This document shows positions 1 through 64,000 of a DNA stretch of 64,000 nt, in pieces (position 1 is the first letter of the stretch; each line of letters opens with the position of its first letter). This stretch comes from an uncultured Gemmatimonadaceae bacterium (GTDB taxonomy: Bacteria > Gemmatimonadota > Gemmatimonadetes > Gemmatimonadales > Gemmatimonadaceae): positions 416,001 through 480,000 of the forward strand of contig CAWHHI010000004.1 of assembly GCA_963829055.1 (NCBI GenBank). The letters run 5' to 3'. The notes under the pieces were generated by a model, which had not been told where the DNA came from, searched no databases, and worked only from the letters and a program-made list of their open reading frames with translations. A program made the position numbers and the translations under genes.

Positions 1-990
1 GAAGATCTGCGCCACGTAGTCGCGGAGCAGCTTTCGGCAGGTAGTGCGCGAGCGTAGTCGCCCGGAACCGCGTGCGTTGGCCACATCGCGACTTCGACCT
101 GCGCCGTGAACGTCGGCGTCACGTACGTCCCGTTGCGAACGAACTTCGCGTACAGCGGCGCGAGGTCCTCGGATCGAGCACCGGCCTAACGCCGTTTGTA
201 CCGTGAAGCGCGGCTGGAGCGCGACCGAATCCGCCGGCGTGCAATCGAGCCGGAATCGCGAGCAGGTGCTCGATGCTCTTCTGTCCCGAGTCGGACGCGG
301 CCGCCGACCCGACCGACGCGCGGCACGTGTCCGGCGAACACCATGCCACGCTCCCGCGCGCGCCGAGCGATCGCGAAGTACGCCTCCGCGTTGAGCTGCG
401 AGTGAACCTTGATGAAGTCCACGCCGAGCGCGACGAGCGAGTCCACTCCAACGCGCGCCTCGGCAGCGTTGCGGGCGAGCAGGTGCGGGATCGGCACGTC
501 GCCACCCTCGAGGTACGGGCCCGACGCGATTATCCGTGGGCCGACGAGCTGGCCGCGGGCGATCTCCGCCGCGCCACGTCGTGAGGGTGTCCCAGTCGCC
601 GGCCATGTCGCGCACGCCGGTCACGCCGTTGGCCACGTAGAGCGGCAGGAGCTCACGGCCGCCGGCCATCCAGCGATCGCGGTGTGCACGTGCATGTCCC
701 AGAAGCCCGGGACGAGAAATTTTCCTCGGCCGTCGATGACGCGAGCGCCCGCCGGCGCGGGAGTCGAGCGCGAGGGCCCGGCCGCGACGATACGATTGCC
801 GCGAATGACGACCGTCTGGTTAGGCACCGGCGTCGAGTCGCGACCGTCGATCACGGTGACCCCCGTGAACGCGAGCGGGGTCTGTGCGCTCGCCGACGCC
901 GCGGGCGACGCCAGCATGAGGCTGCCCGTCATCGCCGCCGCAATGCACGCCAGGGTAGCGGCCCCGATGCGGCGTTGGCTCCTCTGAGGC
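1..990 (-). CDS. Amidohydrolase family protein (frameshifted, runs off window start)
   Basis: Signal-like N-terminus, then AFTGVTVIDG...VIDGRGKFLVPGFWDMHVH (HxH metal motif); later GVDFIKVH and FAGHVP in another frame. Start approximate. Confidence 0.85.
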
Positions 991-1277
991 AAGTCGAGCG
1001 TGTTCGTCAGCAAGCTATCGATCCCCGCGTCGGGCGCAGTCAAAGTGGATGCATTGAATCGGGCGTCGCTGAGTCTATCGGCGGGACAGCACGTGCGCGA
1101 GGAACCAAGCGCGTGAATTGGTCGGCCAACCGGAACGACCTCGCTCGAAATGGCTGGTCGCGGCGGCGTCGGAGGGAGTGGTGCACCCCACCATCGACAG
1201 GGTTGCGACCGGCCTCCCGGTCGATACCACTGCCGCTGCCGTTCCGCGAGGTTACGGCGACGAGAGGGGAGGGGACC

Positions 1278-1754
1278 ATGTACACACCGGTCGAGACATA
1301 TCGCGGCTTCGTGTACCCGTGGGTCATCGACCACGTCGGGCACATGAACGTGCAGTTCTATACCGCGCGGTTCGACGAAGCGAGCTGGCAGTTTCTCGCG
1401 CAGCTCGGCCTCACGCCGGCGTTCCTGAAACGGAACGCACGCGCGGCCGTCGCCGTCGATCAGCGCACGCAGTACAAGCGGGAAGTTCTGGCGGGCACGT
1501 TGATCCACATCACCAGTGAGCTCGTCTCACTTGGTCGCACCAGCATTCGCTTCGTGCACCGCATGTTCGACAGCGAGACCCGCGAGGAAGTCGCCGTCAG
1601 TGAGCTGGTCGGCGTCTACTTCGATACCGACTGCCGGGCTGCGACGCCGCTGCCCGCCCACGTGCACGGGCGTGCCGGCGAGATGCTGACGACCAGCGCG
1701 GAGGTGTTGGTCGACTCCGGCGACGACACCGCGGAGATGGTTGCGATCGCGTGA
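1278..1754 (+). CDS. Acyl-CoA thioesterase (hotdog fold, 4HBT-like)
   Basis: VYPWVIDHVGHMNVQFY motif; G-rich RBS before the ATG at 1278. Confidence 0.85.
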   Translation: MYTPVETYRGFVYPWVIDHVGHMNVQFYTARFDEASWQFLAQLGLTPAFLKRNARAAVAVDQRTQYKREVLAGTLIHITSELVSLGRTSIRFVHRMFDSETREEVAVSELVGVYFDTDCRAATPLPAHVHGRAGEMLTTSAEVLVDSGDDTAEMVAIA

Positions 1755-1766
1755 CTTCACTACCGC

Positions 1767-2666
1767 CTAACGTGGTGTCGTCTCGGTGATGCGGTCGCGG
1801 ACGAAGTCGTCGAGGTGCGTGAGCTGTATCGGGTAGCGCCGCAGCATCTGCGCCGGATCGAACGTCTGATCCGTCGTGTCGAACACGATGCTCGCGCGCA
1901 TGACCTCGCTGATCCCTGGATGAAAGGGACCCAGCAGGGCGGACATGATTCGCAGCGTACCGAGGGAGACATGACGGAGTTTCGGCGAGCGACCGGAGAG
2001 CCGCGCATACAGGGCGGCGACCTCGTGACGGCTGAGGTTTGTCGGCCCGCCGATCTCGATGACCTCGTTCGTCGAGGTTGGGCGACTCAGTGCCATGACG
2101 GCGACCGCGGCCACGTCACGCGCCGCGACGAAGTTCGCCGGTTGTTCGCCCCTCCCGAAGATGACGGCCGGTTTTCCGTTCAGGATCGCCTTGCCTAACA
2201 ATTCGTGCGCGTGCGTCTCCATGAACGCTGTGGGGCGGAGGATCGTGTAGCGGAGGCCGCTCGCCTCGAGGTAGCGCTCCGTCTCGTATTTGCGTCGCCA
2301 GAAGCCAATCGGATGCGCGGCCGACACGCCGATCACCGACGTGTACACGAACTGACCGACGCGCTCGGATTTGGCGGCATCGATGAGTGCCCGATGTCCC
2401 GCGTCGTCGACAACGGCGGAGGCGTTCCGTCCTCTCCCGAGCAGGGCGTGGGCCGCGGCGACAACGGCGTCCGCGCCGCGTATCGCCGGTCCTAACGAGG
2501 CCGGCTCGGCGAGATCCGCGTGTCGCACCTCCGCACCGATCGCCTCGAGGTCCGCTGCTTTCGCGGGGGTGCGCGCGATGGCGATGACCTGATGACCCGT
2601 CATGAGCATCTGCCGAGTCACCTCGCGCCCTAACGATCCCGTGGCACCGACCACCGCGACCCGCAT
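1767..2666 (-). CDS. NAD(P)-dependent oxidoreductase, atypical SDR/NmrA-like
   Basis: VAVVGATGSLG Rossmann motif, YTILRPTAFM; intact 299 aa ORF. Confidence 0.9.
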   Translation of the reverse strand: MRVAVVGATGSLGREVTRQMLMTGHQVIAIARTPAKAADLEAIGAEVRHADLAEPASLGPAIRGADAVVAAAHALLGRGRNASAVVDDAGHRALIDAAKSERVGQFVYTSVIGVSAAHPIGFWRRKYETERYLEASGLRYTILRPTAFMETHAHELLGKAILNGKPAVIFGRGEQPANFVAARDVAAVAVMALSRPTSTNEVIEIGGPTNLSRHEVAALYARLSGRSPKLRHVSLGTLRIMSALLGPFHPGISEVMRASIVFDTTDQTFDPAQMLRRYPIQLTHLDDFVRDRITETTPR

Positions 2667-2678
2667 CCTCCCTCGCTG

Positions 2679-2712
2679 AAAAGCGGATCGCTCAAGCTGA
2701 CGCGATCCGCTC
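2679..2712 (-). terminator. Putative intrinsic terminator
   Basis: Minus-strand stem AGCGGATCGC...GCGATCCGCT followed by a short T run, downstream of the 2753-3121 gene. Confidence 0.55.
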
Positions 2713-2752
2713 TCAGGCGATAGCTCGCGAGCGAGGTTTGCGCCGAATGGTG

Positions 2753-3121
2753 CTACGCCGCCCTTTCATGCCAGACATCGATCGAGCGCGACCCCATGAG
2801 GCGATTCGCCGCCGACAGCGGATCGCCCTCGCCGAATGCGCCGAGCACCCGCCGCAGAATGCGCGGCCACACCTCAGCGACCGAATCGACGCCGTCTCCG
2901 AGCGCGCCGGCGCGGTGGCTGAAGCGCAGCTGATTGCGGCGCAGCCCGAGCTCGAGCCGCTTCATCGCGTCGCCCGGCGGAAGAAGAAACAGGTACCAGA
3001 CCGCGATCACCGCGAGCGCGTGCTCGTTCCAGGACGAGGCGGGCATGGAGCCGTCTTCGAACGACAGCACGAACTCCCACAGCTCGAAGGTCGAGGGAAA
3101 TTCCGCATTCAAGTCCGACAT
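2753..3121 (-). CDS. Hypothetical protein
   Basis: MSDLNAEF...FVLSFEDGSMPASSWNEHALAVIAVWYL; AAAGG RBS upstream; protein-like composition. Confidence 0.65.
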   Translation of the reverse strand: MSDLNAEFPSTFELWEFVLSFEDGSMPASSWNEHALAVIAVWYLFLLPPGDAMKRLELGLRRNQLRFSHRAGALGDGVDSVAEVWPRILRRVLGAFGEGDPLSAANRLMGSRSIDVWHERAA

Positions 3122-3324
3122 GGTGTCACCTTTCGTCTCATTGGTAGGCGACGCCGCCAGTTCGTTACGTCCGCGGCGCGTCGCCAATTCAGATACGCGA
3201 CCGGCTCGGGCTTCGAGACGGTGCGCTGCGACTCACTACACGGCGTATGGTAATTTCGGCGATCAAACTGCTATCACCGCGCGATCACCTAGCGGAATTC
3301 ACTCGGAGTTGCGGTCTTTTTCGT

Positions 3325-3420
3325 TGGACCTCGGCGTAGATCTCGAGCACGTTACCGTCCGGATCGCGAAAGAACGGCGTCCGATTGCCCCGCCATGGCT
3401 GGTACGTCGGCGGGATGTCG
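3325..3420 (-). pseudogene. C-terminal remnant of a VOC/glyoxalase family gene
   Basis: Manual translation PPTYQPWRGNRTPFFRDPDGNVLEIYAEV matches the VOC C-terminal signature; no N-terminal half or start. Confidence 0.65.
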
Positions 3421-3428
3421 CATACGAC

Positions 3429-3465
3429 ACGAGCGGCGCGCGGCTTCGAGCCGCGCGCCGCTCGT
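3429..3465 (-). terminator. Strong hairpin after the S8 peptidase
   Basis: ACGAGCGGCGCGCGGCT-tcg-AGCCGCGCGCCGCTCGT perfect stem just after the stop; no clear U-tract. Confidence 0.6.
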
Positions 3466-3488
3466 CCTGTCGCTGTTCCCGTCGTCGC

Positions 3489-4913
3489 TTACTGCGACAG
3501 CGCTTTCAGCAGGTTGACGCGACCGGCGCCGTAGGCGTCGTCCGGTCCTGGAGGACCGAGGTCATCGAGCCCGTTCAGCAACAGCTGCTTGATGCGGGCC
3601 GGGTTCCTTGCCCCGTACTTCGCGATGAGTTGCGCCACGACGCCGGTCACGTGTGGTGCTGCCTGCGACGTCCCTGCGATGCCAATCGTGAAGAAGAAGC
3701 CAGGTGGCGCGTTGCAGGGAAACACGATGGTGTTGCCCGAGACCGCGGCGAGGTGATGTGCGCAGACCGAAGACACCCACCCAGCGCCCGTGCCGCCCGG
3801 CGCCGAGACGGTGATGGATTTCCGCCCCGTGTTGCTGTAGCTCGCCGGCGCATCGACGTTTGCCCACGGGCCGGAGAACGCATTCGCGCTCGCCGTCGGT
3901 CCCGTCGCCGACACGCAGATCACGTGCGGCGCCTCGCAGAAAACGGCGAGCGAGCGTCCGTTACCGTCGAGGTTGAGTGCATCGTTACCAGCGGAGACGA
4001 CGACCACCATCCCGGCCCGGTTGGCGTAGTTGAAGACCTTGTTCGTGATCCCAACGAACCCCTTACTCCCCGCCTTGTCGATTCCCCCTGAGACACCGAG
4101 GCTCATGTTTGCCACGTCCGCGCCATGATCAGCCGCCCAGATGATCCCGGCCAAAATGCCTCCCAGCGTGCCGCCGCCGTTCGCGCCGAGCACTTTGACG
4201 CCGATGAGACGCGTGCGCGAGTTGACGCCGGCGAAGATCGTTGCGTTCGACGAGACCTGCGTTGCCACGTTCGTCCCGTGCCCGTTCAGATCGTCGAGCT
4301 GATTCCGTCCCGGCAGCAGCGCGGCGATCAGCGCGTTGTCGTTGGGTACCAACGACGTCGACCGTGAGAGATCGACCATGCCGTTCATGTCGAAGCTGTC
4401 GTAGTCGATACCGGTATCGAGGATGGCGGCGGTGACGTTAGGCGACCCGAGGTTGCCGAGCGCCCACGCGGCTGGCGCGCTGATGGCGCGCATGTTCCAC
4501 TGGAAGGCGAAGCGGAACGACCCTGCCGGGTTCGCGATGCTGTTCACCGAGACATCGGCGGCGTTCAGCTCGCTGCCTGGCGTCGGCGCGCCGAGCTGCA
4601 CGGGCACGTCATCGTAGACGGCACCAACGCCGGCTTGTCGCCCGAGTGCAGCGGCGGCCTGGGCACTGAGGCCGCTGACGCCGGCGAAGCCTGCGCCGTC
4701 GGCCACGAAGTCGACCGTGCCACCTAACGCCGCAACGCGCGCCGCGAAATCAGCGCGCACGGGCCCATTTAATTCCACCACGAACCGGTTCGGGGCCGCC
4801 GCGACGGCGGCAGTTGGCGTCACCGCCCTTGCGGGGGTCGGCTGGACCGGGCTATCCGAACAGGCGGCGAGCGCGACGGTTGCTGCTGCGAACGAGAGGA
4901 CCGGTGATCGCAT
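3489..4913 (-). CDS. S8 family (subtilisin-like) serine peptidase, lipoprotein
   Basis: Catalytic motifs ILDTGI, GHGTNVA, GTSQAAPHV; lipobox LAAC; GGAGG RBS. Confidence 0.95.
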   Translation of the reverse strand: MRSPVLSFAAATVALAACSDSPVQPTPARAVTPTAAVAAAPNRFVVELNGPVRADFAARVAALGGTVDFVADGAGFAGVSGLSAQAAAALGRQAGVGAVYDDVPVQLGAPTPGSELNAADVSVNSIANPAGSFRFAFQWNMRAISAPAAWALGNLGSPNVTAAILDTGIDYDSFDMNGMVDLSRSTSLVPNDNALIAALLPGRNQLDDLNGHGTNVATQVSSNATIFAGVNSRTRLIGVKVLGANGGGTLGGILAGIIWAADHGADVANMSLGVSGGIDKAGSKGFVGITNKVFNYANRAGMVVVVSAGNDALNLDGNGRSLAVFCEAPHVICVSATGPTASANAFSGPWANVDAPASYSNTGRKSITVSAPGGTGAGWVSSVCAHHLAAVSGNTIVFPCNAPPGFFFTIGIAGTSQAAPHVTGVVAQLIAKYGARNPARIKQLLLNGLDDLGPPGPDDAYGAGRVNLLKALSQ

Positions 4914-5357
4914 GCGACTTACTCCTCCAGGTGGGGGCGCGAGAGCACTCGCGCCGCCAGGGTGACGCACGCGCACGAGCCACCGGACCCGGCTGGGCCG
5001 CCGCCGCGCGTTGCAACGTGGGCAGCACAGGATGGGCTTGTCTCACAACGCGTGTCAACGATGAGCGCTGTTACAGGCCAAACTGTTGGCTCAGCGCCAC
5101 AGCGGGGCGGATTTTAGCGGCGGCCCTTGGGAGCACGAGCCACAGCCGCCGCGGTTCGAACCGCCACCACTCCACAGTCACCTGCGTCAACCAATACAAC
5201 TGTGCTGGCGCCGACTCGAGGATACCGCCGACACGCTCGGCGCCCATCTCCCGGACATACCTAACGCGGCGCGCGCACGCGGCTGGCCGTGAATGGCCCA
5301 CCAGAATCACCGACAATGGCCCTACAGGCTGTACCGCTTGTGTCGTACCATTCTCCG

Positions 5358-5843
5358 ATGAGCTTCGACATTATCGGTACCAGATCGGTTGGCGCGCTGC
5401 TCGGGCTGCTCGCATGCGGCGCCACAGCGTGCCGTGGCGCGCAGAAGGGGACGTCGGCTTCTCCCGCGGTTGCCCCGGTGCGCCCCGCGACCGCCGCCGG
5501 CGTCGGGCCGGCGTCGTACGCTCTCACGCCGCTCGACGGATCGCGCCTAACGGCGACCGTCGTAGAGGTGCGCATCGAGCCCGGACAGCAATCGCGCGCC
5601 CATAGTCACCCGTGCCCGGTCGTCGGATACATCATCGAGGGTGCCTACCGTATGCAGGTGAGGGGTGAGGCCGAGCACGTGTACACCGCTGGCCAGACGT
5701 TCTACGAGCCCGCTAACGGCGTGCACGCCGTGTCCGCGAGCGCGAACGACAAGCCAGTCCGCTTTCTCGCCTACTTCACCTGCGATCGTCAGACGCCGCT
5801 GACCGTCCCCCCGCCCGATTCCGGACGTTCGCCTCGCGATTGA
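5358..5843 (+). CDS. Cupin domain protein (possible lipoprotein)
   Basis: HSHPCPVVGYIIEG and GQTFYEPANGVH cupin motifs. Confidence 0.85.
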   Translation: MSFDIIGTRSVGALLGLLACGATACRGAQKGTSASPAVAPVRPATAAGVGPASYALTPLDGSRLTATVVEVRIEPGQQSRAHSHPCPVVGYIIEGAYRMQVRGEAEHVYTAGQTFYEPANGVHAVSASANDKPVRFLAYFTCDRQTPLTVPPPDSGRSPRD

Positions 5844-5987
5844 CGCGGCGCTCCGCGGTCACCGTTTCACGAGTGCGTTTGGCATCGAGCGGTGCCGCTC
5901 GATCTCGCGCACGACGAACTCCGATCAACGCTCCTCTCATGCGATGGCGAGGACAGAATGCTCGGTTCGTGAACGGCGGAACAGCGA

Positions 5988-6195
5988 GACAGGATGGCCA
6001 GGATTGGCAGGATTGAGAAGATGACCGCCTCGGCGTCGAGGAGCGGGTCGCCGGGGCCTAACGAATGTGGGGGACACATCTCGGGGAGCGTGGCGTCCCG
6101 AGCGGCCGTTCCCCTCATTCCGGGCTCGTTGCGGGAGGGCCCCTGCGTGCGACACGGAGCCTCTGTTCAATCCTGTCCATCCTGGCCATCCTGTC
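5988..6195. repeat. Inverted-repeat element with tandem CAGGAT(T)-type arms
   Basis: GACAGGATGGCCAGGATTGGCAGGATTG (5988-6015) is near-complementary to CAATCCTGTCCATCCTGGCCATCCTGTC (6168-6195); extra partial arm near 6369-6386. Confidence 0.8.
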
Positions 6196-6524
6196 ATGCA
6201 GTGGCCGTTGCCGTCAGCAGCCCGTGCGTGATGCGCCGTCGCGAACTGCGCCGCTCCTCCGCTCAGCCTAGCGTTCGCAGATTAGCCGCTCGGCGAGAGC
6301 AGCGTCGCGAGCAGCCGGTCCAGCCATTCTCGACTGGTGACGGGATCTCGTGGGAACGCAGAGCCGTCATCCTGCCAATCCTGTCCGGGTCTTCGCGCGA
6401 TGTTCCGAAACCTGCCAACCATCCGCTCCCCTTGCGCGTCTAAGGGACAGGCAGTCAGTTTCTCCATAGATCGGCATAGGAAGGAGGCCGACGAACCTTC
6501 TCGCCCACCGAAACGGAGACTGCC

Positions 6525-6880
6525 GTGTTCGCCAAAGAGTCCGGTCTGCTGCAAGGCACGCTCGAGCTCCTCGTACTCAAGACGCTCTCGTGGGGACCGA
6601 TGCACGGCTACGGGATCGCGAGCTGGATCGAGAGCGCGACGAGCGACGTCCTCCGCGTGGAGGAAGGGCTCGCTCTATCCCGCGCTGTACCGCATGACGC
6701 GCAAGGGTTGGATCGCCGGCAAGTGGGGCACGAGCGAGAACAACCGGCGCGCGAAGTTCTACCACCTCACGCCCGGAGGGACGGCGCCAGTTCGTCGAGC
6801 AGACGACGGGGTGGCAGCGCTTCGCCGCGGCCGTGAATCAGGCGGTGGACACGACACGAGCGCCCAGTTGGGCGCGGTGA
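6525..6880 (+). CDS. PadR family transcriptional regulator (frameshifted)
   Basis: [24 protein letters not shown], then [10 protein letters not shown]...[13 protein letters not shown] in the next frame. Confidence 0.92.
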
Positions 6881-6891
6881 CCAGAGCGACC

Positions 6892-9581
6892 ATGCGTGAG
6901 AAATTGCAGAAAGGCGACGGTGGTCGCGGCGGGCGTCCCTTCGAGCCCAAGCCACAGGTCGAAGTCGACAGCGAGCTCGCGTTCCACCTCGAGGAGCGCG
7001 TGCGCGATTACGTGGCGCGCGGCATGGACCCCGTCGCGGCACGTGCGGCGGCGCTCGAGCGCTTCGGCGACGTGACGAGCGTCCGCGACGAGTGCACGCA
7101 GCTGCTCGCGGAGGAGCGCCGCGCCGTGGCCCGTCGCGACTGGCTCGACGACCTGCGGCAGGATCTGCGGTATCGGCGTCCGCTCCGCGGTGCGCGCTCC
7201 GCTGTTCTCGCTGCTGGCGATCGTCACGCTGGCGCTCGGCATCGGCGCGAACGCCGCCGTCTTCGGCGTCGTCAAATCGGTGCTGCTGAACGCGCTGCCG
7301 TACGCGGACGCGGACCGCCTCGTGCGCGTGTATGCGCGCATGGAGGATGGGACTATGGAACGGTCCTCCATGAGCGCCGGCGCGATCACGGACTTCAGTG
7401 CGCGACAGCGCTCGTTCTCGCGCGTCGCCCCATTCTACCGTGAGAACGTTCGACGTCACGTACGCGGCCGACGGCGGCCCGCGCGTCATCAGCGCGACGC
7501 TGGTCGGAGCGGGCTTCTTCCAGACCCTCGGCGTGTCCGGCGCTCCGAGGGCGCCTGCTGCGCGACGAGGACATGAAGACCGGCGCGCCTGACGTCGTCA
7601 TGCTGAGTTGGGCTGCATGGCAGCGTGAGTTCGGCGGCGACCCACGCGCGGTCGGGAAGTCGATGCGCATCGACGGCGAGGCGCAGGAGATCGTCGGCGT
7701 CCTGCCACGCGGATTCGTCGGGCCGAATGGGTGCGGCGGACCTCTGGTTTCCGCTCGATCTCGGACCGGCGCTCCGCGACCCTGTTCGCGCGCGCAAGCA
7801 ACACTGGCTCAGTCTCGTCGGGCCGGCTCGCGCCTAACGCCACCGTCGCGTTCGGCACAGCGCGAGATCGCGGCCATCGGCACGGACCTCGCGCGCGAGC
7901 ATCCCGAGGCGCAGGGCGGCATGGCGCTCCGAGGCTTCCCATTGCGCGACGACATGGTCGGCGAGACGCGCACGCCACTGCTCGTGCTCATGGCGAGCGC
8001 CGGCCTCGTGCTCGTGATCACGTGCGCCAACCTCGCCGGCGCTCTGCTGTCCCGCTCGTTGAGTCGGCGCAAGGAGTTCGCCGTTCGCATCGCGCTCGGC
8101 GCCGGGCGCGGAGCCGACTCGTCAGGCAGCTGTTGACCGAGAGTCTCGTCCTCGCGCTCGCCGGTGGCGGCGTCGGACTGCTGCTCGCCATGGCTCGGAC
8201 TCGCGGCCGTGCGCTCGCTCGCGTCGACGGCGCTTGCCCGCATACGCGGAGCTGTCGCTGGACCCGGTGGCCGTTGCGGTGACCGGCCTGCTCGCCCTCG
8301 TCACGGGTGTCGCGTTCGGCGTCGCGCCAGCAGCTGGCTGCCGGCCGCGCCAACACGCAGGGAACGCTGCGCGACGAAACGCGCGGCGCGAGCGAGAGCC
8401 GCCGCACGCGACGACTCCGCGGCCTGCTCGTCGCCGGGCAGATCGCGCTGTGCGTGAGCCTGCTCGCTGGCGCGGGCCTGCTCGTTCGCAGTCTGTGGAC
8501 GATGGCCACGGCGCCGCTCGGATTCGACCCGCATGGCGTGCTCACGATCGCCGTGCAGTTACCGGGGCGGACGTATACGTCGACGCCGGCACGCGCCGCG
8601 ATTCTTCGAGCAGTTCGAGCAGCGCGCTGCGCGCGATTCCCGGCGTGCGCGACGTGGCGGACGTGAGCGAGCTGCCGACGCCGAACATGAATCGCAACGG
8701 GCTGACGATCGAGGGCCTGACGTGGCCTGCTGGCGAGGGACAGCCGTTCATCGCGTCCGAGATCGTGTCCGACGACTACTTCCGCACGATGCGCATTCCG
8801 CTTCGAAGCGGGCGTACCTTCGGCCCGGCTGACCGGGACAGCACGCAGCGGGTAGTCGTGATCAGCGAGGCGATGGCGCGTCGGTACTGGCCTAACGGGA
8901 ACGCCGTCGGCGCCCGTATCCGTATGGGACCGGCCGAGGTGGCGCCGTGGGCACAGGTGATCGGCATCGTGGGCGACGTGCGCACTGACCCCGCGCGTCC
9001 CGTCCCGGAGCCGATGACGTACACGTCGAGCCGGCAGGACGCGTGGGGAGCCCGGACGCTCCTGATACGAACCGACGGCGATCCCCTCGCGCTCGTGAAG
9101 CCGGTGCAGCGCGAGTTGACGGCACTCGACGCGTCGATTCCCATCCGACGCCGCGGCGCCGATGGAAACCTTGCTCGCCGATCAGCTTGCGGGTCGTCGC
9201 CTGCCGGTGGTGCTCATGATGGCGTTCGGTGTCCTGGCGCTGCTGCTCGCGTCGGTGGGCGTGTACGCGATGTTCGCGAGCATGGCGGCGGCGAGGGAGC
9301 GCGAGTTCGGCGTCCGGGTGGCACTCGGCTCGAGCCGAGGCGCGATCGCGGGGCTGGTGCTGAGGCAGGGTGGCGTCTGGATGATTGCCGGCCTGGTCGC
9401 GGGGGCAGTGGGTGTGGTGCTGGTCGCGCGCGGTCTCGGCGGGCTGCTGTACGGCGTGACGCCGTTCGACCCGATCGCGTTAGGCGTCGCCGGCACGACG
9501 CTCATCGTGTCCGCGGTGGTGGCGCTGCTGGTTCCGGTGCGTCGCGCGACGCGGGTGGATCCGGTGAGTGTATTGCGGTAG
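6892..9581 (+). CDS. ADOP-type duplicated ABC/MacB-like permease (frameshifted)
   Basis: [69 protein letters not shown]; follows PadR as is typical. Confidence 0.92.
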
Positions 9582-9775
9582 GGACTCGGGACTGGGGACT
9601 CGGGACTGGCGAACTGCGAGCTGGTCGCTGGTCGCTCGTGCTGGTCGCTGAGTCGCCGCTGCGTGCAGCGAGCAGCGCGTGGGTGACCGGGCGGTATTGG
9701 CAGCAGCGGGCAGCGTGCGGCCGCAGCATGCAGCCGGCGGCTGAGGTTCCCAGCGTGCAGCCGCGTGCAGCTGCT
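9581..9775. repeat. Intergenic short tandem repeats (GGGACT(C/G), GCTGGTC, GCAGC-rich)
   Basis: gggactcgggactggggactcgggactgg directly at the stop codon, then ctggtcgctggtcgct and gcagc-rich runs. Confidence 0.7.
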
Positions 9776-9861
9776 CGCCCGCCGAGCCTATCGACAAACC
9801 CCGTGTCTTCCGTCGATAATGCGTCGGTACCGCTTTGTTCTCTTCAGCCCCGACGCCCCAG

Positions 9862-12754
9862 ATGTACTTCGCGCTCCTGCTCGTCGCCCTGCAGCAGCCC
9901 GCCGCCGATCCGAGCCTTCGTGGTGTTCGCGACCCCGCGTTCGCGCCCGATGGACGGCTCGCCGTGTCCGTCGATGGCGATCTCTACGTCCAGGCCGCCG
10001 GTCGTGGCGCCTGGACACGGACTCACCAGCGGCCCCGCCTGGGACCGCGAGCCCGTCTGGTCGCGAGACGGCACCAGCATCGTCTTCTCCTCCGACCGCG
10101 CCGGCAGACTTCGATCTCTGGCGCGCTCGCCGTCCCGGCAGCGGCCTCGGCTCGCCACGTCCGCCGCAGCCCGAGCGCCTCACGACGTCGCCCGAGCCCG
10201 ATGCGCAGCCGTCCGTCGCCACCGATGGCCGCATCATCTTCGTGCGCGGACGCGGTGCCCTCGCCCGCCTCTGGGTGCGCGCGCCCGATGGAAGCGAGCG
10301 GCGCCTAACGCGCGGACAGGTCGCCGAGCGGTCGCCCGCCGTGTCGCCGGACGGAGCGCGCGTCGCGTATGTCGCCGTCACGGAGACCGGACGACCGCCT
10401 GCGCGTACGCGTGCTCGCCGACACGTCCGCGCGTCCGGCGACAGCGTCGTCGTGGCGAGACCGCGATGTCGAGCGGCCCGCATGGGCGCCTAACGGCGAG
10501 CGCCTCGCGTTCACGACCGGCGGCGCGCGTCCCGGCGTCTTCATCACGCCGACGGACGGCCGCTACGTCGAACCTCGTGAGCGCGCGCCACGCCGCGCCG
10601 GCCTGGGCGCCCGACGGGCGCACGATCGCGCTGGCGGAGCTCGGCGCCGATCCGCCGGGGTACAATGGCGATCCCGCGCGCGTCGCGGATCGACGATGTG
10701 TCCGAAGATCTCGAGCGCGACTGGACGCCTCTGGACCGTCGCCGTCCCGACCGCGCCCGATGACGGCCTCGTCGAGCGTCGCGTCACCGCCGACTCGGTC
10801 GCGACAGGAACGGAACGCCGAGGCGTTCGATCGAGTCTGGACGCGATCCGCCGAGCTGTACTTCGCGACACCGGAAGCCGCGTCGCGTCGCCAGCGCTGG
10901 ACCGCGCTGCGCGATCGGTACCGGCCGCAGGCGCTCTGCCGCGGCGACCGACGCCGCGCTCGACGACGTCATCTACGCCATGCTGCGCGAGCGGCCGCCA
11001 CTTCGCGAGGCCGCGACCGGGCGTGCCGCCGTGTCGAGCGCGCATCCGGTCGCCACGGCCGCGGGGCTCGAGATCCTGCGCAAGGGCGGCAACGTCGTCG
11101 ACGCCGCGGTCGCCGTCTCGTTCGCGTTAGGTGTCGTCGAGCCGGATGCCAGTGGCCCGGGCGGCTACGGCCAGATGATCATCCAGCTCAAAGGGCGCAG
11201 AGCGCCCGGCGCTCATCGAGTTCATGTCGCGCGTTCCCGAGGAAGCGACGCTCGCGAACGCGGCGCTCATGACGGAGGGCCGCTATCCGTCCGACGGCCC
11301 CGTCCTCGCGAACGTACCGGGCACCGTCGCCGGCATGCACTCCGCGTGGCGTCAGTTCGGCAGCAAGAAGGTGCCGTGGGCCGACCTCCTCGCGCCGGCG
11401 ATTCGCGCGGCGAAGGACGGCTACGTCGTGAGCGAAGGGTTGGCGACGACGCTCACCGTCGAGCGCGAGCACTTCTGCGAAGTACGAGTCGAGCAAGGCG
11501 CTGTTCTTCCGCAACGGCGAGCCGCTGCACGCAGGCGACACGCTCCGCAATCCGGACCTCGCGTGGACGCTCGAGCAGGTCGCGAAGGGCGGCGCTGACG
11601 GTTTCTACGCGGGCGAAGTCGCGCGACGCATGGTCGCCGACCTGCGCGGGAAGGGCAACGCGATGCGGCTCACCGATCTCGCGCGCTACTACGCCGCCGA
11701 TCGTGAGCCCGTGAGCTCCACGTTCCGGGGCTACACGCTCTACTCCAGCGCGCCGCCGGTCTCGGGCGGGGCGACACTCGCTGCGCAGCTCAACCTGCTC
11801 GAGCAGTGGAAGACGCCGCGTCTCTACACGGACGACGCCGCGACCGCGCACGCGATGATCGCCGCATGGCAGCTCACGCCGACGACGCGCAACCGCATCG
11901 CCGATCCCGGGCTCTGGCCGGTGACCGTGGAGCCGCTCGTGAACAAGGACACGGCTCGCGTCCGCTGGCGCTGCTTCGACGCCGCCCACGCGCTCACGCC
12001 GTCGAGCTTTCGCGGCGACACGCTGGTGTGCGCCACTGATCGCAAGGCTACGACCGACGGCGGCGCCGACGACAATGCGAGCGGAAGCGAGCTCGCGCTC
12101 GAGGAAGGGCGCGCCTGCGGGAACCCGGCGGAGCACGCGCGTGAGGTCGTCGCCTGTCACTCGTCAGGCACGACGGCGTTCACCGTCGCCGATGCGGACG
12201 GCAACGTCGTCGCTGTGACGCAGACGCTCGGCACGTGGGGCGGAAATTTCTACGTCTCACCCGGGCTCGGCTTCATTTACAACGACAAGCTCACGTCCTA
12301 CGGCACCGACCCCACGCAGTACGGCGCTCGGCTCCCCTACGCTCGGCACGGCAGTACGCTCGCGCCCACGATCGTCTTTCAGGGTACCGGCAGTGCGCGA
12401 CGCCCGGTGCTCGCGGTCGGTGCCGCGGGGAACGCCTGGATCACGTCGGCGGTGTACGAGACGCTCGTCGGCGTCCTCGACTTCGGTCTCACCCCGCAGC
12501 AGGCGCTCGAGCTGCCGCGCTTTCTCCCGTCGGGCCGCGGCGCCGGGTCACGCCGCGAGTTCGTCATCGACGTGGAGGGTGGGTTCGCGCCGTCCGCCAT
12601 GCGGCGACTGCGCGAGATGGGCTATAACCTGAACGTGATCTCGCTCGAGGGCGAGCCGCGCATGGGGTATGGCGCGGCGATCACGTTAGGCAAGGGCACC
12701 GTCACGGCTGGCGCCGACCCGCGTCGGAGCGGCGCGGCCGGAGCTGTTCCATGA
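9862..12754 (+). CDS. Gamma-glutamyltransferase family protein with N-terminal PD40/TolB-like propeller (frameshifted)
   Basis: PD40 repeats ([29 protein letters not shown]); GGT motifs [31 protein letters not shown] (nucleophile Thr), GADPRRSG. Confidence 0.88.
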
Positions 12755-13737
12755 ACCGTCGTGGTGGCATGCGCGTGCAGGTTGCCCTCGCACTCGTGGC
12801 GCTGGCGGCGCCACTCGGCGCCGTTCACGCGCAGGAAGCACCGCCGTCGGAACTACCTGCACGACTCGTCGGCGACCGGTTCTACGTCCATCCGGTCACG
12901 CAGCGCGGTGACACGCTCACGCTGTTCACCGATACCGGTGGCGGACTCTGGCTCGCGAGCGATGCCGTCGCGCGCCTCGGACTCCCAACGAAAGTCGTGG
13001 GCATTCAGGGCACGGACACGGTGCGGTCTGTGATGCTGCCGGCATTTCAGCCCGGCCGCGGGATCCCTACGCCGCTCGGACGCGAGGGCGGCGCGCTGTT
13101 CGTCTTTCCCTCGTCGCAGCTGAGCGGAATGGGGAACGGCTGGACGGGCATGCTCGGGCAGGAATGGTTCTATGGACGCGTGTGGACGTTCGATTACCCG
13201 CGCGGCAAACTGCTCGTGCACGCATCGAGCGCCACCGTCCCGAGCGACCCCGCGCACACGGTTCCGCTGGCGTTCCGTCGCAATGGCAACACGGCCGCGA
13301 ACGGCTTCGCGCGCATTCGCGTTGCTGTCGACGGCGATTCGCTCGACATGCTGTTCGACACCGGTGCGACGCAGCGGGTAGCCGACTCCACGGCCGCGCG
13401 GTTAGGCGGACCGGCTGGCGAGCGTGCGACGAGCTTCATCACGACCGAGGTGTTCGATCGCTGGCGCAAACGACATCCCGACTGGCGCGTAGTTCCGAAT
13501 GCCGATGATCTGCCAGGAATGGCCGCCATCGAGGTCCCGCGTGTATCCGTCGGCGGTTTCGACGTCGGCCCCGTATGGTTCACGCAGCGTCCCGACCGCT
13601 CGTTCCACGACTACATGGCACAGTGGATGGACAGGCCGACTGACGGCGCGCTCGGTGGTTCCGCGCTGAAATACTTTCGCGTGACGGTCGACTACCCGAA
13701 CGCGATTGCCGTGTTCGAACGGCCGGAGCGTACCTAA
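12751..13737 (+). CDS. Secreted aspartyl protease-like protein
   Basis: Signal peptide; two DTG motifs (LFTDTGGG, MLFDTGAT), each later followed by a hydrophobic-Gly motif (GMLG, GALG). Confidence 0.7.
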   Translation: MNRRGGMRVQVALALVALAAPLGAVHAQEAPPSELPARLVGDRFYVHPVTQRGDTLTLFTDTGGGLWLASDAVARLGLPTKVVGIQGTDTVRSVMLPAFQPGRGIPTPLGREGGALFVFPSSQLSGMGNGWTGMLGQEWFYGRVWTFDYPRGKLLVHASSATVPSDPAHTVPLAFRRNGNTAANGFARIRVAVDGDSLDMLFDTGATQRVADSTAARLGGPAGERATSFITTEVFDRWRKRHPDWRVVPNADDLPGMAAIEVPRVSVGGFDVGPVWFTQRPDRSFHDYMAQWMDRPTDGALGGSALKYFRVTVDYPNAIAVFERPERT

Positions 13738-13739
13738 CG

Positions 13740-14741
13740 ATGAACATGTTACGAGTCGGTCCCGTCGTCGGCCGCGCGGGTGAGAAGGTCTCGGGGTTCA
13801 TCGAAGTTCCCGCAGGTGTCGACGCAGGGGCGAGAATCCCTGTGACCGTCGTGACCGGCAGTGCCGACGGCCCAGTCCTGGCGTTGATCGCGGGAACGCA
13901 CGGGTCGGAGCCGTCGCCAATCGTTGCACTGCAACGGGTGCGCAGCGAGCTCGATCCCCTGACGCTTCGGGGCACGGTCATCCTGGTGCACGTCGCGAAC
14001 CTGCCCTCGTTCGTTCATCGCACGATCTACCGCGGGCCGTGGGATCAGAAGAATCTGAACCGCGTCTTCCCTGGCAAGGCGGATGGAACGGCATCGGAGC
14101 GCATCGCGTACGCGATCACCACGCAGGTGATCGATCAGTGCGACTACCTGGTGGACATCCACTCCGGTGATGGCAACGAAGCGCTCCGCCCGTACTCGTA
14201 CTGGAACCAGCTCGGCCTCGACGAGCGCGTGGATGTCACAGCCCGGGAGATGGCGCTCGCGTTCGGACTGGATCACATCGTCGTCGACCGAGGGCGCCCA
14301 CGCGATCCCGCCGCTACGCAGTTCTGCTCGAACACCGCGCACGTGCGTGGAAAACCCGCGGTGACGACCGAGGCCGGCGGCGTCGGCGTTCCCACCGAGG
14401 AGATGGTTTCGTGCAACGCGCGCGGTGCGTTCCGCGTTATGCGCTACCTGGACATGGTGCCGGGGCCGAAGGAGACCGTCGAACGACCGCGGTGGATCGA
14501 CCCGTCGGTGGTGCTGACGAGTCCGGGGACGGGTACGTGGTATCCCGCGGTGCAGCCCGACGAACACGTGAGCGAGGGCGCGCTGTTCGGCCGGCTCACC
14601 AACTATTTCGGCGACGTGATCGCCGAGGTGCGCTCGCCGCTAGCCGGTGTGGTGATGTACGTCGTGGTGTCGCCGGCCATGAGCGAAGGTGAGCCGCTCG
14701 GCATGGTCGGCGCGGTGACGGTCGCCGCCCTGCCCGCCTAA
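13740..14741 (+). CDS. Succinylglutamate desuccinylase/aspartoacylase (M14) family protein
   Basis: AGTHGSE, NLNRVFPG, VDIHSG, TTEAG motifs; biotinyl-like C-terminal segment. Confidence 0.9.
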   Translation: MNMLRVGPVVGRAGEKVSGFIEVPAGVDAGARIPVTVVTGSADGPVLALIAGTHGSEPSPIVALQRVRSELDPLTLRGTVILVHVANLPSFVHRTIYRGPWDQKNLNRVFPGKADGTASERIAYAITTQVIDQCDYLVDIHSGDGNEALRPYSYWNQLGLDERVDVTAREMALAFGLDHIVVDRGRPRDPAATQFCSNTAHVRGKPAVTTEAGGVGVPTEEMVSCNARGAFRVMRYLDMVPGPKETVERPRWIDPSVVLTSPGTGTWYPAVQPDEHVSEGALFGRLTNYFGDVIAEVRSPLAGVVMYVVVSPAMSEGEPLGMVGAVTVAALPA

Positions 14742-14761
14742 CGACCGCCTGCTGCTCGAGG

Positions 14762-15577
14762 TCAGCGCTTGCGGAGCGTCACGCCGCCATTCGTCGTCGT
14801 GACACGCACGAGCGCTCCGCCCTGGCCGAGCTGCGTCGAGAGTTGACGGTCGAGCCGGCCCTGCACCGTGACGGGGAAGCCGATCTCCATGCCGCCGTTT
14901 GTCGTGCCTGTCTCCAGACGCGCCGAGTAGTTCTCGGGGATCGTCAGCTCGACGCCGCCGTTGGTGCTGCGCACGTCGAGGCCCGCGCCGCTCCACCGGT
15001 CACCGGTCAACTGAACGTCTACTCCACCATTCGCCGTTTCGCCGCGGACATCGCCGGCGACTCCGGTCAGCGAGATGCCACCGTTCGTCGTCTCGAATTG
15101 GAGGCGTCCGTCCACGTTGTCGATGGAGATCCCGCCGTTCGTGGCGGTGAGGTCGAGGCTCATCTTGCGCGGCACGTGAATCTCATAGCTCACCGACCAC
15201 GATGATCGCCAACGCGTGGACGGCCCGTCCGCACGAATCTCATCACCGGTCTCGATGCGAATCTGCTCCGCCATGGCCTTGGCGTCCGCTTCGCTGCCAG
15301 CCTGCGTCTGAATCTTCGAGATGACGAGAATGTCGCTCCGATCGGAGCCTATCACCTCGATGCCTCCATTCGTCCGCCCATCGACACGAAGCTGCGAGCG
15401 AGCGCCGATGGTCTGCTCGCGAACGTCACAGTACCGCTCCCGGTCACTGCGCCCACCGTCGTGCTGGCAGTCGTCGAGCCAGCGCTGCGCATCGCGCGAC
15501 TGCGCGCTGCGGGATTGTGCGGCCGCTGGGACTGCGGACAGCGTGAGAAAGAGGGCAGGGAGCAGAGCTCGGCGCAT
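14762..15577 (-). CDS. DUF4097-type beta-strand repeat protein
   Basis: Signal peptide; repeated TNGGI/TNGGV units. Confidence 0.85.
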   Translation of the reverse strand: MRRALLPALFLTLSAVPAAAQSRSAQSRDAQRWLDDCQHDGGRSDRERYCDVREQTIGARSQLRVDGRTNGGIEVIGSDRSDILVISKIQTQAGSEADAKAMAEQIRIETGDEIRADGPSTRWRSSWSVSYEIHVPRKMSLDLTATNGGISIDNVDGRLQFETTNGGISLTGVAGDVRGETANGGVDVQLTGDRWSGAGLDVRSTNGGVELTIPENYSARLETGTTNGGMEIGFPVTVQGRLDRQLSTQLGQGGALVRVTTTNGGVTLRKR

Positions 15578-15790
15578 GTGAATCTCCAGGGTCGACATCG
15601 TCAGGACGAACGATGGTGAGACAACCCTTACCCCACGAGGGTTTCGCGACACCGAGCGCCCGCGCCCGGCCCGGGCGCACGGGGATCTTCCGGAACGTGA
15701 TCGTGGCCGGACTAGCTCGGATGACTGCAGCGTGTCTCTGGCACGCGAAGTCCACCGCGCCGACAAGAACACAGCGAATCGACAACGCAA

Positions 15791-15940
15791 ACAGCAACGG
15801 CAACGGCAACAGCAGAGACAGGATTGGCAGGATTTGCAGGATTGAAGAGACGTCTCGAGGGATGGTCGCGATCTGCCCGCCCGGAATCCTGCCAATCCTG
15901 CAATCCTGTCCTTTTTGTTGTTGCTGCTTGTGTTTGTCGT
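15791..15940. repeat. Second CAGGAT-arm inverted-repeat element
   Basis: GACAGGATTGGCAGGATTTGCAGGATT at 15817 pairs with AATCCTGCCAATCCTGCAATCCTGTC ending at 15910; outer CAACGGCAAC and GTTGTTGC arms. Confidence 0.8.
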
Positions 15941-15958
15941 CCCGAGCGTCAGCCGGTT

Positions 15959-16070
15959 GTCATCCCGACGCGGCCCGCGCAGCGGCAGCGAGGGATCTTC
16001 GGTGAAGTACTCGTGGCCAGGCTAGCCACGCTGACGTTGGAGAAGATCCCTCGCGGATGCTCGGGATGAC
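15959..16070. repeat. REP/MITE-like palindromic element (GTCATCCCGA...TCGGGATGAC family)
   Basis: Terminal inverted repeats; inner GAGGGATCTT...AAGATCCCTC; core GTGAAGTACTCGTGGCCAG is the reverse complement of the 51560 copy's core. Confidence 0.85.
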
Positions 16071-16144
16071 AACGCTTTCTCCGCCATCCGCCGTCCGCCC
16101 TCCTCCTTCCTAAGGCCTCCTTCCTCAGGCCTCGATTCGCCTCG

Positions 16145-19100
16145 CTAGAACTTCCACTCGCGGGCGAGGAATGTTCCGAATATCCCGGTGCTCTTTGGCG
16201 TCACGCGCTCGAGCGTTGGGGCCTGCGGGATGTACCGGGGCGTGAAGCTCGCGCGACCGAGAAGCCCTTACCGAGACGACGCTGCACGCGAATTCCCGGC
16301 ACGGCGCGATCGTTCGGGTCGCTCGCGAACGCGCTCAGTCGCGCCTGCACCGCGACGAACGTGTTCGGATCGGTGTACTTCCCGACTTCGATTTCGCGTG
16401 CCCTTGAAGAAACCCGAGATTTCTCCGCTCTGCGCCAGTTCGGTGTACAGGTCGGCCGGCGTCACGTTCACGTACGCGGCGCCGAGCGAGCGCGCCGCCT
16501 GACTCTCGAACTCGTTCACGAAGACGCCGAGCGCGACCGCCGCCAGCTGTTGCGTCGCGAGCTGCGCTCCGGTGCCGGCGATCCCGGATCCGCCACCACC
16601 GCCCGAGAGCGACGATCCCTCGAACTGCAGCAATGAGCTCGACGTCCGGCCGAACGCGAGGTAGCTGAGCAGGTCCGACTGTGAGAGCGGCGGCTGCGCG
16701 TCGCTGTCGAGCGCGATCCGCGGACGACTCAGCGTGCCGCCAATCTGCACGCGGATGTTGATCGCCTGGCTCGCGGCCAGTCGCACTTCGTATTCGCCCG
16801 TGATCTGCAGGTTCGGATCGAGCTCGGCGTCCACCGACGAACATCGACCGACCCTCGCCGAATCTGGAATCGCTTGCTGAGGAACTCGTACTCGCCACGA
16901 TCCGTCTGAACCTCGCCGTCCAGCACGACAGCCTGACGACGCTGGTCGACGCGAATCGCCAGTGCGCGATCCGGTGGCGTGAAGATCTCGACGTTGGCGT
17001 CGCGCCGTCCGCACCCAGGTGTCGCGCGCCACATCGAGCGTTCACGTCCATCCGCAGGTTCGCCATCAGCGCGATTGGCGCGCCCACGCCGCATCTCCTC
17101 GTCACCCGCGCTTGGACGTGTCGACGAACTGATACAACGCCGGATCGCGCGTGCTGATGACTTCCTTGTGGTCCGATTCCGGGATCGACGATCACGCCGT
17201 TTTGCACGCCGACGCGGCCCGACACCACCGTGCGGTCGAACGGTCCCTTCACCTCGAGGCCAACGTCCGCGCGCACGGTGCCCTGTGTCGTTGTCCAGCA
17301 CGCGCGCGTTCTCCGCCACCAGGTGCAGGTCGAACGACGGCTCGGCTGATCTTCTTGATGCCGATACCGCCGCGCGCGAAGACGCGGCCACCCGCGCGCC
17401 CCGCGATCGAGTCGATGACGATCGTATCGGCGAACATACGGAGCGACGCGTTCACGTTCGTGAGGCGCATCCCGGTCGACGCGAGACGCACGCTCCCGTT
17501 CTGCAGCGCCAGCGCGCCAACCGTCGTCGGGTGACGCGTCGTCCCGCGCACGCGCACGACGCCGAACGCGCGCCCACCGACATCCGACACGGCATCGGTG
17601 AATCGTGACACGAGGTCGAGCGGCAGCCCCTCCGACCGCGCAGTCGATCGAGATCGGCGCGTCGGGCAGCATCGGCCCCGGCGATCCCGATCCGAGGTTC
17701 ATCGGGATCGTGCCGTCCGCGACGGCGACGCGTCGTCCGCTGTCCGCGAGCCTCGAGATGCGTCGTCAGCGTCGGCGACGCGTACGTCGCCGTCGCGCGG
17801 AGGTCGGGGACCACCGTGCCGGCGTACATGGCGTTCGCCACGCCTAACGCCGCCCGGATCCTCGGCGCCGCGCGTCGTGCCCTCGATCCGCGCCGTCGTC
17901 GTGACGAGGCCGCGGAACGTCGAGATCCGTCTGCGCCAGCGCCGCGAGATCGGCGACCTGGAAATTCTCTATCACGATGTCGAGTGCGCCGACACCCTCT
18001 GGCGGAATGTTGCCGTCGACGAACACGCGACCGTTCTTCCCGTTCTTGAGCTCCAGCTCGGTCGACGAACACGCCGCCGGTGCCCCAGCGGATCGCCGAC
18101 GGATGCGACGCCACCCACCGCGTGCTGTCGAACCGCAGCGCGAGGTCGCGAAGGTGCACCTCGTTATGATCCTTGTGCAGCGCGAAGTCGCCGCCCACGC
18201 TGTACTCCTCGCCCGTCTGCTGGAACATCGCGACCACGACGTCGCCCGCCGACGCGTGATACGACGAGCGGATCTCCACGCTGTCCATCGCGAAACCCGC
18301 CGCGCGCGCTGAGTCGAGCGACGCGCCGACGGCGATCGCCGACTGCGGGCGTGAGTCGCGCCGAGCCACGCGTACTCGAGACGCCCCCGACGCAGCGTGT
18401 TGCCGCGGAAGACGACGTTCTCGGCCGCCGCTCGCCCGCGGAGGTCGAAGCCCTTGATGCCACCCCTGATCGACGCCAGCTGCGCGCAACTGTCCCCGCG
18501 GTGGAGTCGACGACGAAGCGGCGCCTGGTGGAGCAGGGATGGGTCCGAGGCGAGGCGCGGCAGCGCCAGTCGCGAGACGCTCGATCTCGGTCTCGCGCGC
18601 GACCGTCGCGGAGTCGGCCCTGCGCCTGTGCGACGATGCGTGCGTAGTCGCGCGGACGCGGCGCGACGACGCCGGTGTCCGCCGCCGGGAAGAACCGGTT
18701 GAGCGCGCGCGAGCGAATCGACGACGCGGCTCGATACCGCAGCTCGCCGGTGTGCCCGGCCGCGAGTCCGAACGTGCCGCCGAGCGTGAGCGACCGTGTG
18801 CGGTCCACTCACGCTCGTCGAGTCGAGACGCGCACATGCCGTCCGCGATCGCCACGCGAACGTACGCCGAGTCGATCGCGACGGTGTCGATCGTGGAGGT
18901 CGCGAGGTTCGCGCCGAACGCGCCGCGCATGGTGGCCGGATCGAAGCCACGACCACGCGCGAACGCGGTTGCGGTGAGCGACGTGGCCGGCGCGCTTCGC
19001 CACGACGCTGCTTCGCGTTGAACACGCGCATCTGCGCGGCGAGATCGTAGCCCTTGTCCTTGCTCGCGAGATCGAGCGTGCCGCGCGTGTCGAGGCCGTC

Positions 19101-20797
19101 CGCCGTCGGCGAGCGCGAGCCGCGCATCCATCGCGAGGTTGCCCAGGTCTCCCGTTAGGCGCACCGGGCCGGCCGCCGCGCCCTGCGAGGCCTGCGGCAG
19201 GCGCGAACTTGCCGACCTCCGCCAGCGACAGCGGCAGCAACCGGGCGTCGACGTCGAACCACGGCCGGCTCCCGAGACCGCATCGTCGCGTTCCCCGCGA
19301 TTCTGGATCGCAGCGCGCCGTCAGTGTGCGTGAGATCGGTGCGCACGACGAGCTGCGCGTTCGTCTCGCCGTTGAGGCGCGCCGAGCCGCGAATCGAGCC
19401 GCCAATCGGAAGCGTCGGCATGAACGTCGTCGCCATCCCGACCTGCACCGGGTCGAGCGTGACGTCGAGATCGCGGAACCGAACGCCGCGAGCCCGTCGT
19501 GCCCGACTGCCCCTATCGCGATCACGCGACTGCGGCCATAGCGGGCGTCGTCGAAGGCGACGTCGCCGTCCACGTGCATGAGGCCCGGTGATCCATCGAG
19601 CTTCGCCGACGCCGCTCAACGTCCCGTGCCGCGGGATCTTCACGTCAGGCGACCAGCTGCTCGATCAGGTGCGTGTCGACCGACGAGAACCGCAGGTCCG
19701 TGTCGTGGAACCACAGGCTGTCGCCGACCATGGAGATGGCGAAGTCACCGCCGGTCCGCGCGGAGTCGATGCGGAAGTCCACCTTCTGCGCGATGTACGT
19801 CGACGTATCGCCTTTCCACTGAAGGCGGAAATCGAGATTGCCCTGACCGCGCGCCGGCAGCTGCGGCATGATGAACCGGACGTCCGCGAGGGACATCGGC
19901 TGTGCGCGCAGCAGGAGGTCGAAATCGTTTGTGTCGAACACGTAGCGCCCGTCGCCCGCGGCCTTCGATCCCGGCAGCCACAGGTGCGTGTTCTTGAACC
20001 AGATCGAGTCGCTGTGAACTCCAGCGTGCCGATGAAGTTGCTGATGACGGCCGCCGGCGGATGGAACGGCAGCACCGTCGCGGAAAGCTTCGCGATCTCG
20101 AGCCGGCGGACATGCGTGTCCGGGTGTTGGAGCCGAAGGTAGGGAAGCTCACCGTTGAAATCGCGGAACTCGATGATCTTCTGGAAGCCGTCGCCGCGAC
20201 GCTCGACGACCACGCGCTCCTTCCCGGCGACCGCGGAGCGCGATGGCCGAGTCGCGCGCCGCGCCAGTCAGCTCACTCTTGGGCTTCCACGGGGAGCGGA
20301 TCACCATGTGCCCGCCGAGCACGGTGATGTTGCGCAGTACGATCCAGTCGCCGAAACCAGCCTTGGTCGTGTCGCTTCTGCTGCTCCGGCGTATTGCTCT
20401 TGAAGATCGCCTTGTAGTTCCAGAGCGCGCTGTCGCCCGGCGGCCGGTCCAGTACCACGAGCGGGTGAACCAGTCGGATGTCGGTCAGCTCGAGCCGCTT
20501 TCGCAGCAGCGCACGCAGTCCGTAGTTCAGGCTTACCGAGTCCGCGACCAGGAACGGTGCGTTCGCGGAGTCACGGATCGACACGTTCGCGATCGTGAAT
20601 CCCTCGAGGAGGTTCCCGCTCACGCGTCCGAGCCGCACGACTCCATGCTTGGCCGCGCCCTGCACGGCCGATTGCGCGAACCGGCGGACCCGCTCGCGCC
20701 CGTAGTCCGTGTTCGTGAACACGAGCAACCCCACCAGTACGACGGCCACCAGCAGCACCACGAACGCTGCGGCGTAGGCCAGAATGCGACGACCCAC
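16145..20797 (-). CDS. tamB: Translocation and assembly module TamB (heavily frameshifted)
   Basis: N-terminal TM anchor, GRVSGNLL, long beta-rich body, C-terminal GGTLSRPRIALDSD..LSQSDLLSYLAFG, ends FLAREWKF; directly downstream of the TamA-like gene. Confidence 0.88.
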
Positions 20798-20798
20798 G

Positions 20799-23067
20799 TC
20801 AGTACGCCTCGCCGATGGACAGATGTAACGTTAGGCGCCGCATCACGCCGGTGATGCCGGACGCGCCTCCCGTCGGGTTGTACTTCCACTGGTCGGTCAG
20901 CTGCACGATCTGCCCCTGTCCGTTCGGGCCCGGGGATCTCCGTGATCACCGAGAGGTCCTCGGCCAGCGCGGGGTTGAGTCCGACGTCGACGCGGATCGG
21001 CCCAACCGCCGAGCGGTAGCGAATGCCGATGCCCGGCGTGATCGTGCCTGCGCCCTTCGTCGCGGACTGCAGCGAGCCCTGGCCGAGCAGCGCGCCGTCG
21101 ACGAACGTCGCGCCGTAGAGGGCGCGCCAGATCGGGAAGCGATACTCGACACTGCCCTCGATCAACGCGCGACCGCCTAACGGGCGAGGCGTGAAGTCTC
21201 TGTCGGCCAGCGCGTTGCCTGACGAGTCGACGCGGGACAGATCGCACGTCGCCACCGCCTCCCCGCTGAGCTCGGGGCAGATCACCGCGAGCTTGCTCGC
21301 CGGCAGCGTGAGAACGCGCGGGCCGAGTTGATTCTCGCCAACGCCGCGGACCGACCGCGCTCCGCCTGCGTACAGGCGCGTCCGCGGGTGCAGGATGTCA
21401 CCGCTCAGGTCCTCGCCAGCGCCCGTCGCGAGTCGCGTGCTTTCCAGCGCCCTCACGAACCCCACGCGCGAGTGGAACGCCAGAACCGATCGAGCGCCGA
21501 TCGGCCGATACACCGCGCCCTCCGCGTAGACGCTGTTGTAGCGAAAGCTCGATCCCGTGTACGCCGACGCATGATCGAGGCGCGCCTCAGCTGTGTAGCC
21601 GCGCCTGGGCTCCAGTGGATCGTTCTGGCGGTTCACGTTTGCTATGAGCGAGACTGGCGCGAGCCGTTGCCTCTCCCGGAGCGCCGCGATCGTCTGCGGA
21701 TCGCACACGCCGTAGTTGACGCAGTAGTACACGTCGCCGGCGATGACGCCGGTGAGCTCGAATCGGTACGTCAGGCTCACGGGCACGCGATCCATGATGT
21801 CGCGCGTGAACGAGACGTTCGCGCCCTCACCACGTTCGACGAACACCGACTGGTGCCATACGTCTGTAGGCAAACACGCCGAAGCCGGCCGAATTTTTCG
21901 GCGAAAGGAACCACGGCTGCGTGAAGTCGGCGCTCGCGTTATAGGTCGGGTCGAGAAACGCGGACGCATCGCCGACGACGTCTTCGGTGATGTCCTGGAA
22001 GCCGATCAGCCCGCCGATCTGCGAGCCGTTCAGACTCTCGGCGAACAGGTTGCCTAACGTCGCGACCGCATCGAGCCGCCGCGCACCGCCGAAGAAGTTG
22101 TTGTGCGTGAACCGGCCGTCGACCTGGATGAAATCGAATGTGTTGAAGCCGCCACTCACGCGAGCGAGACGCGGCGCCGCTTCCGTCACGCTGACTTCGA
22201 CGTTCCTGATCGCTGTCCCTGGCCGCGCGGCGCCGTCGATGGCGGCAGCGCTGGAACAGTCCCGACTCGTACAGACGACGCTGCGTGTGTGCTCAGCTCC
22301 ACGCGGCGGAACAGGTCGCCAGTGTGGAAGCTGAGCGAATTGCGAATCGTCCGCTCGGAGACCGACTTGTTGCCGGTCACGGTGATAGTGCCGACGTGCG
22401 TTATCCATCGCGGCGTGACGCGGATGGTGGCCTCGGCTGTTCGCGCGGCGGTGTCGATCGCGGTAGCCGTGTCGACCCGCGCATCCGCATACCCTTTGTC
22501 CTGCAGGACCAAACGGATGCGCGCGACGGAGGAGTCGAGCTCGATGAGGTTGAACGGCTTGCCCGAATCGACTCGAGACCACGCGTTCCACCTGCGCGGT
22601 CGTGAGCACCGAATCCGTCTGATTCACATGAACGGCGCGGACGAGCGTCGGCGCTCCCTTCAGTGATCTTGAACGTAACGGCGACCTGATCGTTGCCCTT
22701 GCTCGACGACGCTGGTGTCCACCGCGGCCTGCCGATACCCGCGCATCCAGTAGAACACGCGGATGCGCAGCACATCGCGGCGCAGCTCGGTGCGATCGAG
22801 ATATCGCTTCTCCCAGATCCGATCCGAGTGCGTGAGCGGGCAGAATACGGTCAGGAGAAAGCTCTTACATCGCGACGCTGTCGTCGCGATGCTCTGAGTC
22901 AGCTCATCTCGGTCGACAGATCGAACGCCGCTCAAAGCCAGGGACCGGACTTCCGGTCGCTCCATCTGATCGCTGTTGGCGCTCTTCGTCTGCGCCCCGC
23001 TCGTGCGACCCGCTCCCAGCAGCGCCACGATCGCCCCGAACACGGTAGCAAATCGGCAGGCACGCAT
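20799..23067 (-). CDS. tamA: BamA/TamA family outer membrane protein with POTRA domains (frameshifted)
   Basis: POTRA-like FYWMRGY and LQDKGY; YAGGARSVRG; GIGIRYRSAVGPIRVDVG; ends LHLSIGEAY. Confidence 0.88.
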
Positions 23068-23216
23068 TTGGAAACGCCTGAAGCAAGGCTGGGCCGAAGA
23101 GAGGAAGGAGGCCGGCGGAAGGAGGAAGGCGGCAAGCTCCGTGCTGGCGCCCGCTCCCTCCGTCGCTCCTCCGGCCTCCGTTCCTGAGGCCTCCGTTCCT
23201 ATCGGCCTAGCTGTCT

Positions 23217-24836
23217 CTACAGTCCCGCTAACAGCGCATCGTTGTTCGCTGTGTTCGCGATGCGCTTGATCAGCCACTCCATCGCGGCCTGCGGCGGCAT
23301 CTGCTGAAGACCGCGCCGCAGCGTGTACACCGCGTCGAGCTGCTCCGGCTTGTACAGCTTCTCCTCGCGACGCGTACCGCTCGTCGCAATGTCGAACGCC
23401 GGGAAGATGCGCTTTTCCGAGAGGGAGCGGTCGAGCTTGATCTCGCTGTTACCCGTGCCCTTGAACTCCTCGAAGATCACGTCGTCCATCCGCGAGCCGG
23501 TCTCGACGAGCGCCGTCGAGATGATCGTGAGTGACCCGCCACCGTCCTTCTCCAGCACCGCGCGAGCCGAACCGAAGAATGCCTTCGGCTTCGCCATCGC
23601 CGACGAATCGAGTCCGCCCGACAGCGTGCGGCCCGAGCCACGCTCGGCCGTGTTGTGAGCGCGAGCCATTCGGGTGAGCGAGTCGAGAACGATCACGACG
23701 TCCTTGCCCATCTCGACGAGACGCCGTGCGTGCTCGAGCACCATCTCCGTGACTTCGACGTGTCGGTCGGCCGGCTGATCGAAGCTCGACGCGATGACCT
23801 CACCGACACCCCACGAGATCGCCTCGCTGACTTCCTCGGGACGCTCGTCCACGAGCAGGATGAGCAGCGTCGCGTTCGGATGGTTGATCGCGATGCCTTC
23901 GGTGATCGCGTGCAGGAGCATCGTCTTGCCGGCGCGTGCCGGGGCGACGATCAGCGCACGCTGGCCATAGCCGATCGGCGCGATGAGATCGATCGCGCGC
24001 CGCGTGAGCTCGGGACCACCCTTCGCCGGACGTCCCGTCTCGAGGAACAGCTTCCGCTCCGGGTACGTCGCGGTGAGCGATCCGAAATCCGGACGGCGCG
24101 TCGCCGTCGCCGGATCCTGTTCGTTGATCTTGAGCAGATTCGACCACGGCACTGCGTCCGCGGTGATCGCGGCCCGTGCTCGCGACGATGGTATCGCCCC
24201 GCCGCAGGCCATACTGGCGAACGAGATGCGGTGCCGATGTAGGCGTCGCCCGGGTCTGCCAGGTAGCTGTTCGCGGCGCGGCGAATGAACCCGCCGTCAC
24301 GCGACGCATCGAACCACCCTGTCGTCTCGCTGTCCGCGACGACCGGCGTTGGCGGGACCTGCTGCTGATTGTCCCGCGCTGGCGCCCGCGACCACGGTTC
24401 CGGCGATTGCGTCGACCGTTACCGTTCCCGCCGCCGAACTGCTGGTTCTGCTGGCGATTGCCGCTGGCTCCATTCTCGCCGCGGTGGTCGCGATGCTCGC
24501 GATTCTGGTTCTGACGCGGCTCCGCGGCGGCTCCCGGTGCTCCCGGGGCTCCCGAGGACGGTGATCGCGCTCGCGGAACTCGCGCGGTGGGCGCTGTTGT
24601 TCCGGCTCGCGCGGCTCCGCGGATGTCTGGTTTGGCGGGGCGAGCTGGTGCAGGGGCGTCCTCAGTCGCGACGGAGACCATGCTGGGCGGCGGCGAGTCG
24701 GTGTTGTCGCCTCCATCAACCGGGGCGTCAGGGGCCCCGTCGCGGTACGGATTCGCTCGCCAGTGGAATCGGCGGACGTTTGGTCGTACGAGCGCGGGCC
24801 ACGGCCACGACGGTGAGGGCGTCGGCGTTCGGTCAT
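23217..24836 (-). CDS. rho: Transcription termination factor Rho (frameshifted N-terminal part)
   Basis: PIGYGQRALIVAPARAGKT, LLVDERPEEV, DSLTRMARAHN, ETGSRMDDVIFEEFKGTGN, SGTRREE. Confidence 0.97.
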
Positions 24837-25254
24837 GCAACGATATTCGTTATGGGGTGTTTACTCGCGACGTCACGCCGGAATCGACCGGCGTAGTCTC
24901 GCGGTGCTCCTGTGGATCAAGAGGTCGCACGTAAAAACGGCATGCGAGCCCGTGAAGGCCACGAATGATGCACGTTGGGTGCGGTTCGGACTGCTGCCAG
25001 AGACGGGATCGGTCGTGCGAGCGTCGCACGAACCCTGCTTGTCACCGACGAGCGCGGACTACACACGCGGTCAGGCGACCTTTGCTCCTCTGCGCGCGGT
25101 TGCAGGGACGCAAGTCCCAAGCCTACTGGGACTTCCCGACTGCACCCGCCACTTGCCGGTCGCGCCATATCGCTCGCGCCGGCATCCGATACGAGTATCG
25201 CAGCTTGAAGCGTTTCGCGCAAGAACTCCGCGGCCAGTCGTTGTGTGATGGAGA

Positions 25255-25902
25255 TTAAGGTCTCCCAACGCCGTCCATCCCGCGCACGACCTCTACTACA
25301 CGCCGAGTGAGCTCAATGATCCGCTCCACGGACTCTCGATGGTCCGGCGGCAGCGTCTCCAGCTCCAGCAGCTGAGCCTCGGCCAGCAGCGCCGCCAGCG
25401 GATTGTTGAGCGAATGCTGGAGTCGCATCGCGATCTCCCCAGCAGCGATGAGCCGCTGGGTCTGACGCAGCGCCCGCAGCGCGCTCGCCGAGGGAGTTCC
25501 GTCGCCCCCGCCATCACCAACGCGTAGAGCGTCGGTGACCGCCGCGGCCAGCGTGGAAACGACATCGCCCTCCAACGAACACAGGCGTACTCCAAGCCGA
25601 GCTGCACTGACCGCGTCCCCCGGAGACGGTGCGCGAGTTGGATCGACGAGCAATACCGCCGGCCCGGCGAACCCACGCGCGCGAATCCGTCGCACGACGT
25701 CCACCCCATCGACGCCGTTGACCGAGGCGTCCACGATCGCGCAATCGACGTCCTCGGGCTCGAACTGCTCGACGTCGGTGTCCACCCGCGTGATCGTCGC
25801 TGACGGAAACATCGCGACGAGCGCCTCGTGGAGCGTCGCGGCAGGCGCGGATTGGTCGGCGACACAGGTGAGTGTGAGCGCCCGTTCGCTGCGGTGCATC
25901 AT
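25255..25902 (-). CDS. Receiver-like domain plus HisKA dimerisation/phosphoacceptor domain
   Basis: DCAIVDASVNGVDGVDVVRRIR (REC-like); QHSLNNPLAALL (H-box); ends without a HATPase domain. Confidence 0.8.
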   Translation of the reverse strand: MMHRSERALTLTCVADQSAPAATLHEALVAMFPSATITRVDTDVEQFEPEDVDCAIVDASVNGVDGVDVVRRIRARGFAGPAVLLVDPTRAPSPGDAVSAARLGVRLCSLEGDVVSTLAAAVTDALRVGDGGGDGTPSASALRALRQTQRLIAAGEIAMRLQHSLNNPLAALLAEAQLLELETLPPDHRESVERIIELTRRVVEVVRGMDGVGRP

Positions 25903-25963
25903 GGTCTCGATGATGTGGTGCCCAGCCCTGCTCGGGAAGCGCGACGCCGTGCCTCCGTGAATA

Positions 25964-26578
25964 ATGGGACGCTACGTTTCGCCAATGCTCTCGCCAACAT
26001 CGAACATTCCCGCCGAGCTCGCGGCGGCGGTAGACGAATATCAGATCCACGGGAATCCTGCGCACCTCGTTGCGCGCCTCCGAGAGATCGCGGACGCCAC
26101 GACCCCCGATGCCTTGATCGCCGCGGTTGAACCTTACCGCCAGATCCCAGAGGTTGCTGGTCCGCTGTACGAGCGGATCGTCGAGGCACAGCCCGGCAAC
26201 GCCCGCGCGATCGTGATTCTCGCGAATGCGTACTGGTTGACGGGCCACGGGCCTGACGTGGTCGGTGCCCTCGCCAGCCGCGCGATAGCCGCCGACGCCA
26301 CGAATCGTGGTGGTTGGCACCTCTGGGCGTTGTCGGAATCCGATCCGCGCCAGCGGGTCGCTCGTTGGCAGCAGGTGGTCGCGCGCTTTCCGTCCGACGA
26401 TCTGGCGCGGGCGGCGCTGGCCGACAACGCCGCGTCACTCGCCGGCGCGGAACACGATATCGACGCGCTCGACCTGGCGATCGAGACCTACGAACACCTG
26501 CTCTCGAAGGCGGAGGACCCTGCGCAACGCGCGGCGCTGGATACGGCGCTCACGTCCCTTCGTGGGTGGAAGCTGTAG
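25964..26578 (+). CDS. Hypothetical TPR-like helical protein
   Basis: Intact 204 aa Ala-rich helical ORF with TPR-like turns (AQPGNARA, ADATNRGG, RFPSDDLA). Confidence 0.7.
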   Translation: MGRYVSPMLSPTSNIPAELAAAVDEYQIHGNPAHLVARLREIADATTPDALIAAVEPYRQIPEVAGPLYERIVEAQPGNARAIVILANAYWLTGHGPDVVGALASRAIAADATNRGGWHLWALSESDPRQRVARWQQVVARFPSDDLARAALADNAASLAGAEHDIDALDLAIETYEHLLSKAEDPAQRAALDTALTSLRGWKL

Positions 26579-26583
26579 GCCTT

Positions 26584-26622
26584 GTCGTCCCTCGCTGGCG
26601 CTTTGCTGACGCTCGGGATGAC
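26584..26622. repeat. Half REP-like element (...GCTCGGGATGAC)
   Basis: TCCCTCGCTGGCGC...GCTCGGGATGACA between convergent genes; same arm as the 63841 copy, inverted. Confidence 0.65.
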
Positions 26623-26632
26623 AGCAGCTCGG

Positions 26633-27682
26633 TCAGTCCTTCGCCGCCGCGGTCGTCACTGCCTTCGCGACGGTCTTTGGATCGCCGTCCGAGACGTACC
26701 GCTGACCATGCTTCTCGAGCCCGTTCAGCGGTGCGAGTCACCGCCGAGTCGCCAATGACCTGCACGCGCGGAATCGACAGGGGATTGAACTGCGGGTCGA
26801 AGGGACTGCGGGCCGGCCCGCCTGCGACTTCGAGAATCGCATCGTGTGACGTAGCTCACGGTGCGCCCCTTCGCGTCACGCCACGAGCCGCGCTTCGCCA
26901 GCTCGCGGTTCTGCGGCCACATCCCGAGTGGAAGCGCCAACGTGCGCACCTTGTAGCCAGGCACCGCCGAGTCGATCGCCATGATTCCGCGGGCGATGAA
27001 CTCTTCGACCTTGGCGCCCGCACGATCGAGTCGCGCGTGATAGAGCGTGTGGTTGCACAGCTCGAATCCCTCGTCGGCCAGGAACTTTACCTTCTTGTAC
27101 CGCCATTCCGTCTTCTGGCCCTCGATGTTCTTGTCGCCGAAGAACGACGCGCCCCGCCTGCGCCGCCGGCAGCATGCAGAAGACGGCGCGGTTGCGCCAA
27201 TCAGGGTGCTGCTTGTTGAACGCGGTGAGAATGCCGACGGCCGACGTCGGATCGATCTCGAGCTGGCCGTTCTTCTCGATGTAGCGGAATTGCGACGGGG
27301 ATGCATCGTCGAACACGAGCACGACTGGCGACTCGCCCGCGCGGCAGGTCGATCTTCGGTCCAGCATCTCGCTGATCGAGATCGGACGGAAGCCGCGCTG
27401 ATACATCGTTTCCAGATCGCGCCGCAATCCGTCGGGCGTCCGCTCGTACAGCACCGTTCTTGGGGACGATCAGGTGGTACTCGAACACCGGAATGCGACC
27501 GAGCTCGTTCGACGGTAGACTCGCTGTCGTGGACGCGCCCACGGATGGCGACCGACGTCGGAGCGACGGCGACCTCACCGGACGCGTTACGGGCGCGGCT
27601 GGTGTCGACTCGAGGAACAGGCAAGGGTGCCGGCAGCGATTGTCGCGCCGAGGCACCCGAAGAGAACGATCCGGGGGGACAT
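26633..27682 (-). CDS. Polysaccharide deacetylase family lipoprotein (frameshifted)
   Basis: Lipobox TLAC; NELGRIPVFEYH, VLVFDDAS, FELCNHTLYH, LALPLG (NodB-type motifs). Confidence 0.85.
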
Positions 27683-27872
27683 CTACCTGGTCTGTGTCGA
27701 GAGGAAACGCCGAGGGTCGATCGAAGGACGACAACGGTAATCGAGCGCAACAGGCGGTTGTACTGCCGCGCTCGGCCGAGTTATCGTTGATATCGTACAC
27801 CGGATGCTCGACGTGACATGACTCGTTGCGCCGCTGCGAGGGTCGAAACTTTGCAGAAGGGCTGGGGTGTCA

Positions 27873-30073
27873 ATGACTGACGTAACGCGGCTCATGCCCT
27901 TGTCCATTCTGCCGTTTTTCCGGGACCGCTGGCGCGTGCTTCGGCATCGCATGCGACGCGATCCCGCAGTTCCTGCACGTCGCTGGCTTCGCTCGCACTG
28001 GCCGTGGCTCACTGCGCTTCTGCTCGCCATCGTCGGCGTGGGCGCAGTGGACGTCTGGCTAGGCACCTGCGGCTTCAACGGCTGCCCCACGACTCGGCGA
28101 GATCCGCGCGATTCCGACCGCCCGAGGGCGGAAAGATCCTCGACCGTCAGGGTCGCCTCATGGGCCGGCTCACGGTCATTCGCCGCGTGAATGTGCCGCT
28201 CGAGAGCGTCCCGCGAGTACGTCCGGGATGCGTTCCTCGCCACCGAGGATCGCCGCTTCTACGACCACAACGGTCTGGATTGGCGCGGTTTCATTCGCGC
28301 CGGGCTCGCAACGTCACGCGCGCTCGGCGTGCGTGAGGGCTTCAGCACCATCACGATGCAGGTCGCGCGGAATACGTTCATCGCCGAACATTTCGTCGGC
28401 ATCGCGCACGATGCGGCGGAAGCTCATGGAGCTCCGCCTGTCGCGTCTCATCGAGAAGAGCCTGACGAAGGACCAGATCCTCGCGCTTTACCTCAACGTC
28501 ATCTACCTCGGCAACGGTGTGTATGGCGTCGAGGCGGCGAGTCGCGACCTGTTCGGAAAGAGCGTGAAGGACGTCACGATCGCCGAAGGCGCGATGCTCG
28601 CAGCGCTGCCCAAGGGGCCGTCGGCGTACACGCCGCGCAACAACCGGAAGCGGGCGCTCGCACGTCGCGATCTCGTGCTCGGGCTCATGAGGCGCGAGGG
28701 CTACCTCGACGACATCGGCCTCGTCGCCGCGCGCGCGGAGCCCCTGCGTGTCGCGGCCAAGGAATGGCGCCCGCCACAGCCGGACGATTCGTACGCGCTC
28801 GATGCGGTCCGCAGCGTGGTCGACTCCGTCGAGGCGATGCTCAAAGAGCCGGAGGCGACGACGAGCGACTACGTCGTGTACACGACGCTGGATCTCGGTG
28901 CGCAGCGCGCCGCGGATCGTGCCGTCCGACGCCGCGCGGCCGCGATCCAGCAGGAGGCGCGCTACTGGGCAGGCCGGAACGCCGGTACGATCGAAGGCGC
29001 GATGATCGCGATCGATCCGCGCAACGGCGACATCCGCGCGCTCGTCGGCGGCAGACAGTACGAACGCGGCAGCTTCGATCGCGCGCTCTCCGCGCATCGC
29101 CAGCCTGGGTCGGCGTTCAAGCCATTCGTCTACGCGGCGGCGCTCGCGGCCGGCTTCACGCCGGCGTCGCTCGTGGATGATGAGCCGGTCGAAGTCGAGC
29201 AGGATGGTCGCATCTGGACGCCGGCGAACTACGGCGACGAGTACCTCGGTCGTGTGACCATGCGACGCGCGCTCATGAAATCATCGAATGCCGCGACGGT
29301 TCGTGTGAGTCGAGCGGTCGGCGAGCAGCGCGTGGTGCAGACCGCGCACCGCAATGGCATCACGAGCCCGCTCGTCGCCGGTGCCGGCGATCGCGCTCGG
29401 CGCGCTGGAGGTGACGCCGATCGAGCTCGTGACGGCGTACGCCCCGTTCGCGAACGGCGGATTGCGCGTGCGACCGCGGCTCGTTAGGCGGATCGAGCGG
29501 GCGGACGGCAGCGTGCTCTGGGCGCAGGACAATGCGACGCCCGTGGCGGTGATGGACCCGCGGGACGCGTATCCAGCTGACGTCGATGCTGCGGTCGGTG
29601 GTGGACCGCGGCACTGGTACGGCGATACGCGCCGGCGGCGTCACGCAACCGGTGGCCGGGAAGACGGGGACGACGAACAACGGCGCGGACGTGTGGTTCG
29701 TCGGGTACACGAAGTCGACTCGTTGCCGGCTTCTGGTTCGGCTACGACGCCCCGCGCAGCATCGCCGGCGACGCGAGCGGTGGTCGCCTCGCGGCGCCGG
29801 CGTGGGCGGAGTTCTACCAGCAGGGCTGGAACGATCGCTCGAACGACACGGAGTGGACGCCGCCGCCCGGCATGGTTGCCCGCGTGATCGATGCCGAGAC
29901 GGGCATGCTGGCCGGTGACTGGTGCCCGCTGACGCAGCGCGAGTGGTTCAAGCCCGGCACCGAGCCGACCGAGGTGTGCGACGGAGCATTACGAGCTGCC
30001 GGAAGCCGAGCCGTTCGTCAACAGTGTCGGAGCGAAACTCGGCAAGGCGCTCAAGAAGATCTTCAAGTTTTAA
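27873..30073 (+). CDS. Class A penicillin-binding protein (PBP1A family, frameshifted)
   Basis: TEDRRFYDHNG, GFSTITMQVARN, RKLME, YLNVIYLG; transpeptidase QPGSAFKP, KSSN, AGKTGTT. Start approximate. Confidence 0.95.
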
Positions 30074-30084
30074 CTACGGGCAGC

Positions 30085-30183
30085 TGGTTGCTGGGTGTGG
30101 ATGCTTGGTGCTGGGTGATGCTGGGTGCCAGCTGGTAGCTCCACTCAGCGTCACCCAGCCACCAGCACGACCACCCAGCAACA
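30085..30183. repeat. Imperfect inverted repeat of GCTGG(G/T)T units between convergent genes
   Basis: gttgctgggtg..gtgctgggtgatgctgggtg versus cacccagcc..accagcac..cacccagcaac. Confidence 0.65.
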
Positions 30184-30196
30184 AGCCTGCGGTTTT

Positions 30197-31468
30197 CTAG
30201 ATAAGTCCGACGTCCGTCTTCGCGACGTAGCCCGGGAACACGGTGTCGAGCTTGGCTGCCCCGAGATGCTTGCGAGGCAATCTCGCTGAACACCGCGCGG
30301 AAATCCGTCGTCAGGGCGAGGTCGCGACCCTCGTAGAGCTGCTCCCGAGCGAGCCCCGGCCATTTGCCGTGGACCTTGCCGCCCTTGATCGAACCACCGA
30401 TCGCGAACATGGCGCCGGCGTGGCCGTGGTCCGTTCCGCCCGTTGCCGTTCTCGCGCGCCATGCGGCCGAACTCGCTCATCGTGAGGATCACGACGTTCT
30501 CCATCCGATCGCCGAGGTCGGTCACGAGCGCGGCGATCGATTGCGCGAAGTCCGTCGAGACGGTCGCAAGCTGCCCCGTCGCACCGCCCTGGTTCACGTG
30601 CGTGTCCCAGCCACCGACGTCGGCGAACGCGATCTCCATGCCGACGTTCGCCTTGATCAGCTGCGCGATCTCGCGAAGCCGCTGGCCGAACTGCGAGCGC
30701 GGATAGTTCGCACCGTTCTCCGGCTGATAGCGCTGTGGATTCGCGGCACGGAGCATCTTCACCGCGTCGAACATCTCGGAGCCCGACGCGTGCACGACGT
30801 CGCTCGCTCCCGGTTCGATAGAGCGCCTCGATCTGCTCGGCGGACGCGCCGCCTGCGCGAACGGTGAATGCCTCGAGGCTCGTCATGGCGACCGCCGGTG
30901 CCGCGCCCTCGAGGATGCGCGGCGTCTGATCCGTCATCGCGACGGCCTGGAACGGCGAGTGCCTAACGCCGCCGGTGTCGCGCACTCCTCGCACGTGCCC
31001 TTCGTCGCGAGATAGCGGTTGAGCCATCCGTCCGGCGTGGACTTCACGTCCGGCGTGCCGGACTCCATGTAGTCCTGGGCGTCGAAGTGCGAGCGCGTCG
31101 TGCTCGGGCTGCCCACGGCATGAATGGGCGCGAGGAGGCCGCGGTCCCAGAGCGGCTTGAGCGGCTGCAGCGACGGGATGCAGCCCGAAGAAGCCATCGA
31201 GGTCGATCGCTGCCTGCGCGTCTCCCAGGCGAGCGCTCGGACGCGGAATCGCGATGCGCGGCCGAAGTGAGTAATACGACGCCTCCCCGTGCGGCACGAC
31301 GACGTTCAGCGCGTCGGCGGCGCCGCGCTGAAACAGACAGATGAGCGTCCGCCCCTTCGCCGCGCCTGGCAGCTCCATGCCGAACGCCGTGCGGCGCAGG
31401 AAGCGCGGGCTCAGTCCCATCGTCACGAGCGCGAGCGCGCCGGATTTCACGAATGCTCGTCGTTGCAT
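30197..31468 (-). CDS. DUF1501 domain protein (Tat-exported, frameshifted)
   Basis: MQRRAFVK Tat motif; FQRGAADALN, TRSHFDAQ, GGWDTHVNQG, MSEFGR. Confidence 0.92.
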
Positions 31469-31515
31469 GATGCGGCCTACACGTATGAGAAGGATCGGGC
31501 GCGCGGCGCGCCGCG

Positions 31516-33512
31516 CTATCGTCGCTGGAATTCCGGCGAGCCTAACGCGAGCCCGACGACCTGCGCGAGTCCCGTGAGCTCGGGAATGTTTCCGAAGCCC
31601 TGCGCCGCCACGCTGGCGTCGTCGCGCCGGCGGTTCGCCGGCCGCCATGGACGTTGTCGGGGTTCGATCGTCGTGTCGGCGCCTCGCGCTCATGCCGTCG
31701 ACGCCGAGGAATCGGCCGCCGCCTTGCGCGACCATGGGGTGCACGCCGGTCGTGAGGATCTCGCGCGTCTCGCGGCGACACGTGCCCGCCGAGGAGCGAC
31801 GCGATCACGCCGTCGACCTGCTCGGCGCGTGACGCGCGCGCGCAGTCGCGCCGACTCCGGCCACCGGTCGAGCGATGCGCCCGGAATCGCGGTTCGCCGC
31901 CGCCGCCATCCCGAAGTTGATGCGATTCAGGATCGCGCCCGTGTTCATCCACGGTTCCGACGTCTCGGGCCACCCGTTAGGCGCCTGGTGGCCGAAGATC
32001 GGTTGGCCGAGCCGCGCGACGAGCTGGGCGGTGCGCGGCGTCGCGTCAGGCGGCGCGTCGAGCGCGCGCATCGTGCTCACGACGACCTCGAACGGCGACT
32101 TCACCTTGGCGCGGAATGCGGCCCGCGAGAAGAACTCGGGCGACGTGACGATCGTGCGCACGACCTCGCGAATGTCACCGTTCGTTCGCGTGAACGTCGC
32201 CGCGGCGCGGTCGACGAGCGCCTGCGGCGGCGTGTCGCTCACGAAGCGAACCGCGAGCTTCCGCGCAATGAACTTCGCGGTGGACGGGATGCCGCGCGAG
32301 GATGTCGAGCACTTCCTCGCCGTCCTCGATGCCGCGGCCCGCTTTCAGCTTGTGGCCGAGGACGACCTTTGCCTCGGCGTCGTGCACCTCGGGGCGGAAG
32401 ACGAACTCGCCGGCGGCATCGGTGTCCTGCATGCGTTCGCGCGAATCCGACGGACACGCGGGTCCTGCGGCGAGCATCGAGCGAGCTGGCGAGGAGGGCG
32501 GATGCTCCATCCGGTGAGCGCGCGTGCGACCTCGATGACGTCCTTCTGCGTGTACCCGCCATCGACGCCGAGCGTGTGCAGCTCCATGAGCTCGCGCGCG
32601 TAATTCTCGTTGAGGCCACGGGGCCGGCGCGGCGCAGCCGGCACCGGGAACGGGAACCGGGAACCGACTTGCCAGCAGCTTGTTGTCCCCGACGACGGGT
32701 TCCTCGCCCGGCTCTTCCCCGGTTCCCGGTTCCCGCTGCCCTGTTCCCGCCGCGCGGCGGACGCAGCGTGCTGCGTCCGCTGTCGGCGACACTCTGCGCA
32801 TTGTCGAGATAGAACAGCATCGCCGGACTCTTCGCCACCGCGCCTAGCAGGTCGCGGAAGTGACCGAGCGCGTTAGGCCGGATGACGTCGCGGTCGTACG
32901 ACGTCAGATACCAGCGCGTCTGACCCTTGCCGGCGAACACCGTGAAGTGATTCTCCCAGAAGTCGACCATGACTTCCTGGAGCTGGCGCTCGCTCATCAC
33001 CGCTCGCGCGACGCGGGACGACGTCAGCTCGGCCACGAACTGGTTCGAGCGCCGCGCCTGCTGCAGCAGCTGCAGCGAGTCGGCGAGCGTCGTCCGACCG
33101 GATCGCTGCATGGAGTCTCGGCGCGCGAGCGGCGCGAAGCAGCGCGGCGGGAGGGAACTGCTTGTAGATGCTCCGCGGAGCTCAGCGACAGCGTGCGATA
33201 GCGCGCGAGGAACTGAGTCCGTCGCGGAGTCGTCGATGCGCTCCGGATGAAGCTGCGCGTCGATCCACGGTCGACACCCATGGCTCTGCACGCGCGTCAG
33301 CATCGCCCGGACGCGCACCGAACGTCGAGTCGGCTCAGCGCCTGCGCCACCTGCTGCGCTGGCATCGAGCTCGCGCAGTACCGCTCGACGCGTGAGCCGA
33401 CACGGGGCGCGCGCGAGGCAGCCGCGCGGGAGGCGCAGCTCGCCGCGCCGTACACAGCGGCACGCACGTACGAACAGGCGAGCAGTGCGAGCGTGACGAG
33501 ACGTCTTCGCAT
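31516..33512 (-). CDS. DUF1800 domain protein (frameshifted)
   Basis: [40 protein letters not shown], ends LGSPEFQRR. Confidence 0.92.
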
Positions 33513-33677
33513 GAGAGCCGACGCGGTTGGATAGTCCTCGAGGTAGACGACTCGCTGGTGCAACGCTCGTTAAGCCGTCGCGGCCGTGCTCGGCCTTGGC
33601 CTTCTCCTTGCCCAACTCGACCATGCGCGCGCGAGATCGTCGCGCGCGCGTCGTCCGACTGCAGGAGCCCGCCACCG

Positions 33678-34956
33678 ATGATTTCCCCGATCGCCCGACC
33701 CGGTCACCGCACTCGCACGTTCGCTCGACGAGCAGCACGCGCGTGGTCGCTCCGGGCCCGTTCGCTGTGCCTCGCGTGCGTGCTCGCCGCCGCGTGTGAG
33801 GTCGTCGACAGCAAGTCGGCGCGACACGGAAGGCGGAGGCACGGAAGCAGGATACGACTACGGTTACCGGCCGCGGTTCCGGAAAGTGCGCGCGGAACCG
33901 TCGCGATCGACTCGGCGCCCGCGACGCCGGTGACGCCCGCTGACAGCGCTGAGGGCCGGCGTCGCGGACGACACCGGCGTCGTTCGCCTGTATCCGCCGT
34001 CGACCGCGACGCGGCGGCGTCGTGTTCGCGCTCGCCGAAGGCGTGGCCACGCCAACGCCCGCGGTGCACGTGGAAGAGCGCGCCGCTGCCGTGCTATCGC
34101 ACGAGCGATGGAACGTTGCGTCGACCATTCCGTTGCCGGCGGACGAAGACGCGGGGACGTTCACCCTAACGGTGGATCGCCCCGGCGGACGGATTGTGAG
34201 GCAGATCACAATCGCCGATCACGACTTCGGTCGTGAGCTCATCTTTCTCACGGACAGTCGTCTACAAGCGCGCGACGAGCACGCGCGAGATCGCGCGCGA
34301 CGCGAGAGCGGTCAGGGCATCGCTGTCGGTGGAGTCGCCGGACCGGCGGTGGACGCGGGCGGTGGCGCGAGCCGGTGCCGGGTATGAAGAGCACCGGGTA
34401 CGGCGTCGAGCGCTACTACTATCGTGCGACGGATTCCACGCGGTCCATCACCGCTGGACTACGCAGGCGAAGACGCGCGGCACGTTCGCGGGCGATACGA
34501 GCGATGCGCCGCTCACCGGCGCGCCGTCGTGGCGACATGCGGGCGTCGACCTCCCCGCGAAGCGCGGCGCGACCGTCATTGCGCCCGCGGCCGGGTCGTG
34601 GTCGCGATGTGGGCGAGTACGTGCTGTCAGGTCGCACGGTGCTCGTGGATCACGGCCAGGGCGTCGTGTCGGCCTACTTCCATCTCGACACGGCGACGGT
34701 CTCGAAGGGCGACATCGTGCGCGCCGGCGACCGCATTGGCCGCGTGGGATCGACCGGCCTCGCGACCGGGCCGCATTTGCACTTCGGCGTCTACCTCCAC
34801 GGGAAGGATGTCGACCCGGTCGCGTGGCGAGACATGCCGCTGGTCGTGGATGACTCGACAGACGTGAGAGACTCTGGCAGCTGGTGGCTCGGCGCTGATG
34901 GACCGTCAAAGGGGTCAGAGTCGCATCAAGCGACTCTGACCCCAGCTACCAGCTAG
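33678..34956 (+). CDS. M23 family metallopeptidase, probable lipoprotein (frameshifted)
   Basis: LAAC lipobox; HAGVD, SAYFHL, GSTGLATGPHLHF motifs. Ends approximate. Confidence 0.88.
34911..34943. repeat. GGGGTCAGA...TCTGACCCC hairpin (REP-like, possible bidirectional terminator)
   Basis: 14-bp perfect stem GGGGTCAGAGTCGC/GCGACTCTGACCCC with 5-nt loop at a convergent gene junction. Confidence 0.75.
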
Positions 34957-35672
34957 CGCCGCTCAGCTCGGTCCCGGTCTCGCGGAGCACGTAGCCGACG
35001 CCTCGCACGGTGTGCACGAGCGGCGATGCGCCGTCGGTCTCGAGCTTCTTTCGGAGGTAGTTGATGTAGACGTCGACGATGTTCGTCGTCGGGTCGAACG
35101 GCTGCTTCCACACCTGCTCCGAGATCTGCTCGCGCGTGACCGGAATGCCCGCGTGTCGCATGAGGTACTCGAGCAGCGCGTACTCCTTCTGCGTGAGCGC
35201 GAGCTTGCGGCCCGCGCGCGTGACCTCGCGCGAGATCGGATCGATCGACAGGTCGCCGACGCGCATCATCGTCTCGCCTGCGCGAATCGATGCGCGACGC
35301 AGCAGCGCCTTCACGCGAGCGAGCAGCTCATCGTAGTCGAACGGCTTCGCGAGGTAGTCGTCGGCGCCCGCGTCGAACCCCGTGACTTTGTCCGACACGG
35401 TGTCGCGCGCGGTGAGCATGAGCACGGGCGCGGTGAAGGCCCGATTTCTGAGCTCTCGGGCGACGTGAAGGCCGCTCCGCTTGGGCAGGCCAATGTCGAG
35501 AATGACGAGGTCTGGCCGATGGTCGAGGGCCATTTGCAGTCCGCTGTCGCCGTCATCGGCCGTCAGCACCGAGTACCCGTTGTCGGACAGTGTGCGCTGC
35601 GAGCACGTCGAGCACTTCGCGCCGGTCCTCGACGACGAGTACGGTCGCTGTTGGACGCTCGGTGGTTGCCAT
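34946..35672 (-). CDS. OmpR/PhoB family response regulator (one frameshift)
   Basis: VLVVED, DLVILDIGLP, LMLTA, GADDYLAKPF, NIVDVYINYLRKK, TVRGVGY; no adjacent kinase. Confidence 0.95.
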
Positions 35673-35828
35673 GCGGAGAACATTACGGTTAGCTGCAGCG
35701 CCAGCAAGGCGCGCTTTGGATAACCTCGAGCCACTCCTTGGTCTGATCGCGGACCGGTTCGCGCTGACGCGGTCCGCGACATCGCCCTTGAGCGGACTCG
35801 GCCGGGCCCGTTTCCTTTCGCGCGATGA

Positions 35829-36280
35829 GTGACTCGCGAATCGCGAGCTGGAATCCGAGTGGGGACCGTCGCCGCCGCCGCCACCATCGGCGCCGTGATC
35901 GGACTCGGGCTGCGACACGGCCTCGCGCTGCGGCCGTTCACGTCCGCGGGGCGCGCGCTGCTCGAGAAGCTCGGCGTGCGTCGGGAGCCCATCCGGCGAG
36001 CGCGCTCGTCGGGCTCGCGATCGTTGCGTGCGCGATCATCGTGTTGGGTGTGTGCTTCACAGTTGTCGCTGCGCCGCTACGGGGCTTCGGCTTCTCGTTG
36101 CCGCGATCGTGTTCGGCGCGATCGCGTGGAGCGTGTCCGCGTTCGTTGTGCCCTCCATTCTCGCGTGGAGCACGCGGCGCTGTGCTGGGCACCGCGCAAC
36201 GAGTGTTCATCTTCAGCATGCTCACGATCGCACTCGTGGTCGGTATGCGACTTGCCCGATCGAGCATCCAGATCGACTAG
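35829..36280 (+). CDS. Hypothetical membrane protein (frameshifted)
   Basis: About four hydrophobic segments spread across frames (VGTVAAAATIGAVIGLG, LVGLAIVACAIIVLG, LLVAAIVFGAIAW, VFIFSMLTIALVVG). Confidence 0.6.
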
Positions 36281-36452
36281 CATCGAGCTGGACGCACGGA
36301 ATCCAATTGGAACTCCGGAGCGTACACGCAGTATGTGTCGTCAGGCGCGCGCGCGGGGTCTGCCCTCAGTGCGGTGCGAGTCGAGGAACGATCGGCGCTC
36401 CGGACTCGACTTCGAGTCGAGCACCGCGGAGCTTCATTCACAGGGAGGGGTT

Positions 36453-36992
36453 ATGGACATCCTCGTGATGCTCGAGGACAACCCCGAACACTCGACAATG
36501 CTGGCCCACGTGAACTCGGTGCCGGCGCCGCTGAACTCGGAGCGGCCGCCGCGCGATGTGGTGACCCTCTACGGGGTGCCGAGTCCGGAGTCGCTGGCAT
36601 TGGCGCTCGCTGCCGCAGTGGAATCGCGGCGGTTGCCGGAAGAGCGTTCGGACACGATTCGCCACCTCGGCGTGTGGCCGGAGCGTGGCGCAGTCGGAGA
36701 TGCGGCCTGGCGGGATATGAGCACAGGCCAACTGCTGACCCGCGATCTCGAGATCCCGCTCGAGACGCTCGTCGACACGGCGCGGCAGCTGCTCGGCGAG
36801 TGCGGACAGACCATTCGCCGCCTGGTGGCCGGGCTCACAATGCCCGATTGGCCCGAAGGCGCTCGCCGCGCGATCAGCTTTTCGTTTTCCCCCATGGTCG
36901 CGGTCTCGCTGCCCGGGGCGATGCAGATCGACACGATGCTCGAGAGCTTCCGCGAAGCCGACGGGATCACCTTCGATAACGACGGAGACTGA
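36453..36992 (+). CDS. Hypothetical protein
   Basis: GGGAGG RBS, ATG at 36453, acidic globular-looking sequence, followed by a terminator. Confidence 0.75.
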   Translation: MDILVMLEDNPEHSTMLAHVNSVPAPLNSERPPRDVVTLYGVPSPESLALALAAAVESRRLPEERSDTIRHLGVWPERGAVGDAAWRDMSTGQLLTRDLEIPLETLVDTARQLLGECGQTIRRLVAGLTMPDWPEGARRAISFSFSPMVAVSLPGAMQIDTMLESFREADGITFDNDGD

Positions 36993-37020
36993 GACAAGAA
37001 CCCTAATTGTCAGAGCAGTG

Positions 37021-37058
37021 AGAAGGCCGCCGAGCTGAGCTCTGGCGGCCTTTTTCTT
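37021..37058 (+). terminator. Intrinsic terminator
   Basis: AAGGCCGCC...GGCGGCCTT stem followed by a TTTTTCTT tract. Confidence 0.85.
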
Positions 37059-37188
37059 CGTCGACGGCTACCGGGCAGAAGCGCTGATGGCCGATAGCTG
37101 CCGGCCGATGGCTCACGGGTGCCGTAAGGCCCCTTGACGAACCCGCGACCGCGCGACAAATCCTCGAAAGTCTACGAACCCCAACTCC

Positions 37189-37448
37189 ATGCAAGAGCGC
37201 TCCACTCAGCAGTCACGCCGCCAGTCACCGGGCGGCGCTCGCGTCTTCGCGGATGATGCGGGCGATTGTGGAACGCGTCGCACGCCACTGGCACCGTCGA
37301 TGCGGCGGTCGTGTTCACGTGCATCAGCGACTCGCGGCAGACCGCACGCGCGATCGCCGTCCCCGTCGGCTTCGCCCTGACCGACACCGGCGACGAGTTG
37401 CTCCGCGCCTGGCTTCGCGAGGCACCGCGCATGGGCCTACTCACTTGA
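37189..37448 (+). CDS. Small hypothetical protein (one frameshift)
   Basis: MQERS..RVFADDAG joins WNASH..VVFTCISDSR..DELLRAWLREAPR in the next frame. Confidence 0.55.
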
Positions 37449-37493
37449 GCTCCACCTGAGCTGGAATCACCCGAGCAGTCGAGGATACGAGCA

Positions 37494-39610
37494 ATGCGGG
37501 AGTATCGCAGCGCAGACATCCGGAACGTGGCCGTGGTCGGTCACGGAGCGAGCGGGAAGACCACACTGGTCGACGCGCTCGCGTTCGTTTCTGGCTCCAG
37601 CAAGCGCCACGGCTCGGTGAAGGATGGCACCGCGCTCACCGACCACACGGCGGAAGAGATCGACCGCGGGTTCTCGATCAACCTCGGGTGCGCGTTCGCC
37701 GAGTGGATGGACACGAAGATCAACCTGATCGACACGCCGGGGTACCTCGACTTCCAGGGTGACGCGCGTCGCCGGACTCGCCGCCGCGGACGGTGCACTC
37801 GTCGTCGTGAGCGCGACCGCCGGCGTCGAAGTCGGAACGGAGAAGATGTTCCGCGAGGCGGTGAGCCGCGCCGACCCGGTGCTGTTCGTCGTGTCGATGA
37901 TGGACAAGGAGAACGCGAACTTCGACGCGATCTACCAGCAGATCAAACAGCGCCTGACGTCGAAGGTGATCCCGGTCGAAGTGCCGATCGGCAACGGGCC
38001 GGAATTCCGCGGCATCATGAACCTGTTCGCGAAGTGCGCCTACATCTACAAGCCGGGCACGAAGTCGGGCGAGTACGACGAGGTCGACATCCCCGCCGAC
38101 GCGCAGGAGACGTACGATCGCTACCACCAGGAGCTGATCGAAGCCATCTCCGCGACCGACGACACGCTGCTCGAGCGCTATCTCGAGGGTGTCGAGATCG
38201 GGCGCGACGAGGCGATTCACGGGAATGAAGGAAGCGATGAAGCGCGGCGATCTCTTCCCGCTCTTCGTCGTGTCGTCGGAGAAGACGTACGGCATCTCGG
38301 CGCTGCTCACGGAGATCGTGCAGCTCATGCCGTCCGCGTACGAGATGGAGGAGATCCACGCGTTCAAGGGCGCCGAGGGCGACAAGACCGTCGAGATCCA
38401 TGCCGAGGACAACGGCCGTTCTCGGCCCACGTGTTCAAGACGACGTCCGAGCCGCACATCGGCGAGGTCTCGTACTTCCGCATCGTTCTCGGGCACCGTG
38501 TCGAACGGGCAGGAGGTGTACAACGCGACGCGCGACGGCGTCGAGAAGATGGGCCACCTCAGCGTCGCGCAGGGGAAGGACCGCATCGAGGTGCCGATCC
38601 TTCACCCGGGCGACATCGGCTGCGTGGCCAAGCTCCGCAACACGCACACGAACGACACGCTGTCCACGAGGGAGCATCCGGTCCGTCTGCCGCAGATCCA
38701 CTTCCCGGAGCCGATCGTGACGTTCGCGGTGCAGCGCGACGGCGCGGCACGACGAGGAGAAGCTGCAGCAGGGCATTCACCGGCTGCACGACGAGGACCC
38801 GACGTTCGAGACTCGTTATGTGCCGGAGACGCACGAGACGGTCATCAGCGGCATGGGCGAGCGTCACCTCGAAGTCGCGATGTCGAAGCTCAAGCGGAAA
38901 GGCGGGCGTGTCGGCGGAGCTGGCGCGTCCGCGCATTGCCTATCGCGAGACGATCACGGCGAAGGCCGAAGGGCAGGGCCGCCACAAGAAACAGTCGGGC
39001 GGCCGCGGACAGTTCGGCGACTGCTGGATTCGCATGCGGCCCGACGCCGCGCGGCAAGGGCTACGAGTTCATCGATGAGATCGTCGGCGGGTCGATCCCG
39101 AGCAAGTTCATTCCGGCGGTCGACAAGGGCATTCAGGAAGCGTCCGCGCGCGGCGTGCTCGCCGGCTATCCGATGGTCGACTTCGCGGTCGAGCTGTTCG
39201 ACGGCTCGTACCACTCGGTGGACTCGAACGAAATGTCGTTCAAGATGGCGGGCATTCAGGGCTTCAAGACCGTCGCGCCGAAGTGCCGGCCCGTGCTGCT
39301 CGAGCCGCTCGATGAGATCGAGATCTCGACGCCCGATCAGTATCTCGGCGACGTGATGGGCGACATCTCGAGCCGCCGCGGCAGCATCCTGGGCACCGAT
39401 TCACTCGGCGACGCACGTGGGACGCGCGTGCGTGCGGTCGTGCCGCAGGCGGAGCTGCACCTGTACGCGACGGACCTGCACTCGATGACGCACGGCCGCG
39501 GCACGTTCGCGCGGCGCTTCCACGGCTACGAGCAGATGCCGGGCGACGCCGCGCAGAAGGTGATCGAGGAATCGGCGAAGGTGAAAGAAGGCGAGCTCGC
39601 CGAGGTCTGA
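37494..39610 (+). CDS. fusA: Elongation factor G-like protein (EF-G2 type, frameshifted)
   Basis: IRNVAVVGHGASGKTT, NLIDTPGY, GMGERHL, HKKQSGGRGQFGD, DGSYHSVDS, LLEP; not in an rpsL-rpsG-tuf operon, so a paralogue. Confidence 0.92.
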
Positions 39611-39638
39611 CGAGCACAGACGACGGTGGTGGCGACGA

Positions 39639-41709
39639 TCAACGATCGGCAGCCATCACCGTCGCCGTTCCGCCCGACGGCGAACACTCGCGAGTCTATC
39701 TCGCCCGATAAGCCGAGCAGGATCTGCGTGGTGCGTGAGTCGAGCGCCGTCCACGTGCTGCCGTTGAAGCGGAACAGCACCCCGTCCTCGCCAGCGGCGT
39801 AGACGTCGGTGGGCCCCGTGCCCCACACCGCGCGCGAGTGCCTTCGTCGTCGGGTTGGGCAGCGCGTACCAGCGCACGCCGTCGTAGCGAAGCACGGTCC
39901 CACCTTCGCCGACGGCGAAGACATCGTTCGACCCAGCTGCCCCACACGGCGCGCAGCAGGAACGCCGTGCCGCTGGCCATGGACGTCCACCGCGAGCCGT
40001 CGAAGTGGATGATCGTGCCGGTGTCGCCAACGGCGTACACGTCGTTAGGCGCGCTGCCCCACACGCTGCGCAGGAACCGCGTCGTGGGGCTCGTCACGGA
40101 CGACACTGCCTCGCCGTTGGCGCGGAGGATCGTGCCTTCGGCACCGACGATGTAGCGTCAGGTCGCGATCGATCGTCCAGACTGACCGGAGCAGCAGCGG
40201 ATCGCGGGCTCGCGATCGACGACCAGCGCGACGCCGTCGTAGTGCAGCACGGTTCCTGTGTCACCGACGGCATAGACGTTCGTCGGCCCACTGCCGTTCA
40301 CGCCGTAGAGATCGTTCGCCGGAGGAACCGGGCTCCGGTTTCCAGTCCCGATGCGTCACGCCGCAGCACGAGACCGCCGAGGCCGACGGCGTACACCGCT
40401 TCCCGAGCCCGAGCCCAGACGGAGAAGAGCGTGGGCGCGGTAACGAGCGTGCTCCAGGTTCGGTGATGCCGCCACGCGCGACCGTGCCCGACCATCCGGC
40501 GACGAACGATCTGGCCACCAGCGCCCCACACCGCGCGGAGGTTCTGGCGCGATGGCGACGTTCGCGACCGTGGACCAGCGACGCGCCGTCGAAGTGGATG
40601 ATCTCGCCGGTGTTGCCGACGGCGTACACGTCGTTAGGCGCACTGCCCCAGATGCCGAACAGGTGCTTTCGTCGTCGGACTCACGACGTTCTGCCAGTTC
40701 GTTCCGTCGAAGTGAAGCACCATGCCCTCCACGCCGACGGCGTAGACATTGTTAGGCGTCGCGCCCCACACGCCGAACAGCGCGGTGGTCGTAGGGCTCG
40801 GCATCGCCGTCCACGCGGTTCCGTCGAAGCGAAGGATCGCGCCATTCTGGCCCACGGCCATGAGATTCGTCGGTGACCAGCCCCAGACGCCCCAGATCTC
40901 GGTATTGCCGTTGTTCGTCATCGGCGACCACTGCGTGCCGTCGAATCGGAGCATCGAGCCGCCGGCACCAACGGCGTAGACGTGGGTGGCGTCGAGCCCC
41001 CACACCTCGAGCAGCGTGTTCGGGCGTGCCGCTCGCCATCGCGGTCCACGCCGCGCCGTCGTAGTGCAGCATGAGACCGTTCGTGCCGACGGCGAACACG
41101 TTCGACTCGCTCGTGCCCCAGATTCCCGACGATGGTTTCGCGCGTGCCCGTCGCCATGGTGCTCCAGCCGCCACCCGTCCAGCGGAGGATGATGCCCTCC
41201 TGCCCGCCGGCGAATACGGACGTCGGACTCGCCGCCCACACCGCGAGCAGCGACACCTCGGTCAGTCCCTGCGTATCCAGCCCCCACGTCTTCACGGGTC
41301 GCTGGCCGGAGACGATCGTGACCGACGACGTCGATTTGAACGAGCCGACGCTGCCGGTGACCTGAGCGCTCCCGTTCGCGAGCGCGGTCAACACTCCGGC
41401 TGTGGACACGCTCGCCTTCGAGGGGTCCGAGACGGTCCACTTCGGCGTCATCTCGTCGGTGATGGTGCCGTCGGCTTTGCGGCCGAAGATCTGGAGCGGT
41501 GCGGTCGCTCCGACTTCGAGGTAGAGCGAGGCGGGGTGCACTTCGACGGCCGTAATGCCCGGGCCGACGCCTGCGGGCTCGTCGCCGTTGCAGGCCATTG
41601 CGCCGGTCAGAGCCGCGACGAGGAGGACGCCGAACGTGACGCGCGCGGCTGCCTGCAACTTCCGGCGGTGCGGCGACAGCGGCGACAGAGCTGGGGCCGG
41701 AAGCGTCAT
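39639..41709 (-). CDS. Lipoprotein with Ig-like (Big_2) domain and repeated beta-propeller blades (frameshifted)
   Basis: Lipobox AMAC; WTVSDPSKASVSTAGVLTA; many VWG-S/T-xxxVYAVG..G.ILxFDG..W repeats. Confidence 0.85.
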
Positions 41710-41793
41710 CGACGTCTGGCTCGACCGTGGTGCGTTGAATTCATCAATGCGGTAGTACAGGGAGACTCGGCGGCGGAGCCGAACGTCAAACCG

Positions 41794-41827
41794 CCGTGCT
41801 GGTACGGGAACGTATGTACCAGCACGG
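41794..41827. terminator. Hairpin, possible terminator
   Basis: CCGTGCTGGTAC...GTACCAGCACGG 12-bp stem downstream of the DUF3761-like gene. Confidence 0.45.
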
Positions 41828-41903
41828 CGAAATACACCGCCTATCTCAAAGTAGCTCGCACCCGAGGCGAGCTCTACGAACGCACTGACCTATTGGACGC
41901 TCG

Positions 41904-42309
41904 TTATGACTTCTTGAGCCACTCCGCGACACCCTTGTGTCCCGAGCACGCACCCTGTCGCTCGGCTTTCGAGTAGAACGTCCCGTCGTTGCAACGCGCG
42001 GTTGCCCCCTTGGGTACGGCACTACTGGCGGTCGTGAGCCATTCGCCGACCCCACCGTGCGACGAGCACGCGCCCTGCCGAGAAGCGCCGCTGTACATCG
42101 TTCCATCCTTGCACTTCGCGCGTTGCGCCGCGGGCGCTGGAGTTTGAGCGGCGGTGCGGAGTCTGTGTCGCTGACGTCGCCGCAGCCGGTGTAGCCGGCG
42201 TGGCGTTCTTCGCGGCAGCGGACCCTTTGGCTGGAGTGCCCTGAGCGAACAGGGCGAACGGCGCTGTGGCGATCAGTGCGAGTACGAGTGAGATGCGGGT
42301 AATGCGCAT
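41904..42309 (-). CDS. Secreted protein with two DUF3761-like Cys/His motifs (frameshifted)
   Basis: Signal peptide; CKDGTMYSGASRQGACSSHGGV and ARCNDGTFYSKAERQGACSGHKGV. Confidence 0.8.
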
Positions 42310-42410
42310 GTGATCTCCGGACGAGGGGATCGGGCGGGTTGGATCGACGGCCACTCGCACGGTGCACCAGCGCCCCTAACGACGGAATGAACGAAGTCCG
42401 GGTCACAATT

Positions 42411-42446
42411 GTAATTGGGGTCAGACTCGAGTCTGACCCCAATTAC
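42411..42446. repeat. Perfect 36-bp palindrome, GGGGTCAGA family
   Basis: GTAATTGGGGTCAGACTC-GAGTCTGACCCCAATTAC. Confidence 0.9.
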
Positions 42447-42471
42447 GTAGGAGATGCCGGCCGCTCAGCTC

Positions 42472-42939
42472 TTACCGCTTGGTGAGCACCTCGATCACGC
42501 CACCGGGATGCCCCGATCCCCATTTCGTCTGCGCTTCCGACGCGCTGAAGTAGCGCAGCGCGGCGATCGATGACGCGGAGATCTGTCGGAGCTGCTCGAC
42601 GTCGCCCATTCGATTGTTATCCATGTAGACGAGCAGCTCGCCGGTCGCCTGTGCGTTCGCGGATGCGACCTGGCGCGGGCTCAACATCGCGGGACGCAGC
42701 TTTTGCACAGCCTCGTAGGCGTTCTGCACGCTCGCCCGCGAAATCTCATCGGCGGTGATGAGATTCGGGTTTCCCTTCGCGCCACCGCTGCCGCCGCCTG
42801 AGGACGACGCGCACGCGGCCACGCCAAGCACCACGATCGTGGCGACGCACGCGATGGTGAGTCGCGCGCCAGCGTGCCGACTCAGGGATGCACTCGGGAC
42901 TCGACGACCATCGCCCATCTCACCAGAGATCCCCGGCAT
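42472..42939 (-). CDS. Small lipoprotein with stand-alone TonB plug-like domain
   Basis: VAAC lipobox; NLITADEI..NAYEAVQKLRP, EAQTKWG..HPGGVIEVLT. Start approximate. Confidence 0.75.
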   Translation of the reverse strand: MPGISGEMGDGRRVPSASLSRHAGARLTIACVATIVVLGVAACASSSGGGSGGAKGNPNLITADEISRASVQNAYEAVQKLRPAMLSPRQVASANAQATGELLVYMDNNRMGDVEQLRQISASSIAALRYFSASEAQTKWGSGHPGGVIEVLTKR

Positions 42940-43130
42940 GATTCGCTCTCCTCGGCGCTCGGCGCCCGATGCACGCGCTGCGTGCTGGTCTGAACTTGCC
43001 ACACCTGACAGGCGGGACACCCCCGCCCGGAACGCCCTGACCCTACGACGCGTGCACGACGGGCGCAAGCATGAACGAGAACGGCCGCCGAATCGCTCGG
43101 CGGCCGTTCGTTGTGTGCGGGACGATGGCA

Positions 43131-44318
43131 CTAACCAGTCGCCGAACGACGACGTGGAACTTTGCCGTTCTTCCCAGTTCGCTCTTTGCTCTTCTGCGCC
43201 GACTGTCCGACGGCGATCGGCACGATGTCCGGTACGTCAACCGGCTCGTTGCCGCAGCCGCCACCCTGCTTCGGCTGCTTGTACACGTACCGCTCGCCCT
43301 GGTAGTTGCGGAACGTGACCGAGTCCTCGGTAATCTCCTCCACGTACTCCGGCAGCAGCGGCACCTTGCCGCCTCCACCAGGCGCGTCGATCACGAAATG
43401 CGGGACCGCGAGACCTGACGTCCAGCCGCGCAGTGCCTTGATGATCTCGAGGCCTTTCTGGACCGTCGTGCGGAAGTGCTCACCGCCCGCGACCTGATCG
43501 GCCATGTAGATGTAGTAGGGACGCACGCGCGCTTTGAGCAGCTCGTGCATCAACTTCATCATGATCTTGGGGTCGTCGTTCACGCCGCGCAGCAGCACGG
43601 TCTGGCAGCCGAGCGGGATGCCGGCCTTCGAGAGCATGTCGAGCGCCTGACGCACGCGCGGCGTGAGCTCGTCGGGATGGTTGAAGTGGGTGTTCATGTA
43701 CACCGGATGGTACTTCTGCACCATCTCGCAGAACTCCGGCGTTATGCGCTCGGGGAGGTGCGAGGTGATGCGGCTTCCGATGCGGATGATCTCGACGTGC
43801 GGGATCGCGCGCAGGTTCTGAAAGAGATACTCGAGGCGTCGATCGCTGAGCATCATCGGGTCGCCGCCGGACATGATGACGTCGCGGATCTCCGGATGCT
43901 GCCGGATGTACTCGAACGCCGACTCGTACTGGTTGAGTGGAATCTTCTCGGGGTCGCCGACCTTGCGACGCCGCGTGCAGAAGCGGCAGTAGCTCGCGCA
44001 GACGGGGCTCACGAGGAACAACACGCGATCCGGATACCGGTGCGTGATGTTCGGCACAGGCGAGTCCGCGTCCTCATCGAGCGAGTCGATGACTCCGTCG
44101 ACGATGTCGAGCTCCTGAACCGTCGGGACATACTGCTGCCACATGGGGTCGCCGACGCTCTTGATCTGGTCGAGCGCGGACGGCGTGATGCGCATCTGAA
44201 AGTTCTCGAATGCCGGACGCAGCGCTTCGACATCAATGACGTCGTGCCCGAATTTTTCCGCCAGCTTGTCCAGCGTAGCAACGGCGTCGTCTTTCAGGAT
44301 CTTCTGCCACTCGCTCAT
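43131..44318 (-). CDS. kamA: KamA family radical SAM enzyme (lysine 2,3-aminomutase-like)
   Basis: THRYPDR, CASYCRFCTRRR (CxxxCxxC), SGGDP, HFNHP, QTVLLRGVND, DAPGGGGK (PLP Lys). Confidence 0.93.
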   Translation of the reverse strand: MSEWQKILKDDAVATLDKLAEKFGHDVIDVEALRPAFENFQMRITPSALDQIKSVGDPMWQQYVPTVQELDIVDGVIDSLDEDADSPVPNITHRYPDRVLFLVSPVCASYCRFCTRRRKVGDPEKIPLNQYESAFEYIRQHPEIRDVIMSGGDPMMLSDRRLEYLFQNLRAIPHVEIIRIGSRITSHLPERITPEFCEMVQKYHPVYMNTHFNHPDELTPRVRQALDMLSKAGIPLGCQTVLLRGVNDDPKIMMKLMHELLKARVRPYYIYMADQVAGGEHFRTTVQKGLEIIKALRGWTSGLAVPHFVIDAPGGGGKVPLLPEYVEEITEDSVTFRNYQGERYVYKQPKQGGGCGNEPVDVPDIVPIAVGQSAQKSKERTGKNGKVPRRRSATG

Positions 44319-44926
44319 GCAACCGCTCCCCAGCCCTGTCGAGGGCTACCTGCCAACCGTTTGGTGAGGATGATCCGATCGTCTTCGGGCGCGTAGAACT
44401 CGCGAACGCGAGCTGCCTCGACGTAGCCGCGTCGGAGGTAGAATCCTCGCGTCGCGGTGTAATCGGATCGGGACGATGTTTCAACGACCAACATCCGAGC
44501 GTGCAGCGCTTCCAGTCTGCGTTCCACCTCTGAGAGCAACACGGTACCACACCCGGTTCCCTGCGCAGCGCGATCGACCGCGATCCAGTACAGGTCGAAC
44601 GTTCGATCAGTGCCCATAGAGGGGCCATAACAGGCAAACCCAACTAGCCGGGGACTGGGGACCGGGGACTGGGGACTCGGCTGGGACAGCGCATCGGCCC
44701 TAAGCGACAGATCCTCAGTCCCCAGTCCCCAGTCCCCAGTCCCGTGCTGTGCGGCAAAGGCGCCGCACAGCACGTAGTCCTCGCCGGCGAACGACTCGTC
44801 GAAGAGCTCGAGCGCCACGTCGACTTCTTCCTCGCGGAAGTTCTCCGTGCTGCGGAGGATCTCGGCGACACGCTCGCGATGACTCGCCGCGAGCGGACCA
44901 ACGATGATGCGACCGGCAGCGCTCAC
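44315..44926 (-). CDS. GNAT family N-acetyltransferase with in-frame repeat-derived insert
   Basis: FREEEVDVALELFDE, GFACYGP, DLYWIAV, QGTGCG, VETSSR, FYLRRGY; GTG start overlaps the upstream stop. Confidence 0.9.
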   Translation of the reverse strand: MSAAGRIIVGPLAASHRERVAEILRSTENFREEEVDVALELFDESFAGEDYVLCGAFAAQHGTGDWGLGTEDLSLRADALSQPSPQSPVPSPRLVGFACYGPSMGTDRTFDLYWIAVDRAAQGTGCGTVLLSEVERRLEALHARMLVVETSSRSDYTATRGFYLRRGYVEAARVREFYAPEDDRIILTKRLAGSPRQGWGAVA

Positions 44927-45945
44927 CCCACCGCCTCGACGCCTGAGAGTCGTTGCTTGCGAGCCCAACGGTCTTCGGACGCCACCCGCGGCTGCGTGAA
45001 CGCCTGCTCGCAGACGAGCCGCACGAGCGCCGGGTAGTCCATGCCGGCGATGCGCGCCATGCGTGCGAGACCCGCGGTCGGCGAGAAATCCGGATTCGCG
45101 TTCACCTCGAGAATCCACGGACGCATGGCTGCATCGATGCGCATGTCCACGCGGCCGTAGCCGGTGCCGCCGACCGCGCGCCACGCCGCGAGCGCGATGC
45201 GTCCGAGCTCAGCTATCAGCGCGTCAGGCAGATCCGCCGGACAACGCGGCACAGAGCCCATGTCCTCGTCGCTGCCCGTCTCCCACTTCGAGCGATACGA
45301 CACGATGCGCCAGTAGCGATCGGGCATCGCGGAGAAGTCGATCTCGGCGACGGGCAGCACCTGGTCGGCGACGATGCCGACGTTCACTTCGCGGCCAGAG
45401 ATGAAGCGCTGGACGATGACGTCATCCCATTCCTCGTGCATCTCGGCGACCCGTGCGTTGAGTGCGCGCACGGATCGCACGACGGAGCGCTGCTCGACGC
45501 CGAGCGATGCGTCTTCCGCGGCGGGTTTGCAGATCGCGGGGAAGCCAACGACCGGCAACGGTTCACCAACGCGGGCGACGCCCCATCGCGGCACGGGAAG
45601 CTTCGCGGCGTCGAGCAGCGTGTTCACGACGTTCTTGCGGAGGCACACCGACGTCGTGAGGCTGCCGCTGCCCGTATAGGGAATGCTGAGCAGCTCGAGC
45701 GTCGAGATGACCGCGGATTCGAGCGAGGCCACGCCGTCGATGCCTTCGCAGAGATTGAAGGCGAGGTCCGGCTTCGCGCGGCGCACGCGTTCGATCCAGC
45801 GTCCGTCGGGATTCACGGGAACGCGGATCGCTTCGTGTCCGTCACCCGCGAGTATGGCCTCGACTGCTTCAACTGTCTCGAGGATGGCGAGGTCAGGCGA
45901 CTTTCCAAGCGCCGAGATGCCATCGAAGAGCACGACAACTTTCAT
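44923..45945 (-). CDS. D-Ala-D-Ala ligase-like ATP-grasp enzyme
   Basis: FNLCEG, PYTGS, KPAAEDASLG, YGRVDMR, LEVNANP. Confidence 0.92.
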   Translation of the reverse strand: MKVVVLFDGISALGKSPDLAILETVEAVEAILAGDGHEAIRVPVNPDGRWIERVRRAKPDLAFNLCEGIDGVASLESAVISTLELLSIPYTGSGSLTTSVCLRKNVVNTLLDAAKLPVPRWGVARVGEPLPVVGFPAICKPAAEDASLGVEQRSVVRSVRALNARVAEMHEEWDDVIVQRFISGREVNVGIVADQVLPVAEIDFSAMPDRYWRIVSYRSKWETGSDEDMGSVPRCPADLPDALIAELGRIALAAWRAVGGTGYGRVDMRIDAAMRPWILEVNANPDFSPTAGLARMARIAGMDYPALVRLVCEQAFTQPRVASEDRWARKQRLSGVEAVG

Positions 45946-45992
45946 GTGGAGCTCCGTCCCAGAATTCCCAAGATTTCGTGTCGACGATCGAT

Positions 45993-47277
45993 TCACCGCC
46001 ACATCGCAGCGGTGGCGACGCCACTCGTTGCGATGCCCAGCTCGACGCCCTGCCGTTCCGCGGCGTGAAGCAAGCACGCCTGAATGAGCTCGTCGTAGCT
46101 CATACCGGCGGCACGCGCCGCTTTCGGAAAGCAGGAATTGTCCGCGGGGTTGGGGAGAATCCCGGGAAGGGGATTGACCTCGACCACGTTGGGCTTGCCC
46201 GCCGCATCCAGTCGGACGTCGATCCGCGACCAGTCACGACAGCCAAGCACGCGGTAGGCGCGGAGTACGACCTGTTCGATCGCACACCGCAACTCCTCAG
46301 TGATCCGCGCGGGACATTCGAAAATCTCGAGAGGCTTTTCGGGGCGATCCCAGATCCACTTCGCCTCGAAGCCGTAGACGGGAAGCGCGCCTTCGGGGAG
46401 CGCTTCGAAGTTCATGCCGACGATGGGCAGTACGCGTGCGTCATCGTCGTTGCCCAGCACTGCACAGGTGAACTCGGCGCCGGGGAGATACTCCTCGATG
46501 AGTACGGGTTGCTGGTAACGCTCGAGGAGAAACTCGACCTGCGCGTGGAGCTGTTCTGGTGTCTCGCAGTAATTCGCTTCCGTTATTCCCTTGGACGATC
46601 CTTCGTGGATCGGCTTAACAAAAACGGGGAATGGGGACTGGGGACTCGGGAATCGGGGACTGGATCTAGCCGCTCCGCGATGCGCGACCGGCGCGCAGCG
46701 TCGAGTCCCCAGTCCCCAGTCCCCAGTCCCCGCGAGTACGCACGACACTGAACGCCGCCGTCGGCACGCCGTGAAACGCGAGCACCTCTTTCGTTCTCGC
46801 CTTGTCGAGGCAGAGTGACAGCGTGAACGGATCGCTCGCCGAATACGGAATGCCGTAGAACTCGCAGATCGCGGGGATGTGTGCTTCGCGATTCACGCCG
46901 TTCAGTCCTTCGGCGATGTTGAAGACGATGTCGGGTCGTGCGTCGCGCAGGTTCTGCGGGAAGTCTTCGTTCGCTTCGAGGCGAATCACATCGCCGTAGG
47001 CGGCGAGGGCGGACGCGACGGCATCGATGGTGTCTGCGCTGTCCCACTCGGCGAACTCGTCATCGGCGGAGGTGGGGGGTGCGGGGGCGGCGAAGTCTCC
47101 CCCGACGGTGGCCGAGCGTGTGAGCTCGGACGACGCCGGTGCGGCGGAGTTCCGGGACGCGATGGCGTCCCGGCGACTACTGGGAGGCTCGTCGTCGCCG
47201 CGTGGCGTCTCGTCGTCGGGACGAGCGATCGCGGTCGACTCGGGCTTCTGGTTATAGGCGAATCCGATTCGCGGCAT
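45993..47277 (-). CDS. D-Ala-D-Ala ligase-like ATP-grasp enzyme (frameshift at internal repeat)
   Basis: AEWDSADTI, FNIAEG, CLDKARTK, then KPIHEGSSKG, WSRIDVR, EVNPLPG in another frame. Confidence 0.92.
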
Positions 47278-47494
47278 CCGGACTCCGAAGAGAGCGCAGC
47301 TCAGTCGAGCTTCGAGCGTGACACCGACATGGTCATTGGTCGGCGGTCGTATCTTCGCGGAGAAGGTCGTCTCTCGCGTCGGGTCGTGTGTGGATCGTCA
47401 CACTGGTCGGGCAAGAGCGATGCCACATCACGACGACGGCGAATGATAAGAACGGTGAATTTGTCGCGCAATGTCTTTTTGTCGATTTTCACGC

Positions 47495-47532
47495 TTGCAA
47501 TGATAGTAAGTGTGCTTATGATAAGTGCGCAG
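47495..47532 (+). promoter_or_regulatory. Sigma70-like promoter overlapped by a putative MarR operator
   Basis: TTGCAA-N16-TATGAT; imperfect palindrome TAAGTGTGCTTA at 47507-47518 and second half-site TAAGTGCGC in an AT-rich patch. Confidence 0.6.
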
Positions 47533-47557
47533 CGTAATATTTTTTCGCTCCCCGCCA

Positions 47558-48010
47558 ATGCCGAAACGTCTCCCACCGCAATTCGCCGCGCCCGCCGCGA
47601 GCCCAGGCGTTCTCCTCTGGCAAGCCGTGAATCGCTGGCAGCGTGGGCAGCGTCGCGCGCTCCGCGATGCCGGGCTCTCGCATCTCCAGGTGATGCTCCT
47701 CGCGAGCGTGACATCGCTCACAGAGCAGGACGAGCCCGTGACACAGGTCATGCTCGCACGCCACGCGCGCACGGACGCCATGACGACGTCGCAGGTACTC
47801 CGTACACTCGAGCGCAAGAAGCTCGTGCGTCGCACCGATCACCCGTCCGACTCGCGCGCGTACGCGCTTCGCCCGACGGCGGCGGGTCGCCGCCTCGCTC
47901 GCCAGCTCATCCATCTCGTCGAGCGCGCCGATCAGGAATTCTTCGCGGCGCTCGGGGGAGACACCACGAGATTCACAGCAATGCTCCGCGAACTCGGGAC
48001 TGGGGACTAG
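47558..48010 (+). CDS. MarR family transcriptional regulator
   Basis: SPGVLLWQAVNRWQR, LSHLQVMLL, TTSQVLRTLERKKLVRR, DSRAYALRPT. Confidence 0.92.
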   Translation: MPKRLPPQFAAPAASPGVLLWQAVNRWQRGQRRALRDAGLSHLQVMLLASVTSLTEQDEPVTQVMLARHARTDAMTTSQVLRTLERKKLVRRTDHPSDSRAYALRPTAAGRRLARQLIHLVERADQEFFAALGGDTTRFTAMLRELGTGD

Positions 48011-48112
48011 GGACTGGGGACTGGGGGAAACGACGAACCCTCGGGATGTCACTCTCGCATTGAGAGGCATCCCGAGGGTTTTCCAGTCCCCAGTCCCTTG
48101 TCCCCAGTCCCT
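47994..48112. repeat. GGGGACT-armed palindromic element between convergent marR and thyX
   Basis: GGGACTGGGGACTAGGGACTGGGGACTGG...AACCCTCGGGATG...CATCCCGAGGGTT...CCAGTCCCCAGTCCCTTGTCCCCAGTCCC. Confidence 0.85.
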
Positions 48113-48118
48113 AAGACA

Positions 48119-48869
48119 TCAGATCTTGTGGAAGCCCAGCCGCGCTGCCTCACGCCGATCCTCGGCCGTGTAGATCTCGAAGTCGGAGAACATCGCCGGC
48201 GCTTCCGCCTGCAGGAGACGCAGCGCCGTGATCGCGAAGCGGCGAATCTCCATCTCGGCGCCCTCGCTCGACCGTAGCTCGAGCATCGTACGCCATGCGC
48301 GAATGTTCGCCGTCGCGACGATCTTCGTCTCCGTCGCATTCGGCAGCACCGCACGCGCTGCCTCACGCGCCATCTTCCGGCGGTGGACCTTGTCGGCGAC
48401 CCACGCGTAGCGCTGCATCAACTCATCGACGAGCGACACGTAGCTTTTCTGCGCGCTCTCGACCTGCGTTCTCCACGCCGTCTCGAGGGATTCGTCGCCG
48501 ATGATCGCCGGCGGCATCACGAAGTCGGCAACCGACTCGTCGACGTAGCGCTGACTCAGTTGGCTGTACGCCCAGCCCGCGCGATGCCGCACCAACTCAT
48601 GCGTCAGCGAACGACTCACACCCTCGATCAGTACCGAGTAGTTGGCGTGCTCGAGTACGCTCCCGTGTCCCTGGCGCTTGATGTTCTCGAGGTACTCGCG
48701 CGTCGTGCGGTTCGCGGGATTGCGCTGGCTCATGTAGCAGAGACGGCCGGCGAACTCCGCGAGCCGCTCGCCATCGGTGCTCTCGCCAAGCCAGTTCACG
48801 GGAAGATGCGACGGCTCGGCGAAAGCGGGACGAGCGAGAAGCTGAGAGGCGAGGCTCTAGGTAGATCAA
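48119..48869 (-). CDS. thyX: FAD-dependent thymidylate synthase
   Basis: AGRLCYMS, GHGSVLEH, THELVRHR..SQLSQRYV, REAARAVLP; 5' frameshift, start approximate. Confidence 0.95.
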
Positions 48870-48927
48870 AGTCGGGAATCGGGAACGGGGAATCGGGAAT
48901 CGATGACAGCGCTCGCGCCGCACAAAG

Positions 48928-50568
48928 CTATTCGGTCTGTTCCTCGCGCTCCAGCATCGCGAGGCGAAACTCCGCGTACGCGCGATCGCGCTCGACGCGC
49001 GCGAGCACGCGCGCCGACGGCGCGGGCAGAGGCGCGAGCGCGGGATCGTATTTGATGTCGCCGAGTGGCTGCTGGCCGGGCAGGGGAACCTTCACGCCAG
49101 GGTTGAGAAGCGTCATCGGATCGAATGCGTGCTTCACCCTGCGCGCGAGCTCGAGCACTTCGGGGCTCGTGGTACGGGCGAGCAGCGGTGCGCGTAAGGC
49201 ACCGTCACCGTGCTCCCCCGAGAGCGAGCCGCCGAGTCGCGCCGTGAGATCGACGACGTCGCTCAGCACGCCGGCGACGCGATCGCGCCAACCGTCACGC
49301 CGCACGTCCACGAGCGGATTCACATGCACGTGCGCGTCACCCGCGTGTCCGAAGATCACGCCGGGCACATCATGCGCGGCGAGGGCCGCGCGGACGCCAC
49401 GCACGTAGTCAGCAAGCCGCGCCGGTGGGACGACGCCATCCTCGATGAACTGCATCGACTTGAGCGACGGGTCGAGGCGCGAGAGGATCGGGCTCGCTGC
49501 ATGACGCAGCTCCCAGAGACGCTCTTCATCCGCGCGACCGAGTCCGAGTGTGACGTGCGTCGCACCGGTGTCTTCGAGCTTCGCCGCGAGACCACGAGCT
49601 GCCGCTTCTGCACTGGGAGCATCGTCGGCTTCGAGCTCGATGAGCAACACCGCCTCCGTTCCATCGGGAATGGGCAACGGCGCGCCTCTCGCCGCCACGT
49701 CGAGGAACGTTCGGTCGAGCAGCTCGCACGCGCTCGCATTCCCCTGCTGCGCTTCCGACGCTCCAGTGACGGCGACGTCGAGCGACGCGTAGCTCGCGAG
49801 CAGGCTCGCGGTCGCGCCAGGCAACGTGGTGAGCTCGAGCTCGATCTCGACGATGATCGCGAGCGTGCCCTCGCTGCCGACGAGCAGGTCGATCAGCTCT
49901 CCACTGTCGGCGTAGTCGGCGAGCGCGTAGCCCGACGAGTTTTTTCGGAGCGTCCGATTGTGCAGCGCCGCACCGGCCGATCGAATCGACGGGGCGACGT
50001 CGGCGAGAAACGAATCGACTACCGCCACGCGCGGCGGCGGAGCGCCGCGACGAATCGTCGCGCGCGAGCCGTCGGCGAAGACGCAGTCGAGCGCCGTCAC
50101 CCAGCGTCGCGTCGACCCATAGCGAAGCGTGCGAGCGCCCGCGGCGTTTGTCGACACCATCCCGCCTAGCGAGCAGAACGCGCCGCTCGACGGATCGACC
50201 GGGAAGCGAAGCCCGACAGTCTTTGCCCGGGCGTCCACGCGATTCCGGATCGCGCCCGGTCCCACGACAATCCGCCGCGCCTCGTCAGGCAGGCCGATCG
50301 CGTCGATCCTGCTCAGGTCGACGATCACGCCGGTGCCAATCGCTCCACTCGGCATGCTGCTGCCCGAGCCACGCGGCACGAGCGCCACTCCCGCCGAGCG
50401 TGCCCACGCGACCAGTCGCACGACATCGTCCGCATCCGCCGGTACGGCCACCGCGTGAGGCATGACGCGCGCGATACCTGCGGCCTCTGCATACACGGCG
50501 CGCGCGCGAACGTCGTCGCGGTAGGCGCCCCGGAATTCCGGGCCCGGTCCATTGCTGTTCGACGTCAT
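48928..50568 (-). CDS. FAD-binding oxidoreductase (GlcD/D-lactate dehydrogenase-like)
   Basis: PRGSGSS, PVDPSS, GSEGTL, GHAGDAHVH, GEHGDG, DPMTLLNPG. Confidence 0.92.
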   Translation of the reverse strand: MTSNSNGPGPEFRGAYRDDVRARAVYAEAAGIARVMPHAVAVPADADDVVRLVAWARSAGVALVPRGSGSSMPSGAIGTGVIVDLSRIDAIGLPDEARRIVVGPGAIRNRVDARAKTVGLRFPVDPSSGAFCSLGGMVSTNAAGARTLRYGSTRRWVTALDCVFADGSRATIRRGAPPPRVAVVDSFLADVAPSIRSAGAALHNRTLRKNSSGYALADYADSGELIDLLVGSEGTLAIIVEIELELTTLPGATASLLASYASLDVAVTGASEAQQGNASACELLDRTFLDVAARGAPLPIPDGTEAVLLIELEADDAPSAEAAARGLAAKLEDTGATHVTLGLGRADEERLWELRHAASPILSRLDPSLKSMQFIEDGVVPPARLADYVRGVRAALAAHDVPGVIFGHAGDAHVHVNPLVDVRRDGWRDRVAGVLSDVVDLTARLGGSLSGEHGDGALRAPLLARTTSPEVLELARRVKHAFDPMTLLNPGVKVPLPGQQPLGDIKYDPALAPLPAPSARVLARVERDRAYAEFRLAMLEREEQTE

Positions 50569-50675
50569 CGACGATCGGTGCACATCATGCGGAGGATGTC
50601 CGGACACGCGGTCAGAGACAAGCGCTCTCGCTGCGGTCGTTGACACGACCGACCGCTGGTCGTCATCCATTCAGC

Positions 50676-51551
50676 ATGCCGAACACCGTAGACTCACCCG
50701 CGTCCGATTCGCCTGCGCCGCAAGCGCCGCCTTCGCCGGCAGCTTCGCCATCAGCCTCGGCGCGTGAGTTGGGCCTTCTCGTGAAGATCGAGACGGATCG
50801 CCGACTCGGACACGAATGGGATGAGTGGAATGGGCAGCCGCTGCCAAACGCGGGTGACTTCCGCACGACGACCGGGAAATATTTTCTCTTCACCTCGCTC
50901 GGAATAGGCGCGATCGTGATCACCGGCGCGGCCGCCATCTATCTACTGACGCCGCGTCTGGCGCAGCTCGCGACGTGGTTGCCGCGCGCGCTCTACGTCG
51001 GTGACGCCGTTCTCGCCGCGTTGGGCGCGCTCTGGTTGGCGCTGATCGGGCTCTCGTACGCGACCGACCGGGCATTGCTGCCGGGTCGATTCGCCGAGCG
51101 CGGTCTACTACTGAAGACGCTGCGACTGTCGTCGCGTGTGGGCGAAGTGTTCGGCGTGCAGCGCGACTGGACGGACAACGCGGCGCTCGCGGTCTACAAC
51201 CGTCTCGCCTGGGCGCGCGAGTGGCGCGTGCGCGCGAACGAGCTGCTCATTCTCATCCCGCGCTGCCTGTCGAGAACGGCGCTCGACGGCGTGATGGACA
51301 TCGCGAAGCGCTACGACGTCGCGACGTTCGTGGCGACGCGCGGCGCGTACGCGCGTCAGGCGATTCGCGAGCGTCGTCCGAAAGCGGTGGTCGCGGTTGC
51401 TTGCGAGCGCGACATGATCAGCGGCCTGCGCGACGTCGCGGGAAGACTCCCAGTCCTCGGCCTCACCATGCAGTTGCCCAACGGGCCCTGTAAGGACGCG
51501 TCGCTGGATCTGGTGAAGATGGAGCAGTTCGTGAGGAAGTACCTGCGCTGA
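50676..51551 (+). CDS. DUF116 domain membrane protein
   Basis: Two TM segments; LIPRCL, RPKAVVAVACERD, PNGPCKD. Confidence 0.85.
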   Translation: MPNTVDSPASDSPAPQAPPSPAASPSASARELGLLVKIETDRRLGHEWDEWNGQPLPNAGDFRTTTGKYFLFTSLGIGAIVITGAAAIYLLTPRLAQLATWLPRALYVGDAVLAALGALWLALIGLSYATDRALLPGRFAERGLLLKTLRLSSRVGEVFGVQRDWTDNAALAVYNRLAWAREWRVRANELLILIPRCLSRTALDGVMDIAKRYDVATFVATRGAYARQAIRERRPKAVVAVACERDMISGLRDVAGRLPVLGLTMQLPNGPCKDASLDLVKMEQFVRKYLR

Positions 51552-51559
51552 GCCACCGT

Positions 51560-51686
51560 GTCATCCCGAGGAGCGCCAGCGACGAGGGACCTTCTGTGAT
51601 GTCATCGTAGCCGGCTGGCCACGAGTACTTCACACAAGATCCCTCGCTGCCGCTCGGGATGACACGTGCTGCCGCTCGGGATGACA
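51560..51686. repeat. REP/MITE-like palindromic element (GTCATCCCGA family) with duplicated right end
   Basis: GTCATCCCGAG...GAGGGACCTT...AAGATCCCTCGCTGCCGCTCGGGATGAC, then GCTGCCGCTCGGGATGACA again. Confidence 0.85.
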
Positions 51687-51687
51687 T

Positions 51688-52521
51688 TTACTCCGCGTTC
51701 CCTCGCGCGACGACCACGGTCACGTTGTCGCTGCCGCCGCCCTCGAGTGCGGCGTCGATGAGCGACTGCGCGGCTGTCTCCGGATCGTTGGTGCCGAGTA
51801 GCTGCGCGATACGCTCATCGGGGACGTGCTTGGTGAGGCCGTCGCTGCAGAGCAGCAGCGTGTCGCCTTCCGTCAGATCGACGACGCCCACGCTCGGCAC
51901 GAGATCACCGCCAACGGCGCTCGAGAGCACGTTGTACAAGCCCGCCTTCTGCGCGTGCTGCTCCGTGACGGCGCCGATGTCGACGAGGTAGTCGCCCATC
52001 GTCTGATCGCGCGTGAACTGCTTGAGCGTCCCGTTGCGCAGGTAGTAGCCGCGACTATCGCCGACGTGCACGACGTAGGCACGCGGCCACACGACCGTGA
52101 CCATCGTGAGCGTCGTGGCGGGGCCACCCTGCGCCTGGAACATCGCCTTCAGCCGATCGTGCCCGCGCTCCACGGCGCGCGACAGATGATCGAGGAACGT
52201 CTGCTCGCGATCGACATCGAAGTCCTGCACGCAGCCGACGGCTTCGGCGAGATATTCGACGACCGACCGCACCGCGACGCCGCTCGCGAGCTTTCCACCG
52301 ATCGCGCCGCCGACGCCGTCGGCGACGACGAGGATGTTCACCTCCGGCCGGCGCAGTCGATCGAGGATCGTGGTGTCCTGCAGGTTCGTCGACCGAAGCT
52401 GAATCGATCGATGAAGAACCATGATCGCGAAGTGGTCCTCGTTCGCGGATCGCACCTTGCCGGCGTGCGAGAGCCCGACGGCATCGATGCGGACGGAGCG
52501 CGCGAGCGTTTCAGTTTCCAT
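51688..52521 (-). CDS. PP2C family Ser/Thr protein phosphatase
   Basis: GKVRSANED, VADGVGG, HVGDSR, LCSDGL, GGSDNVT. Confidence 0.95.
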   Translation of the reverse strand: METETLARSVRIDAVGLSHAGKVRSANEDHFAIMVLHRSIQLRSTNLQDTTILDRLRRPEVNILVVADGVGGAIGGKLASGVAVRSVVEYLAEAVGCVQDFDVDREQTFLDHLSRAVERGHDRLKAMFQAQGGPATTLTMVTVVWPRAYVVHVGDSRGYYLRNGTLKQFTRDQTMGDYLVDIGAVTEQHAQKAGLYNVLSSAVGGDLVPSVGVVDLTEGDTLLLCSDGLTKHVPDERIAQLLGTNDPETAAQSLIDAALEGGGSDNVTVVVARGNAE

Positions 52522-53047
52522 GACGCACCTGAGCCTGCGCGGCTGGCGCCGCGTCCTTCATTGTCGCGACGCCGATCCAGCGGAACGCGTCTTCGACACC
52601 TTCGCCCGTCTTCGCGCTCGTGGTCAGCGTGTGGAAGCCAGCCGCGATGAGCTTCGCGGTGTCAGCCGCCGTGAGCGTCCACTGATCCGTGAGGTCCACC
52701 TTGTTCAGCGCGACGATGGATGGAATATCACCGGCAGCCGAGCGCGTGAGCTCGCGGAGGTCGAACAGCTGGTCGAACGTTTCGCGGCGCGTGCCATCGG
52801 CCACGAACAGCACGGCGTGTGCGCCGCGCAGATAGCTCGCGGGAATCTCCTGCTCCGCGGTGCGACCCTCGACGTCCCAGAGCAGCAGGTTCACGTCAGT
52901 CTCACCGACGCGCACCTGCTTGCGATCGATCTTCACGCCGACGGTGCTGTGATACTTCGATGAGAAGAGCGAATGCACGTAGCGCTGCACGAGGCTCGTC
53001 TTGCCGGTTCCGAACACGCCCACCATGCACACTTTTTTCTGGATCAT
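52511..53047 (-). CDS. Rab/Ras-like small GTPase
   Basis: G1 GVFGTGKTS, G2 STVG, G3 WDVEG, G4 NKVD, G5 TSAKTG; stand-alone 178 aa. Confidence 0.92.
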   Translation of the reverse strand: MIQKKVCMVGVFGTGKTSLVQRYVHSLFSSKYHSTVGVKIDRKQVRVGETDVNLLLWDVEGRTAEQEIPASYLRGAHAVLFVADGTRRETFDQLFDLRELTRSAAGDIPSIVALNKVDLTDQWTLTAADTAKLIAAGFHTLTTSAKTGEGVEDAFRWIGVATMKDAAPAAQAQVRHGN

Positions 53048-54796
53048 CGCGCACGCTCCGCGCCGTTGACGGAAGCAGATGGCTGCGCCCGCACGACGAA
53101 CGATGCACTTCGGTTGAGCCGAGCACGCTCGGCGGGCGAATCGGCGGGTAGTGGATCGTTGTTGCCAATGGCGTCGGTCGTGATGCGCGCGGCGCCGATG
53201 CCGAGTGACACGAGGCGATCGCGAACGGCGAATGCCCGTCGGCGGCTGAGCGCGAGGTTGTCGCTCTCGGCGCCAGAGGGGTCGGCGCGGCCCACGACGG
53301 TCAGGCTCACGTTGTAACGGATCGTCGTGGCGGCGTCGAGGAGCTCTCTGATCTTCATCGCGACGAGGGCGGTTGCCGCAAGCGCTGATCTGTCGAGAGA
53401 GTCAGCACCTGGCGCGAAGAACGCATGCGAGCGCTCGATCTCAGCGGCGATCGCTTCCAGTGTCGGCCGGCAGCCCGGGTGCGACGCGCGAGAAATCGAC
53501 GGAGCCGACTCCAGCGAGGGCGGGGGCGACCGACTCTGCGCGCACGATCCAGAACGCCGGCGCGCGGCCGGCGACACTCAGGGTATCGCCGTTCAATGAG
53601 AACGTGACACCGACAGGCGGCGCCAATACTCGTCGAGCGCGCGCGAGCAGCAGCGCGGGCTCGGTCGATACATACGGCTCCCAGTGTGCGACGACGTCGT
53701 TGGTGTCGACGCCCCTGCTCGCGAGCAACAGCGATGGATTGCGGGCGAGCGGATCTCGCATGCCGGTGAGGTGCCACTTTCCGCCGTCGCGCTCACTGCG
53801 AATCACGACGATGCCTGGTTCGGCCTCGAGGCGCGTCATGGCCGTGTTCCACTGTCGACCGCCGCGCGTCGCCCACCAGGACAGCGCGGCGACGATGAGC
53901 AGAACGGGAATGGCCCACGCGAATTTCCGTAGCCCAGGCTTCGATGCCGCACGGTCCGTCGACAGCACCGTCTCGATGCATTCTTCGAGCAGCGGCTGCG
54001 TGGATGTGAACGCGGTCGCATCGCCATTGAAGGATGCGAGCGGATTCGACCACTGCAGGTGAATCCTCTCGACGGTCGTCTGCAACTTCACGGGCAACGT
54101 GTTCGGCGGCGTTCCACGCACGACCGCGGCGATGTACGCCTGCGGTCCGGGCTCCACGAGCACGGTGAGATCGCCAGCCGCGAACGCGCGCAGCTCGCCG
54201 GTGTGCTTCGGCTCGAACGAGTCATTCACGAAATCGCCGATCGCCGTCAGCATTCCCGAGATGAGATCGGCGTCGCCTGACGAGTCCTCGGGTACGTGCG
54301 CGAGCAGGAGCCCCGTCTCTGCATGGACGAGGAAGACCTGCTCCACGCGATACACGAGCGCGTGACGCATGACGATCTGCGCGAACGAGACGCCCGTGCG
54401 CCACGACTCGATGCGCCATCGAATGCCCTGCGGCGAGAAGCTGTGCTCGATGGCGCGATTGATCGTGTTGACCAGCCCCGCCATCGTCTCGGCGATCGCC
54501 TTGCGGATCGATGGGCCGAGGACCGGGAAGATCGCGGTGGCGATCTCTTGCGGGTTGCGGCGCACCGACTCGCTGATCGCGCATTCGACTGTCGGCGCGA
54601 GCGCAATGCCGAGCTGTCGATCACGATTGGTGCGCTGCATGATCGCCTGAGGCAGATGCTCGGCGATCTCGTCGGGCGTCAGCTCGAACGTGTCGAGTCG
54701 GCGGCGAAGCTCGTCGAGTTGCCGCCGCTCGCCGCCGAACAGCAGATCGCGGAGTTCGGTGAGCTCGCGAACGCTTAGATCACCGTCATCCGACAC
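53044..54796 (-). CDS. Bitopic membrane protein with C-terminal OmpA-like peptidoglycan-binding domain (one frameshift)
   Basis: Helical N-terminus, TM FAWAIPVLLIVAALSWW, then GRADPSG..NLALSRRRA..RLNRS OmpA motifs in the next frame. Confidence 0.88.
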
Positions 54797-54798
54797 GG

Positions 54799-55440
54799 TC
54801 AGCTCCGCGGAGCCTTCGCGGGCGTGCGTGAGTCACCACCGAGTCGCGTTGCCATCTCGGAGAATACGCTGACGATGGCGGAGACGTCGGTCTTGTCGGT
54901 GCGGAGCGAGGCGACTTCGCGATTGAGATCGCTCGTGACGCGCTGCGAGAGTCGTTCGATCTCGGCGGTGATGGCGCGCGACTGCTGCATGATCTGATCG
55001 CGAATTTCCGCATCGGCCATGCCGGTGAGCTCTTCGAGCTTCACGTGCCGCTTCTCGAGTGAACGCAGCACTTCCTTGAGCTCGGCCGACAGCGCTTTGA
55101 GCTCCTCGGTGCGCTTCGTCCGCTCGGCGACGAGTCGCTCGCCGAGCACCTCGGCTTCGTGCTTGGCGCTGGCGTCGACCTCGGCGAGTTGCTGCGAGAA
55201 GTCGGTGCGCATGGACGCCTGCTCGCGCATGAGGCGCTCCTCGAGCCCTTGCAGGCGCGACTCGACGGCGCGCATCTGTCCGCCGAACAGGATGTCTCGG
55301 ACCTTGTCGAGACTCTCGGGCGCGGTGTCGTTAGGCGGAAGGTCCGCTGGGCGAGTCACCGCCATCACCACCGGCGCCGGCGCGGCTGGCGCCGGAGTAG
55401 TCCGCCCGTTTCCGGGACGGTTGTTCTCGATCCTGGCCAT
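54799..55440 (-). CDS. Coiled-coil hypothetical protein
   Basis: SLDKVRDILFGGQMR followed by a long E/R/L-rich heptad region. Confidence 0.85.
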   Translation of the reverse strand: MARIENNRPGNGRTTPAPAAPAPVVMAVTRPADLPPNDTAPESLDKVRDILFGGQMRAVESRLQGLEERLMREQASMRTDFSQQLAEVDASAKHEAEVLGERLVAERTKRTEELKALSAELKEVLRSLEKRHVKLEELTGMADAEIRDQIMQQSRAITAEIERLSQRVTSDLNREVASLRTDKTDVSAIVSVFSEMATRLGGDSRTPAKAPRS

Positions 55441-55544
55441 GCGTTGAAGCCTCACGTCGGGGTGGAACGACCGACTCAATTACATCGACGCCGCTCAGGC
55501 CAAGGTAGGGACTGAAACGGCAAGCGGAAGTAGGGAAGTCGCTG

Positions 55545-55710
55545 CGGGCTGCACGCTGCGCTGCACGCTGCTTTTGCCGACGGCTGCAAGCGCGGCAGCT
55601 ACGCCGCCATCGCGCCATCAGCCATCAGCTGACGCGCAGCGTCGCCCAGCCCCAGCCCGCCAGTCCCAGTCCCCAGTCCCGATTCCCGAGTCCCCAGTCC
55701 CGATTCCCGA
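55545..55710. repeat. Intergenic short tandem repeat mosaic (GCTGCAC, GCCATCA, AGTCCCC/GATTCCC)
   Basis: Directly visible tandem units; the last tract abuts the S9 peptidase stop. Confidence 0.7.
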
Positions 55711-55711
55711 C

Positions 55712-57760
55712 CTACTGGGCCACCGGCTTCAGGTATCGGTCGTACCACTTCAGGTATCGATCCAGCCGATCCACCCGATAGCTCGGCAGGGTGATCCCGT
55801 GGAAAGAGTTCGGGTAGATCACGAGCTGCGTGTCGATTCCCAGTGACTTGAGCGCCTGATACATCTGCTCGCTGCCGGCCGTGGGGACGTTGAAGTCCTT
55901 CTCGCCGCTCATGAACAGCGTTGGAGTCTTGATGCGGTCGGCGTGGAAGAACGGATACGAGACTTTCATCCAGGCGTCCGGGTTCTTCCACGGGGCGCCG
56001 AGCTCGGTCTCGTACTGCAGGATGTACTGATCCACGCCGTACATGGACGTCTGCAGCGCGCTTCCGGCGCCGCTGATGGCCGCCTTGAAGCGCGGCGTGG
56101 TTGCGATCGTGTAGTCCGTCGTGATCCCGCCGTAACTCCAGCCGCCGATGCCCAACCGGTCCGGGTCGGCGATGCCCTTCGAGATGACGTAATCGGTCGC
56201 GGCGAGGACATCGATCACTTCCTTGTTTCCCCAGTCGCCGGAGATGGCGTTCATGAACTTCTCGCCGCGGCCGTTGCTACCACGGTAGTTCGGCGACACA
56301 ACGACGTAGCCGTTGGCGGCGAACAGCTCACGCTCGAAGTTGAACGAGTACTGATCCTGCCCGGTCGGACCACCGTGGATCCGCAACAGCGTCGGCATCT
56401 TGCCGCTCGAGCCCGCGGGGCGCGTCACCACGGCGTGCACGTCGGCGCCGTCCGGCGTCTTGAACTCGATGCCTTCGGTGGTGCCGAGCTGAATCTCCGA
56501 AAGCCACTCGTCGTTCTGGTGCGAGAGCGGCCGGAGCGTGCCGTTCTCCAGGGCGTGAATTTCCGGCATCTCGGTCGACGTCGATGCGAGAACGGCGAGC
56601 TTGCCCGCCCGGGCCCATGGAGACGTTCGAGACCACGCGTGGTCCATTCGTGAGCTTCTCGACCGGGCCGCCTGTCGCCTTGATGCGCGCGACGTACTGC
56701 GTGCGATCGTCGGTCACAATGAAGAGCAGGGAAGCGCCATCGGCCGTCCAACGTGGAGACGTCACGGGCCGATCGAGCGATTCGGTGAGGAGGCGTGGCT
56801 CGCCACCGGCCGCCGGAATCACGGCGACGCGATACTGGTCGTAGATGGACATCGTCTTCGACCCACCGCGAACGTACGCGATCGACTTTCCGTCCGGGCT
56901 CCACGCCAGCTTGCTGCCGCTGTTGTTGTCGTCGCCCTCGAACATCGTTAGGCGTCGCATCTCCGCGCCCGGGACGTGCGTCGATCACATAGATGTCCGC
57001 GTTGATGCTGCGATCGGGATCCGGCGAGCGGTCGCTGACGAAGGCGATCATCTTCCCGTCCGGCGACCACGACGGGTTGGACTCGTCATACTTGCCCGCC
57101 GTGAGCACTTCCGACTTCTTCGCCGCGACGTCGAACAGGTACAGGTGGCTGCGCTGGTTGCCGAGGTAGCCCTGGATGTCCTGCTTGAAGTGGTAGCGAT
57201 CGAGGACGATCGGCTTCGGTGCCTTCGCCTTCGTGGAGTCAGCGGTGCTGGCGGTATCTTCGGGGTCGTCGACGCTGAGGACGAGGCGCGTGCCGTCGGG
57301 CGACCATTCGTAGGCGCTGACGCCGCCCTTGATCTCGGTGAGACGCGTGGCCTCGCCACCGCGGCGATCGAGTAGCCAGACCTGGCCGCCCTTGCCGCCG
57401 TCGCGCGATGAGATGAAGGAGAGGTAGCGGCCGTCGGGACTCCACCGCGGCTGGCTCTCGCCGTCCTTGGTGGACGTGATGCGCAGATTCTCCTTGCCGT
57501 CCCAACTGGCCATCCACACGTCGGTGTCGTTCTTGTCGCGTGCGGAATCGGCCACGGTGACGGTGTAGGCGACCCACTTGCCATCAGGCGAGATCTGCGG
57601 GTCGCGAACATCGCGGACGCGGAAGATGTCGGTGGCGCGGAGCGGCCGCTTGGCGGCGCGCCGGGCGCGAGGCGTTAGGCGTGGTGGGCGACGTCCTCGG
57701 CCCCTGGGCGATGGCGGCGCTCGCGGCGGCGGTGACAGCGATGACTGACAGAATGCGCAT
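55712..57760 (-). CDS. S9 family peptidase (prolyl oligopeptidase/acylaminoacyl peptidase, frameshifted)
   Basis: PD40 repeats; IHGGP, NYRGS, GWSYGG, GEKDFNV, FHG. Confidence 0.95.
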
Positions 57761-57821
57761 GGGTGCGGAGGTCACGAGAGTCAGACGAAAATCGGCGCTC
57801 GGCGCCGGTTGAGTTGGCGGA

Positions 57822-58274
57822 TCATGCGTTAGGTGGCACGACCGCGGTGGCTTCGATCTCGATTTCGGCGCCGGGCTCGAGCAGCGTCGAGACGACGACG
57901 ACGGACATGGCAGGGTAGTGGCGGCCGAAGATCTCGCGGTATGCGGCCCCGATCGCTCGCGCTCGCGGAGGTACGCTTCGCGACCTGTGACGAACCAGGT
58001 GAGCCTGACGAGATGTGCGGGCTCGGCGCCAGCCGGCGGCGAGCACGGGCCACGATATTCACGAACGCCTGACGCGCCTGCGCGGCCATGCCACCCGTCG
58101 ACGACGCGCTCGGTGATGGGATTCCACCCGATCTGCCCGGACAGGAACAGCGTGCGCCCTTCGGCGGAGACGGCGTGAGAGTAGCCCGAGCCGCGTGGCC
58201 ATCCGTCGGGAATCGGGAATCGGGAATCGGGAATCGGGCGCGGGATCGATCTCCTCGGTGGGCTCCTCGCTCAT
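57822..58274 (-). CDS. RidA/YjgF family protein (frameshifted)
   Basis: [40 protein letters not shown]. Confidence 0.88.
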
Positions 58275-60013
58275 GGCGCCTCCCGATGGGCGTCGTTCCG
58301 CGCGACTGCGTCTTCGATTCCCGATTCCCGCCGCCCGGTTCGCCGGGCCCCGCCGATTCCCGATGTTCCCGCAAACGAAATCTCTGCAACTTCCCCGTGT
58401 CGGTTCTCGGCAGCTTCTCCACGAACTCGATCCGTCGCGGGTACTTGTACGGCGCGATCTCGGCCTTCACGAAATCCTGCAGCTCGCGGGCGAGCTCGGG
58501 GGTGGCGGCGCACCCCGGCGCGCACGACAATGAATGCCTTCACGACGTGACCGCGGTCCTCGTCAGGCGCGGCGACGACGCCGCACTCCTGCACCGCGCG
58601 ATGCTCCAGCAGCACGTTCTCGACCTCCGCGCCCGACACGTTGTGTCCGCCCGTAATGATCATGTCGTCCGTGCGCGCGACGTACCAGAAGTAGCCCTCG
58701 TCGTCCTGACGGAACGAGTCGCCGGTGACGTTCCAGCCGTTCTCGACGTAGCCGCGCTGACGCTCGAGATCGCGCGAGGTAGCGGCAGCCGGTCGGACCG
58801 CGGACCGCGAGCCGACCGATCTCGCCACGCGGTACCTCGGAGCCGGTCTCGTCGACGCAACGTGCCTCGTACCCGGGCACCACGCGACCCGTCGATCCCG
58901 GGCGAATGTCGTCGCCGCTGGCCGAGATGAAAATGTGCAGCATCTCCGTCGCGCCGATGCCGTCGATGATGCGCATGCCCGTCGCCTTTTCCCACGCCTC
59001 GAACGTCGCGCGCGGCAGATGCTCACCGGCGGACACGCATTTCGTGAGCGACGAGATGTCGTACCGGTCGAGCATGCCGAGCATCGCGCGATAGGCCGTC
59101 GGCGACGTCCAGCAGACGGTCGGCCGTGCTCGTGAATGCCGTCGATGAGCTGCGGCGGCGCGGCCTGCTCGAGCAGAAGCGACGCTGCGCCCACGTCGCA
59201 TCGGGAACAGCACGAGCCCGCCGAGACCGAACGTGAACGCGAACGGCGGCGACCCGCAGCAGAATGTCGTCGGCGAGACAGCTTCGCCACCGACCGCGGG
59301 AAAGCAGTCGCAGATCGCCAGCACGTCGCGATGAAAGTGCATCGTGCCCTTCGCGTTGCCGGTCGTGCCTGACGTGAACGCGATGAGCACGGTGTCGTCC
59401 GCGGCGGTGTCGCAGTTCGCGAACGTCGCGGGCTTACCGACCATCATCGTCTCGAGCGAGCCGGGCATCGTTGGACGCGAAGTGAACGGTGCGTCCACCC
59501 GGTCGCGGCGCGCCCGCGCTCGTCTGACCTCATCGCGGTCTCGCACTCCGGCGCGAACCGCGCGTCGCATAACGCGAGCGAGATCTCCGCCTTGTCCGCG
59601 ATGTACGTCAGCTCGCGCACGCGCAGCAACGGCATCGTGCACACGACCACCGCGCCGACCTTCACGATCGCGAACCAGCACGCGACCATCATCGGCGAGT
59701 TCGGACCGCGCAGCAGCACGCGATTGCCGGGAACGACGCCCAGGTCGTCGACGAGCACGTGGGCGATGCGGTTCGACATCTCGAGCACGTCGCGATACGT
59801 CCAGCGTCCGCCGGGGAAGAGAAACGCCGTGCGGTCGCCGTCGCCTGCTTCCACCATGCGGTCGAGCAGCTCGGTCGCGCAGTTGAGCTGTGACGGGTAT
59901 GCGAGCTCGGGCAGCGACGCCGAAATCCATCGCGGCCACAGATCGGCCGGCGGCAGCTGGTCGCGGCAGAACGTGTCGACGTGCGCGGACACGCCGTGGG
60001 GCGCGTTAGGCAT
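58271..60013 (-). CDS. Benzoate/2-aminobenzoate-CoA ligase family protein (frameshifted)
   Basis: [63 protein letters not shown]. Confidence 0.92.
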
Positions 60014-60026
60014 CGTCGAGCGGGCT

Positions 60027-60140
60027 GTCATTCCGAGCGGACGGCCGTAGGCCGGAGTCGAGGAATCGCGATCGTCGAGAGGGCCCTCTGTCGGGAGTCG
60101 CGATTCCTCGACTGCGGCTTCGCGCTCCGCTCGGAATGAC
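60027..60140. repeat. REP/MITE-like palindromic element (GTCATTCCGAG...CTCGGAATGAC)
   Basis: Terminal inverted repeat plus inner AGTCGAGGAATCGCGA...TCGCGATTCCTCGACT; lies inside an operon. Confidence 0.85.
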
Positions 60141-60144
60141 AGGC

Positions 60145-61353
60145 TCACTCACCCTGCTCCTCCGCTTCGGCAATGATCTGGCCGGCGATCACGAGCTTCT
60201 GGATCTCGCTCGTGCCCTCGTAGATGCGCAACGCGCGGATCTCGCGATAGAGCCGCTCGACCGGTTCGCCGACCACCACTCCGCGGCCCGCCGAACAGCT
60301 GCACCGCGTCGTCGATCACGCGCTGGGCGGCCTCGGTCGCGAACAGCTTGGCCATCGCCGCCTCACGCGTCACACGCTCGGCGCCGGCGTCCCGTGTCCA
60401 CGCCGCGCGGTAGACCAGCAGCGCGCTCGCGTCGACCGCGGTCGCCATGTCGGCGAGCTTGGCCTGCGTCAGCTGAAAGTCCGCGAGCCGCTTGACCGAA
60501 CGCATGGCGCGAAATCGCGTGCGCCGTCGCTTCCGTCAACGCGCGGCGCGCGAAGCCAAGCGCCGCGGCGCCCACCGTCGACCGAAAGATGTCGAGCGTG
60601 CCGAGCGCGACGCGCATGCCCTTGCCTGGTTCACCGACGATCGACGCTCGCCGGGACGCGGCACTCGTTGAGCTCGAGCGTGCCGAGTGGGTGCGGCGCG
60701 TTGACCGCGATACGCTCGCTGACCGTCAGCCCCGGATTGTCGGCGTCCACCACCACCGCGACGAAGCTCGTTCTCGGCATCCATCGAGCCGCGCGAACAC
60801 GACGTAGAACTCCGCGATGCCGGCGTTCGAGATCCACGTCTTGCGACCGTCGAGCACCAGATCGCCGCCGTCGCGCCGTGCGTGGTTTGCATCGCCGACA
60901 CGTCGCTGCCGGCGGCGGCTCGGAGAGCGCGAACGCCGCGATCGCCTCGCCGGACGCGACACGCGGCAGATAGCGCTGCTTCAGCTCGTCGCTTCCGAAC
61001 TGAGAGATCGGACCGGAGCCCAAGCCCTGCATGCCGAAGGCGAAGTCGGCCATCCCGGACAGCTGACCGAGCGTCTCGCGAGCGAGGCAGATCGTCCGGA
61101 CGTCGAGGCGGGCAGGGCGCGAGGCCGTACGGCTCGGGCACCGACGTACTGCAGCCACCCGCCGGCACCGAGTCGCCGGACGATTTCGCGGAACGTGCCG
61201 TCTACGTCCTCCGGCTCGTGCGGCCACGAGCGGCGCGATTCGATCGGCCGCCCACGACCGAAGCTCGAGCGCGAACTCGCGATGCGCGTCCGTGAAGAAC
61301 GGCCACGCGAGGTGGCCGAGCGCGGACGGAGGGCGCGCCACGCTCGTGCTCAC
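60145..61353 (-). CDS. Acyl-CoA dehydrogenase (frameshifted)
   Basis: [58 protein letters not shown]. Confidence 0.93.
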
Positions 61354-61354
61354 G

Positions 61355-62194
61355 CTACTCGCCCGTGAACGCGGGTGTCGACGCGGTTCGCGAACGCGCG
61401 ATAGGCGCGCACGAAGTCATCGGTCTGCATGCAGATCGCCTGCGTCTGCGCCTCGGCCTCGATCGCCTCGTCGATTCCCATGTTCCATTCGTGGTGCAGC
61501 GCCTTCTTCGTCATCGCGTGCGCGAACGTTGGGCCCTCGGCCAGCGATTGCGCTAGCGCTCCGGCCTGTTCGGCGAGCTGTCTGCCGGGTCGACGAGGCG
61601 ATTGTAGAAGCCCCACCGCTCCGCTTCCGCACCGTCCATGAAGCGGCCGGTGTACAGCAGCTCCGACGCGCGTCCGTGGCCGATCACGCGCGGCAGGAGC
61701 GCGCATGCGCCCATGTCGGCGCCGCTCAGACCGACGCGCGAGAACAGGAACGCGACCTTGCTGCGCGACGTGCCGAGGCGCATGTCGCTTGCCAGCGCGA
61801 TAGCCGCGCCGGCACCGGCGCAGACGCCGTCGATGGCGGCGACGATGGGCTGCGGGCAATGACGCATGGCCTTCACGAGGTCGCCCGTCATCCGGGTGAA
61901 CGCCAGGATGTCGCCCGTTCGCCCGGACTCCTTCATCTGCACGAGCGGTCCAATGATCTCGTGCACGTCGCCGCCTGACGAGAAGTTTTCGCCGGCGCCG
62001 GTGACAATCACCGCGCGCACGTCGGTGACGTAGGAGAGGACGCGAAACGTCTCGGTGAGCTCGCCGTACGACTCGAACGTCAGCGGGTTCTTTCGCTCGG
62101 GCCGGTTCAGCGTGATGGTGGCGACGCGACCGGCGAGGTCCCAGCGAAAGTGGCGGGGACGAATGGTGGTGACGTCGATGCCGATCGGGGACAT
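61355..62194 (-). CDS. Enoyl-CoA hydratase/isomerase family protein (frameshifted)
   Basis: [39 protein letters not shown]. Confidence 0.93.
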
Positions 62195-62327
62195 TGAGTG
62201 TCGAGGTGTACCACGGTCGCGGTGAAGTTCAGGGCACTTACGGACGGTCGAGTGTAAGAGTCTAGCTGGCGACGCTCCCGTCGCGTAGGGTGTCGCGAGC
62301 GCGCGAGAATCCATTCGGGCGAGGGCC

Positions 62328-63797
62328 ATGCAGCTGATGGTGCGGGTTGCAACAATGCTGTCCGTCGTCATCGCGGCACACGCGCTGAGCGCGCAGGGTC
62401 CGCGGTCGACGGCCTCCGCGACCGGGATCGAAACCATCATCACGCGGCGTCGTGTTCGACAGTCTCGCCAATGCGCGGTCTCGCCGGCGCGACCGTGCAG
62501 ATCGCCGGATGCGACCGGAAAGGCGTGGACGAGCACCAAGGAAACCGACGGAACGGCCGCTTCGAGTTCGCCGACGTTCCCATCGGCACGTACCTGCTCG
62601 GGTTCTTTCACCCGAAGCTCGATTCGCTCGCGCTCTCGAGCCGACGTGCTGCGCGTGGACGTCCGGACGCGAGCAGCCGATGCGTCGTGCGGCTCGGCGA
62701 TCCCATCGGCGCGGACGATCGTCGCGTTCGATCTGCGGTGCGAAATCGGTCACCGATTCGACGGGCCTCTTCCTGGGGTACGTTCGCGGCGCGGACAACC
62801 TCAATGCCGCGCCCGAATGGCGTCGTAAGCGTTCGGTGGACCGAGATCGTCATCGAGAAGAAGTCGATTCGCTCGCGAGCTTCCGAGCGCGAATGCGTCG
62901 ACCGGACCAACGGGGCTGTACGCGATGTGTGGCATCCCCGCTGTCGACGCCGATCGTGCTTCAGGCCGCGAGTGAGGCCGACAGCAGCGGATCGTTCGAG
63001 GTCACCGTGCCCGCGACCGGCCTGCTACCATCGCGATGTGTTCGTCGCTCCGTTCACGCGCACGAAGGTGGCGATATCGGACTCGGCGCCGGCAGTGGAG
63101 CTGCTCCGCGGGCACGGGGCGGTTCGCGGCCGCGTGATCGGAACGAATGGTCGTCCGGTCGCAGGCGCGCGTGTGATGGTGTGGGGCACCGGCCTCGAGA
63201 CGGCAACCGATGGCGACGGCGAGTTCGCGCTCCAGCGGTCTTCCGGGCGGCACGCACACGCTCGAGGCACGCGCGGTGGGGTTCATGCCTGCGCGGACGC
63301 CGGTCGACATCGTGCAGGGGACGCCGGGCGCGACGGAGGTCGAGCTCACGAATTTCGGCATCACGCTCGACACGGTGCGAGTGTTCGGCGCAGCGCCTGT
63401 ACACGTCGAGGCGTGAGGCGGACTTCGAGCGACGTGTGCAGACGGGCACCGGCCACCTGATCGACGAGAAGGAGATCGAGAAGCGAAAGCCGATGGTCCT
63501 GACGGATCTGCTTCGCAACGTGCCCGGCGTGATGATCCTGCCGGACCAGCACTCGTGGGACGTCGCGTACATGCGTGGAGGGCAGAGCGTCCTCGGGAGC
63601 GGTCTCTGTCGCCCGGATCTCATGGTCGACGGCATTCGCGTCGCGAATGACGAATGTTCCCGCTCAACTCCATGGTGTCGACGACGGAGATTCGCGCGGT
63701 GGAGGTGTACGCCCACTCTGCCATGGTCCCGGCCGATCTCGCGTCCGCCAGCGGGTGCGGAGTGATCGTGATCTGGACGGGGGCGCGACGGAAGTAG
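62328..63797 (+). CDS. Carboxypeptidase regulatory-like repeat protein with C-terminal plug-like domain (frameshifted)
   Basis: [37 protein letters not shown], ends CGVIVIWT; no barrel. Confidence 0.8.
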
Positions 63798-63840
63798 CGG
63801 CGGCCAGTTTGCGAGCAACGTTAGGTATTCCGCAGTACGT

Positions 63841-64000
63841 GTCATCCCGAGCGCCAGCGAGGGACCTTCTGTGAGGTCATCGTAGCCGGCTGGCGTTCCT
63901 GCGACTCGGACCGGCGGAACGCAGAGCGCTCTGAACGCGCAGAGAACGCAGAAGAGAAATGAACAAATTGCTCTTTGCCGTTTTCTGCGTGGTCTGAGCG
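63841..64000. repeat. Truncated GTCATCCCGA-family element followed by CGCAGAG-type repeats
   Basis: 63841-63894 is nearly identical to 51560-51620; then AACGCAGAG..CGCAGAGAACGCAGA and a partly complementary TTCTGCGT. Confidence 0.75.

Follow-up and report, generated by a model that had tools for sequence, protein, structure and literature searches.

A non-palindromic octamer, (G/A)CCTAACG, kept in thousands of copies by soil bacteria of two unrelated phyla: a possible uptake-sequence-like signal

Why should a soil bacterium of the Gemmatimonadaceae carry one short word 38 times in 64 kb? In the window, i.e. the whole 64-kb stretch of DNA analysed here, the initial annotation had counted 38 exact copies of CCTAACG or its complement CGTTAGG and proposed a maintained, non-palindromic, genome-wide signal that protein sequence does not explain. 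The count is exact, with 22 copies on the plus and 16 on the minus strand, and all 31 coordinates that it listed match. Its chance estimate of about 7 copies was too high: the mean over 100 dinucleotide shuffles is 2.76, and none of them reached 38, the largest value being 9. The heptamer is over-represented as claimed, but the word is really an octamer, (G>A)CCTAACG: genome-wide, the base in front is G in 78% and A in 13% of copies.

The excess holds for the whole genome: its 20 contigs, none without the word, total 7.78 Mb and carry 6,391 copies, where an order-2 Markov model expects 249. The called coding sequence of this genome (G000) contains 3,694 copies against 212 under synonymous codon shuffling (maximum 244 in 20 shuffles), a 17-fold excess. 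The same null gives 28-fold in the closed genome G305 (400 kb covered) and 24-fold in G419 (1.58 of 3.2 Mb covered). Each of six other genomes of the host genus has 2,501-5,112 copies of GCCTAACG, a Gemmatirosa kalamazoonensis plasmid has 801 in 1.106 Mb, and a dialect, GCCTAACGA, is found in a subset of the Chthoniobacterales (Verrucomicrobiota). The core is strict and the flanks are graded, with most internal one-off variants at their expected frequency and the flanks flat past one or two bases. Thousands of evenly spread copies are kept, in some soil bacteria of two unrelated phyla, despite a rare-codon cost: 60% of TTA codons fall inside the word (the initial annotation had proposed to measure this for TTA and CTA). 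PN[ADEGV] tripeptides are 1.46-2.07 times as frequent as their reverses and PN[RLST] tripeptides 0.69-0.82 times, and such a tripeptide signature is reported for uptake sequences in PMC2817400. Our search of the literature found no description of the word.

A base-calling artefact, the initial annotation's own caveat, is excluded by three lines of evidence. A metagenome contig of independent origin, L469, matches positions 6,088-17,726 of the window at 96% identity and retains all 9 copies there; copies are also spanned by near-identical contigs of other runs, in which other letters are few (e.g. one in 773 bases); and congener genomes carry the word. The positions are also conserved. The retention rate of word sites is 62% over pairwise comparisons at 70-78% identity among 23 close metagenome loci and the window, pairs that are not independent of one another. 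The synonymous word CCGAACG reaches 31%, 7-mers as a whole 15% and other TTA/TAA words 4%. Losses tend to be made good nearby: 38% of lost sites have a new one no more than 300 bp away, compared with 8% of kept sites. Copies arise by substitution in aligned codons, mostly without indels. Inserted repeats (REP, MITE or CRISPR) were considered and rejected, as shared longer flanks and insertion footprints are missing and gains and losses occur by substitution.

In the window itself, the copy at 185..191 (+) has no counterpart in the aligned region of any of four congeners. The reverse of 1766..1772 (+) provides the TAG stop of an NAD(P)-binding gene (1767..2666, minus strand), within which lie 2491..2497 (+) and 2629..2635 (+). 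A subtilase gene hosts 4436..4442 (-), in a Pro-Asn frame and kept in G005 and G002, and 4723..4729 (+), in a TTA-Gly frame. Congeners lack 7833..7839 (+) and have their own sites 245-292 bp off, and instead of 8891..8897 (+) three of them have a site 39-40 bp off. The copy at 9478..9484 (-) uses TTA and is kept in three of four congeners; 10304..10310 (+) is kept in L469, 10489..10495 (+) in L469 and G005, and 11125..11131 (-) in G001, G002 and G014, a genome from another genus. All three aligned congeners keep 12684..12690 (-), in a gamma-glutamyltranspeptidase gene. Two copies provide TAA stops, 13733..13739 (+) for the ORF 12751..13737 and 14737..14743 (+) for an AstE/AspA-like gene (13740..14741). 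All four congeners keep 17843..17849 (+) and all four lack 19153..19159 (-), while 20829..20835 (-) is kept in G005 and G001. An Omp85-domain gene carries 21176..21182 (+), a PBP ORF (28228..29487) ends in 29482..29488 (-), 32871..32877 (-) is in a Pro-Asn frame, 56946..56952 (-) is in an S9 peptidase region and 57827..57833 (-) is at the end of the ORF 57829..58530 (minus strand). Further exact matches are at 5260..5266, 5546..5552, 6057..6063, 30962..30968, 31541..31547 and 34165..34171 on the plus strand, and at 31975..31981, 40043..40049, 40632..40638, 57673..57679, 60004..60010 and 63819..63825 on the minus strand.

The initial annotation also saw no copies at about 22.1-29.4 and 42.4-55.3 kb, and both stretches are indeed empty, from 22,060 to 29,481 and from 42,382 to 55,328. 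The first, 7.4 kb long with 22053..22059 (+) at its left edge, is compatible with chance (13 such gaps in the genome, 13.4 expected). The second is a 12.9-kb desert between 42375..42381 (+) and 55329..55335 (-). Its genes are native and syntenic (lysine aminomutase, ATP-grasp ligases, ThyX, FAD oxidase, PP2C, small GTPase and OmpA), and four congeners have 0, 1, 1 and 1 copies there (8.3-12 kb aligned).

Neighbouring copies repel each other. Within genes, the density of pairs is 0.09 below 50 bp and reaches 1 by 400-600 bp in both orientations, against values near 1 at all these distances for a control word. The depletion follows 1-exp(-d/277 bp). This repulsion reaches about 280 bp whichever way the copies face, a number that, given so clean an exponential law, every mechanism must explain. 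In G419 the repulsion is weak (0.55-0.81 at 25-200 bp and 1.18 below 25 bp). Convergent intergenic gaps have 1.54 copies/kb and divergent gaps 0.51/kb. In 143 kb of foreign-looking contig ends there are 7 copies, none occurs in eleven genes of translation and transcription (rps, rpl, rpoA, nusG and tuf), and two 10-kb windows over rRNA regions, flanks included, have 2 and 8. There is one copy each in comEC and dprA and none in recA.

Our best reading, held tentatively and a little short of an even chance, is that (G/A)CCTAACG is an undescribed uptake-sequence-like signal. The word would act as duplex DNA, with some component of the competence machinery preferring fragments that carry it. Such fragments would recombine in more often, and for this reason point mutations that create the word would spread and be kept. 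Upkeep would be by molecular drive, by selection for self DNA or by both, against the cost of rare codons and amino-acid changes. The benefit would thus lie in uptake or recombination, and a putative receptor for the word is predicted. If a single site per fragment suffices, a second would pay only when a break separates the two, which would account for the observed form of the depletion; on this meaning of the 277-bp scale, the law would imply short substrates of a few hundred bases. PMC7811141 reports that two close USS give uptake no higher than one.

Several features of DUS and USS recur here, namely copy number on both strands, conservation with tripeptide enrichment, scarcity in foreign or constrained DNA, and competence genes. 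A facing-pair analysis of copies found no inverted pairs acting as terminators, which are common in DUS/USS and not essential. ComEC is present in all 40 motif-rich genomes, and DprA passes E<=0.001 in 39 of them, in one case weakly; a ComEA-like gene occurs in all five genomes searched for it, and G000 encodes a set of type IV pilins. Motif-poor genomes are equally equipped (ComEC in 35/36, DprA in 36/36), which counts against the uptake reading. Our search for a reader protein or receptor found none. One orphan pilin, of three, was profiled as a shared reader and rejected as genus-specific, and the pilins of G000 and of the covered half of G419 have no similarity beyond the N-terminal helix. 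Other differences from known uptake sequences also weigh against this reading, among them the lack of terminator pairs. Cross-phylum one-to-one genes are poorer in copies (0.51-0.64/kb vs 0.73-0.83/kb), which may count too, Neisseria DUS being enriched in the core genome (PMC2397512). The frame seen most often calls on the rare TTA codon, while known uptake sequences lean towards preferred codons; they are also family-specific, whereas the word is common to two phyla. The weak repulsion in G419 is a further point against it, and drive alone does not explain a native 12.9-kb desert that persists across congeners.

A possible, if rather unlikely, alternative is a putative abundant cytoplasmic protein that binds the duplex with a reach of a few hundred bases, as a nucleoid organiser, a spreading clamp or a self-mark against a resident nuclease. 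Selection would then be for genome coverage, with sites avoided where the protein would hinder transcription. The orientation-independent repulsion and the local compensation of lost sites favour such a protein, as do the equal density on the chromosome and megaplasmid-size replicons and the low copy numbers in divergent promoter gaps, genes with ribosomal-type codons and conserved deserts (window-level rho -0.35). A true phage (terminase, portal, holin and repressor) with 20 copies in 15.2 kb, on both strands and mostly GCCTAACGA, also fits, but it is the only one of 63 viral loci of at least 8 kb that is dense on both strands, with three more at low counts. Against the protein, there is no helical or kilobase periodicity below 1.2 kb, and mutation is not locally lowered, since sequence next to sites diverges about 1.0 times as much as the average. 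Of 1,309 G419 proteins, from half of that genome, 654 have a G000 homologue, and none of these emerged as a shared DNA-binding candidate.

The integron suggests a variant of the uptake reading. The attC R''/R' consensus is RYYYAAC / GTTRRRY, and attC-like hairpins beside intI in the host's order most often end in GCCTAACG(A); attC boxes and dispersed copies also share the minor variants ACCTAACG and GCCTAACA. In competent soil bacteria of the two phyla, a candidate uptake receptor tuned to this terminal box might harvest environmental gene cassettes, and the resulting bias might have driven the word through their own genomes. We consider this improbable. If true, it would account for unrelated lineages having arrived at one sequence, known uptake sequences being arbitrary and family-specific. 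Conversely, cassettes may have adopted the watermark so as to be taken up. The attC-box identity, the 280-bp repulsion and the second phylum all lay beyond the sight of the initial annotation.

Methylation, by our estimate quite improbable, would make the word the target of a persistent type IIG adenine methyltransferase, whose mark is beneficial through methyl-dependent uptake or repair, as proposed for HIP1. Type IIG enzymes read asymmetric 6-7-mers with a penultimate A, and GCCTAAC fits. G000 has one candidate, an Eco57I/type IIG-like N6-methyltransferase gene (about 1,066 aa; C8:73.5-76.8 kb, broken by frameshifts in the assembly) with a TaqI-C-like specificity domain. Its best 120 homologues, several of them named as Gemmatimonadaceae, are 53-99% identical and conserved through that domain, but the examined half of G419 has none. 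A C5 methyltransferase occurs in 0 of 12 strongly motif-rich Gemmatimonadaceae, and the graded flanks and lineage dialects are easier to reconcile with a binding site than with the strict site of an enzyme. The SMRT methylome of that G. kalamazoonensis strain lists only RGATCY, ATGCAC and CCAGN7TCA (PMC3974934); the word is unlisted despite the 801 copies on the strain's plasmid, and ATGCAC already suits a type IIG enzyme.

Very unlikely is a non-polar Chi-like site that tunes an AddAB/RecBCD-type nuclease at random double-strand breaks. G000 and G419 have an AddAB-like nuclease pair, and non-polarised Chi candidates are discussed for Vibrio in PMC8022716. However, the strand bias between replichores that the initial annotation suggested checking was not found: across the dif-anchored skew switch, on the contig with dif, 449 of 854 copies have one orientation (53%, p=0.14). 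Opposite-orientation pairs repel as strongly as same-orientation pairs, where a directional signal predicts otherwise, and the nuclease family has no match in G014 and a weak one in the complete G305. Among the analogies first proposed, an uptake-sequence-like signal or a DNA-binding-protein site fits best, and Chi and methylation are disfavoured. The word is not a palindrome of the HIP1 type.

Least credible is that an integron integrase, or a domesticated one, produced or targets the copies, as insertion scars or secondary sites: the word equals the attC terminal box and G000 has an IntI-like gene whose catalytic Lys and His positions look altered when compared by eye with the consensus, but copies arise by in-codon substitution, facing attC-like pairs show no excess in G000, IntI is found in 22/28 and 9/12 motif-rich vs 16/18 and 11/18 motif-poor genomes and not in G419, G002, G004 and G014 gave no match to the altered integrase, and the dif arms do not contain the word.

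Sequence-tagged uptake is established mainly in two host-associated families, the Neisseriaceae and the Pasteurellaceae, and HIP1 is, to our knowledge, the sole comparable enigma. A third genome-shaping signal, common to abundant soil lineages of different phyla and matching the integron cassette box, would bring soil into the range of sequence-biased gene flow. Since the word is present in a cultured type strain, the question is directly testable. The word can also serve as a one-line binning and chimera check for such genomes, and in constructs it might aid the transformation of a phylum with few genetic tools.

Compared with known systems, Chi and KOPS are likewise asymmetric octamers over-represented genome-wide. 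KOPS are oriented with replication. Chi is too (PMC8022716); the word is not. The attC R''/R' boxes are paired, in the arrays of G025 and G027 and beside intI, and close a hairpin of 55-140 nt in cassette arrays, whereas the copies dispersed in the genome stand alone, unpaired and within codons, and have no link to intI. HIP1 (GCGATCGC) of cyanobacteria is, like the word, a hyper-abundant octamer conserved beyond codon needs; as described in PMC5861425 and PMC13756078, its function was long unknown and is now proposed to be that of an uptake watermark, and it is palindromic, methylated by DmtA/DmtC and nearly phylum-wide. The word is asymmetric (GCCTAACG differs from its own reverse complement), patchy and unlisted in the one methylome available. 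It differs from DUS and USS in its unrelated sequence, its lack of terminator pairs and of an AT-rich flank, and its strong 280-bp repulsion. Like the Neisseriaceae DUS, with its ComP receptor, and the Pasteurellaceae USS, it is short, non-palindromic and present about once per 1-1.5 kb on both strands, and it shares with them, as described in PMC2817400, PMC2397512, PMC7811141 and PMC3630211, a location inside genes, tripeptide enrichment, dialects round a shared core and scarcity in new DNA and constrained genes, while for scarcity in rRNA, also a trait of theirs, its own picture is mixed.

The heptamer CCTAACG, read on either strand, is a real and strongly maintained genome-wide signal in two soil lineages. 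We found exactly 38 copies in the window, counting both strands, against 2.76 in dinucleotide shuffles, which agrees with the initial annotation in the total and in all 31 coordinates that it listed. Across the whole genome (7.78 Mb in 20 contigs) we counted 6,391 copies, compared with 249 under an order-2 Markov model, at 0.64-1.09 per kb on each contig. The full octamer, GCCTAACG, is the most over-represented octamer of the genome (5,004 versus 102). The hexamer CCTAAC is strict, preceded by G or A and followed mostly by G. Enrichment extends to the minor variants ACCTAACG, GCCTAACA and GCATAACG, and most other one-off variants lie near expectation; internal ones mostly have observed-to-expected ratios of 0.7-1.3 under a masked order-4 model, which rules out a conversion ratchet depleting near-matches.

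Since the assembly is rich in frameshifts, the question of a base-calling artefact mattered. The EF-G gene (window 37494-39610) is broken across several frames, and relative to L469, an independent metagenome contig 96% identical to window 6,088-17,726, the window carries 80 surplus bases and lacks 10: insertion and deletion errors are frequent in the assembly. An artefact is ruled out by L469, which keeps 9 of 9 copies, as well as by near-identical contigs from other runs and by other genomes.

The placement of the genome in the Gemmatimonadaceae fits its RecA, which by eye resembles those of Gemmatimonadota, the Gemmatimonadaceae names of homologues of one of its proteins, and the many named Gemmatimonadaceae among the listed matches of a triple-motif scan across species genomes. 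That scan returned at least 127 loci. Among the matches listed, dispersed copies belong to Gemmatimonadales and Chthoniobacterales/Verrucomicrobiae, the rest being attC-like arrays and repeats of a tandem or CRISPR-like kind; two other candidates failed at the genome-wide count. We call a genome motif-rich if it has at least 150 copies of GCCTAACG. This applies to 15 of 40 chosen relatives, among them all six congeners, and to 21 of 400 Gemmatimonadota. The three families of Gemmatimonadales contribute 14/93, 7/166 and 0/5, and genomes outside the order 0/136; these tallies take in four unpublished genomes, all motif-poor (G013, G086, G125 and G204). One genus is split, with 3,479-4,141 copies in G241, G298 and G402 against 66 in G294. 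The Gemmatirosa kalamazoonensis plasmid NZ_CP007129 (1.106 Mb) carries 801 copies of CCTAACG versus 38 of the reversed control. A quick tree of 66 GGT homologues needs three changes of the trait, and a single origin is still compatible with it. Other dialects were not found in 3-47 kb samples of 14 motif-poor relatives, which are too small to reveal weak words.

In Chthoniobacterales (Verrucomicrobiota) 15 of 150 genomes reach the threshold, and none of 250 sampled across the whole phylum does. G419, one of the 15, carries 4,562 in its 3.2 Mb. The form of the word in this order is GCCTAACGA: in half of the G419 genome, A is the base after 2,404 of 2,547 copies. Viral scans, which selected by the pattern itself, gave one dense phage (IMG/VR contig L278, with terminase, portal, holin and repressor); its 20 copies in 15.2 kb are mostly GCCTAACGA, several at gene ends, and its host is presumably a motif-rich member of Chthoniobacterales. 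One bin of Acidobacteriota, G570, has just 70 copies; a single contig (C114, L208) carries most of these and is probably a motif-rich contig that was misbinned. In cyanobacteria, Haliangium, Leptospira and a Nitrosopumilaceae bin, GCCTAACGG occurs as a short hairpin within CRISPR-like repeats of 72-bp period (L117, L122, L130, L118 and others), which are apparently unrelated to the dispersed word.

The proposal that protein sequence does not explain the word stands. Called genes, which cover 65% of the genome, contain 3,694 copies; synonymous shuffling that preserves amino acids and codon totals, though not codon-pair bias, leaves 212. Copies fall in all four stop-free frames (xCG-TTA-GGx 1,465, CCT-AAC-Gxx 1,062, CTA-ACG 705 and GTT-AGG 462). 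The use of rare codons and TAA stops was likewise confirmed: the word encloses 60% of TTA codons and 61.5% of PN[VADEG] tripeptides, and among stop codons 220 of 687 TAA and 173 of 1,409 TAG. PN[ADEGV] occur at 1.46-2.07 times the frequency of their reverses, and PN[RLST] below theirs. In 400 kb of a closed motif-rich genome, G305, there are 178 copies versus 6.3 shuffled, and 76% of TTA codons lie in the word. A tRNA scan of our genome gave one tRNA-Leu(taa) for the TTA codons, most of which are in the motif, together with a predicted tRNA-Pro (anticodon agg) and a selenocysteine tRNA.

The sites are also conserved in relatives, as anticipated. Across five relatives, 18 of 43 cases show the site kept. 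We also compared the window and 23 close metagenome loci in pairs, which represent one region and are non-independent. At 70-78% identity 62% of these comparisons retain the site (15% for all 7-mers, 31% for CCGAACG), and at 86-92% identity 93% do (42% and 57%, respectively). Gain and loss occur mostly by substitution within aligned codons. Codon or peptide bias as the cause is ruled out by the shuffling null and by this conservation relative to control words.

Copies mutually avoid one another, pair density rising from 0.27 below 75 bp to about 1 at 350-600 bp; minor variants are likewise repelled and control words are not. Intragenic spacing fits 1-exp(-d/277 ± 16 bp) (chi-square 30.6, 30 degrees of freedom), a form that beats linear and Gaussian alternatives and holds for both orientations. 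Of 654 comparisons in which a relative had lost a site, 38% show a new one within 300 bp; beside kept sites the share is 8% of 1,422. Repulsion in G419 is weak. Local shielding from mutation is rejected, flank divergence being about 1.0 and not lowered beside sites. Neither short periodicity nor, in our genome, facing pairs of copies were found. The suggested Chi-type orientation to replication did not hold up: across a skew anchored by a dif-like site (C16:560.8 kb, where the GC skew peaks, with a xerD-like gene about 20 kb away) 449 of 854 copies point one way.

Convergent gaps carry more copies than divergent ones (1.54 versus 0.51 per kb; 7.4 versus 2.1 in G419). Genes with atypical GC at fourfold sites realize fewer sites, and the word is absent from eleven genes of translation and transcription. 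The two copy-free gaps of the window first reported differ in kind, as the 7.4-kb gap is within chance and the 12.9-kb gap is a native desert common to four congeners. Four foreign-looking contig ends (C19:1-10000, C11:1-45000, C6:1-55000 and C6:590000-623330) have 7 copies in 143 kb and resemble joined foreign DNA; the motif flags chimeric assembly. The C19 piece (GC 0.55) matches Chthoniobacterales genes, and the C11 and C6 ends look alphaproteobacterial and acidobacterial by eye. Window 15950-16080 and 5990-6200 hold palindromic repeats of the TGTCATCCCGAG type (12-mer 382 times in the genome), resembling hairpin repeats that PMC11893778 links to Ssn nucleases; beside them is a second repeat type with AGGATTG arms.

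The word also matches the end box of integron attC sites, a match noticed post hoc. In G027 and G025, two relatives poor in the motif, the attC sites of cassette arrays open with GCCTAACG; these arrays were found via the motif. At loci picked by integrase homology, 10 of the hairpins listed were judged credible by eye; six of them have GCCTAACGA at one end and the remaining four ACCTAACG, GTCTAACG, ACATAACG or GCCTAACA. In Acidobacteriota arrays the octamer sits at the opposite end. Integrases do not track the presence of the trait. For Vibrio cholerae, PMC12614218 documents that cassettes can be captured from transformed DNA. Our genome has an open IntI-like gene with changed catalytic Lys and His positions (L010:1429-2406, C20:208008-208985), an attC-like site directly downstream and relatives 56-63% identical in G001 and G003, as well as a truncated second intI (C4:2.9 kb).

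If the benefit levels off over some 280 bp, is blind to orientation and outweighs codon cost, a reader that binds duplex DNA seems likely. We tentatively favour, by analogy, an uptake-sequence-like signal. Uptake of short fragments would predict the exponential form, and PMC7811141 reports that a second close USS adds no uptake; the proteome, amelioration and dialect signatures also match known uptake sequences. However, no receptor was found, competence genes do not separate rich from poor genomes, density is lower in universal genes, the 12.9-kb desert is conserved and a rare codon is used. The next most likely reading is a coating or protective cytoplasmic protein that binds the word. Methylation is improbable: the sole methylome of a motif-rich strain, G. 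kalamazoonensis, omits the word (PMC3974934), and a C5 enzyme was found in none of 12 rich Gemmatimonadaceae. In its favour, the genome encodes an Eco57I/type IIG-like adenine methyltransferase of about 1,066 aa (C8:73500-76800; L562, P0001), followed by a helicase-like gene, conserved with its specificity domain in many Gemmatimonadaceae and possibly a persistent orphan enzyme of the family. The absence of a PF02384 match for N6-methyltransferases is a false negative from frameshifts, which may also affect the PF01555 search. The methylome supplements of PMC4752239 contain neither the motif nor a Gemmatimonadota strain.

As readers we rejected the altered IntI-like gene and IntI in general, the orphan pilin L467, C5 methyltransferases, Xer/dif arms, radical SAM TIGR03916 (missing from G014 of another genus, the g46 genomes and G419), and a secreted nuclease-fold protein common to our genome and G419, which lies on the foreign piece C19:1-10 kb and occurs in 0 of 45 other Gemmatimonadota. 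The comparison with G419 covered 1.58 of 3.2 Mb, and a shared reader may sit in the remaining half. L394 (G419:C15) fuses a ComEA-like helix-hairpin-helix domain to a secreted domain that by eye resembles a staphylococcal-type nuclease. L415:17872-18630 encodes a secreted protein that matches no Pfam family and shows a PD-(D/E)xK pattern like that of restriction endonucleases; among Chthoniobacterales it is present in 12 of 12 genomes rich in the motif and in 8 of 18 poor in it.

Four spellings of the word, searched as whole words in the literature outside subscription papers and bioRxiv supplements, gave one unrelated match. Among the matches listed, no description of it turned up when the taxa were searched together with terms for motifs, methylation or uptake, or when attC was linked to uptake sequences. 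The word is apparently an undescribed signal, present in two lineages of soil bacteria, whose copies follow a sharp spacing law. In mode of action it may be likened to the uptake sequences of Neisseriaceae (DUS) and Pasteurellaceae (USS) and to HIP1, but it belongs to neither group, being unrelated to all of them in sequence and, unlike HIP1, not palindromic.

Follow-up and report, generated by a model that had tools for sequence, protein, structure and literature searches.

Genes and features of the locus

Within the window, as the whole analysed stretch of 64,000 nucleotides is called here, four genes follow one another on the minus strand: those of a coiled-coil protein (55440-54799), a membrane protein (54796-53044), a small GTPase (53047-52511) and a PP2C phosphatase (52521-51688), joined in this order by a 2-bp gap, an ATGA overlap and an 11-bp overlap. 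The same arrangement had been given in the original prediction and was exact on re-check; the protein segments quoted there, the WDVEG G3 motif and the motifs LRDLLFGG and VRDILFGG are present in the translations. Just past the PP2C stop lies a short genome-wide repeat (51615-51686; 221 of its 264 BLAST pieces in this genome are at least 40 bases long), over which the depth in DNA-run contigs is very high, and which bounds the cluster on its 3' side and is outside the system. A search for a sigma-70 promoter at the locus found none, and terminator-like sites occur there in a number at chance level. One metatranscriptome contains three short contigs matching 54625-55369 (0-1 differences), by which transcription is not demonstrated.

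The coiled-coil protein (213 aa, 54799-55440, minus strand), which is the DUFY of Group 1 Rup loci, carries an N-terminal VRDILFGxQ motif and has only weak family matches of coiled-coil type. In Mesorhizobium (E 1e-14) and Nostoc (E 4e-7) loci its homologs are encoded by the genes that precede the OmpA protein gene. The N-terminal motif that it was claimed to share with the membrane protein is real but short: profile-profile comparison of the two N-termini gave a probability of 18% and E 0.0013 over 33 columns, and homology past the motif is unsupported.

The membrane protein (53044-54796, minus strand, about 585 aa after correction of an assembly error) has the composition DUFX-TM-(BON-like)-OmpA and probably resides in the inner membrane. 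Hydropathy and sequence indicate a single transmembrane helix in its one hydrophobic stretch (about residues 292-310, 53867-53923). The topology is inferred from the periplasmic OmpA-like peptidoglycan-binding domain (53110-53421, Pfam PF00691, E 7.5e-12) and would place in the cytoplasm both the all-helical N-terminal region (residues 4-146, 54359-54787), which contains the LRDLLFGG motif and the residues R98 and R128, invariant in 147/147 sequences, and the following domain (residues 147-278, 53963-54358). The periplasmic spacer (53477-53866) is probably BON-like, as positions 411-587 of the family profile match the BON+OmpA protein 2l26; a Pfam BON match was obtained in 7 of the 25 homologs scanned (above the cut-off in 1), and the Mesorhizobium homolog gave four matches to the spacer stretch of the window. 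Pfam and NCBIfam hold no name for DUFX, its relatives in the ESM Atlas (scores 0.85-0.87) are hypothetical proteins with no name, and no relative was found in the viral contigs searched.

The OmpA and transmembrane parts described in the original prediction are present, but it had gone unnoticed that the frame is broken in the window by one base. A membrane frame of 451 aa ends at the stop at 53441 and the OmpA part sits in another frame, the window holding one base extra at 53460-53461 in comparison to three relatives (L001, L002, L005). This base is an assembly error, because near-identical contigs from three studies lack it (3/3 DNA runs; X1, X4, X6). Intact membrane proteins of 594-598 aa are found in relatives, and a pseudogene was rejected on these frames together with the base-free contigs. 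The upstream peptidase is likewise broken, across three frames. Decay of the locus in the strain, with a real frameshift uncoupling the cytoplasmic domain from its wall anchor, agrees with the sequence as given but is highly improbable in view of the contigs without the base, the intact gene in relatives and the same kind of error in the adjoining peptidase.

The third gene encodes a Rab-like small GTPase of 178 aa, the Group 1 Rup (52511-53047, minus strand, Pfam Ras E 8e-26), which stands alone and belongs to the Ras superfamily, with eukaryote-like G1-G5 motifs: G1 GVFGTGKT, T35, G3 DVEG followed by Arg62, NKVD and SAK. We take Arg62 to sit at the position of Ras Gln61, and the spacing from G10 to T35 to be as in Ras. 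Positions 1-156 of the Pfam Ras model align to residues 5-158 without the insertion that the MglA type has between G1 and G2, and the best 60 matches of the Rup profile in the PDB are all Rab-type, the closest being Rab23/Rab1. The protein is 45% identical to the Rup of the Mesorhizobium locus and 36% to that of the Nostoc locus, both genera being on the published Group 1 list (PMC4316618). The catalytic Gln after G3 is missing (D58-V-E-G61-R62); 5 related loci are exceptions to this loss and have Gln there.

The last gene encodes a PP2C/PPM Ser/Thr phosphatase (277 aa, 51688-52521, minus strand; Pfam PP2C_2 E 4e-13; NCBIfam Stp1 E 9e-48, under that model's cut-off). All five metal-binding motifs were found in it (which we take to be RxxNED, DGxGG, GDSR, DG and GxDN) and there is no extra N-terminal sensor domain.

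The co-conservation put forward in the original prediction was borne out across phyla for three core genes, the coiled-coil DUFY lying adjacent to the DUFX with TM and OmpA. Rup was found in 111 of the 116 loci having at least 700 bases after the membrane gene, so the linkage is not due to chance; in locus L185 the membrane gene is followed by 4.9 kb of room and no Rup match.

Fold of DUFX and its predicted complex with the GTPase

The original prediction pointed to 54050-54360 as a longin/roadblock-like segment, and structure prediction with Foldseek agrees as to the fold type, but the domain is larger (about 54358-53963) and contains two C-terminal helices. The AlphaFold2 model of DUFX, built from 147 sequences, has a mean pLDDT of 86.5 and the order ββαβββαα at residues 147-278. 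All Foldseek matches listed are longin-, roadblock- or Rag-type chains (best E 1.4e-4). The best structural match is the VAMP7 longin (Z 12.8, rmsd 2.5, 118 aligned), followed by CPLANE (Z 12.2), Sec22 (11.9), Loki longin (11.3), TRAPP 3cue_C (11.0) and Mon1/Ccz1 (10.5-11.0). Longin structures align to model residues of about 146-281, the last helix included, and roadblock chains to about 148-255 alone, their first 15-28 residues being unaligned. Longins are defined by the order ββ-α-βββ-αα with two C-terminal helices (PMC3747258), and this order, both helices included, is found in the DUFX model; the roadblock/MglB order (α-ββ-α-βββ-α, with the first helix N-terminal) was rejected on topology. 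Judging from the model, DUFX almost certainly folds as a longin and not as a roadblock. At the sequence level the matches are faint (Fuz_longin_1 in 3 of 100 DUFX members, best E 0.002; Robl_LC7 also in 3 of 100), and the longin profile had no match at E below 0.3 among PDB sequences. Among the few names given to 36 short homologs, none is archaeal and none suggests a stand-alone longin.

Direct contact of the GTPase with the membrane protein, as originally proposed, gained support from a controlled model: a DUFX dimer with Rup scored 0.64 in 3/3 runs and the best of 3 controls 0.00, with contacts agreeing at least 98% between runs and a partner pLDDT of at least 86. In calibration this mark was reached by 116/157 solved and 2/215 mismatched pairs, which holds roughly here, as the present job differed in having its own alignments and a ligand (GTP-Mg) alongside. 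The pLDDT of chain 1 is 65 and the score excludes the longin dimer itself. The GTPase-binding face is predicted to comprise the β1-β2 loop (160-164), α1 (177-192) and the loop 257-261 of the longin, with α1 of both copies contacting Rup; the top helix is the GTPase site of longin/roadblock platforms (PMC3747258). On the Rup side the modelled interface is formed by β1, switch I/β2, β3 and the end of switch II. No confident contact involves the P-loop or the nucleotide, so the model cannot tell a GEF from a GAP or an anchor. Interface columns are conserved above the rest both in the longin (0.76 vs 0.58, p 0.006) and in Rup (0.79 vs 0.57, p 0.0003, G motifs excluded), in a test uncorrected for burial and using the same alignments that were fed to the model. 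The longin probably binds Rup. The pass of the complex model may reflect memory of solved longin/roadblock-GTPase complexes.

Candidate output gene and proposed mechanism

The best explanation, on balance a probable one, is that the genes make up a Group 1 Rup module for signalling whose output is specific to the lineage. The membrane protein would cross the inner membrane once, holding peptidoglycan by the OmpA domain beyond the spacer and exposing the longin to the cytoplasm. Two longins together would act as a platform that contacts Rup with the top helices and the β1-β2 loop, in the way that longin/roadblock dimers bind Rabs or MglA; lacking a catalytic residue, the platform would bring Rup to the membrane and set the nucleotide that it carries, most likely by GTP loading, so that Rup is controlled according to the condition of the tether between membrane and wall. 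A scaffold role would fall to the coiled-coil protein. In most lineages active Rup is supposed to act on a PAS-helix domain with an invariant Gln (Gln-PAS) heading a kinase, cyclase or phosphodiesterase; in a clade of Gemmatimonadota, PP2C would replace this partner, and an Arg of Rup stands in place of the catalytic Gln, for which reason hydrolysis by Rup should be slow or make use of this Arg. As to the longin, the role of a GEF or recruiter has almost an even chance, that of an MglB-like GAP is clearly less likely, a plain anchor or effector is improbable, and the lack of any functional contact slightly more so.

That PP2C belongs to the system in general was an overstatement of the original prediction, as it occurs at 0/40 Pseudomonadota and 16/30 Gemmatimonadota-phylum loci. 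A Gln-PAS domain heading many different outputs lies beside Rup at 32 of the 40 Pseudomonadota loci, and 14 of the 30 Gemmatimonadota-phylum loci have neither gene, with zero matches of the Gln-PAS profile in their genomes. The canonical fourth gene, an invariant-Gln region on a kinase or cyclase/phosphodiesterase, is represented in the window by a bare PP2C, and the Gln domain rebuilt from related loci was not found in this genome (85.9% complete; two profiles and a genome search). In all, the profile matches 6/35 genomes, three of them PP2C-type (G149, G109, G176); a relocated partner in G149 was rejected, the locus concerned (L152) being another full Rup locus that has a Glu-type GTPase of its own. 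PP2C-linked Rups form one supported clade (37 rows, 99/94, in a tree without outgroup) with Arg or Lys at the Ras-Gln61 position in 33/34, and the PP2C tree broadly follows the Rup tree when judged by eye.

PP2C could instead be a passenger or upstream regulator that was added to the three core genes on a single occasion within Gemmatimonadota and is expressed together with them, with no part in the switch output. The PP2C link is one evolutionary event, absent from the Pseudomonadota loci, PP2C has no dedicated binding domain, two unlinked close paralogs nest among the Rup-linked ones, and in locus L052 PP2C lies upstream with a canonical kinase after Rup. Against this, the overlap of the PP2C and Rup genes is kept across two families, and the arrival of PP2C coincides with the loss of Gln-PAS and the change at Rup 62. 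The passenger reading is rather unlikely, and PP2C is the output with roughly an even chance.

A little less likely still is an off-switch in which the longin dimer serves as a non-catalytic GAP platform ordering switch II and positions Rup Arg62 here, as MglB positions MglA Arg53; in canonical loci it would act jointly with the output protein's Gln and with a basic residue of its own β1-β2 loop. The modelled geometry is that of MglB-MglA, the complex was folded with GTP-Mg, and a reciprocal pattern exists over 120 loci: longin residue 159 is basic and Rup 62 non-basic in 75, the former small and the latter basic in 33, both basic in 8 and neither in 4. This pattern is not independent covariation because it is essentially one clade. 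Residue 159 (Arg in 75, Lys in 28 of 147) was rejected as an arginine finger, the Arg/Lys/small mix being too loose and the residue lying outside the confident model contacts, and the GP motif of eukaryotic GAP longins is also wanting.

In a reverse flow, which appears improbable, the signal would start from Rup-GTP, with the longin protein acting as its receptor or effector in the manner of SRX for SRβ; together with the coiled-coil protein, the tether would be assembled or placed under control of the GTPase, and a variable regulator would be encoded by the fourth gene. The predicted interface on the switch/interswitch surface, away from the nucleotide, suits this, as do the 14 loci with neither PP2C nor Gln-PAS, and Ras with Arg in place of Gln61 is locked in its GTP-bound form. 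On the other hand, the Gln-PAS input domain on varied Pseudomonadota outputs fits a signal leaving the GTPase, and DUFX is listed without OmpA in six Bacteroidetes and four Chloroflexi loci (PMC4316618).

If the preferred signalling module is taken further, many phyla would carry an operon-encoded, receptor-coupled homodimeric longin GEF for a Rab-like GTPase, sensing the membrane-to-wall distance; the present clade would be rewired, with the trans Gln partner dropped, the basic residue moved from the longin loop to the Gln61 position of the GTPase and Ser/Thr dephosphorylation coupled. We consider this wider picture unlikely as a whole; within it, DUFX would be a minimal counterpart of Mon1-Ccz1/TRAPP/CPLANE and might be related to their ancestor.

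Comparison with known systems

It is literally true, as stated in the original prediction, that no such system has been characterised, but the neighbourhood has been in print since 2014: DUFY>DUFX:OmpA>Rup>output was found by genomics around Group 1 Rup (Wuichet & Søgaard-Andersen 2014, Genome Biol Evol 7:57, PMC4316618), and no experimental follow-up was found in the literature searched. The order here, in a soil bacterium, is the same (coiled-coil, DUF-TM-OmpA, Rab-like GTPase without the G3 Gln) and all three core proteins match Mesorhizobium and Nostoc loci. Homologous loci of laboratory strains are on the published list (Mesorhizobium loti mll3243, Nostoc PCC 7120 all3030). In contrast to the Gln-bearing kinase or cyclase/phosphodiesterase of the published form, for whose Gln an action in trans was suggested in 2014, the fourth gene is PP2C, and Arg replaces the Gln in Rup. 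Gemmatimonadetes do not occur among the 26 supplementary DUFX rows, DUFX was left as unknown and the word longin occurs 0 times in the text (PMC4316618).

Rup GTPases are described as closer to Rab/Ras/Rho/Ran than other prokaryotic groups (PMC4316618, PMC4915359), and the DUFX longin is a candidate for their regulator. A 2013 review described prokaryotes as being without longin domains, later work found longins in Asgard archaea, in which GTPase and longin genes do not as a rule share operons, and recent preprints describe profilin/longin-like folds as often accompanying GTPases across life. A bacterial longin-Rup link was not found in the literature searched, outside of which were the supplements of two 2026 preprints and file 1 of PMC4316618. 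New here would be the longin assignment of DUFX, the predicted Rup binding and the PP2C variant, tempered by the neighbourhood being already published and the function inferred. A bacterial longin beside a Rab-like GTPase, and predicted to bind it, could offer a two-protein soluble model for longin-Rab regulation and its origin.

MglA-MglB and the actinobacterial conservon also combine a bacterial small GTPase with a longin/roadblock-fold partner, dimeric as presumed for DUFX and with the same face as predicted here for binding; from both the present system differs in the longin order of elements, the Rab-like GTPase with Asp in G3 and the membrane-integral partner. Four separate Roadblock genes lie on another contig of this genome. 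In FLCN-FNIP, GATOR1 and C9orf72-SMCR8 a longin fold likewise stands beside a small GTPase, but whereas GAP longins (FLCN/NPRL2/SMCR8) have a GP motif before β2 and a conserved Arg finger (PMC12290439), DUFX has G162-L163 there, a GP in the β4-β5 loop instead (G217-P218) and no strictly conserved Arg finger. With Mon1-Ccz1, TRAPP (Bet5/Trs23), CPLANE and BLOC-3 it has in common the longin topology (Z 9-13) and the predicted binding of the GTPase by the α1 face; identity is 6-16% in the best rows and GEF activity is here only hypothesised, and in comparison to these platforms DUFX is encoded by one gene, presumably as a homodimer, single-pass and wall-anchored.

The four genes and the split membrane gene

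The four minus-strand genes of the original prediction are all present in the window where they had been placed, and the junctions between them (a 2-bp gap, an ATGA overlap and an 11-bp overlap) are exact. In Pfam the window proteins matched Ras (8e-26), OmpA (7.5e-12) and PP2C_2 (4e-13), and there was no match for the membrane protein's cytoplasmic part (DUFX). The membrane gene does carry the expected OmpA domain but not the expected single reading frame: the gene is split, its first frame of 451 residues meeting a stop at 53441, and the OmpA domain is read in another frame. In relatives the gene is intact and has one base fewer at this site, and the three DNA runs compared (three studies) each have near-identical contigs without the extra base, therefore the frameshift is an assembly error. 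The S9 peptidase upstream (window 55712-57700), split over three frames, has the same kind of error, and the ORFs past it (57800-64000) also look fragmented, so this assembly has frequent indel errors. A single Rup match was obtained in the genome, which is 85.9% complete, and the closest named loci belong to Gemmatimonadaceae. Two places in the window (51615-51686 and 55660-55710) hold a REP-like repeat, found in over 200 copies in the genome, and short G-rich heptamer runs in intergenic sequence, with two words of 88 and 77 copies. The cluster at 43131-47277 presumably comprises, by eye, a KamA-like radical SAM gene, a GNAT gene and two D-Ala-D-Ala-ligase-like genes.

The cytoplasmic region has 2,949 relatives (E < 1e-10) among 50%-identity representatives. 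Of 401 genomes from the window's phylum 33 have it; for the phylum to which a Thiotrichales genome belongs the count is 45 of 401, and five plasmid records carry it as well; the viral contigs searched gave no match. Loci were fetched from 30 of the remaining 32 positive genomes in the first set, from 40 of the remaining 44 in the second (the Pseudomonadota loci) and for the best 80 of 579 metagenome matches, a sample biased to close relatives. Rup, the Rab-like GTPase, is present in 111 of the 116 loci with room downstream of the membrane gene; of the five loci without it, four offer less than 950 bases and the fifth 4.9 kb. The periplasmic spacer of the membrane protein is repeated, with four matches in Mesorhizobium (L196:4698-7763), and aligned family members reach about 1000 aa; the repetition implies that the membrane-to-wall length varies by lineage.

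The predicted longin fold and its predicted contact with Rup

The cytoplasmic segment had been compared to longin and roadblock folds, and structure prediction with structural comparison points to the longin. The AlphaFold2 model (input alignment of 147 sequences, mean pLDDT 86.5, pTM 0.60) comprises a helical region (residues 4-146) followed by ββ-α-βββ-αα (147-278), and the Foldseek rows listed are all longin-, roadblock- or Rag-type chains. In an independent search of 48,161 chains longins rank above all else: the top match is the VAMP7 longin (Z 12.8, rmsd 2.5, 118 aligned), followed by CPLANE (Z 12.2), Sec22 (11.9) and a Loki longin (11.3), with TRAPP and Mon1-Ccz1 at Z 10.5-11.0. Roadblocks reach Z 10-11 with only about 148-255 covered and their first helix unaligned. 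Because the element order fits the definition in PMC3747258, the modelled DUFX domain is a longin, and its sequence matches to known longin families are faint. According to that 2013 review, longins are absent from prokaryotes; PMC10933270 and bioRxiv 2020.10.19.343400 describe longins in Asgard archaea, and two 2026 preprints present longin/roadblock-like folds as shared by other prokaryotes, often accompanying GTPases. Literature searches on a link between bacterial longins and Rup or OmpA brought up nothing relevant. A distant subgroup (L188-L194) has 21-23% longin identity, a divergent last helix, DTDG(D/N) as Rup G3 and no match to Gln-PAS, the N-terminal domain with an invariant Gln on canonical fourth-gene outputs.

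The multimer modelling suggested earlier gives a predicted contact of DUFX with Rup above controls. The complex of two DUFX copies (residues 1-282) with Rup, GTP and Mg reached a score of 0.64 in each of three runs vs 0.00 for the best of three controls, with contacts agreeing to at least 98% between runs and partner pLDDT of at least 86. In calibration 116 of 157 solved pairs and 2 of 215 mismatched ones passed this mark, figures only roughly valid for the present complex, and the pass may stem from likeness to solved longin/roadblock-GTPase complexes. The modelled interface takes in residues 160-164, 177-192 and 257-261 of one longin and 181-185 of the second longin, facing Rup residues 1-5, 36-42, 53-57 and 69-77; the P-loop of Rup has no confident contact in this model. 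This interface is the top-helix site of known longin/roadblock platforms, which, according to PMC3747258, act without nucleotide contact. Interface columns are more conserved than the remainder on both sides, in a test uncorrected for burial and not independent of the alignments. The best PDB match of the Rup profile is Rab23 and the second-best of the longin is CPLANE, both within ties; CPLANE contains the Rab23 GEF, and the pairing is probably a coincidence.

Output genes and Rup residue 62

The output N-terminal domain, rebuilt from related loci, has an invariant Gln in an LQxAR helix, and the domain before this helix folds like PAS (pLDDT 90.7, a middling best Z of 8.0, nearly all 50 rows of PAS type). 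For the Gln-bearing region (L006:9131-9580 and relatives, alignment A4) a PAS fold with a Q-x-x-R helix is predicted, and a second PAS-like subtype exists. Gln-PAS is present in 32 of the 40 Pseudomonadota loci and was not found in the window's genome (85.9% complete) by two profiles and a genome search. PP2C occurs in none of these 40 loci and in 16 of 30 of the window's phylum, 15 times after Rup and once upstream; a later count of 15/29 leaves out L058, a locus with a split membrane gene. The window PP2C keeps its catalytic motifs, and the PP2C tree is similar to that of the Rups, two unlinked paralogs from the window's genome being nested inside. Two small contigs of this genome (C15 and C2) each carry a PP2C paralog; the two are nearly identical and are either a recent duplication or an assembly duplicate. 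Rups with Gln at the catalytic position (DIYGQ) were seen in L114, L118, L137, L141 and L142, where the neighbouring output is short, has the Gln domain and shows no evident enzyme.

The PP2C-linked Rups fall into a single clade (37 rows, support 99/94) of a 78-Rup tree; three of these rows have no room to show PP2C. Sister to the clade is L052 (G333, 1679-6973), a transitional locus with PP2C upstream, then coiled-coil, membrane gene, Rup with Lys at 62 and a Gln-PAS kinase with two PAS-like domains. At the Ras-Gln61 position (Rup 62) Arg is found in 29 of the 34 PP2C-linked Rups, Lys in 4 and Ser in 1, and the Gln-domain-linked ones mostly have Glu (38/52). The Gln61Arg change locks Ras on GTP. 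Longin residue 159, in the β1-β2 loop, mirrors Rup 62 over 120 loci (75 with longin basic and Rup non-basic, 33 with longin small and Rup basic, 8 both basic, 4 neither), which is a lead only, because one clade is concerned. In one genus of the window's taxonomic order (L061-L065 and L067) two Rup genes of separate subclades stand in tandem after the membrane gene, with no PP2C or Gln-PAS gene in the locus and none found in the genome; a GTPase heterodimer is possible. L152 (G149, 117-2607) is a canonical Rup locus, the second of a genome that also has the PP2C type (L151 and L153 are similar candidates, L152 alone having been read), and the two loci in one genome make a natural pair for specificity.

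Candidate mechanism and known Rup neighbourhoods

The wall-tethered longin platform would most likely recruit Rup and set its nucleotide state. GTP loading is favoured over other modes, since the Gln-bearing output is already a candidate off-switch and the motifs of GAP longins, as defined in PMC12290439 (section 2.4), are missing from DUFX. The main rival is that the platform acts as a GAP like MglB, which the PP2C clade, where Rup has its own Arg, fits more; according to PMC13408092, longin/roadblock platforms can work either way. Envelope state would be the input, PP2C the output of the Rup switch and the coiled-coil protein, sharing with the membrane protein only a 33-column motif match, a putative scaffold.

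Group 1 Rup GTPases, according to Wuichet & Søgaard-Andersen (PMC4316618), are without the G3 Gln and neighbour a coiled-coil gene as well as a gene coding for DUFX, a domain whose function is not known and behind which a TM helix and OmpA often come. The fourth gene there codes for a signalling protein with an invariant N-terminal Gln, a proposed in-trans GAP, and the supplement holds 26 DUFX loci, none from Gemmatimonadetes. In the literature searched the term 'Group 1 Rup' occurs in this paper alone, and a wider search gave one further mention, in PMC4915359. Annotated Mesorhizobium and Nostoc loci with this layout have matches to three of the window proteins. The Rup neighbourhood is already known, by genomics alone; the papers searched contained neither the identification of DUFX as a longin, nor the modelled interface, nor the Arg62/PP2C clade.
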